Program-made: the position numbers and the translations under genes
Shown here: positions 1 to 26,565 of the stretch, piece after piece
Layout: each line of letters starts with the position of its first letter
Position numbering within the stretch: position 1 is the first letter of the stretch
NCBI GenBank assembly: GCA_029932795.1
Contig: JAOZPL010000001.1
Location: 1 to 26,565 of the forward strand
Direction of reading: 5' to 3'
Length of the DNA stretch: 26,565 nt
Source: Candidatus Zixiibacteriota bacterium
GTDB taxonomy: Bacteria; Zixibacteria; MSB-5A5; GN15; FEB-12
The notes under the pieces: model-generated
Told to the model about the DNA's origin: nothing
What the model saw: the letters and a program-made list of their open reading frames with translations, nothing else
Database searches by the model: none

Positions 1-1032
1 GCCATTTAGAGTAACTTTAGTCCGTTCACCCACGGTCTGGTCAGGGCCTGCGTCGGCCACCGGTGCATCATTCACGCTGTTTATGGTTATAGTTACTGTT
101 GCCGGATCCGACAGCCCCCCACCGGGGTCCGGAACATAATAAGTAAAGCTATCCAGGCCAAAATAATTTTCTGCCGGAGTGTAGGTTATAGAACCATCAA
201 CCGTATTGACAGCAACAAACCCATTGGATGGATTACCGGCTACAGTGACTGTTGCCGGATCAATCAGGCCTTCCACGTGGAGGTCGTTCTTCAGTACATC
301 AATTATAACGGGAGTATCCTCGTCGGTCTCAACCGTGTCGTCAACAAGCTGCGGGGAAGGGCCTACAAGGGTGACATCGTCGATTTGAACGGAACTACTT
401 GTGTCTCCGAAACCGAGCAGGTCAAAATACAGGGTGACAGGCTGCGCTTCAGCGACAGAGCTGAGATCCAACGTTACGGTGACAGGCAGCGTAGGCGACC
501 AGGATTCACCGCTGGCGCTTTCCCACGACCCAGTGACGTGGTCAGCATAATAAAGCACGCCTGTTTCCTGAAGGTTGAAAAAGGCATCGGTGCCTGCTGG
601 CATAGATGTGATAGTGTAACCGATCGGGTTCCCTGTTGCTGCATTTAGCAAAGCGACTTCAAAGGCGTCTGGAGTCTCGCCCGCCAAGTTTGGCCCAAGT
701 TTCAGGTCCGTCAGGGTAAACTTAAGAGCAATGGTCTCCGCCGGCAGCTCAAAGGACTGCCAGAGACTGGTTAGATATTCGTCACCTTCCCCTAATACTG
801 CTTTACCATCACAGATCAAAACATTGCCTGAAGTTGACCATCCAAAATCCGGGCCTGACTCGCTGACCGAGAAATCGCCGTTTACAATGCCAGCCCTTCC
901 GAAAGCGGGGTATGGCAAAAGCGCAATCACCAGGATCAGGAGAATAGATGCACAGGGGTTGAGATGTTCAACGGGTTTAAGCCGGCCAAATTTCCCGCTC
1001 CCGGATGATAAGTGAAAAAGATTCATTTGCAT
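1..1032 (-). CDS. Secreted Ig-like/PKD domain protein (signal peptide, unassigned ~170-aa N-terminal domain, Big_9-type domain, PKD-like domain); 3'-partial, at least 344 aa
   Basis: Translated by hand: MQMNLFHLSSGSGKFGRLKPVEHLNPCASILLILVIALLPYPAFGRA-GIVNGDFSVSESGPDFGWSTSGNV...TLYFDLLGFGDTSSSVQIDDVTL-VGPSPQLVDDTVETDEDTPVIIDVLKND...ITYTPAENYFGLDSFTY...ATVTITINSVNDAPVADAGPDQTVGERTKVTLNG. There is no stop in 344 codons. The ORF track misses it because the stop lies outside the window. An alternative ATG is at 1026. Confidence 0.93.
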   Translation of the reverse strand, partial: MQMNLFHLSSGSGKFGRLKPVEHLNPCASILLILVIALLPYPAFGRAGIVNGDFSVSESGPDFGWSTSGNVLICDGKAVLGEGDEYLTSLWQSFELPAETIALKFTLTDLKLGPNLAGETPDAFEVALLNAATGNPIGYTITSMPAGTDAFFNLQETGVLYYADHVTGSWESASGESWSPTLPVTVTLDLSSVAEAQPVTLYFDLLGFGDTSSSVQIDDVTLVGPSPQLVDDTVETDEDTPVIIDVLKNDLHVEGLIDPATVTVAGNPSNGFVAVNTVDGSITYTPAENYFGLDSFTYYVPDPGGGLSDPATVTITINSVNDAPVADAGPDQTVGERTKVTLNG

Positions 1033-1044
1033 TTTGGGATAAAA

Positions 1045-1050
1045 TCCTTA
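1045..1050 (-). promoter_or_regulatory. Putative Shine-Dalgarno site (TAAGGA) for the downstream CDS
   Basis: The minus strand reads TAAGGA-ttttatcccaaa-ATG, a 12-nt spacer to the ATG at 1032. The spacer is somewhat long. Confidence 0.45.
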
Positions 1051-1085
1051 ACTTCTGCCCTGTTGGCTTTCTTTGCACGTTGCTC

Positions 1086-1139
1086 ATGCGCAGAGCGCTC
1101 GCCCAAAGGAGCGCATTCCCAGGCAGAGCGCAGGAGCGA
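1086..1139. repeat. Degenerate REP-like element with duplicated GCAGAGCGC
   Basis: GCAGAGCGC occurs at 1090-1098 and 1123-1131. CATTCCCAGGCAGAGCGCAGGAGCGA (1114-1139) differs at 4 of 26 positions from the intergenic palindrome CATTCCCACGCAGAGCGTGGGAACGA. I recall that palindrome from proteobacterial genomes but have not verified it. Confidence 0.35.
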
Positions 1140-1188
1140 AGCAGCAGTTCCACGCTCACATAGGAAGCTGTCCGAGAATACGTTTTCA

Positions 1189-1217
1189 TGTCATTTCTTT
1201 CGGAGCGAGAAATGACA
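1189..1217. repeat. Intergenic inverted repeat / REP-like hairpin
   Basis: Perfect 10-bp arms TGTCATTTCT (1189-1198) and AGAAATGACA (1208-1217) around a 9-nt loop. No U-tract follows on either strand. Confidence 0.6.
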
Positions 1218-1255
1218 ACTTGGGTTAGTTCTCAAGCAGCCTCCTATGTCGTGCC

Positions 1256-4200
1256 CTAACCTGCTGCGTCAAGGGTCAAAGTATATCCTGTGCTGAAGTT
1301 GACAAAGCCGGCTCCCCCGATCTTGATAAAGTAGGTTCCCGCTACCAGATTGTTAAGGCTCAGCGACGCCAAGCCTGCGTTTCCGGCAGCGGCGCGCAGT
1401 TCCCTGCCATGCTCGTCCATGAGTGTGAGCATCAGATCGGGCTCACTACTTTGATAGGTAAGTTGGACCATGTCCTGGGTACCACCGGATACCGGCAGAT
1501 CGAAACAGAACCAGTCCACGTCACTGCTGTTATGAATGGTCAGGCCTGAAAGTTCTGCATGTCCGGCGGTCAGGGTTACATCAGAAGCCGTGTCTCTGCT
1601 GTCGTTTTCTTCCAGGGAATCCGGCTGAGGGAGAACAACCATTCCTGATCTCGCAGTGTTATCCCCTTCAACCGGCTCGGTAGTTTCAGCAGGGGGTTTG
1701 ACCATAACCCCAAGGTAATAGCTTCCCGGCCCAATCGCTGCCAGGTCAAGCGCTTCTGTATGCGTTACATCAGCTCCAGCGTCAAGTGCGCTCATGTTCA
1801 CTGATTTCAACAAGGTGTCTGAAACAGGGTCAATCGTTGAACCAGTTGATATATAATACTCGACGGTAAATGCCTCGCTTGCTTTATCGCCAAAATTGGC
1901 GATCTTTGTTGTCACATCTATATTGCCATCGGCAACCTGGCTTTCGTCAATCTGCATCGATTCCACACCCAGGTTCGGTCCCGCTGCATCCGGTGCTGTG
2001 ATGCTCAACGTATAATCATAATGACCGCCAAGACTGCCGACGACCAGGTAATATTGCCCACCGCTCACCCCGTCGAGACTGATCTGATAGTCCCCGTCGG
2101 CTACCTTTTCCCCGTTAGCAACTGAGTTCATGTACCTGTCATAGAGACCAAGCATCAAATCGCCTTTCGAATCATCGAATGTAACTTCAATCTGATCCCC
2201 TGTGGTACCATCTCCGCTCATGCGGAATACCATCATGTCTTGATCGTATACACTGTGGAGATTGCGATCCACCGAATAGGTTCCCCTGACGACTCCAAGA
2301 TCAATAAACCAGTTGTTTGCCAGCTCTTGTGTCTCAAGACTATCCGGGGTACCCGCCACAAGTGCCTGTATCTCGCCCACATTGTCTGTCTCATTCAGCT
2401 CATCAACCTCGCTTGCGGGATCAACAACTGCACGAACTATAACCTCGGTATCCGGAGTAAAATCAGGCACGGATATTGGAACATCAATGATCAGTTTTTC
2501 TCCCGGGGCAAGAACACCAACGGTCACAGCACCAAGATTATAATCTGTACCGGCTGAGACAGCATGGAGTTCAAGCCCAAATGACCGCGCATAATCTGCA
2601 CCATAGTTGCTGACTGTGACATACGCATGAGAATTGTCAGTACCGGGAAGGAGGTCACACTCAGGTGCCAACCGAATATCTTCCACTGCAAGATTGGCTT
2701 TCTCCCGTTTTGCGCTCGTGAGCACAAGGCTGTATTCAAAACAGGCTTCATCTTGTGGAATAACCTGTAGGTAATATTGTCCGGGGCCAACGCCTTCTAA
2801 TTCAAGCGTCGCCAGCCCCGCTGTTGGATCTACATCTGCCTCTTGCACAATCCAACCTTCGTTATCCAACAGGTAAAGGTTAATGCTGCCGGCTTCATCT
2901 GCTCGTTTTAGCTGAACCGCATCTTCAGCAGTTCCGGTCTCACCGAGCTGGAAGGCAAAGACATCTGCATCCCGCATAGAGGCCAGGTTCAGGGCAGGGA
3001 GCTCGATATCATCCACCATGCCGCCCAGGTCAAAGGCTTCATAGATGTTCTGATTTGACTCGCACCTATCTGGAGGCAGTACAATTTCAATCGGGTAGAG
3101 TGCCTCGTTGTCAGATCGTATCGCTTCGCTCACGTTCTCCCGGCGGTCTGCAATAAACCCGAAATAGACAGGGCCGACAACTGTTTCCGGCAGAGCAATG
3201 CTGAAGGTCTCACTCCATGTTTCTCCAGACTCAAGCGCCGGAACCATGAAGGCAAACAATGTCCCATCTCCAGGATCAAGCTTGTCATCCCGACTCCAGA
3301 CCAGGGCAGATTCTGCTTCAGGAGAAGCAGTATTTCCTGCATTGGTCACTGTCAGCGTGAGATCCACTACCTGGCCGGGTAGTATGGCAGCAAGACCGCT
3401 GTCACTGTCAATGGAGGCAACCAGGGCTGCCTTTGAAGACTGCGGTGCTGTGAGCGAAACCGTGTAGCCAACACCGAGCTCTTCGTTGCCTTCAACCACC
3501 AGAACGTATTCACCTGCCGGCAAGCCGCCGAGGTCTATTTCACCAGTGGATTGATCCGCAAACACCAGCTCACGCAGGGTACTGCCGGAGACATCAATCA
3601 ACCGGGCCTCTACATCTGGATTAGTAACATCAAACAGGACTTCAATCTTGTCGGACTCACCTGCTGATTCAATCGTTCGGAACCGGTAGTAATCCCGGTC
3701 ATTGATGTCGGTCAATGTCATAGATTCAACGGTAGAGGTGCCGGCGACAACTCCCAGATCTGTTGCGGTTACAAGAGAGTTGTTGTCGGTTCCGTCATCA
3801 TACTGATCAGGTATGGCCATGGTCCCTCGGTTTGGTGGAATTTTCGGAGGCCATACATCATAAGGCCCGGTGAAGACATTATCCGTTTTGAAAACAACCT
3901 GCTCCCAAACATCCTGCTTGAAGAATTCCCAGAGTTCATAGCTTTGCAGCTTAAGAGAAATGTTCATTGGGAACTGAATCTGAGGATTTAAGGGTGATGT
4001 CATGTAAGGCCACGTAACGGCGATACCCAGCGCCGCTTCAGCCGTGCCGATGACTCCCGCTACTCCAAATGCCAGATTGGCTTTCCCGACAACCCCGACT
4101 GTGCCCTCGATTGTCAACTTAAATTCCTTGAACATAGTCTGGAGAGCATTATTGTTGACCTTCATGCCCGTTGTCGTCTCCGTCTTCAACTGGTAACCAA

Positions 4201-7200
4201 GCTCAACGCCTGCGGCAAATTGAACAACTGCTCCAAAAGGTGGCAGATTATAGAAATAGTTCCATTTCTGAGGGTATGTAGTAGTAAGGCCGACGGACAT
4301 CTCTCCCTGGCGCAGATTCAGGTCTTTATCTATAATGAATGGTTGCGAGGTAATGGAAAAGGTATATGAGGGCTCATCATCTGGTTCCCATCCTGTGGTT
4401 CCCGGCTTACTCCAGCTATAATCCTTATTCTCGTCGCTTTGAAGGAATTTCCAGATCCCACTCAACCCCGGATTGCTTCCTGCAAACTCCCGGACCTCAC
4501 TGTAAAAATTCGCAATCGAGGACACATTAATCTCATATTTTGTCACCCCCATCGCATTCAGAAGTGCCTGGGCTGGGATATTCAATTGAAAAACATTAAA
4601 GCCGAAGAGTTCGAGGCGGAGCGTCGGTCCGGCGTCCTGGTAGATCACCTCATTTTCCAGATTAAAGGCAAAATGGAGATGCATACCCAGCTTGATGCCG
4701 TTATCCTTGCCAGCTAAAAACAGAACGCTTGCCGGTATCTTTTCATGCCATTTCCGCATAATGTTAATCGCTTCCACCCAGTAAGCGTTCATCTTGTCGT
4801 TCCAGGTAATCCTTCGTTCCTCATCAGGATTACCCTGATGTTTTTCAGGATTTATCCAGTCCGGCATCTTGAACGTGTGGATGATGTAAGTCGCCTGGGC
4901 AACTACCTCGCTGTGGTTTGAAACTTTGTATGTGAGTTCCGTCCCGTCTGGAATCGTTCCCATGTCAAGCGTGAAACGATACAGGTTATTTTGGGCGGCT
5001 ACTTTCTCCGCCTTGATCTCCGCGTTTCCCAGCCATGCTTTGACTTCCGTGGTGTTTGTGACAATCTCATCCCTGAGTCGCAATTCAAATACATTATCAA
5101 GTTTCACCCCCCGGATATATCTTCCAAATTCAAAATCAAGCGGATCTGCATCATATTTGGCCGTCAAGAGGGCGGTCCTGATCTGGAAGAAGGTCGTGTT
5201 ATTGCTTTCGGTGTATTCTTCGAACTGGTTGTCTGGATCCAGTTTGACGATGTACCAGGTTTGCTCCCTCGCAGGGAGTCCTTCCATGAATGGCAGGTCC
5301 ACCGTGTGTTTGCCCGGGCCAAGCTTATCACCGCGTAGTGTCCATGTATGTAAGGATTCTTTGAAGAGAGCGGCATCGAGGTCGGGTCCGTCTGCCTTCC
5401 AGAGTTCAAGGTTAAGGGGCTGATCCGGAAATTTACCTGTAACCATGTAGGTAAGATGAATCATCGGGTAAGAAAACATTTTGTTACCCTTTTCCAGGTA
5501 AGTGACCGACCGGGCGATAAAATCTGTTGGCGCATCAGGGCTGGCGGCGATCCCTGAAGGGTGAGTGCCCGCTTCGATAATACCCTTTTCAAGGCTTATT
5601 CCGTTCTCATTAGCAAAGCGGTCAACGGACCTATCAATCTTCTGGCCTTTGGATACGTAATATGTTTGCATCGCTTCGGCGGCCTTCACAAGGTCATCGA
5701 TGTTGTAGTAGACAACCTGGTTCAGCCCTTTAAAAGAAGCCATGATATACATGTTGAGAGGATCGACAGTAATCTCGTCAGGCCAACTTCGCGGAAATTC
5801 CCTGGTTGCACCAATCAGCTTGGCTTTTCGGGGTTCCAGAGGATCGCGGATAATCCCAATGTTTCCGCCGTGATCAAGATACGGATCACGAGAGAAGTCG
5901 GTATCACCATTGAAGGTACAGTTACCGACCACAAAAGCGTACTTGTAATCCTTTGTAAATGCAATCGACTCAATATTGTTGATGTCAAAGTAATTCTTGG
6001 CATTCCAGGTTTCCCTGATCTTCAGTTCCAACCCCGTCATCCATATCGGGTAGAAGGTGTTAACCAACTGGTGCGTCATGGATGTTTCCAGTGTTTCAAC
6101 CCCGCGGTTCACAAGCTTGCGGATCTCCTTGGCGCGCTCAAAATCCATGGCAACATGATGGGATTCTCTGCCAGAGCAAAGATCCACCACCAGCATGCCC
6201 TTGCCGTCATGCCCACGGACAGCAACAGCGACCTGGTCAGGATCATTGCCAGCCGTAACTCCATAAGGCTTAAAACCCGCATCAATTCTGTCGAATTTCA
6301 TTGAAGCAGGTCCAAGAATCCTGCCGTAATAGAGATAGCCAGGCTTGTCAGAAGAGAAACCAAAGTCGCCGCCGTACCAGTGTGATTTCGCACCGGGACT
6401 GGCCACTGCAAGCCACCTCAGCTTCGTTGTTTCATCTGCTTTTGTGATGGCAATCCCGGTAAGACCGGTAATAGTGTTCTCATAAGGCTTCCCCGTCACA
6501 TCGACGCTTCCCAAATAGGAGAAGTTATCATCTTTGGTTTCAACCATGTAAACCCATGGTCCGGCTCGATCGGTTATGTAGCAGATACCGGTATCCTGAT
6601 CGACCGCCATAAACCACGGTTGCGCTTGGGCATTGCCGAGCTTGATCCGGTTCATGCCCTGAGTGGACGGCCGAGCTGGGTCATCGGGAATCGTATCGAT
6701 TTCACGGAGTCCCAGGGCATCGATGACTGAAATCGTTCCCTCGCCGCTGTTCGAGACAAAAACCCTCAATCCGTCAGGGCTTACAACAAGGTCAGAGGGC
6801 CCTTTGCCCACGGGGATAGTCTTAATAACCTGTGGTCTGTCCTTGGCAGCCGGATCGATGACCGAGACAGTGTTTGAATGGATATTAGCCACCCAAATAA
6901 AGCTGGGTACTTCGATGTCCGGACTCACGGCATAACTCGAGATCCACTTGTTTATCGTGCGGGGGTCCTTGCCGGGAGAAAATTCATACCGTTGTACAAG
7001 AAGTTCAACCTTTACCCAGATCTTCCCTAAGGGCAGGCTCTCGGGGACAGAAACCTGTATAGTGTTGTCCTTTAATTGCACATCATCCACGATGTAGCGG
7101 TCGCCTGGACGGAGGAAGCAATCCTGCAGGCAGACCAGGTCCCTCCTGGGATAGAGATTCACATGAAGGAGGCTGGGGTCGTCTCCGAAGTGCATCCCCT

Positions 7201-10200
7201 GGATCGTGATAGTAGGCGATTCGCCTACCTGAAGAGACGCCCGCTCAATGACCGGTGAGTAATCCTGGGGCTCGGGATCATCTACATCCACGTTAACCTC
7301 GAATATATCTCCTTTATTGAGGGAAGGAACCGGCAGGGCTGCCATTGTGGCTGTCCCATCCTCTGCCAGGCGCCAGACGCGGATCTTGGTGGTTGTCAGT
7401 GGAACGGGGAAGATATTATCAAATACAGCATTGGGATAGACAAGATATGACTGACCACCTGCCATAACTTCAACTATCATGTCGGGATAGATGGAGACCA
7501 CCTTCATGTTTGCGTGGTCTTTGTCCATGCAGAAAAGATATGTCCCCTCTGACTGTCCACCCCCGTATGGAGGCGATCCTGTATGGGCCAAACCGGACGC
7601 ATCAACCTCAGCCCTGTCTACCAGTTCCCATCTATCTACCGACTGCCCCGGCCCTGTTATAAGTTTTCCTGCACGGAATACGAATAAGACATCGCCCTGA
7701 GTTGCACCATCGGGTGCGGGAACCGCCATCCCTAATGGATTTGAGAGGTCTGCATTCTGAAGATCCAACTCGAATGCCTGAACAAACTGAAAGCCGCCCG
7801 GACTATTATATGGGAGCGATGATTGATCGATCGTCTCGATAGTTACCTGTTGCCCGGTCAAGGTTTCCGGCGGGATATAGACGTGGATTTCGTCACCGTT
7901 TTTGATAATCCCGCCTTGATCGCCTACTGTGTCTCCGCTTAACGCCGCCGCCTCAATGCTGATGGAAAGTTCCTGGCGGATTGCGCCGTTAATTACTATG
8001 ATGGTTGTCGCCTGGCCGGCTTCGCCGACAGCGGTGATCAAACCATCAGCCGTAACAGTCGCTATTGCATCATCACTGCTGGTGTAAGTTGTACCGGCCG
8101 AGGCGGTGGCCATATCGATCCTGTTACCCGCCTCATCAACCACCCCGAAAATCACCTGGCGGGTGCTGCCCGGCTCCATCACATATCTATCGGGATAGAT
8201 ATCGTAATCAGCAGGCTGCTCCAGGTCTCCAACCCGAACAGCAGCAGCCGTATGGAAGGAGGTTCCCTCTTTGCTGACAACAATGGCAGTTGAGCCTTCA
8301 GCCCGTGCCCAGACATTTCCTGTTGCATCGACTACCGCTACGGTATCGTTTTGTGAGTGCCACAGCGCATATCCTACCGGAAGCGGCATGACACCACCGT
8401 CTGAGAAGGCCCCGTAAAGAATGAGGCGTGAGGACTCGCCTGCATCCAGGTTAAGCACCGCCTCGCTTTCGCGCAATTTCAGCCCGACCAAGAACGCATC
8501 CGAGATCGTGACAGTAAATTTAGCAAAATCCGACCGACTGGTTCCGTCATCGGCAAGAAATTCAAACCCGGCGTCTCCGGTGTAACCTGCTTGCGGGGTA
8601 AAACTAACGGTGTGGCCGTCACCAGCAAGATGCACCGTACCGCCGCTGACGTTCGAAATGACAAAATAGAGAAAAGAGCCGTCAGGATCAGTTGCAAGCT
8701 CAGCCAGATCGATGCTTATCGGGATCTCCGGATACGTGGTTGCCGAACCGGGCGATAGCTGCGGAGGACGGTTGGCAGTGAAGCAAAAGTTTGTTTCAAG
8801 GTAATAGCGGTCAGTATCATTGATCGTACCGTCACGGTTGACATCGGCACCGGTCTCATAAGATGCATCCCCTGAACTTGAACCGAAGGCTGTCTCAAAA
8901 AGGGTGGTGTCTGTCCCATCTACGAGGCCGTCTCCATTTACATCCCCGGCAATGAAGAGTTCCAGTTCATATTCGCCGCTCGTGGTCTCGTCCACGCCTG
9001 AAACTTCGATAATATGCAAGCCGGCAGCAGCCAGCGTAAACATGGCAAAGCTGCGATCAGTTTCGAGGGCCTGCTGCTGCGCTGCCGCCCCATCAATAAC
9101 CGGCAGAGCAGGACTGAAACCACCGGAACCGGTCACGAGGACTCCCAGGGTAACAAATCCCGAGCTTGCCGCATTCAGTTCATCATCTGTCAGCAGGAAG
9201 GCAAACCGTCTGCTCTGGCCAGCGGTAATTTCTCCATTTTGAGCCCCAGCTATGGCATCGCGGGTCGAACCGATGACGAGATCAATCGAATCGGTTCCGA
9301 CAAGTTCCCCTGTTCCGGAATAGTTGATCCTCAAACTGGATGGACCATCCGGATCAACCACTGCCGTGAGAAGGTGCATACCGCTGTTGTCGTAACCGTA
9401 CCATGTGCGATGTCCGTTGCCGAGATCGTTGACCGAGATCAGGGCACCGCCGGAATCATAACTATATCGAATCTGCCCACCATCGGGGGCGGTAATAACC
9501 GTTATGCGCCCTGCCTCGTCGCGCTGGAAGGTGAGATGGCCGTCAGAGGCAAAGATCCCGGCATTAGTGACGATGAGATTAGCCTGCGCCGTCCTGATTC
9601 CGCGGAGCATGCCGTCGGCACCGTAGGTATAAGCGGTGCCATCGGGTGATGTAAGCATGAAGGCATCTTCACCAAAATGCATGGCATTTGCGGGATTATA
9701 AGGCAGGCCTGTTCCACGCTCGTAAAAGATACCCCGGGCGAGTTCAAGCGCCGCCCCACTTGTCTCAAGCTGCCAGTCAATACCTTCATCCGGGGTCCAG
9801 GCGGGAGAATAATAGGTTACACCAGTCTGCTCATAAATGTGCGGTGTAAAGGTGAAACCGGCACTGCTCCCATCCGGCAGCATGACATATAGTCGCGTAT
9901 TCTGGCGATAACCGGAGAAAAGGCCGCGCTCCTCTGCACCCGTTGGCCGCAGGTTGGTCGTGGGCGAAAGTTCCATTCCAAGGAATGACCAGCCGTAACC
10001 GAATATGCCAGCGCCTTCCCCTGCAAGCGAACTGTAGGTCCTGGTCAGATCAAGGGAAATGCTGCCAAGCGTGACCGAGAGGTCCGTCCGGCTGTTGGTG
10101 AATTCACCGGTTTTGGCAGCCGAATTCATCTCGATGATTCGGCTTACGATAGAGGTGCGCCCCCCGATATCCCTGGCTGTCAGCCTCAGCTCATAGGCAC

Positions 10201-13200
10201 CATTTTTGATCTTCTGAGGATCAAGCTGAGCCAGCAAGCCTTTTTTAACTGCGCCCTGCCCGGAAGCAATAGCCGAAAATTGACCCGCACCGAGAGGGGC
10301 CAGTTCAAGTCGCCAGTAATCCAGGTTGTTGTCTGAAATCGTGCCGATGCAATCAGTGGCCGAACTCAAAACGGCACCATCGCCAGGCGCAAAGAGCTTG
10401 ATCTTTGGGGCTTGGCTGTCGGCAGCGTCACGAACCTTGAGATCAGAATGCACTACTACAGTCTGGCCATCCGCATCCACAGCCGTGGCCGTTACCAGGA
10501 AGTGGCCTGGATTCTCAGGTATAAAGCTTGCCCGGCCGTACCTGTCAAAAGAAAGGGGCTTTCCATCAACAGAAACTGTCAGTGTCTCGATGTCCGCAAC
10601 AGAGTCGGCAATCGGATGGATGAGAACACTCTGGCCGGCAATAACAGGGAAGCTCGGCGTCAGCTCGATGGTCAGGGAGGGTTCGATCGGGGTAAAGGAG
10701 ACCACTAATTGCACGCTTTGGCTGCAGCTTAGTTCCCCGTCAGAGACGGTGAAGCGAACATCGTGCTTGCCAACCTGGGTTGCACCGGGCGTCCAGGAAA
10801 ATACACCTGTTTCAGCATCGAGTGCGGCACCTGCAGGCAGGTTTTCTGCCGAGTAGCTGAGGGTAGTGCCGGTATCGGCATCCCTTCCTGGCACCCTCAT
10901 TTCAAACGGTTGATCTACAAGCAGAACATGACCGCTCATGTGATCAATTTCCGGCGCCTGGTTGACGTTTAAAACCTCTATCTTCGCATCGTAGTAATCA
11001 GACAGGCCCCCAGAGTCCTGAGCCATGAACCGGATGGTATAGGTGCCGGCCTGATCAAAACCTGGTGTCCAGTAAAATATCTGGGTATCTGGATCAAAGG
11101 CCGCCCCCGCAGGCAGCACAGTGGCAACCGAATAACTGAGGGCATCGTTGTCAAGGTCACCTGCCATCACCGTCAACTGGATGGTCGTTCCCTCAAAGGT
11201 AAGCATATCGCGAATCGGGACAAAGGTCGGGGGGCGGTTCGTGTTCTCAACAATGATCTTTACGTCTTCTGCGCTTGTCCCCGCACCATCCGTTGCTTCA
11301 AAGCGCAGATTGTAAGTCCCGGACTGCTCGTAAGTAGGCCTCCAAACAAAGTCACCTGTGAGATTATCAAAGGCCGCCCCCCTGGGAAGTCCTAACACCC
11401 GATAACTGACGGAATCACCATCCGGATCGTCGGCCTGGAGGGTGAATGCCAGTTCATCCTGCTCGCTGACCTGCCTGGTCCCGACAGGCATGAGAACAGG
11501 GGAGCTGTTTGTGTCCCGCACGGTGATGTCAAAGCTCTGTGAATCCGAAAGGGCGCGAACTTCTTCCCCGTTTCCACTGTCTGTAACCGTGAGCGTAATG
11601 TGATAGGTCTTTCCGGCATCTTCTGAAGTAGGCGTCCAGGAAAAAAGCGCCTTGCCATAGATAACCGTAGAATCAAACGTTGCTCCTGAAGGGAGGCCGG
11701 TAGCACTATAGGTAAGTGGATCCTCATCCAGATCGCTAACCAATACTTCAAAGGAGGTCTCCTTGCCGACCAAGGCCACGCGCGGTACCTGCCGTTCCAT
11801 GACAGGCCTGGCATTGGGGGCGACCACGCTCAGGATAAAAGAGGCCTCACCGGTAAGGACCGCCCTCGGATCACCATTGCCGTCATCAGAAGCCGTTACC
11901 TTAATCTCATAGTCGCCGCGTTGAGCTGTCAGCGTCGGAGCGGCACGAAGCGTGGCCGTACCATCACCGTTATCCGTAAAGGTCACAAAAGAAGGAAGCC
12001 CTGATGCACTGATAGCCGGGATGGTCCCGTCTGCATCGGTCGCCCGGATAGTCATTTCGAGAATATTTTCTTCACCTTCGTGGACTTCGAGCGAGCGATT
12101 CTCAATCGGCTCAATGACCGGAACAGCATTAGCATCACGGACAACAATGTTCAGCGTAACCGAATCCGTGGTCGGGATGCCTGTACCGTCACCATCGTCC
12201 GTGACAGTAAAATCAATATTGTAGGTACCAGCCTGATCAAAGGCAGGGGTCCAGCGGAAGATCTGGGTATCGGTGTTAAATGTGGCCCCTTCGGGCAGTG
12301 TGGAGTAATCCCAGGATAGTTGAGGGAGTAGCAAATCGGCATCAACGGTGCCATCATCGAGCATCATGCCGATACCCAGGGGGTTGTCCGGGTCATTAGC
12401 AGCAATATGGATGACAAGTGACTGCCCCTCATAGGTCTCCCACCGGTCAACAGGCTCGAAGGAAACCGGACCGTTAACGTTTAAAACATGGATCGTAACC
12501 CGCTGTTGCGTCGTGCTCCAGGGATCGCTGACGGCAAATTCGATTTCGTACTCCCCATGCTCATCATAGTTCGGCCTCCAGCTAAAGAGCCCTGTCTGCG
12601 GGTTGAGATAGGCACTACGGGGCAACCCTTTGGCACTGAAAGCAAGCTTGTCTTTATCGGCGTCACGAGCCTGCAGCTGGATCTCGAGGTACTGGCCTTC
12701 CTGGATGGTACGTTCCATAGGTTGCGCCAGGAACGGCGGTTCGTTGCGGTTTGCAACGGTGATCTCAAATGACCGGAAGGTACTTGATATACCGTCTCCT
12801 GCATATATACGCACATCGCTGTAATGGCCAGCTGACCGGCCGTCCGTCTGCCAACGCAAGATCTTCGCCTCTGAATCAAACAATGCCCCCGGCGGCAGGT
12901 TCTCAGCCCAGTAGAGAATCTGATCCCCGTCGGGGTCCGATGCTCCAACGCAGAGTTCCAGCAGGTCGCCTTCTGTGATCTGCTGGTCGGGTATCGGTAA
13001 AATGACCGGCGGGCTATTCACTCCGGTTACGTCAACGTCCCACTTCTGGGAAGCAAACCCGCCGCGTTCATCGAATACGCGGACCTCGAATTGAACGGTT
13101 GAAGGCGAATCTTCACCGGGCGTCCAGCAAAGGGCACCTGTTTCTGCATCCATGGTAGCACCGCGAGGCCCTTCAACTAGAAGGAAAGATATGTTGGACT

Positions 13201-16200
13201 GCTCGGGATCAGAGGCCGAAACCGAATAGAAATATTCTTGATCGACCTGTGCATTCTCTCCCGGCGTTGAACTGATGATTGGAGGCAGGTTTGCGCCCAC
13301 ATCAACATTGACCAGCGTGATAAGATCGAAGGCCAGGTGATCCGGGTTGTGAACCGAAAGTGTGAGCGTGATCGTTGATTCACCTGGGGCAAGTTTTTCC
13401 GAATCGGCACCTGAAAGCTCGCAGTAAGGATACCCCTGGTCTGTTGTTCCGTCTGCATCTTTTAGGGTGGCCGTAGTTCCGGCAAGCCCGGTAAAGATCA
13501 AGCGATATGGTGGGAGGATGTCAAAATCAAGACTGTTGGTGAAGCTCACATCAAAAGAGATGTTTTCACTCTTCCGGTCAAAACGGGTGTTTGAAAAATT
13601 CGGTTTCAGGCTGTCAGTGACATCGACCATAACCGTAAAATCGACGGTGTATGCCTCAGGCAAGGCAAGCCCCAGCGCACTCCTGACATTAGGAAGAATG
13701 GTCAATTCATAAAGAGCTGCCTCCAGAGGCTCGAATTGCAGGGTGACAGTCCGTTTGACTGGATCATAGTCTGCGCGGCTGATCGTGATCCTGCGGTCTG
13801 TCGTCTTGTTTACCAGGCGATAATTGTCTGGATTCGTCACCGACTGCGCGTCATCGGCCGATACACTCCACATGTCGACATCAAAGCGAATATCGGCGTG
13901 ATTCACGACCGGCAGCACACTCATGCCGTTGACGGGTGTTGTTGCCAGCACAACCGGAGGGGTTATCGGAAAGAAAACGTCCACCTGGCCGCCCTGGGCC
14001 ACATAGAGCCTGCCGCTGGTGCCAATGTGCATGAAGCCGCCGCGTGTTCCGCCATCAGCAATCTTGACGGACTTAAGGGTCACAAGGTCGACCATGGTCA
14101 GGAAGCCGGCATCGCCATGGGTGATAAACATCAGATTCTCGAGCGGAGTCTCTGCCTGGCCGACGGCAATACCAATGCCGGGGGCCGCCGGTATCAAGAG
14201 AATCTCAGCGTTGCCGCGCTTATCGAAGCGAAGGACATTGCCGTCTTCGGGCCATGAAGTAGCGTATAGTGTTCCTTCTGGACTAAACGCCAGGCTGTGC
14301 ACACGGGTTGATGAAAAGCTCGAGAATTGTTCTGTCCCGGGATCAAAGATCTCAACCCCTGTGCTTGTAGCCAGGTAAAGCAGACCTGAATCTGGATGGA
14401 CAGCGATACCAAGCTCGATTCCGTCACCATAACGTCCAAGGATTTGACCGGTGACAGGATCAAGGCGAAGCAGGGGCCCGCCGCCGGTGGTAGCCCAGAG
14501 CCGCCCAGTTTGATCAAAGACCATGTCATAAACAGGAACGTCGAGCGCTGCCAGCGGAGAATCGGCTGCGCCGCCGGCGGCCGTAAACCGCCATATCTGG
14601 TTGCGGCCCTCACCGCCGCTGACATATACGCTGCTTCCGTCAGGGCTGAAGGCGATACCAAGGGAACCAATTCCCGCCCCCGACTGCGGGATGCCCGTGG
14701 CAAAGGCGCTCATGGTAAAGGGGTCAAAGACACTGGCAAAGGCCGGCGGGCTGCCGCCTGAGACACCGGCGGGAATCTGTTTCATCGCCTGGACAAATAG
14801 CGGGTTGGTTGCCGGAACATCAGGGGGTGTTACTGTCGTCAGGTTATGCTCAGGGGTAAGCTGGGCGGCAGTGGGCGCGACTCCCAGGTTGATGCCAGGG
14901 TTGTAAGCAGGCAGATACACGCCTTCAGGCGCTTTTTCTACATTGCCTGCATTATCGGCCGCCAGCACAATGAACTCGGCAGTAGCGCCAACCGGGGCAG
15001 TGTACTCGGCCTCTGTATCCGTGATCCGGCGCTTCCATGCCCACCAGGAGCCCCCGTCCTGGCTAATATAGACAGTGTAGTCCTTCACACCGGATCCATC
15101 CGGATCGTCGGTAGCTTCAAACGTAATCCGGTAGGACCGGCTCCCGGTCTTGCCCACGCCCAGATCCTGAACCGAGTAGCTCGTGGTCGGCGGTATCATA
15201 TCCAACGTTGCTGTTTGAATATTCGTATCAAGGGGGGTGCCGCCGTCATAGGTTATGCGCGCACTCGCCTTTATCTCTGTTCCCGTAGTAAGGTCAATGC
15301 CCTCGGTGTACTCCGGCCAGGGCTTGATCGAGTAAGTGACGCCCCCCCATTGTGCGCGATCCGTATTTGGCAGAAGCAGGCCTTTGTCCGGATCAGAAAT
15401 CAATTCTCCCGTCTGCGGGTCAAGGGCATTGAAGGTCCAGATGGCAATCCTGCTCACCACATCCACACCTGCGGTTACCCGCAGGACAAAGCCACGTTCA
15501 TCAACAAAGTCAAAATCACCGCTGAAAGAGGCCCGGTATTCCGGCAGGTGTACCTGGATATCGCCCAGAGTGATATCGCCGAGGGTGAAGCTGCGGACAT
15601 CAAGATTCTCATCGAGTTGCTGCATGATCTGGATCTGCTTCACTGCCTCCTTGCCGGTGGCAGGGTTTTCAAACTTGATCGTATAAGGCAGATAGGTGTC
15701 AGCCGGGACAAAATTCTGTGGGCCGTATCCGGTAGGACCGACTATGCGCACTGCATCCGAACGTTCTCCGGTGAGGCCGAAGAAATCCCGGAGGTGAGGC
15801 TCCTCGACGGGGGCCTTGTCTTCCCGGATGCCGAGCCCGACCTGTACCCAGAAGGACTCAAAATGGGTTTCATGGGACAGCCCCATATCAAAGTCCGCGG
15901 CATCAGGCATGGTACCCGGGGCTACCCGGGCGTCTTCATCGTGACCGTACCATTTTCTGACCAGGGCAAAGAAATCGACAAGGTTGCCTTCCTCAATGAT
16001 TTCGTTGCCGGTGTCAATTCCAAGAAGCCCGGCAGTAACAATCGACATCAGGCTGGAAATCGGCGGTAGCGTGTGTATATCAGGGGGAACGTCCTCCGGA
16101 CGAAGCTGGCCGGAATCTTCAAGCCCCGAAAGGTAAAGGTTTCCCCACTGCTCGGCATCGGCTGCTGCTTCAATCAAAACCCGCGGCGCAAAGGGATCGT

Positions 16201-19200
16201 CCAGGATGGCCCGGCGGTACTGTTCCGCCAGTCCAAGCTGGTATGATACGTATTCCTCGCTGGTCATGGGGGTTGCGGCGGCGGCAATAGCGAACTTATA
16301 GGCAAAAGCTTCATACGGCCACTGGGGATCGACATTGGGATCGTGCAGATCCTTGAGGGCATTCGGATCCTTGGCAAGGATGTCTCTCATCTCCGGATAT
16401 ACATCAGCAGTGAACGTTAACCCCATATAACCGCGGTTGATGAAATCGAACGTAAACCCCGGGGCCATCAGTGTGCCGTCAAGATTGAGTATGGAATCAA
16501 GCTCAGCCCATGGCACATCAGCTATCTCGGGCTCTCCTGCCAGATTCGTCCGGAAAATCAATCGGTCGCCGACCGGCCAAACCTCCTCATCCCCCGAATA
16601 CCATTCTTCGTCATCGCTCATCTTTGTCTGCACGTACTCGTACCAGTCGGTATCATTGAAGATGTGCGGCACGCTGAACTCGAAATGGACGTAAGGCGCA
16701 TCCACATTGGTCAGGCTGTAAACACCGATACCGTACCAGCCGACATCGCCATATTCGAGTTCTCCGGGCCCGCCCATTCCGACAGTCAGATCAAGCGGCT
16801 TTGCTTCTTCCACAAGATAGCGGTAAGGCATCCGGGCCGTCTGGCCGTCGGGATTGGTGACCTGCACATCGTAGAGGCCGTGAGGTGCGTCTGTCAGGTC
16901 AAAGGTTGCAATGATCCGGGTGGCATTGACAATCTCATAGCTGATCGCCTCATACTCGGCGATCTGGGGCCGGATCAGCTTGACGATGGCGCTGTCAGAG
17001 AATCTGGCCCCGAGGACCTCAAGCGTAACGTACCTGGAATCACCACCCGTCTCGGGGCGGACATCGCGAATACCAAACGGTAGCAGGCGAGCTTTGACCG
17101 TGATTCCACAGGTTATCGGCTCGGCGTCCGGGTCGAGCTTCCGGGCTGCATCCTGCCAGCCGGCGCTCCGCACAAGGATGTAATATGTTCCTGCCTCGGT
17201 CAGCGGCACCCTGGCCACCTGATCGCTCCAGAGGTGGCCTTCAAATGCGGCATCGTAGTGGATGGAGTCCGGCAGGCCCTCGTAGCGAACATAAAGCTCA
17301 TTTGCAATCGTCTTGTCATCGGCAACAAGGCTCACCTCCAATGTCTCTCCGGACGGGACGGTGATCTCATAAAGCCGTTCTCTGCCGACCGTGAACGTGT
17401 CCTTGAAATCGACATCAAGCTGCAGCGTGCCTACCGAAACATTGAGGGTGTCGCTGCTTGCCAGCTTGTTGTTGGCGTCGTTTGCCCCCTCGTTGATATC
17501 ATCAAATATATCCGTGCGGACAATGATCCGGTAATCACCGGGAAGGACCGCCGGCAGGATGCCGGTGAGGGAACCTGTGTAGCTTTCATCCGGCGCGAGA
17601 TCCCGAAAGATCGGCCTCATTTTGCCAGGATTGTCCGGATCGGGCTCTAACTCCACCCGCCCGATCAGCTTGTCGCCCAAATCCCATACAGCGTCGGCGG
17701 AGATATAGAGAGAGTCGGCCCAGTATCCCTTGGCATGTTCATTGTTGGTAGTCACGTTCTTGACCGTGTAAGTGACCGTAATGGGCTCACTGACTTCACC
17801 CGTCTCAGGAACGGTGATTTCTTCAACCATGAGATCTGTGGGTGGAGCGAGATCGATGATCATCGGCACGCTGCTGGGAGCGGCATTATTGTTTTCGTTC
17901 GCTCCCTCATAAACAAAGCCGTATGGATGGATCTTGTTCGGGACATCTGTCAGGACAAAGACATAGTAGGGGCCAAGAATCCCGCGAGGAACATTGAAAG
18001 TCATGTCAACGCTGTAGCTCTCACCACTGGCCAGGGCGCCATCATGAAAGACCTGGCCGAGATAGTGATCGCTGTTTACGTCGAGGAACTCGTCGCGGGA
18101 AAGAAAGATGTAGTCTGACCATTTGTTCTGCCGATCAGGAACGTCGCCAACGGACGCATTCGTAACGGTATATGATACATCAAACCGGCGGCCGGTTATA
18201 GCGTGCCCTTCTTGCGCATCTTCGTTTCCGGTAAATGAGACGCTTTTAACCTGGAGGTCGGGCGAGTCAACAAGAGTCACGGAAATAGAGTGGTCGATAA
18301 TATTGTTGGCTTCATCCTGAAACTCCTTGACCTGTCCCATGAGAGTCCACTCGTTGGCAGGCCATGGGGCCTGAATGCGATGGTAGCCGGAAGTTTCCGG
18401 ATAGGGCAAGGCGCTCCTGAAGTATTCATGAACACCGTATGGAGAGTCGATATAGACAAGGAGGTGGAAATCACCCTCGATATCATCGGGCAGGCGAACA
18501 GTGGTGGAGATATCATAATTTTCGCCTATATCGAGTACGCCATGATGGCGGGTTTCCCCGATCAGCATATCGTAGAGATCAATCGATGAATCCTGAGAGA
18601 TGTAAATGCGATCCAGCCAGAACTCACCCCGTGTAGCCCGCGTACCAGCGTTGGTCACTGTCCATGAGATATCAATTGTCTGACCTGAATTGGCCGATTC
18701 CGGGATCTCCATCGAGCCCTCAAGCACCTTGAGATCAGGTTCCCTGTAAATGACCTGCATGGCAGCGGAGTTCACATTGTTTAGTTTCTTTCTATTCGGG
18801 TCCCCTTCAAAAACACGATTCTTGAAATCCGTGGGCCAGCCGGGAAATTCGCTTTCACTTATACCATCGATGCGGCCACACCATGCCTCTGCGGCCGGGT
18901 CCCGGTCACTGAAGACATAAATATACCGGCGGCCTTCACTTCCAAGAGGAAGATTCATTGTCGTTGAAGCAGCGTAACTGTCTTGCGGGTTCATGGGCTC
19001 ATCCCGGACGTGAACAACGCTGCCGACATATTGCGCACGGGAAAAGATAAACGTCGGATCAGGAGAGACGTAGATGTAATCGGTCCAGCGTTCGGTGCCT
19101 TTGTAAACCGGGTAATCGCCGATGTTCGTGACCGTCCAGCTTATTTTTACCTCTTCGCCTGAATCAGCGGTCTCCGGAACAGTCACGGAGGTTACTTGCA

Positions 19201-22200
19201 GATCGGCCGGTACAGGTATCACCGTGCTGGGTATGGCCCGGTCGTTGTTTTCCGTGAACGGGCCTTCCCATACTTTTCTGACTTCAACCTCATCCTCACC
19301 CCACAAAATATAGCGTAGCTCGGACTTACTCAGGGTGTCGATCTTGGCGTAGACCTGCGCAGGTGTCATTGTCTCAAGATCACCAATCTTTTCGGCAATG
19401 CGGTCGGTAACGGCGGCCATCTCCAGCAGAAGCTCATCTTCATCGGTCAAGACGATGTTCGGATCGACATTGGTCTCAACAATAAAATAGCTGCCTGAAG
19501 CGCTCGGAGGGAGGGTAAAGTCCAGGTGCTGAGTATAACTTTGTCCACGCTCCATAGCCCCTTCATGGAGAACGGCGAAGACGAGTGTTTTGTCCTGTCC
19601 GGCTTCATCTTTTGATACATAAATAGCATCGGCCCAGCGGTCGAGATCGGTGACGTTTGAACCGTTGTTTACAACCGTCCACGATATTGTCACCTTCTCA
19701 CCACCCAGAGCGGTCTCGGGGGCATCAATATTGGTTACTTCGAGATCGGCCGGAGGTGTGTAAAGGATGGTCAGCGGCTTATCTGCGGTCTTGAAGTTGT
19801 TGTTGTCCACGGCGGTAGGATCGTCCGGGTTGATATTGACATCAAAGGTAAGTTCAAAGACCTGGCCCCAGGCGTCGGTATAAACCATGAGTTCGTAAAC
19901 ACCCCGGATGTGTTCCGGAATGGTGCCGGTAATGGTCCCCTCGTAAAATTCACCCACTTCGAGAGCGCCGGTGTGAGAGGCCGATCCGATCCTGAAGTCC
20001 GTGTCCCCACCTGGTTTGGTCTTGTCTGCCGTAAGCCAGAGAGAATCAGTCCAGCAGGCGGGGTATGTGATACCGGCACCCTTGTTGGTAACGCGGTAAT
20101 AGACCGTAACCTGCGTGCCGTCAAAGGCTTCGGTGGGTCCGTGAACATCGGAAACCACCAGATCGGGCGGCGGGACAGCCTGCACATTGATGTTTATGGG
20201 CCGGGCAAGCACGTTGTTGGCCTCTGCCGGATATTCGTCGACCGAATCGGAGGCATCCACCTTGACGAGGATATACATCGGGCCCTGGGCAGCCTGCGGA
20301 ATGCGGTAGTGGCCGGAAGAGCTGTACTGCTCGCTTACGGTAAGGGCTGAGCCATTACGTTCCCAGCCGAGCCGCATATCCCCAGGATCGAGTTTATTAT
20401 CCAGCGATAGATAGACACCGTCGTACCAGCGGCTCCCGCCCGTGGGAGTCTTCACCTGGCCGAGGTTGGAAACCACCCAGTAAACATCGACCACAGCCCC
20501 TGCATTGACAGTTTCGGGAATATCCATGGACGTAACCTGAAGGTCGGGGCGGTCATGGAGCTGAATCGTAATGGAATCGCTCAGATCGTCATTGTTGGTA
20601 AGGTCAGGATCGATGATCTTTCCTTCCACGTCAGGCCTGACAAAGATTTCATAGACACCGGTGATATGCTTTGGCAGGCGGAAGTTTTCGGTCCTTGTAT
20701 AGGAAAGGCCAGCACCAAGTCCCAGGCTTATACTGAAGGTACCTATCCTCACCGCCTGAGAACGGTCCCCGCCGGGAGCAATAAAGACGGCGTCCGTCCA
20801 GGGCCCTTCGGCAGTGTCCGGCCCGTTGTTTTTGACCTTCCAGGTAACGTCAATGGCATCGCCGTCTGAAGCATTGTCAGGCGCATCGATACTGAGGATT
20901 TCGAGATCAGAGCGGGGGGCCACGGTGTATGTCACCGAGACTGCACTTGATGCAGTGGTGTTGTTGTCGCCATAGATGAACTCGTAAGGGCCGCCGGTCT
21001 TTACAAAAAAGTACTGATCGATATCTGTCGTCTGCGTGATATCGAGGTCAACCGGAACCGTAATCTGAACAGTTCTTGTGTAACAAGCGCCAACACCCAG
21101 GTTGCCCACCCGGCTGAAGCGATCTATCAATTTCCAGCCAGAACCATCCGCATTGGAAGACATGTAAACATAGTCATACCATTCAGGAACAGAAGTCTGG
21201 CCGATTCCCTTATTCCTTACCGTCCAGCTCAGGGTCATCGGTGTACCGGTGGTTGCAGTCTGTGGTGCGTCAACGCTGTCTACGACGAGATCGGCGTAGG
21301 GCCGCGGGGTGATATCGAGCAAATAACCGGGGGTGGCTGAATTTGCCCCCGTGTCATCATGCTCATAGACAACATCATCAGCATCAGTTACGACAAATAG
21401 CGTAAAACGACCCTGCGTGGCAGCGGCCAACTGGATGATCTTTGTCTGGGTATAGGACTCTCCTGCGGGCACCGGACCGGGATTTCCGAAACTGCCGATC
21501 TCAACATCATCGCCGTTTCCGAGTGTATCATCCCGGGAAAGTATAATCTTGTCCGTCCAGGCGGTCACCGGGCCGGTTCCGTTGCCCTCGTTTGAAACAG
21601 TCCAGGAGACGGTCAGGTCAGCCGGGTCGCCGATGATAAGTTTTACGCCTTCGGTGATATCCTGACCGTTTGTGGTAATGGTGGAGACAGCAAGGTCGGC
21701 ATAGGGGGCAAGGGTTACATCAATGGGATCCGAGGCACAAATATCATCTTCGAGGCCGCTGCCTTCGACGACAATATCTGCGGCATCAGGCTTGACCAAA
21801 ATATAGTAGGTACCCGTAATGCCGTTTGGAAGGGTTACGTTGACACTGCCATTATAGCTCTCGCCTGAAGATAGGGTGCCGGTATGGGCGTGTTCTCCAA
21901 GAATGATATCACTTTCATCAAGAAGTTCGTCCGTTGACAAATAGATTTTCTCTGTCCAGCCGGATGGCGTTGGGCCTGTTCCGGAATTTTTAACTGACCA
22001 GGAAACCTCAAAGCTTGTGCCTGACTCGGCAGTACTTACCGCCGTTACCGACCCGACAGTCAGATCGGGATGCTGGAGCGCTACATCACCTGAAACGCCG
22101 ATGTTGTTCTCTTCGCCGGCCCGTTCATAGACCTCTGTGTTTGCGTCGGTCACGACGAGAAACTTATAGCTTCCATCGGCAAGCAAGGGAATCGTTATCG

Positions 22201-25200
22201 TTTCTGTTCTCGTGTAAGAGTTGCCAGCATTGAGGTCTTCGGGATTGGTAAAGCTGGCAATCAATGCGGCGCCATCTAACAAGCCGTCCAGAGAAAGATA
22301 AAGGCGATCCGTCCAGCAGGCATGGGCGCCAGCGGTACCAGTATTTTCGACGGTCCAGGACAGGATTGCAGGCTGGCCGACAACAATAGCTGCCGGAATG
22401 TTTAGCTCAGTCACCTTCAGGTCGGGAACCTCCGACTGGGTGACCGAAACCTGGCCGATACTTTTTCCGACATTGTTACCTTCAGCCGCAGGTTCATCGA
22501 CATTGTTATATACATCCGTTTTTGCCAATACCCAGTATGTGCCGCTCGTGACATCAAGAGGCAAGAGGTCTTCCGGCAAGGTAACAGTTTTTGCTGCGCC
22601 GTAGCTTTCCTGTGATCCCAAAACGCCGGTGTGCAAAAAGGTGCCCAGGTTCAGATCACTCTCGTCCAATGTGTCGTCGGTGGAAAGATAAAGAGTATCA
22701 TACCATGTTGAGCACTGTGTGGTAGCAGTGCCAAAATTGGTAACACGCCAGGCAACATCGACCGATCCCCCCGTCTGAGCGGTCTCAGGTACCGTTACCG
22801 CATCCACTATCAGGTCGGCGGGCGGCACGGCATATTGAACCTCAATGGGGCCTTCAAAGCTATTGTCGGTCTCGTCGCTTTCAGCTACCTGATTCCAGAC
22901 ATCCACCTGAACGAAGAGCTTGTAATCACCAACGACCCCCCATGGGACGTTCAAGCTCACGGTTCGATCAAGACTTTCCCCCGCTGCAAGTGGATCGCTC
23001 TGGGAAATTCTTCCGATCTCAATATCGTCATAATTCCCAACATACTCATCGGATGAAAGTATTGCGCGCTCATACCAGGGAGCATCGGCCGTTGATGACC
23101 CCTCATTTGTCACCGTCCAGGAGACAACAAGGTCTTGGCCATTTGAAATTACAGATGGGTTTGATGTAACGGTGAGATTCAAATCGGGTGCGTTGAGGGT
23201 CATCACCTGAACAAAGGTATTATTTTCTTCGTCAGCCTCTAACTGATACTTGTAATAATCCGCAGCCACAATAATATGCCAGGTCCCCGTCAGCCCCCCG
23301 GGAATAGTAACCGAGTCATCCACCGTGTAGCTTGCCCCGGCATCAAGGCCCCCTTTGTGGAAGACTGACTTCAAAGTTCGGTCGCCGGAGTCAAGTACGT
23401 CATCTGAAGACAGGAACACGACATCATACCAGCGCGCAGTTGCCTTGCCTTGCCCGTCATTTGTCACCGTCCATGAAAGGGCAAGTCCTTTTCCTGCCGC
23501 AGCAGAGGTGGGAATGGCGGCGTTAAGAGCCAGATCGGCGGCCTTGATATCAATGGAAACAGCAGTGATGTTGTTGTCATTATCCGCCTCACTCTGACGA
23601 TTGTAGGCATCGGTGCGAAAGAGGAGATACTTTGTCCCTGTGCCTATCGTCTTTGGAATCGGAGATACCGCAGTTACAGGCTTGGTGACGCTGTATGTTC
23701 CGCCTGCAGCAAGGCCGCCTTCGTTTTTCCAGTATTCGGAGGCAAGGAGAGTGTCGTCGGAATCGTAGATTTCATCTGCAGACAGGAAGACCATGTCCCA
23801 CCAGTTGGAAGTTGCGGTGCCGCTGCCGGTATTTGTCACTGTCCAGTCAAGTGAAATCAGCTCACCCCAGGAAGCGGAATCAGGGGCGGTTGTAGCGGTC
23901 ACCTGGAGATCGGCGGCATTAAAGGTTACTTCTCTTGCAAGGAGATTATTCGTCTCGACTGCTTCTACCTGATTGTCTGAGGCGTCTGTGACAAAAAGGA
24001 AATAAGCCGATCCGGTAAGTCCCGCCGGAAGGGTGACCTCTTTTTCAATGGTATAGTCTGTGGCCGGGTCTAAAGGAGAATACTCTCCGGCGTAAACGGA
24101 GACCACCAGGATATCGGTAGAGGTGTCGAGTGCCTCATCACTTGACAGATAAACCCGATCATACCATGTGGCCGCCGCAGCTCCCGCGCCCTGATTTGTT
24201 ACAGTCCACGATATGGCGGCGCGCTCCCCCCAACTTGCCGTTTCAGGGGCTGTTGCCGCGGTTACCTGGAGGTCCGGATTGCTGATTGTGACCGATACGA
24301 CCTCTGTGTTGTTACCGGTGCTGGTTTCACCCTGGACATCATCGCCGTTGACGACGAAAATGAGGTACCTCGTGCCGATACCGGACTCAGGAAGTCGAAC
24401 CTTGCGGCTGGCCGAATAACTTGCGTCAACTGGCAGCGGTGTCTGGCTGTCAATCCGCTCACTCAAAAGGAGTTGCTCGCTGCCGTCAAGCGAATCTGTA
24501 TCCGAGATATAAACCCTGTCGTACCAGTCGGCGTAGGCGGGGCTGGAACCGATATTCGTCACCGTCCATGCCAGATCAACAGTTTGCCCGACCGCTGCCG
24601 CCACCGGGGCAGAAACCGCGGTAATTTCCAGGTCGGGCGGCTCGTGAATAGTAATAGGTATGGCCGGACCGACATTATTGTCATCACTTGCTTCTCCCTG
24701 GACCTTTCCCCCATCGGCAACAACAAGCAAATAATTGTAGGCAGTCGCACAGTTGGGAAGCGTTACCTGTCTGGTTACGGTATAACTTTCACCAGAAAGA
24801 AGCGGAACTTCGTCGGCGGTGCTGAACGAAGTCACCAGTTCATCATCTCCGGTCAGCCCATCGTCATAGGAGAGATAGATATAGTCATACCAACGGGCAT
24901 TGGCGGCGCCATCGCCCGAGTTTTTTACAGTCCAGGTGACATCGATCGCCTGCTGGACGGATGCCTCTGCGGGTGCGGTAGCTTCGGTAACCGTCAGATC
25001 GGGAATCTCAATAGTGATGGCATCAGATCGGAGGAAATTGTTTTCTTCCTCTGATTCACCCTGATTCTGGCTGCCGTCAGCCATAACGAACAGGTACCAG
25101 GTACCCACAGAAACGTTTGGAACCGTGACATTTCGGGTAACCGTGTAACTCGCACCGGCATCGAGGGGGGTGAATGCCTCCACGTTTTCGGAGGCGACAA

Positions 25201-26565
25201 AAACGTCAGTGCCTGGATTGAAGTTAGTATCTGCTGACAGGTAAATGTAATCATACCAGTCGGCCGGCGCCTCGACCGTGTCGCTGTTGTTCCGCACAGT
25301 CCAGCTTATCTCGATCGATTCGCTGGGAGACGCCGATTCCGGGGCTATTACCGCCGTCACTTCGAGGTCGGGAACAGAAACGGTGATTGGGCCACCTGCC
25401 TTAAAGTTGTTGGTTTCGTCGGACTCACCCTGCTGGTTGAACTCATCAGTAACAACAATGATATGATATGTCCCGGCGGCGACGGCAGGAAGGCGCACAC
25501 CACGGATGCTTGAGTAGAAATCGTCTGAAGTCAGGGGGACACAGTCCGAGGCGCTGAAATAATCGATTCTGGTGTCTACAGAGGAATCAAACTGGTCGTC
25601 GGATGAGAGGTATATTGCATCGCTCCATGGACTGAGCGCGGCAGAGTTTCCGGTATTGACTACTTTCCAGGAAACCTGAATCTGCTGGGAAGAGACTGCA
25701 GTGGTCGGGACCGTGACCCTTTCCACCTGCAGATCCGGGGCGGTCAGGGTAATTGCCGCGGCAACAACATTGTTGGTCTCATCGGTTTCACCCTGATTGC
25801 CTGAACCGTCCGCTTTGAAGATCAGGAAGGCGTTCTGCCCTTGCCAAGTGGAAGGAACCGTGATTGTTGCGGTCTCGGTGTAATCCCCGGCTGCAGCAAG
25901 AGGAGTCTTGTCCCCGACATACTCGCTGCGCAGCAGGTTGTCACCAGGATCAACTACATTGTCTTGAGAAATGTAGATATAGTCGTACCAGTCGGCGGCT
26001 GCCTCTTCAGTTCCCTGGTTGGTGACGGTCCAGGAAACGGAGACAGTTTCCCCCAGAATGGCAGTGGTAGGTGCAGTGACATTTCCCTCGGCAATCGCCA
26101 GGTCCGGTGCGGTGAGAGTGATAGGATGCGATTTTACGTTATTTTGTTCATCGGTTTCCCCCTGGTAACCCGAGCCATCCGCGACAAACAGCAAATAGCG
26201 GTCACCTGTTGCTGTCTCCGGCAGGAAGATATCATGTGCCAGTGTGTATTCATCGTTCTGATGCATCGGGCTTTGAGCGGGGGCATAAAATGAGGCTAAA
26301 AGCGTATCTTCCTCATCCAGGATCGTGTCATCAGAGACATAAACCTTGTCGTACCAATGCGTAGTAGTATCGTATTGGCCTATATTTTCGACGGTCCAGG
26401 ATACCGAAATCGTCTGGCCAAGAACCCCGGTGGCCGGGGAATCGACACCGGTAACACAAAGATCCGGCGCGTTCAGCGTGATCTGCAAGGTGGCCATGTT
26501 GTTCGTATCATCCGTCTCGGCCTGGTAATTGGAGTAGTCAGCAACGAAAAGGAGATACTTGGTCC
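1256..26565 (-). CDS. Giant multidomain extracellular/surface protein (CARDB, He_PIG, partial RHS/YD, dockerin, ZU5-like, beta-propeller and PPC domains); 5'-partial, at least 8,435 aa
   Basis: The ORF track gives 8,413 aa without a stop from 26497 to TAG at 1256-1258. The same frame stays open to the window edge and adds TKYLLFVADYSNYQAETDDTNN before the Met. That peptide is the C-terminal end of another CARDB repeat (compare RYLLFVADGSGYQGETDEQNN in repeat 1), so the true start lies outside the window. Confidence 0.97.
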   Translation of the reverse strand, partial: TKYLLFVADYSNYQAETDDTNNMATLQITLNAPDLCVTGVDSPATGVLGQTISVSWTVENIGQYDTTTHWYDKVYVSDDTILDEEDTLLASFYAPAQSPMHQNDEYTLAHDIFLPETATGDRYLLFVADGSGYQGETDEQNNVKSHPITLTAPDLAIAEGNVTAPTTAILGETVSVSWTVTNQGTEEAAADWYDYIYISQDNVVDPGDNLLRSEYVGDKTPLAAAGDYTETATITVPSTWQGQNAFLIFKADGSGNQGETDETNNVVAAAITLTAPDLQVERVTVPTTAVSSQQIQVSWKVVNTGNSAALSPWSDAIYLSSDDQFDSSVDTRIDYFSASDCVPLTSDDFYSSIRGVRLPAVAAGTYHIIVVTDEFNQQGESDETNNFKAGGPITVSVPDLEVTAVIAPESASPSESIEISWTVRNNSDTVEAPADWYDYIYLSADTNFNPGTDVFVASENVEAFTPLDAGASYTVTRNVTVPNVSVGTWYLFVMADGSQNQGESEEENNFLRSDAITIEIPDLTVTEATAPAEASVQQAIDVTWTVKNSGDGAANARWYDYIYLSYDDGLTGDDELVTSFSTADEVPLLSGESYTVTRQVTLPNCATAYNYLLVVADGGKVQGEASDDNNVGPAIPITIHEPPDLEITAVSAPVAAAVGQTVDLAWTVTNIGSSPAYADWYDRVYISDTDSLDGSEQLLLSERIDSQTPLPVDASYSASRKVRLPESGIGTRYLIFVVNGDDVQGETSTGNNTEVVSVTISNPDLQVTAATAPETASWGERAAISWTVTNQGAGAAAATWYDRVYLSSDEALDTSTDILVVSVYAGEYSPLDPATDYTIEKEVTLPAGLTGSAYFLFVTDASDNQVEAVETNNLLAREVTFNAADLQVTATTAPDSASWGELISLDWTVTNTGSGTATSNWWDMVFLSADEIYDSDDTLLASEYWKNEGGLAAGGTYSVTKPVTAVSPIPKTIGTGTKYLLFRTDAYNRQSEADNDNNITAVSIDIKAADLALNAAIPTSAAAGKGLALSWTVTNDGQGKATARWYDVVFLSSDDVLDSGDRTLKSVFHKGGLDAGASYTVDDSVTIPGGLTGTWHIIVAADYYKYQLEADEENNTFVQVMTLNAPDLNLTVTSNPSVISNGQDLVVSWTVTNEGSSTADAPWYERAILSSDEYVGNYDDIEIGRISQSDPLAAGESLDRTVSLNVPWGVVGDYKLFVQVDVWNQVAESDETDNSFEGPIEVQYAVPPADLIVDAVTVPETAQTGGSVDVAWRVTNFGTATTQCSTWYDTLYLSTDDTLDESDLNLGTFLHTGVLGSQESYGAAKTVTLPEDLLPLDVTSGTYWVLAKTDVYNNVDEPAAEGNNVGKSIGQVSVTQSEVPDLKVTELNIPAAIVVGQPAILSWTVENTGTAGAHACWTDRLYLSLDGLLDGAALIASFTNPEDLNAGNSYTRTETITIPLLADGSYKFLVVTDANTEVYERAGEENNIGVSGDVALQHPDLTVGSVTAVSTAESGTSFEVSWSVKNSGTGPTPSGWTEKIYLSTDELLDESDIILGEHAHTGTLSSGESYNGSVNVTLPNGITGTYYILVKPDAADIVVEGSGLEDDICASDPIDVTLAPYADLAVSTITTNGQDITEGVKLIIGDPADLTVSWTVSNEGNGTGPVTAWTDKIILSRDDTLGNGDDVEIGSFGNPGPVPAGESYTQTKIIQLAAATQGRFTLFVVTDADDVVYEHDDTGANSATPGYLLDITPRPYADLVVDSVDAPQTATTGTPMTLSWTVRNKGIGQTSVPEWYDYVYMSSNADGSGWKLIDRFSRVGNLGVGACYTRTVQITVPVDLDITQTTDIDQYFFVKTGGPYEFIYGDNNTTASSAVSVTYTVAPRSDLEILSIDAPDNASDGDAIDVTWKVKNNGPDTAEGPWTDAVFIAPGGDRSQAVRIGTFSISLGLGAGLSYTRTENFRLPKHITGVYEIFVRPDVEGKIIDPDLTNNDDLSDSITIQLHDRPDLQVTSMDIPETVNAGAVVDVYWVVSNLGQVKTPTGGSRWYDGVYLSLDNKLDPGDMRLGWERNGSALTVSEQYSSSGHYRIPQAAQGPMYILVKVDASDSVDEYPAEANNVLARPININVQAVPPPDLVVSDVHGPTEAFDGTQVTVYYRVTNKGAGITYPACWTDSLWLTADKTKPGGDTDFRIGSASHTGALEVGEFYEGTITGTIPEHIRGVYELMVYTDAWGQVFELTFDVNINPDDPTAVDNNNFKTADKPLTILYTPPADLEVTNIDAPETALGGEKVTISWTVVNNGSNVTDLDRWADAIYVSKDEAGQDKTLVFAVLHEGAMERGQSYTQHLDFTLPPSASGSYFIVETNVDPNIVLTDEDELLLEMAAVTDRIAEKIGDLETMTPAQVYAKIDTLSKSELRYILWGEDEVEVRKVWEGPFTENNDRAIPSTVIPVPADLQVTSVTVPETADSGEEVKISWTVTNIGDYPVYKGTERWTDYIYVSPDPTFIFSRAQYVGSVVHVRDEPMNPQDSYAASTTMNLPLGSEGRRYIYVFSDRDPAAEAWCGRIDGISESEFPGWPTDFKNRVFEGDPNRKKLNNVNSAAMQVIYREPDLKVLEGSMEIPESANSGQTIDISWTVTNAGTRATRGEFWLDRIYISQDSSIDLYDMLIGETRHHGVLDIGENYDISTTVRLPDDIEGDFHLLVYIDSPYGVHEYFRSALPYPETSGYHRIQAPWPANEWTLMGQVKEFQDEANNIIDHSISVTLVDSPDLQVKSVSFTGNEDAQEGHAITGRRFDVSYTVTNASVGDVPDRQNKWSDYIFLSRDEFLDVNSDHYLGQVFHDGALASGESYSVDMTFNVPRGILGPYYVFVLTDVPNKIHPYGFVYEGANENNNAAPSSVPMIIDLAPPTDLMVEEITVPETGEVSEPITVTYTVKNVTTNNEHAKGYWADSLYISADAVWDLGDKLIGRVELEPDPDNPGKMRPIFRDLAPDESYTGSLTGILPAVLPGDYRIIVRTDIFDDINEGANDANNKLASSDTLNVSVGTLQLDVDFKDTFTVGRERLYEITVPSGETLEVSLVADDKTIANELYVRYEGLPDSIHYDAAFEGHLWSDQVARVPLTEAGTYYILVRSAGWQDAARKLDPDAEPITCGITVKARLLPFGIRDVRPETGGDSRYVTLEVLGARFSDSAIVKLIRPQIAEYEAISYEIVNATRIIATFDLTDAPHGLYDVQVTNPDGQTARMPYRYLVEEAKPLDLTVGMGGPGELEYGDVGWYGIGVYSLTNVDAPYVHFEFSVPHIFNDTDWYEYVQTKMSDDEEWYSGDEEVWPVGDRLIFRTNLAGEPEIADVPWAELDSILNLDGTLMAPGFTFDFINRGYMGLTFTADVYPEMRDILAKDPNALKDLHDPNVDPQWPYEAFAYKFAIAAAATPMTSEEYVSYQLGLAEQYRRAILDDPFAPRVLIEAAADAEQWGNLYLSGLEDSGQLRPEDVPPDIHTLPPISSLMSIVTAGLLGIDTGNEIIEEGNLVDFFALVRKWYGHDEDARVAPGTMPDAADFDMGLSHETHFESFWVQVGLGIREDKAPVEEPHLRDFFGLTGERSDAVRIVGPTGYGPQNFVPADTYLPYTIKFENPATGKEAVKQIQIMQQLDENLDVRSFTLGDITLGDIQVHLPEYRASFSGDFDFVDERGFVLRVTAGVDVVSRIAIWTFNALDPQTGELISDPDKGLLLPNTDRAQWGGVTYSIKPWPEYTEGIDLTTGTEIKASARITYDGGTPLDTNIQTATLDMIPPTTSYSVQDLGVGKTGSRSYRITFEATDDPDGSGVKDYTVYISQDGGSWWAWKRRITDTEAEYTAPVGATAEFIVLAADNAGNVEKAPEGVYLPAYNPGINLGVAPTAAQLTPEHNLTTVTPPDVPATNPLFVQAMKQIPAGVSGGSPPAFASVFDPFTMSAFATGIPQSGAGIGSLGIAFSPDGSSVYVSGGEGRNQIWRFTAAGGAADSPLAALDVPVYDMVFDQTGRLWATTGGGPLLRLDPVTGQILGRYGDGIELGIAVHPDSGLLYLATSTGVEIFDPGTEQFSSFSSTRVHSLAFSPEGTLYATSWPEDGNVLRFDKRGNAEILLIPAAPGIGIAVGQAETPLENLMFITHGDAGFLTMVDLVTLKSVKIADGGTRGGFMHIGTSGRLYVAQGGQVDVFFPITPPVVLATTPVNGMSVLPVVNHADIRFDVDMWSVSADDAQSVTNPDNYRLVNKTTDRRITISRADYDPVKRTVTLQFEPLEAALYELTILPNVRSALGLALPEAYTVDFTVMVDVTDSLKPNFSNTRFDRKSENISFDVSFTNSLDFDILPPYRLIFTGLAGTTATLKDADGTTDQGYPYCELSGADSEKLAPGESTITLTLSVHNPDHLAFDLITLVNVDVGANLPPIISSTPGENAQVDQEYFYSVSASDPEQSNISFLLVEGPRGATMDAETGALCWTPGEDSPSTVQFEVRVFDERGGFASQKWDVDVTGVNSPPVILPIPDQQITEGDLLELCVGASDPDGDQILYWAENLPPGALFDSEAKILRWQTDGRSAGHYSDVRIYAGDGISSTFRSFEITVANRNEPPFLAQPMERTIQEGQYLEIQLQARDADKDKLAFSAKGLPRSAYLNPQTGLFSWRPNYDEHGEYEIEFAVSDPWSTTQQRVTIHVLNVNGPVSFEPVDRWETYEGQSLVIHIAANDPDNPLGIGMMLDDGTVDADLLLPQLSWDYSTLPEGATFNTDTQIFRWTPAFDQAGTYNIDFTVTDDGDGTGIPTTDSVTLNIVVRDANAVPVIEPIENRSLEVHEGEENILEMTIRATDADGTIPAISASGLPSFVTFTDNGDGTATLRAAPTLTAQRGDYEIKVTASDDGNGDPRAVLTGEASFILSVVAPNARPVMERQVPRVALVGKETSFEVLVSDLDEDPLTYSATGLPSGATFDSTVIYGKALFSWTPTSEDAGKTYHITLTVTDSGNGEEVRALSDSQSFDITVRDTNSSPVLMPVGTRQVSEQDELAFTLQADDPDGDSVSYRVLGLPRGAAFDNLTGDFVWRPTYEQSGTYNLRFEATDGAGTSAEDVKIIVENTNRPPTFVPIRDMLTFEGTTIQLTVMAGDLDNDALSYSVATVLPAGAAFDPDTQIFYWTPGFDQAGTYTIRFMAQDSGGLSDYYDAKIEVLNVNQAPEIDHMSGHVLLVDQPFEMRVPGRDADTGTTLSYSAENLPAGAALDAETGVFSWTPGATQVGKHDVRFTVSDGELSCSQSVQLVVSFTPIEPSLTIELTPSFPVIAGQSVLIHPIADSVADIETLTVSVDGKPLSFDRYGRASFIPENPGHFLVTATAVDADGQTVVVHSDLKVRDAADSQAPKIKLFAPGDGAVLSSATDCIGTISDNNLDYWRLELAPLGAGQFSAIASGQGAVKKGLLAQLDPQKIKNGAYELRLTARDIGGRTSIVSRIIEMNSAAKTGEFTNSRTDLSVTLGSISLDLTRTYSSLAGEGAGIFGYGWSFLGMELSPTTNLRPTGAEERGLFSGYRQNTRLYVMLPDGSSAGFTFTPHIYEQTGVTYYSPAWTPDEGIDWQLETSGAALELARGIFYERGTGLPYNPANAMHFGEDAFMLTSPDGTAYTYGADGMLRGIRTAQANLIVTNAGIFASDGHLTFQRDEAGRITVITAPDGGQIRYSYDSGGALISVNDLGNGHRTWYGYDNSGMHLLTAVVDPDGPSSLRINYSGTGELVGTDSIDLVIGSTRDAIAGAQNGEITAGQSRRFAFLLTDDELNAASSGFVTLGVLVTGSGGFSPALPVIDGAAAQQQALETDRSFAMFTLAAAGLHIIEVSGVDETTSGEYELELFIAGDVNGDGLVDGTDTTLFETAFGSSSGDASYETGADVNRDGTINDTDRYYLETNFCFTANRPPQLSPGSATTYPEIPISIDLAELATDPDGSFLYFVISNVSGGTVHLAGDGHTVSFTPQAGYTGDAGFEFLADDGTSRSDFAKFTVTISDAFLVGLKLRESEAVLNLDAGESSRLILYGAFSDGGVMPLPVGYALWHSQNDTVAVVDATGNVWARAEGSTAIVVSKEGTSFHTAAAVRVGDLEQPADYDIYPDRYVMEPGSTRQVIFGVVDEAGNRIDMATASAGTTYTSSDDAIATVTADGLITAVGEAGQATTIIVINGAIRQELSISIEAAALSGDTVGDQGGIIKNGDEIHVYIPPETLTGQQVTIETIDQSSLPYNSPGGFQFVQAFELDLQNADLSNPLGMAVPAPDGATQGDVLFVFRAGKLITGPGQSVDRWELVDRAEVDASGLAHTGSPPYGGGQSEGTYLFCMDKDHANMKVVSIYPDMIVEVMAGGQSYLVYPNAVFDNIFPVPLTTTKIRVWRLAEDGTATMAALPVPSLNKGDIFEVNVDVDDPEPQDYSPVIERASLQVGESPTITIQGMHFGDDPSLLHVNLYPRRDLVCLQDCFLRPGDRYIVDDVQLKDNTIQVSVPESLPLGKIWVKVELLVQRYEFSPGKDPRTINKWISSYAVSPDIEVPSFIWVANIHSNTVSVIDPAAKDRPQVIKTIPVGKGPSDLVVSPDGLRVFVSNSGEGTISVIDALGLREIDTIPDDPARPSTQGMNRIKLGNAQAQPWFMAVDQDTGICYITDRAGPWVYMVETKDDNFSYLGSVDVTGKPYENTITGLTGIAITKADETTKLRWLAVASPGAKSHWYGGDFGFSSDKPGYLYYGRILGPASMKFDRIDAGFKPYGVTAGNDPDQVAVAVRGHDGKGMLVVDLCSGRESHHVAMDFERAKEIRKLVNRGVETLETSMTHQLVNTFYPIWMTGLELKIRETWNAKNYFDINNIESIAFTKDYKYAFVVGNCTFNGDTDFSRDPYLDHGGNIGIIRDPLEPRKAKLIGATREFPRSWPDEITVDPLNMYIMASFKGLNQVVYYNIDDLVKAAEAMQTYYVSKGQKIDRSVDRFANENGISLEKGIIEAGTHPSGIAASPDAPTDFIARSVTYLEKGNKMFSYPMIHLTYMVTGKFPDQPLNLELWKADGPDLDAALFKESLHTWTLRGDKLGPGKHTVDLPFMEGLPAREQTWYIVKLDPDNQFEEYTESNNTTFFQIRTALLTAKYDADPLDFEFGRYIRGVKLDNVFELRLRDEIVTNTTEVKAWLGNAEIKAEKVAAQNNLYRFTLDMGTIPDGTELTYKVSNHSEVVAQATYIIHTFKMPDWINPEKHQGNPDEERRITWNDKMNAYWVEAINIMRKWHEKIPASVLFLAGKDNGIKLGMHLHFAFNLENEVIYQDAGPTLRLELFGFNVFQLNIPAQALLNAMGVTKYEINVSSIANFYSEVREFAGSNPGLSGIWKFLQSDENKDYSWSKPGTTGWEPDDEPSYTFSITSQPFIIDKDLNLRQGEMSVGLTTTYPQKWNYFYNLPPFGAVVQFAAGVELGYQLKTETTTGMKVNNNALQTMFKEFKLTIEGTVGVVGKANLAFGVAGVIGTAEAALGIAVTWPYMTSPLNPQIQFPMNISLKLQSYELWEFFKQDVWEQVVFKTDNVFTGPYDVWPPKIPPNRGTMAIPDQYDDGTDNNSLVTATDLGVVAGTSTVESMTLTDINDRDYYRFRTIESAGESDKIEVLFDVTNPDVEARLIDVSGSTLRELVFADQSTGEIDLGGLPAGEYVLVVEGNEELGVGYTVSLTAPQSSKAALVASIDSDSGLAAILPGQVVDLTLTVTNAGNTASPEAESALVWSRDDKLDPGDGTLFAFMVPALESGETWSETFSIALPETVVGPVYFGFIADRRENVSEAIRSDNEALYPIEIVLPPDRCESNQNIYEAFDLGGMVDDIELPALNLASMRDADVFAFQLGETGTAEDAVQLKRADEAGSINLYLLDNEGWIVQEADVDPTAGLATLELEGVGPGQYYLQVIPQDEACFEYSLVLTSAKREKANLAVEDIRLAPECDLLPGTDNSHAYVTVSNYGADYARSFGLELHAVSAGTDYNLGAVTVGVLAPGEKLIIDVPISVPDFTPDTEVIVRAVVDPASEVDELNETDNVGEIQALVAGTPDSLETQELANNWFIDLGVVRGTYSVDRNLHSVYDQDMMVFRMSGDGTTGDQIEVTFDDSKGDLMLGLYDRYMNSVANGEKVADGDYQISLDGVSGGQYYLVVGSLGGHYDYTLSITAPDAAGPNLGVESMQIDESQVADGNIDVTTKIANFGDKASEAFTVEYYISTGSTIDPVSDTLLKSVNMSALDAGADVTHTEALDLAAIGPGSYYLGVMVKPPAETTEPVEGDNTARSGMVVLPQPDSLEENDSRDTASDVTLTAGHAELSGLTIHNSSDVDWFCFDLPVSGGTQDMVQLTYQSSEPDLMLTLMDEHGRELRAAAGNAGLASLSLNNLVAGTYFIKIGGAGFVNFSTGYTLTLDAAG
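1259..3811 (-). repeat. C-terminal alternating (PPC-CARDB)x3-PPC tail
   Basis: PPC-like units start PDQYD (3811), PDRCE (3073), PDSLE (2347) and PDSLEE (1624). Each has D-x-D-x-[YFM]-x-F...D/N-[LV]-x-L...G-x-Y-x-L/I-x-V...Y-x-L-x-L. CARDB units between them end in SEAIRSDN, VDELNETDN and TEPVEGDN. Confidence 0.85.
5537..6900 (-). other. YVTN-type beta-propeller with insertions
   Basis: WVANIHSNTVSVID...IKTIPVGKGPSDLVVSPDGLRVFVSNSGEGTISVID is a canonical YVTN repeat. It closes with IEAGTHPSGIAASP. Confidence 0.8.
6915..7260 (-). other. IPT/TIG-like domain
   Basis: PVIERASL...ITIQGMHFG...NTIQVSVPESLPLG-x-IWVKV. Confidence 0.55.
7532..7925 (-). other. ZU5-like domain
   Basis: VGDQGGIIKNGDEIHVYIPPETL...VTIE...LSNPLGMAVPAP resembles the ZU5 N-terminal GG-x-x-x-x-x-x-x-x-x-IP-x-x-AL pattern. 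Confidence 0.55.
7955..8775 (-). other. Big_9 (cadherin-like) domain followed by two Big_2 domains
   Basis: NRPPQL...ATDPDG...VSFTPQAGYTGDAGFEFLADDG; then WHSQNDTVAVVDATGNVWARAEGSTAIVV and YTSSDDAIATVTADGLITAVG. Confidence 0.8.
8786..8947 (-). other. Type I dockerin-like domain
   Basis: Two duplicated Ca-binding loops, GDVNGDGLVDGTD and ADVNRDGTINDTD, each followed by a short helix. Confidence 0.85.
9344..10114 (-). other. RHS entry module (DUF6531-like, FGYGW) with a short YD-repeat stretch and no RHS core
   Basis: TDLSVTLGSISLDLTRTYSS...GIFGYGWSF (FGYGW at 9989-10003), VMLPDG, then LTSPDGTAYTYGADGML, RDEAGRITVITAPDGGQIRYSYDSGGALISV, TWYGYDNSGMHLLTAVVDPDG. Confidence 0.8.
10700..13291 (-). 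repeat. Nine He_PIG (putative Ig / dystroglycan cadherin-like) repeats
   Basis: Units begin NLPP, NSPP, NEPP, NGPV, NAVP, NARP, NSSP, NRPP and NQAP. Each has A-x-D-x-D-x-D...LP-x-GA-x-FD...F-x-W-x-P...G-x-Y...V-x-D. Confidence 0.9.
13630..13965 (-). other. Big_5 / SbsA-type Ig-like domain
   Basis: PPVVLATTPVNG...IRFDVDM...SVTNPDNYRL...VTLQFEPLEAALYELTILPNVRSALGLAL...YTVDFT. Confidence 0.7.
13967..14670 (-). other. Six-bladed NHL/SMP-30-like beta-propeller
   Basis: Six blade motifs: GIAFSPDGSSVYVS, DMVFDQTGRLWAT, GIAVHPDSGLLYLA, SLAFSPEGTLYAT, GIAVGQAE..LMFIT, FMHIGTSGRLYVA. Confidence 0.75.
14930..15199 (-). other. FN3/Ig-like domain
   Basis: DMIPPTTS...ITFEATDDPDGSGVKDYTVYISQDGG...EFIVLAADNAGNVE. 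Confidence 0.6.
15200..15750 (-). other. DUF7619-like domain
   Basis: IVGPTGYG...LPYTIKFENP...IQIMQQLDENLDVRSFTLG...VTYSIKP...TGTEIKASARITYD resembles the YTI-x-F-x-N...LD-x-x-LD family. Confidence 0.55.
16810..17090 (-). other. IPT/TIG-like Ig domain
   Basis: IRDVRPETGG...VTLEVLGARF...GLYDVQVTNPDGQTA is a typical IPT-type pattern. Confidence 0.65.
17160..17430 (-). other. PPC (bacterial pre-peptidase C-terminal)-like domain
   Basis: RLYEITVPSGETLEVSL...NELYVRYEGLP...EAGTYYILVRS matches the PPC pattern. Confidence 0.7.
17432..26565 (-). repeat. Tandem CARDB (Ig-like) array: 23 complete repeats plus one partial repeat at the window edge
   Basis: The motif [AP]DL-x-V...P...G...V-x-WTV-x-N-x-G...W-x-D-x-x-YLS-x-D...L...G-x-SY...LP...G-x-Y...D...E-x-x-E-x-NN recurs about every 115-180 aa. 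Counted by hand from APDLCV (26470) to NNKLASSDTLNVSV (17432). Confidence 0.92.

Follow-up and report, generated by a model that had tools for sequence, protein, structure and literature searches.

A rare all-beta domain without a family name holds a constant place in the C-terminal cassette of a giant bacterial protein

The window analysed here is a stretch of 26,565 nucleotides from a Candidatus Zixiibacteriota bacterium (contig JAOZPL010000001.1 of assembly GCA_029932795.1, positions 1 to 26,565). Its main feature is a giant open reading frame on the reverse strand that encodes 8413 amino acids counted from the first ATG. The frame runs without a stop up to the end of the contig (26563), and the true N-terminus is therefore probably missing. 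Pfam domains found in the protein are a CARDB array, He_PIG, Big_9 and cadherin-like domains, DUF6531 together with an RHS repeat, a dockerin, Big_2 and PPC. The C-terminal 2080 amino acids form a conserved cassette, in which IPT, a propeller, a CARDB-like domain, an Ig domain and an orphan domain are followed by a tail of the form (PPC-CARDB)x3-PPC. Along the window, the features are as follows.

1..1032, (-): downstream gene, truncated by the contig end
1256..26497, (-): giant ORF, 8413 aa counted from the first ATG
1259..3796, (-): alternating tail PPC1-CARDB1-PPC2-CARDB2-PPC3-CARDB3-PPC4, residues 7568-8413
3833..4381, (-): C-lobe of the orphan domain, residues 7373-7555 (AlphaFold pLDDT 72.9, pTM 0.55)
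4382..4510, (-): hypervariable linker of the orphan domain, residues 7330-7372 (pLDDT 29-50)
4511..4864, (-): N-lobe of the orphan domain, residues 7212-7329 (pLDDT 72-88 in the full-domain AlphaFold model)
4865..5548, (-): CARDB-like and Ig-like domains, adjoining the orphan domain on its upstream side
5549..7498, (-): IPT/Ig-like region and YVTN-type beta-propeller, the start of the cassette

The cassette opens with the IPT/Ig-like region (residues 6334-6523), followed by a YVTN-type beta-propeller with a large insert (residues 6524-6983; match to TIGR02276 beta_rpt_yvtn, E=8e-16), which is collinear and 39-60% identical in the homologues P0007, P0010, P0012 and P0013. The CARDB-like (6984-7098) and Ig-like (7099-7211) domains, whose limits were taken from a reading of the sequence, keep their order in all homologues. 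In the tail, the Pfam evidence is clear for CARDB (E=9e-28) and marginal for PPC and Por_Secre_tail, and the seven domains have an identical order in P0006, P0007, P0010 and P0013. The downstream gene encodes a product with a signal-peptide-like start, an N-domain without a family, and Big_9/cadherin-like domains. No immunity-like or partner gene is found next to the giant ORF, the neighbour being this secreted Big_9/cadherin-like protein.

The orphan domain (3833-4864, reverse strand; residues 7212-7555, about 345 amino acids) is a genuine all-beta domain without an earlier name, distinct from the Ig, CARDB and PPC repeats. A first-pass annotation of this DNA had described the region as lacking the repeat motifs, and this is borne out: the domain matches no repeat family or anything else in Pfam (scanned at E<=10, with no family returned), NCBIfam, PHROGs, PADLOC or the PDB sequences. 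No internal repeat was detected by hhalign when the N-lobe was compared with the C-lobe and one half of the C-lobe with the other (probabilities <=1.8%). Taken with strands of 13-25 residues, these results speak against an ordinary Ig or beta-sandwich repeat. The domain is single-copy, both within the genome and within the giant protein, and its conserved columns hold structural residues (Gly, Pro and aromatics), with no catalytic-type residue set among them. It is also among the rarest domains measured: when 1.84 billion cluster representatives were searched exhaustively, 9 hits were obtained, corresponding to about 6 true related clusters, and searches re-seeded from divergent members returned no further homologues.

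Three parts can be told apart within the domain. The N-lobe has about six strands and a short helix, carries the conserved motifs PxWxNP..H and QDAGP, and its strands are charged on both faces. The linker consists of amphipathic helix-like segments and then an acidic disordered part; among homologues its length ranges from about 40 to 110 amino acids at an identity of 21-38%, and in P0007 it contains a poly-Asp insert. Amphipathic helix-like segments ahead of the variable linker are present in every homologue. The C-lobe contains a G/A/V-rich hairpin at 4010-4105, which encodes exactly the 32 amino acids quoted in the first-pass annotation (residues 7465-7496), and this is the most G/A/V/L/I-rich 32-mer of the protein (24/32).

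One collinear cassette of 2080 amino acids recurs in each homologue that covers the region, and further upstream the homologues carry Pfam domains of kinds also found in the giant ORF. In P0010 the whole cassette is collinear with ours, at 23-43% identity per domain. The orphan domain lies at the identical place in P0007, P0010 and P0013 and in the partial sequences P0006, P0009 and P0012, and its position is strict across metagenome-assembled genomes labelled Desulfobacteraceae and Phycisphaeraceae as well as a bin for which the nearest relative carries the label Zixibacteria. Thus a segment that had been proposed to be swapped among homologous giant proteins turns out to be the same domain in all six that cover the position. 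Identity is 23-46% in the N-lobe and 25-59% in the C-lobe, against 26-60% in the flanks; since the domain diverges about as its flanks do, the idea of an exchangeable payload is not supported.

A lower GC of the region had been taken as a hint of separate origin. Compared with the rest of the protein, the orphan domain is enriched in K (2.5x, p=2e-4), W (2.1x, p=0.02) and F (1.9x, p=0.004) and poor in D (0.44x, p=7e-4), and GC at 3850-4850 drops to 0.472, among the lowest values of the ORF (mean 0.533, sd 0.025), with only 1.2% of ORF windows lower. To this extent the first-pass annotation was right in seeing a beta-rich, repeat-free, K/W/F-rich domain of low GC with long strands of alternating polarity, which appear in the sequence and in both AlphaFold models and are kept in homologues. 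Its description as Gly-rich and hydrophobic does not hold (Gly 7.8% against 8.5% elsewhere, p=0.7; Kyte-Doolittle values of -0.15 to -0.31, where the protein as a whole averages -0.19). Nor is the GC dip confirmed as a sign of foreign origin: it sits in GC1 and GC2, with GC3 (0.53-0.58) at the ORF mean of 0.57, and is an amino-acid effect. The fit of the region to the synonymous codon use of the genome (-0.069, the 8th percentile of ORF windows) is not outside what the ORF shows as a whole (-0.086 to 0.050); values as low or lower occur in three more places of the giant ORF, and neither GC3 nor synonymous codon use breaks at the edges of the domain. The composition is not specific to the region either, as the low-acid, K/W/F/Y-rich, low-GC zone extends over residues ~6490-7480 and takes in the propeller, CARDB-like and Ig domains too.

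Structural models were made of the full domain (m7c3208c1d2db, pLDDT 58.8, with low-confidence packing between N-lobe and C-lobe) and of the C-lobe (mbf5267f3ede7); both are all-beta with long hairpins, and both are provisional because the alignment has just 8 rows. The C-lobe is modelled as eight long antiparallel strands of 13-25 residues each, with one face apolar over its full length and the other polar with conserved K and E; a strict two-residue polarity repeat is conserved along the whole of these strands. Over seven homologues the apolar face spans 0 to 22 in height on each of strands 1-4 and, on strand 5, 0 to 16, in strand registers that derive from a model of pLDDT 73, and from the strand lengths we estimate it to be about 70 A tall. 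In a fold search the best VIA-align match was CymA (Z 9.8, 153 aa, 3.4 A), followed by the autotransporter barrels AIDA-I (9.7), Hbp (9.6), NalP (9.5), BrkA (9.4) and EspP (9.3). There were 17 matches at Z>=8, and rank 50 still had Z 7.1, above the stated background; the top 20 were all outer-membrane barrels and the top 50 nearly all. Against solved translocator domains 145-159 residues could be aligned at an rmsd of 3.8-4.7 A, a similarity that is above background but generic for long meander sheets, and the C-lobe aligns to about eight strands of barrels with 12-22. Eight-stranded barrels are absent from the top matches, which suggests that the model is an open sheet. Soluble binders of hydrophobic ligands with curved sheets are also found among the matches (DUF3224 Z 7.5, MTP 6.7, VtrC 6.0, vitellogenin 5.8-7.2).

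The reading that we prefer, with a probability of roughly 45%, is that residues 7212-7555 are a lineage-specific, non-enzymatic, two-lobed all-beta module, a constant and vertically inherited part of the cassette and neither a toxin nor a mobile payload. The giant proteins would best be read as a rare cell-surface family, with the cassette as a C-terminal 'head'. The apolar face of the C-lobe sheet would be buried against the N-lobe sheet and the helices preceding the linker, giving a big two-layer beta structure, perhaps around an apolar cavity, and, placed between propeller and PPC-CARDB tail, the module may serve as a rigid connector or as a unit for binding. The proposal of the first-pass annotation, a horizontally acquired, exchangeable toxin-like effector between stalk and PPC tail, could draw on the low GC, the distinct amino-acid composition and the missing family assignment. 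It is now highly improbable: the collinear cassette, the flank-like identity and the unbroken synonymous sites largely refute it, the compositional zone is shared with propeller and Ig, and neither an immunity-like neighbour nor catalytic residues are present. Comparison with beta pore-forming toxins (aerolysin/ETX-MTX2, leukocidins, MACPF/CDC, gasdermins) does find long amphipathic hairpins, including a Thr-rich one here (KTETTTGMKV...), and a variable, possibly cleavable linker ahead of the hairpins. Their family HMMs gave no match in Pfam, NCBIfam or PDB sequences, the Foldseek rows have TM 0.08-0.22 and E >= 0.03, the best VIA Z to such a toxin is 5.6 (RCD-1 pore, 91 residues), and none is within the top 50 of the wide C-lobe fold search. 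The suggestion of a membrane-active domain is kept in part, in that the C-lobe best resembles the walls of membrane barrels (Z 9.8), whereas pore-forming toxins score lower.

Since barrel walls are the best-scoring resemblance of the C-lobe, some relation to lipid or membrane is possible, and it could take two forms. In one, a barrel made by N-lobe and C-lobe together (about 14 strands) holds the giant protein in the outer membrane of the cell that makes it, or else the hairpins of the C-lobe, once freed from the N-lobe (a cut in the variable linker is one way), enter the membrane of a different cell as a pore or anchor. We consider this unlikely. Eight tilted strands superpose on the barrel walls (AIDA-I 4mee, Hbp 3aeh, NalP 1uyo, BrkA 3qq2, EspP 8qp5, CymA 4d5b), the two-residue polarity repeat is shared, the aromatic-rich, low-charge C-lobe (FWY 14.2%, DEKR 15.8%) resembles the outer-membrane barrels encoded in this genome more closely in composition than it does the soluble beta domains elsewhere in the giant protein, the sheet has apolar or aromatic residues in the three turns at one of its ends (LPPFG, AFGVAG, LWEFF), and the genome is that of a diderm and has several hits to the Omp85 family. 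However, long meander sheets may reach Z values near 8-10 through a common arrangement alone. The membrane belt is 25-30 A, and the lipid-facing apolar part of a barrel takes up about 9-11 residues of each strand, which continues in polar residues outside the belt. An apolar face over entire strands of 13-25 residues in all homologues fits such a belt poorly and a buried core better. Unlike a closed 12-14-strand barrel, the model is probably an open sheet, and the charge on both faces of the N-lobe strands also speaks against membrane insertion. Autotransporter barrels are C-terminal, and a type V barrel has its passenger on one side only, whereas the orphan domain lies mid-protein between extracellular-type domains on both sides, with more than 7200 residues before it and at least 860 residues after it, so that no known type V topology fits. 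The domain has no match to the Pfam barrel families, and a PF03797 search across the genome found nothing on the contig of the giant ORF. A version that we regard as improbable has the C-lobe as a latent barrel-wall segment, kept soluble by N-lobe and helices and freed by cleavage or unfolding at the hypervariable acidic linker, upon which the giant fibre would plant a beta-sheet anchor or pore in another cell's membrane or in its own outer membrane; to our knowledge, such delivery of a sheet by a fibre matches no type V system or pore-forming toxin family. In the other form, somewhat less likely than membrane insertion, the curved sheet and helices enclose an apolar cavity for a lipid or hydrophobic ligand, as in lipid-transfer proteins, the Lpt/AsmA groove or TULIP/START-like folds. 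The very large conserved apolar face and conserved amphipathic helices would suit it, and sheets of a similar sort, large, curved, antiparallel and apolar on one side, are known from lipovitellin (1lsh; the top Foldseek row, E=4e-3), vitellogenin (9enr; Z 7.0-7.2 in this comparison), MTP (6i7s) and LptD (8.0-8.6), with further weak matches to PRELID1 (7.1) and Der f 7 (5.4). Such matches are at or near background Z (5.4-8.6 for lipid-transfer sheets) with a high rmsd of 4-11 A and no sequence relation (Z 5.7-8.6 and 5-11 A for lipovitellin, vitellogenin, MTP and LptD), there is no lipid-metabolism context in the neighbourhood, and a plain hydrophobic core accounts for the same pattern. As regards the two-lobed module that we prefer, the composition of the C-lobe and the dominance of barrels among its fold matches count against it.

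In uncultured sediment bacteria, giant surface proteins consist for the most part of chains of known Ig-like repeats, and any specific function probably resides in their few orphan domains. If the present one is a structural connector alone, it adds one further unnamed domain family; if a sheet like a barrel wall does meet lipid or membrane, it would point to a novel means by which fibre-like adhesins engage other cells. In practice, the toxin-payload reading should be dropped. The protein in the window is a homologue of giant multidomain surface proteins deposited as 'tandem-95 repeat protein' (for example MCC7205279.1, from a Phycisphaeraceae genome) and of similar CARDB/He_PIG/dockerin giants, for which we know of no studied function, and the orphan domain has no named family in Pfam or NCBIfam. 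Gene boundaries also differ between these giants: residues 48-230 of the downstream product (P0002) match residues 4902-5069 of P0010 (blastp E=3e-16) and 3797-3971 of P0013 (E=1e-12), so that the N-domain, which belongs to a separate downstream gene here, corresponds to a part that P0010 and P0013 carry in frame after the giant protein's cassette.

Giant surface proteins rich in repeats are a known kind, and the product of the giant minus-strand ORF in the window belongs there. Residues 7212-7555 of this protein (window 3833-4864) make up an orphan domain, which is an unnamed family. The window is one whole contig of a metagenome bin that totals 2.16 Mb in 345 contigs and is 86.6% complete. 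The giant frame runs without a stop up to the contig end (26497-26565), so the true N-terminus is probably missing from the contig. The first-ATG product begins within a CARDB repeat and has no signal peptide; the export signal, like the actual N-terminus, probably lies beyond the contig end.

Features of the giant ORF and its orphan domain
1256..26497, minus strand: giant ORF, 8413 aa counted from the first ATG
within the ORF, minus strand: long CARDB array, 16 stretches (Pfam)
within the ORF, minus strand: He_PIG, Big_9 and cadherin-like domains (Pfam)
within the ORF, minus strand: DUF6531 and one RHS repeat (Pfam)
within the ORF, minus strand: dockerin and Big_2 (Pfam)
within the ORF, minus strand: YVTN-type propeller (profile search)
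C-terminal end of the ORF, minus strand: tail of PPC alternating with CARDB domains (profile search)
4511..4864, minus strand: N-lobe, residues 7212-7329; about six strands and a helix, pLDDT 72-88, motifs PxWxNP..H and QDAGP conserved
4382..4510, minus strand: hypervariable linker, residues 7330-7372; amphipathic helix-like segments, then an acidic disordered part
3833..4381, minus strand: C-lobe, residues 7373-7555, from alignments and models

The first-pass annotation had described 3850-4850, which codes for residues 7216-7550, as an unassigned, Gly-rich and hydrophobic region, rich in K, W and F and with a lower GC that hinted at a separate origin. The region is indeed unassigned, with no match in Pfam, NCBIfam, PHROGs, PADLOC or PDB sequences, and the 32-residue stretch singled out within it is found exactly at 4010-4105 and is the protein's most G/A/V/L/I-rich 32-mer. 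K, F and W are up 1.9-2.5-fold and D is halved. The low-acid, aromatic-rich zone extends over residues ~6490-7480 and includes the propeller, CARDB-like and Ig domains. Gly is ordinary (7.8% vs 8.5%), as is the mean hydropathy of the region. GC is low (0.472, among the lowest 1.2% of ORF windows), but the fall is confined to codon positions 1 and 2 and GC3 is unmoved (0.53-0.58 in the orphan domain vs an ORF mean of 0.57). Since the GC and tetranucleotide profile of the contig also agrees with its bin, the dip is an amino-acid effect and not a mark of foreign DNA. Codon usage shows no break either: the fit to the bin's synonymous use is -0.069, which ranks at the 8th percentile of ORF windows, and three other parts of the ORF fit as poorly or worse. 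The lowest GC3 of the ORF (0.454) and its poorest synonymous-codon fit (-0.083) are both found at residues 7706-8040 (window ~2390-3390) in the PPC-CARDB tail, not in the orphan domain. Searches of the orphan-domain region for RNA families (Rfam) and DNA repeats returned none of note, and its plus strand holds only short chance ORFs.

Relatives of the domain are few. With the orphan-domain query P0003 (window 3779-4876, minus strand, 366 aa), phmmer against 1.84 billion cluster representatives gives nine hits, representing about six true clusters.

Homologues of the orphan domain found by phmmer
P0006 and P0008: fragments from one Desulfobacteraceae MAG
P0007, P0009, P0012 and P0013: unnamed singletons
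P0010: Phycisphaeraceae 'tandem-95 repeat protein'
P0011: short fragment

Another database match, P0014 (E=9e-4), is spurious, being a Cys-rich repeat protein that shares a short low-complexity match alone. No further members come from word-index searches that start from P0003 (for longer proteins), P0009 or P0010, the ESM Atlas returns scores at noise level only (0.75-0.82), and no paralogue was found in the genome. Scans of genomic and metagenomic contigs yield nothing beyond 99%-identical copies of the same Guaymas Basin contig (QNAF01000158.1, QMMV01000314.1 and Ga0164310_10007859). These copies carry two bin labels, Zixiibacteriota (B22_G1) in one case and Deltaproteobacteria (B23_G16) in another. 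The domain occurs in two of the 285 genomes of the bin's phylum, namely the window's own bin and one with a 99%-identical copy of the stretch, and its nearest homologues are labelled Desulfobacteraceae. Because of the two phylum labels, this narrow distribution and the labels of the homologues, the host assignment of the contig is uncertain, although its GC and tetranucleotides fit its bin.

The region had also been proposed as an exchangeable payload between the stalk and the PPC tail. In domain-by-domain global alignment, the last 2080 residues form a single collinear cassette in every homologue spanning them, in the order IPT, propeller, CARDB-like, Ig, N-lobe, linker, C-lobe and then PPC1-CARDB1-PPC2-CARDB2-PPC3-CARDB3-PPC4, with the orphan domain always at one position. 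Identities across homologues are similar in the domain (N-lobe 23-46%, C-lobe 25-59%) and its flanks (26-60%), so these alignments indicate that it is co-inherited with its neighbours and not swapped. Tests for membership of the polymorphic effectors likewise place it outside that class, and an exchangeable payload is highly improbable.

Modelling rests on an alignment of only eight rows. The AlphaFold model of the full domain is weak (pLDDT 58.8), and the C-lobe alone is modelled better (pLDDT 72.9, pTM 0.55; all five models at 64-73), with eight antiparallel strands of 13-25 residues each. Foldseek finds no match in the PDB at E <= 0.001 for either model, and BFVD gives only weak matches to ssRNA-phage maturation proteins (E >= 0.025). 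VIA-align, which is independent of Foldseek, returns for the C-lobe model a list of nearly all outer-membrane barrels, led by CymA (Z 9.8, 153 residues, 3.4 A) and followed by the autotransporter barrels AIDA-I, Hbp, NalP, BrkA and EspP (Z 9.3-9.7). Z is 8 or more for 17 chains and 7.1 at rank 50, to some extent exceeding the background that the tool states. The alignments span about eight strands of 12-22-strand barrels, so the C-lobe model is read as an open, gently curved sheet, geometrically alike to a piece of barrel wall.

Such matches would suit insertion into a membrane, whether as an anchor in the cell's own membrane or by entry into that of a target. The composition of the C-lobe (FWY 14.2%, DEKR 15.8%) is also nearer to the genome's Omp85, TonB-receptor and small-barrel proteins than to the giant protein's own soluble beta domains, and at one end of the sheet the three turns have apolar sequences (LPPFG, AFGVAG, LWEFF). 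However, when the alignment is mapped on the modelled strands, one strand face is hydrophobic over its entire length (height 0 to ~22) in nearly all homologues, and the opposite face carries conserved K/E. From strand lengths the apolar face is estimated to be ~70 A tall, far above a membrane belt and of the size needed for a buried core or cavity. Both faces of the N-lobe strands are charged, no barrel HMM matches, and the domain sits mid-protein between extracellular-type domains, matching no type V topology. Membership tests for autotransporters (family HMM, topology, apolar belt) and for pore-forming toxins (family HMM) were negative, and pore-forming toxins reach Z 5.6 at most against the C-lobe model. 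A dyad-run statistic failed to tell outer-membrane barrels and soluble beta domains apart and is not counted as evidence. Membrane insertion is thus unlikely. A carrier of lipids or other hydrophobic ligands, for which the cavity-sized face and matches to soluble binders could be cited (DUF3224, MTP, VtrC, vitellogenin/lipovitellin and the LptD barrel/groove, Z 5.4-8.6), seems slightly less probable still.

The reading we favour, tentatively and with a probability of roughly 0.45, is a non-enzymatic two-layer beta structure in which the apolar face of the C-lobe is covered. This cover would come from the N-lobe together with the conserved amphipathic helices, and the module might serve as a rigid connector or binding unit within the invariant head cassette. 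Conserved columns are nearly all Gly, Pro or aromatic, with no catalytic-type polar set among them, and no internal duplication was found between the two lobes. The probability left over from these readings covers the chance that models built on eight alignment rows are wrong. Between the lobes, the length of the linker is hypervariable, with a nine-Asp run in P0007 (residues ~1083-1134), and the linker could act as a hinge, either flexible or cleavable.

At the C-terminal end, PPC4 (window 1259-1603) was considered as a T9SS signal and rejected, as its score is marginal (TIGR04183 30.2 bits summed; Pfam 26.8 vs a cut-off of 27) and the tail has three others like it. The genome has SprA and, at E <= 0.001, 26 matches to Por_Secre_tail, but PPC4 is not one of them and resembles a PPC domain instead. 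Past the PPC-CARDB tail, an HELGH motif occurs in P0013 together with a weak match to Peptidase_M10 (residues ~3657-3700, E=0.007). Some members of the family may therefore terminate in a metalloprotease-like module, which the window protein lacks. In P0002, the secreted protein encoded downstream, the N-domain (residues 48-230) is homologous to P0010 4902-5069 (E=3e-16) and P0013 3797-3971 (E=1e-12), segments that continue in frame past PPC4. One polypeptide in these homologues thus corresponds to two genes in the window (1-1032, minus strand, and the giant ORF with its stop at 1256), or the reverse.

Follow-up and report, generated by a model that had tools for sequence, protein, structure and literature searches.

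A putative LEPR-XLL giant protein of a Zixibacteria genome combines a conserved backbone with one of several C-terminal cassettes

Introduction

Giant RTX adhesins that are exported through type I secretion include LapA, MpIBP, FrhA, and an Aeromonas RTX adhesin (e.g. PMC12077191, PMC6650083). In another group of proteins, Zhang et al. 2012 described proteins in which ZU5 precedes a propeller and RHS repeats, and also reported ZU5 in large enzyme-carrying surface proteins (PMC3482391); a C-terminal CxH motif is quoted there for ZU5 autoproteolysis (PMC3482391). For giant proteins of Omnitrophota ('archaeovorins', dockerin/TSP3-type), a role in attachment has been proposed (West-Roberts et al. 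2023, preprint, 10.1101/2023.11.21.568195). In metagenome bins, giant genes are commonly fragmented or passed over, and the LEPR-8K class has so far been a database label only.

This study analyzed a 26,565-bp stretch of DNA (the window), which is the entire contig C38 of a MAG of 345 contigs. The source MAG is a Zixibacteria genome associated with hydrothermal and marine sediment. The features of the window are presented in Table 1.

Table 1. Features of the window; residue numbers refer to P0001, the product read from the first ATG of the giant gene
Feature	Position	Strand	Description
Partner gene P0002	1..1032	-	3' end cut by contig edge; signal-like N-terminus
Intergenic gap between giant and partner genes	1033..1255		223 bp
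Giant gene	1256..26565	-	8,435 codons open to contig edge; 5'-truncated; stop TAG 1256-1258
CARDB array	17462..26565	-	23 complete consecutive repeats (residues 12-3012) and one cut by contig end
PPC (pre-peptidase C-terminal) domain	17165..17377	-	residues 3041-3111; Pfam PPC 32.6 bits
Conserved region without clear family	14798..17164	-	residues 3112-3900; collinear in P0003 and P0005
First beta-propeller	13958..14800	-	residues 3900-4180; signature LWATTGGG[PA]; weak SGL/WD40/NHL-type Pfam matches
He_PIG array	10691..13285	-	9 consecutive repeats (residues 4405-5269), HMM count; Pfam He_PIG 266.5 bits
Short RHS segment	9344..10114	-	residues ~5462-5718; DUF6531 31.7 bits, RHS_repeat 38.3 bits
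Type I dockerin	8798..8950	-	residues 5850-5900; two DxNxDGxxxxxD calcium-binding loops
Cadherin-like/Big_9 and two Big_2 domains	7946..8773	-	residues ~5909-6184; Pfam
ZU5-fold module	7223..7945	-	residues 6185-6425; AlphaFold2 and Foldseek
Ig-like linker part and second beta-propeller	5684..7222	-	residues 6426-6938; weak YNCE/lactonase Pfam matches
Type-C cassette start	4823..5683	-	residues 6939-7225; CARDB-like domain and Ig-like sandwich
Cassette core	3788..4822	-	residues 7226-7570; aromatic-rich, long amphipathic beta-strands
C-terminal tail, PPC-CARDB-PPC-CARDB-PPC-CARDB-PPC	1259..3700	-	residues 7600-8413

Results

Extent and integrity of the giant gene

A sequence-only reading of the window had described a single frame of more than 25 kb, and the minus-strand frame was indeed open through all 8,435 codons, a length within the extreme class of ~8,000 aa or more. 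Its first ATG, at 26497, yields a product of 8,413 aa (P0001) that is acidic (1,218 D+E versus 507 K+R) and cysteine-poor (26 Cys). The sequence upstream of this ATG encodes the end of a further CARDB repeat, which indicates that the giant gene is truncated at the contig end. Window position 26557 aligned with residue ~1632 of the ortholog in genome G001 at 60% identity, and orthologous frames reached 10,766 aa and at least 11,648 aa. These comparisons indicate a predicted full-length protein of ~10,000 aa, with ~1,600 residues absent from the window, which would thus encode about 84% of it. The proposed size of more than 8,400 aa therefore described the frame correctly but understated the probable protein. 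The missing N-terminus was sought in the other contigs of the MAG, and none carries it. Contig C92 (6,771 aa, open at both ends) was considered as the upstream part and rejected, since its RTX/FG-GAP/PA14/P-domain architecture differs.

A frame of this size might also consist of misassembled separate genes, remain open by chance, or belong to a decaying pseudogene. The MAG is fragmented, the contig terminates within repeats, and the G001 ortholog is broken into frames of 3,840 aa and 6,562 aa that overlap by 8 nt inside a CARDB repeat, all of which would suit such an artefact. However, a contig of 14,858 bp, assembled from a run of a different study, covered window positions 1-14369 at ~99.4% identity, and a second independent contig covered the window from 14371 onward and reached ~5 kb past the window end; neither had joints, and at ~75x depth the only indels relative to the window were two 3-nt in-frame insertions. 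The sequence was present in at least 19 sequencing runs, which came from more than 12 studies, and no internal DNA repeats were found in the window. Moreover, orthologs in finished or long contigs remained collinear for more than 5,000 residues, and the Calothrix member is annotated as one CDS of 34.8 kb on a completely sequenced plasmid. Because independent assemblies from other studies span the ORF without joints, it is not chimeric; the chimera that the sequence-only reading had itself raised as an objection was ruled out by these contigs together with the collinear orthologs and the lack of internal repeats. An artefactual frame of any of the three kinds is hardly credible.

A fixed backbone shared by a large family

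Profile scans recovered the CARDB and He_PIG repeats, the dockerin, the two propellers, and the PPC-CARDB tail that had been listed from the sequence alone, and the beta-rich region was confirmed as unassigned. Ig-like and CARDB domains dominate P0001; the CARDB array scored 493.8 bits against Pfam CARDB, its repeats being counted by iterative HMM. Residues 3112-3900 exhibited only a borderline match to DUF7619 (26.8 bits; cut-off, 27), which reached 33.4 bits in a larger segment. Both propellers matched Pfam families weakly and yet are strongly conserved, the first with a mean column identity of 63% in alignment A2. The short RHS segment consists of a DUF6531 entry, one Pfam RHS repeat, and two YD motifs (~250 aa). 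It is kept in all seven sequences of alignment A1, and a regular-expression search of the 8,413 residues of P0001 found no RHS core motif (PxxxxDPxG). The term 'abortive' that had been applied to this module is thus apt for its content, and the module is retained family-wide.

Residues 1230–6937 form a backbone of fixed architecture (~5,700 residues) in the order CARDB array, PPC, unassigned region, propeller 1, nine He_PIG, RHS entry, dockerin, Ig, ZU5, and propeller 2. The domain spacing is identical among collinear orthologs, which speaks against a 'stalk' of freely varying repeat number. The family was detected in at least 219 species-representative genomes, counted as those matched with the first-propeller region (alignment A2), from six or more phyla including Planctomycetota and Verrucomicrobiota; the domain combination is therefore not unique to the window. 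In almost all 219 relatives, the frame is open across the full 20.8 kb covered by the comparison. Cultured members are found among strains of Sphingobium, Sphingopyxis, Tundrisphaera, Calothrix, and Nostoc, and include Sphingobium indicum, Tundrisphaera lichenicola P12, and Calothrix NIES-4105. The comparison of homologs that had been suggested for separating conserved from swapped parts gave a clear division, the segment after residue ~6,938 differing by type.

The N-termini of the orthologs in G001 and G002 matched NF012209 (LEPR-8K) with 29.1 and 23.4 bits, respectively (cut-off, 17). These matches suggest that the giant's own N-terminus, which lies beyond the contig end, would be the NCBIfam LEPR-XLL ('LEPR-8K') motif. 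A hydrophobic Sec-type signal was absent from the ortholog N-termini, in which the maximal 12-aa hydropathy was 1.0-1.2 versus 2.7-3.3 in the partners. The set defined by the fixed backbone, junction, cassette, and detachable C-terminal module is a subset of LEPR-XLL proteins for which no description was found in the literature.

The ZU5 module

The module preceding the second propeller was modeled by AlphaFold2 with a pLDDT of 91.8 and a pTM of 0.86. The top 15 PDB matches in Foldseek were all ankyrin ZU5 (probability 1.0), with UNC5b also listed, and a weak profile match to ankyrin-2 was obtained. The predicted fold thus bears out the ZU5-like assignment made earlier. In 32 sequences, the equivalent of the cleavage site reads A-[R 22/H 8]-T-x-S-P-P. 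The canonical autoproteolysis residues, whether of the H-F-S type or the C-terminal CxH, are not conserved in these sequences, nor is a single Cys near the site. Cleavage at this module by another chemistry might nevertheless occur. The 'hinge' in the earlier description is a putative role for ZU5.

The junction and the alternative cassettes

Collinearity with relatives stops at residue ~6935-6985, just past the ZU5 fold and second propeller (junction at ~6,938). The junction is followed by one of approximately four cassette types, namely a hydrolase-like module, a full RHS array, a long-β type, and the type C of the window. The hydrolase-like cassette of relatives bears a metzincin-like motif, the RHS array of type D relatives spans 1,640-1,860 aa, and the Calothrix member carries Endonuclease_NS (non-specific endonuclease) in the slot. 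These occupants uphold the proposal of a functionally distinct slot past the second propeller.

Mapped onto the backbone tree, cassette type required five changes, with a minimum of four. The cassette types thus mark deep subfamilies; a cassette that recombines freely, like the tip of a polymorphic toxin, was rejected by this test. The GC content over the cassette of the window was 0.465-0.50, compared with 0.52-0.56, a dip too slight to serve as evidence of foreign origin.

The start of the type-C cassette (model m044d44df297c) matched 3idu and 2l0d with Z-scores of 9.2-9.7 and Ig/FN3 domains with Z-scores of ~9. The core is rare, with nine matches among 1.84 billion representatives, and no match was found in Pfam, NCBIfam, PDB profile, or ESM Atlas feature searches. 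At the level of fold, the core matched CymA (Z 9.9) and autotransporter beta-domains (Z 8.6-9.2); its best matches were CymA, BrkA, NalP, Hbp, EspP, OmpT, and ScrY (Z 8.4-9.9, modestly above background and near its ceiling, with pLDDT 55-89), and it also resembled TonB-dependent receptor barrels and autotransporter models. This domain-level signal came solely from the wide VIA search; Foldseek with the entire 632-residue cassette model returned generic multi-Ig matches only. The strand alternation of the core is amphipathic, a pattern that does not discriminate between membrane and soluble barrels. With moderate confidence, the structural models suggest that the cassette core is an outer-membrane-type beta-barrel. 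The 'payload' assigned to this region stands as a distinct post-propeller slot, but the modeled membrane-type barrel could equally be an anchor.

The core was ~27% identical to that of the G001 ortholog, compared with 55-60% for the backbone. Such faster evolution points to an interaction surface that is under pressure to diversify. Approximately 840 residues (PPC/CARDB) follow the modeled barrel, and the tail is conserved up to the final residue in G001, G002, and G003. The giant was also considered as T9SS cargo (sorting domain TIGR04183 / PF18962). The last 214 residues scored 17.6 bits against TIGR04183 (cut-off, 23), and the match overlaps the PPC domain, of which the tail has four copies; this candidate was rejected, the score below the cut-off being explained by PPC.

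The partner gene and the case for a toxin

The partner comprises a hydrophobic signal-like segment, a jelly-roll-like domain of ~170 aa, and Big_9/cadherin (tandem-95) repeats. In the G001 and G002 orthologs, the giant and partner genes have a 4-bp stop/start overlap and no gap. In most relatives, the homologous sequence is the C-terminal module inside the giant polypeptide; in the window and in two Desulfobacterota, it is encoded separately and has a signal peptide of its own. By this homology, the partner can be identified as the family's conserved C-terminal module, detached by gene fission/fusion. The sequence-only reading was thus right to describe a separate gene for a secreted protein, but this 'exported partner' is not independent of the giant.

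No small immunity-type gene was found downstream of the giant gene in the window, G001, G002, or G004. As had been noted, the next gene encodes a secreted Ig protein, here the Big_9/cadherin partner; the downstream gene in G001 and G002 likewise encodes a secreted multi-Ig partner, and housekeeping genes come after the giant gene in G004. A toxin/immunity pair was also sought for the type D RHS array of G004, and none was recognized. The view that the giant operates without RHS encapsulation or immunity logic is thereby supported by the lack of an RHS core, the presence of only two YD motifs, and the lack of a downstream immunity gene.

These observations bear on whether the giant is a contact-dependent polymorphic toxin, in which self-cleavage of ZU5 would free the propeller-cassette unit and the barrel core would form pores in a competitor's membrane. 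The ZU5-propeller-RHS order is that of described polymorphic toxins (PMC3482391), the slot is taken by the long RHS array in type D relatives and by a nuclease in Calothrix, and the hydrolase-like cassettes of sister subfamilies would be parallel; the core is modeled as a membrane-type barrel, and a TcA-like fragment is encoded in the same MAG. However, a small immunity-like gene is missing even after the RHS-type giant of G004, the cassette types follow the backbone tree and are not recombined, and the giant has no RHS core motif and, in Pfam and NCBIfam scans, no recognized toxin domain. The H-F-S-type site of ZU5 is replaced (Arg in 22 of the 32 sequences), and a putative toxin tip would be followed by 840 PPC/CARDB residues. 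We therefore consider a toxin unlikely.

Docking, export, and the case for a matrix

The dockerin scored 40.7 bits against Dockerin_1 (cut-off, 22.9), and both of its loops are invariant in alignment A1. Contigs C7 and C107 of the MAG gave five cohesin matches, of which four exceeded the cut-off. T9SS sorting domains are present in two of the three cohesin proteins, the third being cut by a contig end, and the MAG contains at least 24 true T9SS sorting domains. Cohesins were also detected in G001 and G002 and were not detected in G003 or G004. The dockerin could be held by the T9SS-sorted cohesins of the same genome, a pairing that rests on co-occurrence; the 'dock' proposed for this region is accordingly plausible.

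Regarding export, a C39-type T1SS exporter was not found in the 87%-complete MAG, which had MsbA-like ABC proteins only. The earlier suggestion to inspect flanking genes for secretion machinery was productive beside the Calothrix member, where genes for an HlyD-family protein and a C39-type ABC exporter come after the giant gene, but not within the window, neither of whose two genes is a T1SS gene. Membership of the giant among RTX adhesins was rejected, because P0001 has no HemolysinCabind match and no GGxGxD motif. RTX repeats do occur in another member of the family, the Bradyrhizobium protein P0004 (precomputed PF00353).

Docking might also serve a purely structural matrix or sheath, a dockerin-cohesin cross-linked mesh or biofilm scaffold on which the cassettes would be lineage-specific decoration. 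The highly acidic, cysteine-poor composition, the dominance of Ig-like/CARDB domains, and the fixed backbone architecture are consistent with such a role. In some fused relatives, cohesin and dockerin occur in one polypeptide (precomputed PF00963 in P0006), which would allow chain formation. Nevertheless, the conserved two propellers, ZU5, and RHS entry, and the enzyme-type cassettes of relatives, are difficult to explain structurally, and the faster evolution of the cassette core than of the backbone also speaks against it. A purely structural role appears rather improbable.

Discussion

The best overall explanation, which we hold to be somewhat more probable than not, is that the window encodes a LEPR-XLL surface giant for long-range adhesion or variable-head display and not for classical toxin delivery. 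The giant would be exported without a Sec signal, possibly by a type-I-like route in analogy with the Calothrix member. Its dockerin would bind cohesins that the type IX system delivers to the outer membrane, and the giant would thus be held at the surface. The CARDB and He_PIG arms would form a reach-out fibre, and the ZU5-propeller-cassette end would be the working head, which in type C is a predicted CARDB-Ig-beta-barrel unit with a PPC/CARDB tail. This head would most likely insert into or bind a membrane or envelope, which may belong to the cell itself, the head then being a second anchor, or to a neighbor. The secreted partner, with its carbohydrate-binding-like jelly-roll and cadherin-like repeats, may supply the binding module, which relatives have in cis.

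A bolder reading, which we put forward tentatively and regard as doubtful, is that these proteins are undescribed, horizontally mobile giant 'display arms' in which a ZU5-propeller adaptor carries alternative heads (RHS cage, nuclease, hydrolase, or membrane-inserting barrel). Type C would then be a new self-inserting beta-barrel that punches neighbors or serves as an autotransporter-like internal anchor of a protein without a Sec signal, and the partner would be a targeting subunit in trans.

A single giant gene has been developed here into a defined family with a fixed backbone, a precise ZU5-propeller junction, and few alternative end-modules. The C-terminal binding module provides a clean case of gene fission/fusion, and polymorphic-toxin parts (ZU5, RHS entry, and propeller) are placed in an adhesin-like context. 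A dockerin-cohesin-T9SS anchoring route is suggested for a diderm. If the core is truly a membrane barrel, it would represent a new way to attach or arm a megadalton fibre. The cultured members make genetics possible.

Several known systems resemble the giant in part. Autotransporters carry the barrel at the extreme C-terminus (Va) or N-terminus (Ve) together with an N-terminal Sec signal, whereas the giant continues long past its candidate barrel and its orthologs have no hydrophobic signal. Cellulosomes share with the giant a type I dockerin of canonical form, including both calcium loops, and the presence of cohesin proteins in the same genome; the giant differs in belonging to diderm Zixibacteria, in cohesins that are T9SS-sorted and not SLH- or sortase-anchored, and in having no glycoside hydrolase cargo. 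The Omnitrophota giants likewise come from uncultured bacteria, are very large and predicted to be extracellular, and in some cases contain dockerins. They differ in architecture, being at least 30,000 aa long, with either numerous dockerin/TSP3 repeats or arrays of enzymes, a membrane anchor at the C-terminus, and an accompanying T2SS-like locus; no sequence relationship to the giant was seen.

Giant RTX adhesins are similar in megadalton size, the long Ig-like extender, the variable domains near the C-terminal end, and the absence of a Sec signal. Their extender is of the BIg type, and they have no dockerin, ZU5, or RHS entry, whereas the extender of the giant consists of CARDB/He_PIG domains without RTX repeats. 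Rhs/TcB-TcC toxins possess a long YD shell (hundreds to ~1,500 aa), in contrast to the one RHS_repeat and two YD motifs of the giant. In the ZU5-propeller-RHS toxins (TcdB/TcaC-like; PMC3482391), ZU5 is also directly upstream of the propeller and a variable module, and sister subfamily D resembles them further in its full RHS array in that position. The giant differs from these toxins in having no RHS shell, core motif, recognized toxin domain, or immunity gene; moreover, its unit ends an adhesin-like backbone of ~6,000 residues, its cassettes are unshuffled, and its ZU5 motif is not conserved. The NF012209 entry for LEPR-XLL giants differs in covering a 24-residue N-terminal motif only, with no architecture; common features are the extreme length and, among the orthologs and relatives of the giant, the lack of a Sec-type signal at the ortholog N-termini and the occurrence in Planctomycetota, Verrucomicrobiota, and other phyla.

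Integrity and extent of the giant gene

The window constituted a whole 26,565-bp contig (C38) of a metagenome-assembled genome (MAG) of 2.16 Mb in 345 contigs, which was 86.6% complete and whose RpoB shared 72-80% identity with that of many Zixibacteria MAGs. The frame encoding the giant protein P0001 ran on the minus strand from position 1256 to the contig edge, with 8,435 open codons; counting from its first ATG gave 8,413 aa. Because the residues upstream of this ATG formed the end of another CARDB repeat, the gene is truncated by the contig end. The N-termini of the closest orthologues, from a Syntrophales MAG (G001, on a 2.47-Mb contig) and a Desulfobacterales MAG (G002, a 10,766-aa frame), matched NCBIfam NF012209 (LEPR-XLL, "LEPR-8K") with 29.1 and 23.4 bits, respectively (cut-off, 17 bits), and a hydrophobic signal segment was absent from both. 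Window position 26557 aligned with residue ~1,632 of the upstream G001 frame at 60% identity; therefore, ~1,600 residues are missing and the full P0001 would comprise ~10,000 aa. The missing residues were on no other contig of the MAG. The Syntrophales orthologue consisted of a 3,840-aa and a 6,562-aa frame overlapping by 8 nt in a CARDB repeat (L105 in G001:C2, ~890-897), reflecting either a frameshift error of the long-read assembly or a real disruption.

The sequence-only reading had named long reads showing a chimeric assembly of separate genes as one finding that would overturn its proposal. No internal DNA repeats were found in the window, and blastn identified no similar sequence elsewhere in the genome. 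Near-identical sequence occurred in at least 19 metagenome runs of hydrothermal-vent or marine-sediment origin, which belonged to more than 12 studies. In a run of a different study (~75x depth), a 14,858-bp contig covered window positions 1-14369 at ~99.4% identity, taking in the partner gene, gap, tail, cassette, junction, ZU5 module, dockerin, and RHS entry, and a 17,551-bp contig carried on from position 14371 past position 20000. These two independent contigs contained no joints, and their sole indels were two 3-nt insertions, both in frame and both within the partner gene. Within the limits of public data, chimeric assembly was thus not borne out, and an assembly artefact is extremely improbable.

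Other large frames were observed in the same MAG. Its second-longest contig, C92 (L002, 1-20000), was one 6,771-aa frame open at both ends, with ~30 RTX nonapeptide blocks, FG-GAP repeats, two PA14 domains, GLEYA, and four proprotein-convertase P-domains; it is a second giant gene in this 2.2-Mb genome, unrelated to P0001. Contig C30 (L003, 1-6960) carried a 5'-open 2,321-aa frame with VRP1, ABC_toxin_N, and neuraminidase-like domains, which looks like a TcA-like ABC-toxin component.

Domain organisation of P0001

The domain order was obtained with Pfam and an iterative in-house HMM, and every item of the inventory proposed from the sequence alone was present, including the partner gene. The short RHS entry comprised DUF6531, one RHS repeat, and two YD motifs and was kept in all aligned relatives, and the RHS core motif was absent from P0001; the backbone thus invariably carries this "cap without a shell". 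The unassigned stretch following the first PPC domain (~790 residues, kept in relatives) contained, by eye, a helical stretch, unusual in the otherwise all-beta P0001.

Domain order of P0001 and neighbouring features (residue numbering of P0001)
Feature	P0001 residues	Window positions	Remark
CARDB repeats, 23	12-3012		Pfam and HMM
PPC	3041-3111
Conserved stretch without family assignment	3112-3900	14798-17164	borderline DUF7619 match alone
Propeller 1	~3900-4180
Big_5 and Ig domains			between propeller 1 and He_PIG array
He_PIG repeats, nine	4405-5269
DUF6531	5462-5505
RHS repeat, one	5660-5691
Dockerin_1	5850-5900
Cadherin-like domain and two Big_2 domains			after dockerin
Module without Pfam assignment	6185-6425		ZU5 fold by model
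Propeller 2	to ~6938
Region without Pfam assignment			between propeller 2 and tail
Tail, PPC-CARDB-PPC-CARDB-PPC-CARDB-PPC	7600-8395
Inverted repeat		1196-1222	minus strand
Partner gene (P0002)		1-1032	minus strand, 3' end cut

The ZU5 model, built from a 32-sequence alignment, had a pLDDT of 91.8 and a pTM of 0.86. Its top 15 PDB matches were all ankyrin ZU5 domains (probability 1.0; TM 0.52-0.56, normalised to a single domain), with UNC5b ranking lower, and a profile search gave a weak ankyrin-2 match for the same residues. The equivalent of the autoproteolytic site read A-[R/H]-T-x-S-P-P, and 22 of the 32 sequences had Arg and 8 had His; therefore, neither of the canonical chemistries, H-F-S or CxH, is conserved.

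A collinear backbone followed by alternative cassettes

A word-indexed search with residues 5400-7600 identified six giant proteins of 4,994-7,596 aa, including members from Bradyrhizobium and Pirellulaceae. Residues 1230-6937 of P0001 aligned with the homologue P0003 in one collinear HSP (35% identity, 5,886 columns). Collinearity stopped at or before residue ~6,937 in all six homologues, and exactly there in four. Landmark residues occurred at near-identical spacing in every relative, and the number of domains is therefore fixed. Scanning species-representative genomes for the propeller-1 signature LWATTGGG[PA] revealed at least 219 relatives, distributed among Planctomycetota, Verrucomicrobiota and Lentisphaerota, Desulfobacterota (Syntrophales and Desulfobacterales, 70% identity in the propeller-1 module), Alphaproteobacteria (Sphingobium, Sphingopyxis, Novosphingobium, and Bradyrhizobium), one Alcaligenaceae MAG, and Cyanobacteria (Calothrix, Nostoc, and Trichormus). 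Nearly all of the 80 retained family loci had a single open frame across the full 20.8 kb, and the member on the complete, mobilizable plasmid3 of Calothrix sp. NIES-4105 was annotated as one 34,794-nt CDS. This plasmid (L112, AP018293.1) was typed as MOBP and carried several reverse-transcriptase genes (locus positions 1-5370) ~10 kb downstream of the 11.6k-aa member; it may be a carrier by which giant genes move.

Across loci, collinearity with P0001 mostly stopped at residues ≈6,935-6,985, and the 520 residues past this junction clustered into four main groups plus singletons. Type A (21 members) occurred in sphingomonads, cyanobacteria, and the homologues P0003, P0005, and P0006; a GxSxG motif was seen by eye in P0003 and P0005, and Pfam metzincin matches were all weak and below the cut-offs. 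Type B (13 members) was that of the homologue P0008. Type C (10 members) comprised the window and sequences from Syntrophales, Desulfobacterales, Opitutales, Phycisphaeraceae, Limisphaerales, Verrucomicrobiales, Tepidisphaeraceae, and Victivallales. Type D (6 members) started with true RHS repeats (54.9 bits), in arrays of ~1,640-1,860 aa within frames of 11,126 and 11,283 aa. The Calothrix member carried a DNA/RNA non-specific endonuclease domain (126.6 bits) ~770 residues past the junction, and the homologue P0004 had a weak murein-endopeptidase-like match. The earlier proposal of a distinct "payload" position is thus supported, the slot past the junction being occupied by functionally different modules across relatives.

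On a FastTree backbone tree (residues 5440-6320, 48 sequences), the cassette label changed five times (minimum, 4; shuffled mean, 26). The cassettes are therefore old, subfamily-defining, and rarely replaced, and the same comparison excludes the recombining tips of classical polymorphic toxins. A contact-dependent toxin is an unlikely account of the giant protein, because immunity genes and toxin domains are absent and the cassettes are not shuffled. The replacements on the tree were type D nested in type C and two A/B exceptions. The Zixibacteria copy was sister to Desulfobacterales (support 99), followed by Syntrophales and then Opitutales (support 100), and phyla were also mixed in other parts of the tree. 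This topology indicates that whole giant genes have been transferred between phyla.

The type-C cassette core

The type-C cassette and tail were kept to the final residue in G001, G002, and a further relative, G003 (36-42% identity, residues 7440-8413). The cassette core shared ~27% identity with G001, compared with 55-60% for the backbone. Among 1.84 billion representative proteins, core residues 7150-7570 had nine matches at E≤0.001, eight of them in proteins longer than 1,000 aa, and the core had no match in Pfam, NCBIfam, or the PDB by sequence. The GC content at window positions 3600-6300, spanning the cassette core and junction, was 0.465-0.50, compared with 0.52-0.56 in the backbone, a difference that may stem from amino-acid composition or from a separate origin.

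An AlphaFold2 model of residues 6939-7570 (12 sequences; mean pLDDT 72, and 80-92 at model residues 50-390) contained a CARDB domain, an Ig-like sandwich, and a core of antiparallel strands 17-27 residues long. In an exhaustive structural comparison, the best matches of model residues 381-632 were CymA (Z 9.9, 175 residues, rmsd 3.2 Å), four autotransporter β-domains (BrkA, NalP, Hbp, and EspP; Z 8.6-9.2), OmpT, and ScrY, with Z scores slightly above the tool's stated background. The core retrieved TonB-dependent receptor barrels in the ESM Atlas and autotransporter β-domain proteins in the AFDB. The core was rich in aromatics, and its strands alternated between a face that was 70% hydrophobic and one that was 74% polar, small, or charged. 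These results agree, but they derive from one model of moderate confidence and fit a membrane barrel and a soluble barrel alike; a putative outer-membrane-type β-barrel is the best current reading.

The partner gene

P0002 had a hydrophobic signal-like start and Big_9/cadherin ("tandem-95") repeats. Its residues 48-330 shared 29-39% identity with an internal segment that all six giant homologues carry on the C-terminal side of the cassette. In G001 and G002, a separate orthologous gene followed the giant gene with a 4-bp overlap; the encoded proteins were 42-43% identical to P0002 over the compared part, signal peptide included. These proteins were 861 and 1,965 aa long and contained Big_9/cadherin and PKD repeats. 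In G003, the module was fused in frame ~280 residues past the PPC tail. The "exported partner" of the sequence-only reading is thus the C-terminal module of the family itself, which became a separate gene in part of subfamily C.

The N-terminal domain of P0002 (~170 aa) had no Pfam or PDB sequence match; language-model features offered, as a lead only, a resemblance to CBM_4_9, DUF642, and galactose-binding-like jelly-rolls. Between the stop of the giant gene and the start of the partner, where the orthologous genes overlap, lay a perfect inverted repeat of 9 bp, GTCATTTCT ... AGAAATGAC, whose arms enclose a 9-nt loop; this hairpin may be a transcript-end or regulatory element. The G001 partner (L104:9241-11823) carried a sub-threshold dockerin at its C-terminal end (residues 804-845; 20.6 bits, cut-off 22.9), which, if real, would dock the partner on the giant protein's cohesin scaffold.

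Docking and export

The P0001 dockerin was canonical, and the MAG encoded cohesin modules on contigs C7 and C107, in proteins of 335 aa (one cohesin), 811 aa (Big_9 and one cohesin), and 853 aa (3' end cut, two cohesin matches). The 335-aa and 811-aa proteins had T9SS sorting domains (45.2 and 37.0 bits; cut-off, 23), and the MAG carried at least 24 T9SS type-A sorting domains. Cohesins were found in G001 and G002, were not detected in G003 or the RHS-type relative G004, and matched in just 1-2 of 14 control genomes. This co-occurrence makes docking of P0001 on T9SS-anchored cohesins plausible. Some fused homologues had a cohesin (precomputed PF00963 in P0006) or, by eye, a cohesin-like segment (P0004) in the C-terminal region of the polypeptide that also contains the dockerin; such a combination would permit head-to-tail self-assembly.

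The C-terminus of P0001 was rejected as a T9SS domain (17.6 bits; cut-off, 23), and P0001 contained no RTX repeats. The Calothrix member was followed by genes for a PPIase, a C39-ABC exporter, and an HlyD-family protein, and the Bradyrhizobium member carried RTX repeats; thus, a type-I-like route is likely for some members. The ABC proteins found in the MAG were exclusively MsbA-like, and no secretion genes flanked the G001 and G002 orthologues.

Interpretation and relation to known systems

On balance, we favour a megadalton surface fibre docked through dockerin-cohesin contacts, in which a ZU5-propeller adaptor presents a lineage-specific head. The contacts would hold the fibre, the window's head would consist of a probable membrane-binding β-barrel unit and the PPC/CARDB tail, and the partner would supply a binding module in trans. 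That P0001 is purely a structural matrix protein appears quite unlikely. The literature searched contained no account of the family, of how its junction and cassettes are organised, of the fission of the partner, or of the barrel-like core. The class itself is already catalogued, as LEPR-8K giants and ZU5-bearing surface proteins. The nearest published description of the ZU5-propeller-cassette end is that of Zhang et al. 2012 (PMC3482391), in whose account bacterial ZU5 domains precede β-propellers and RHS repeats.
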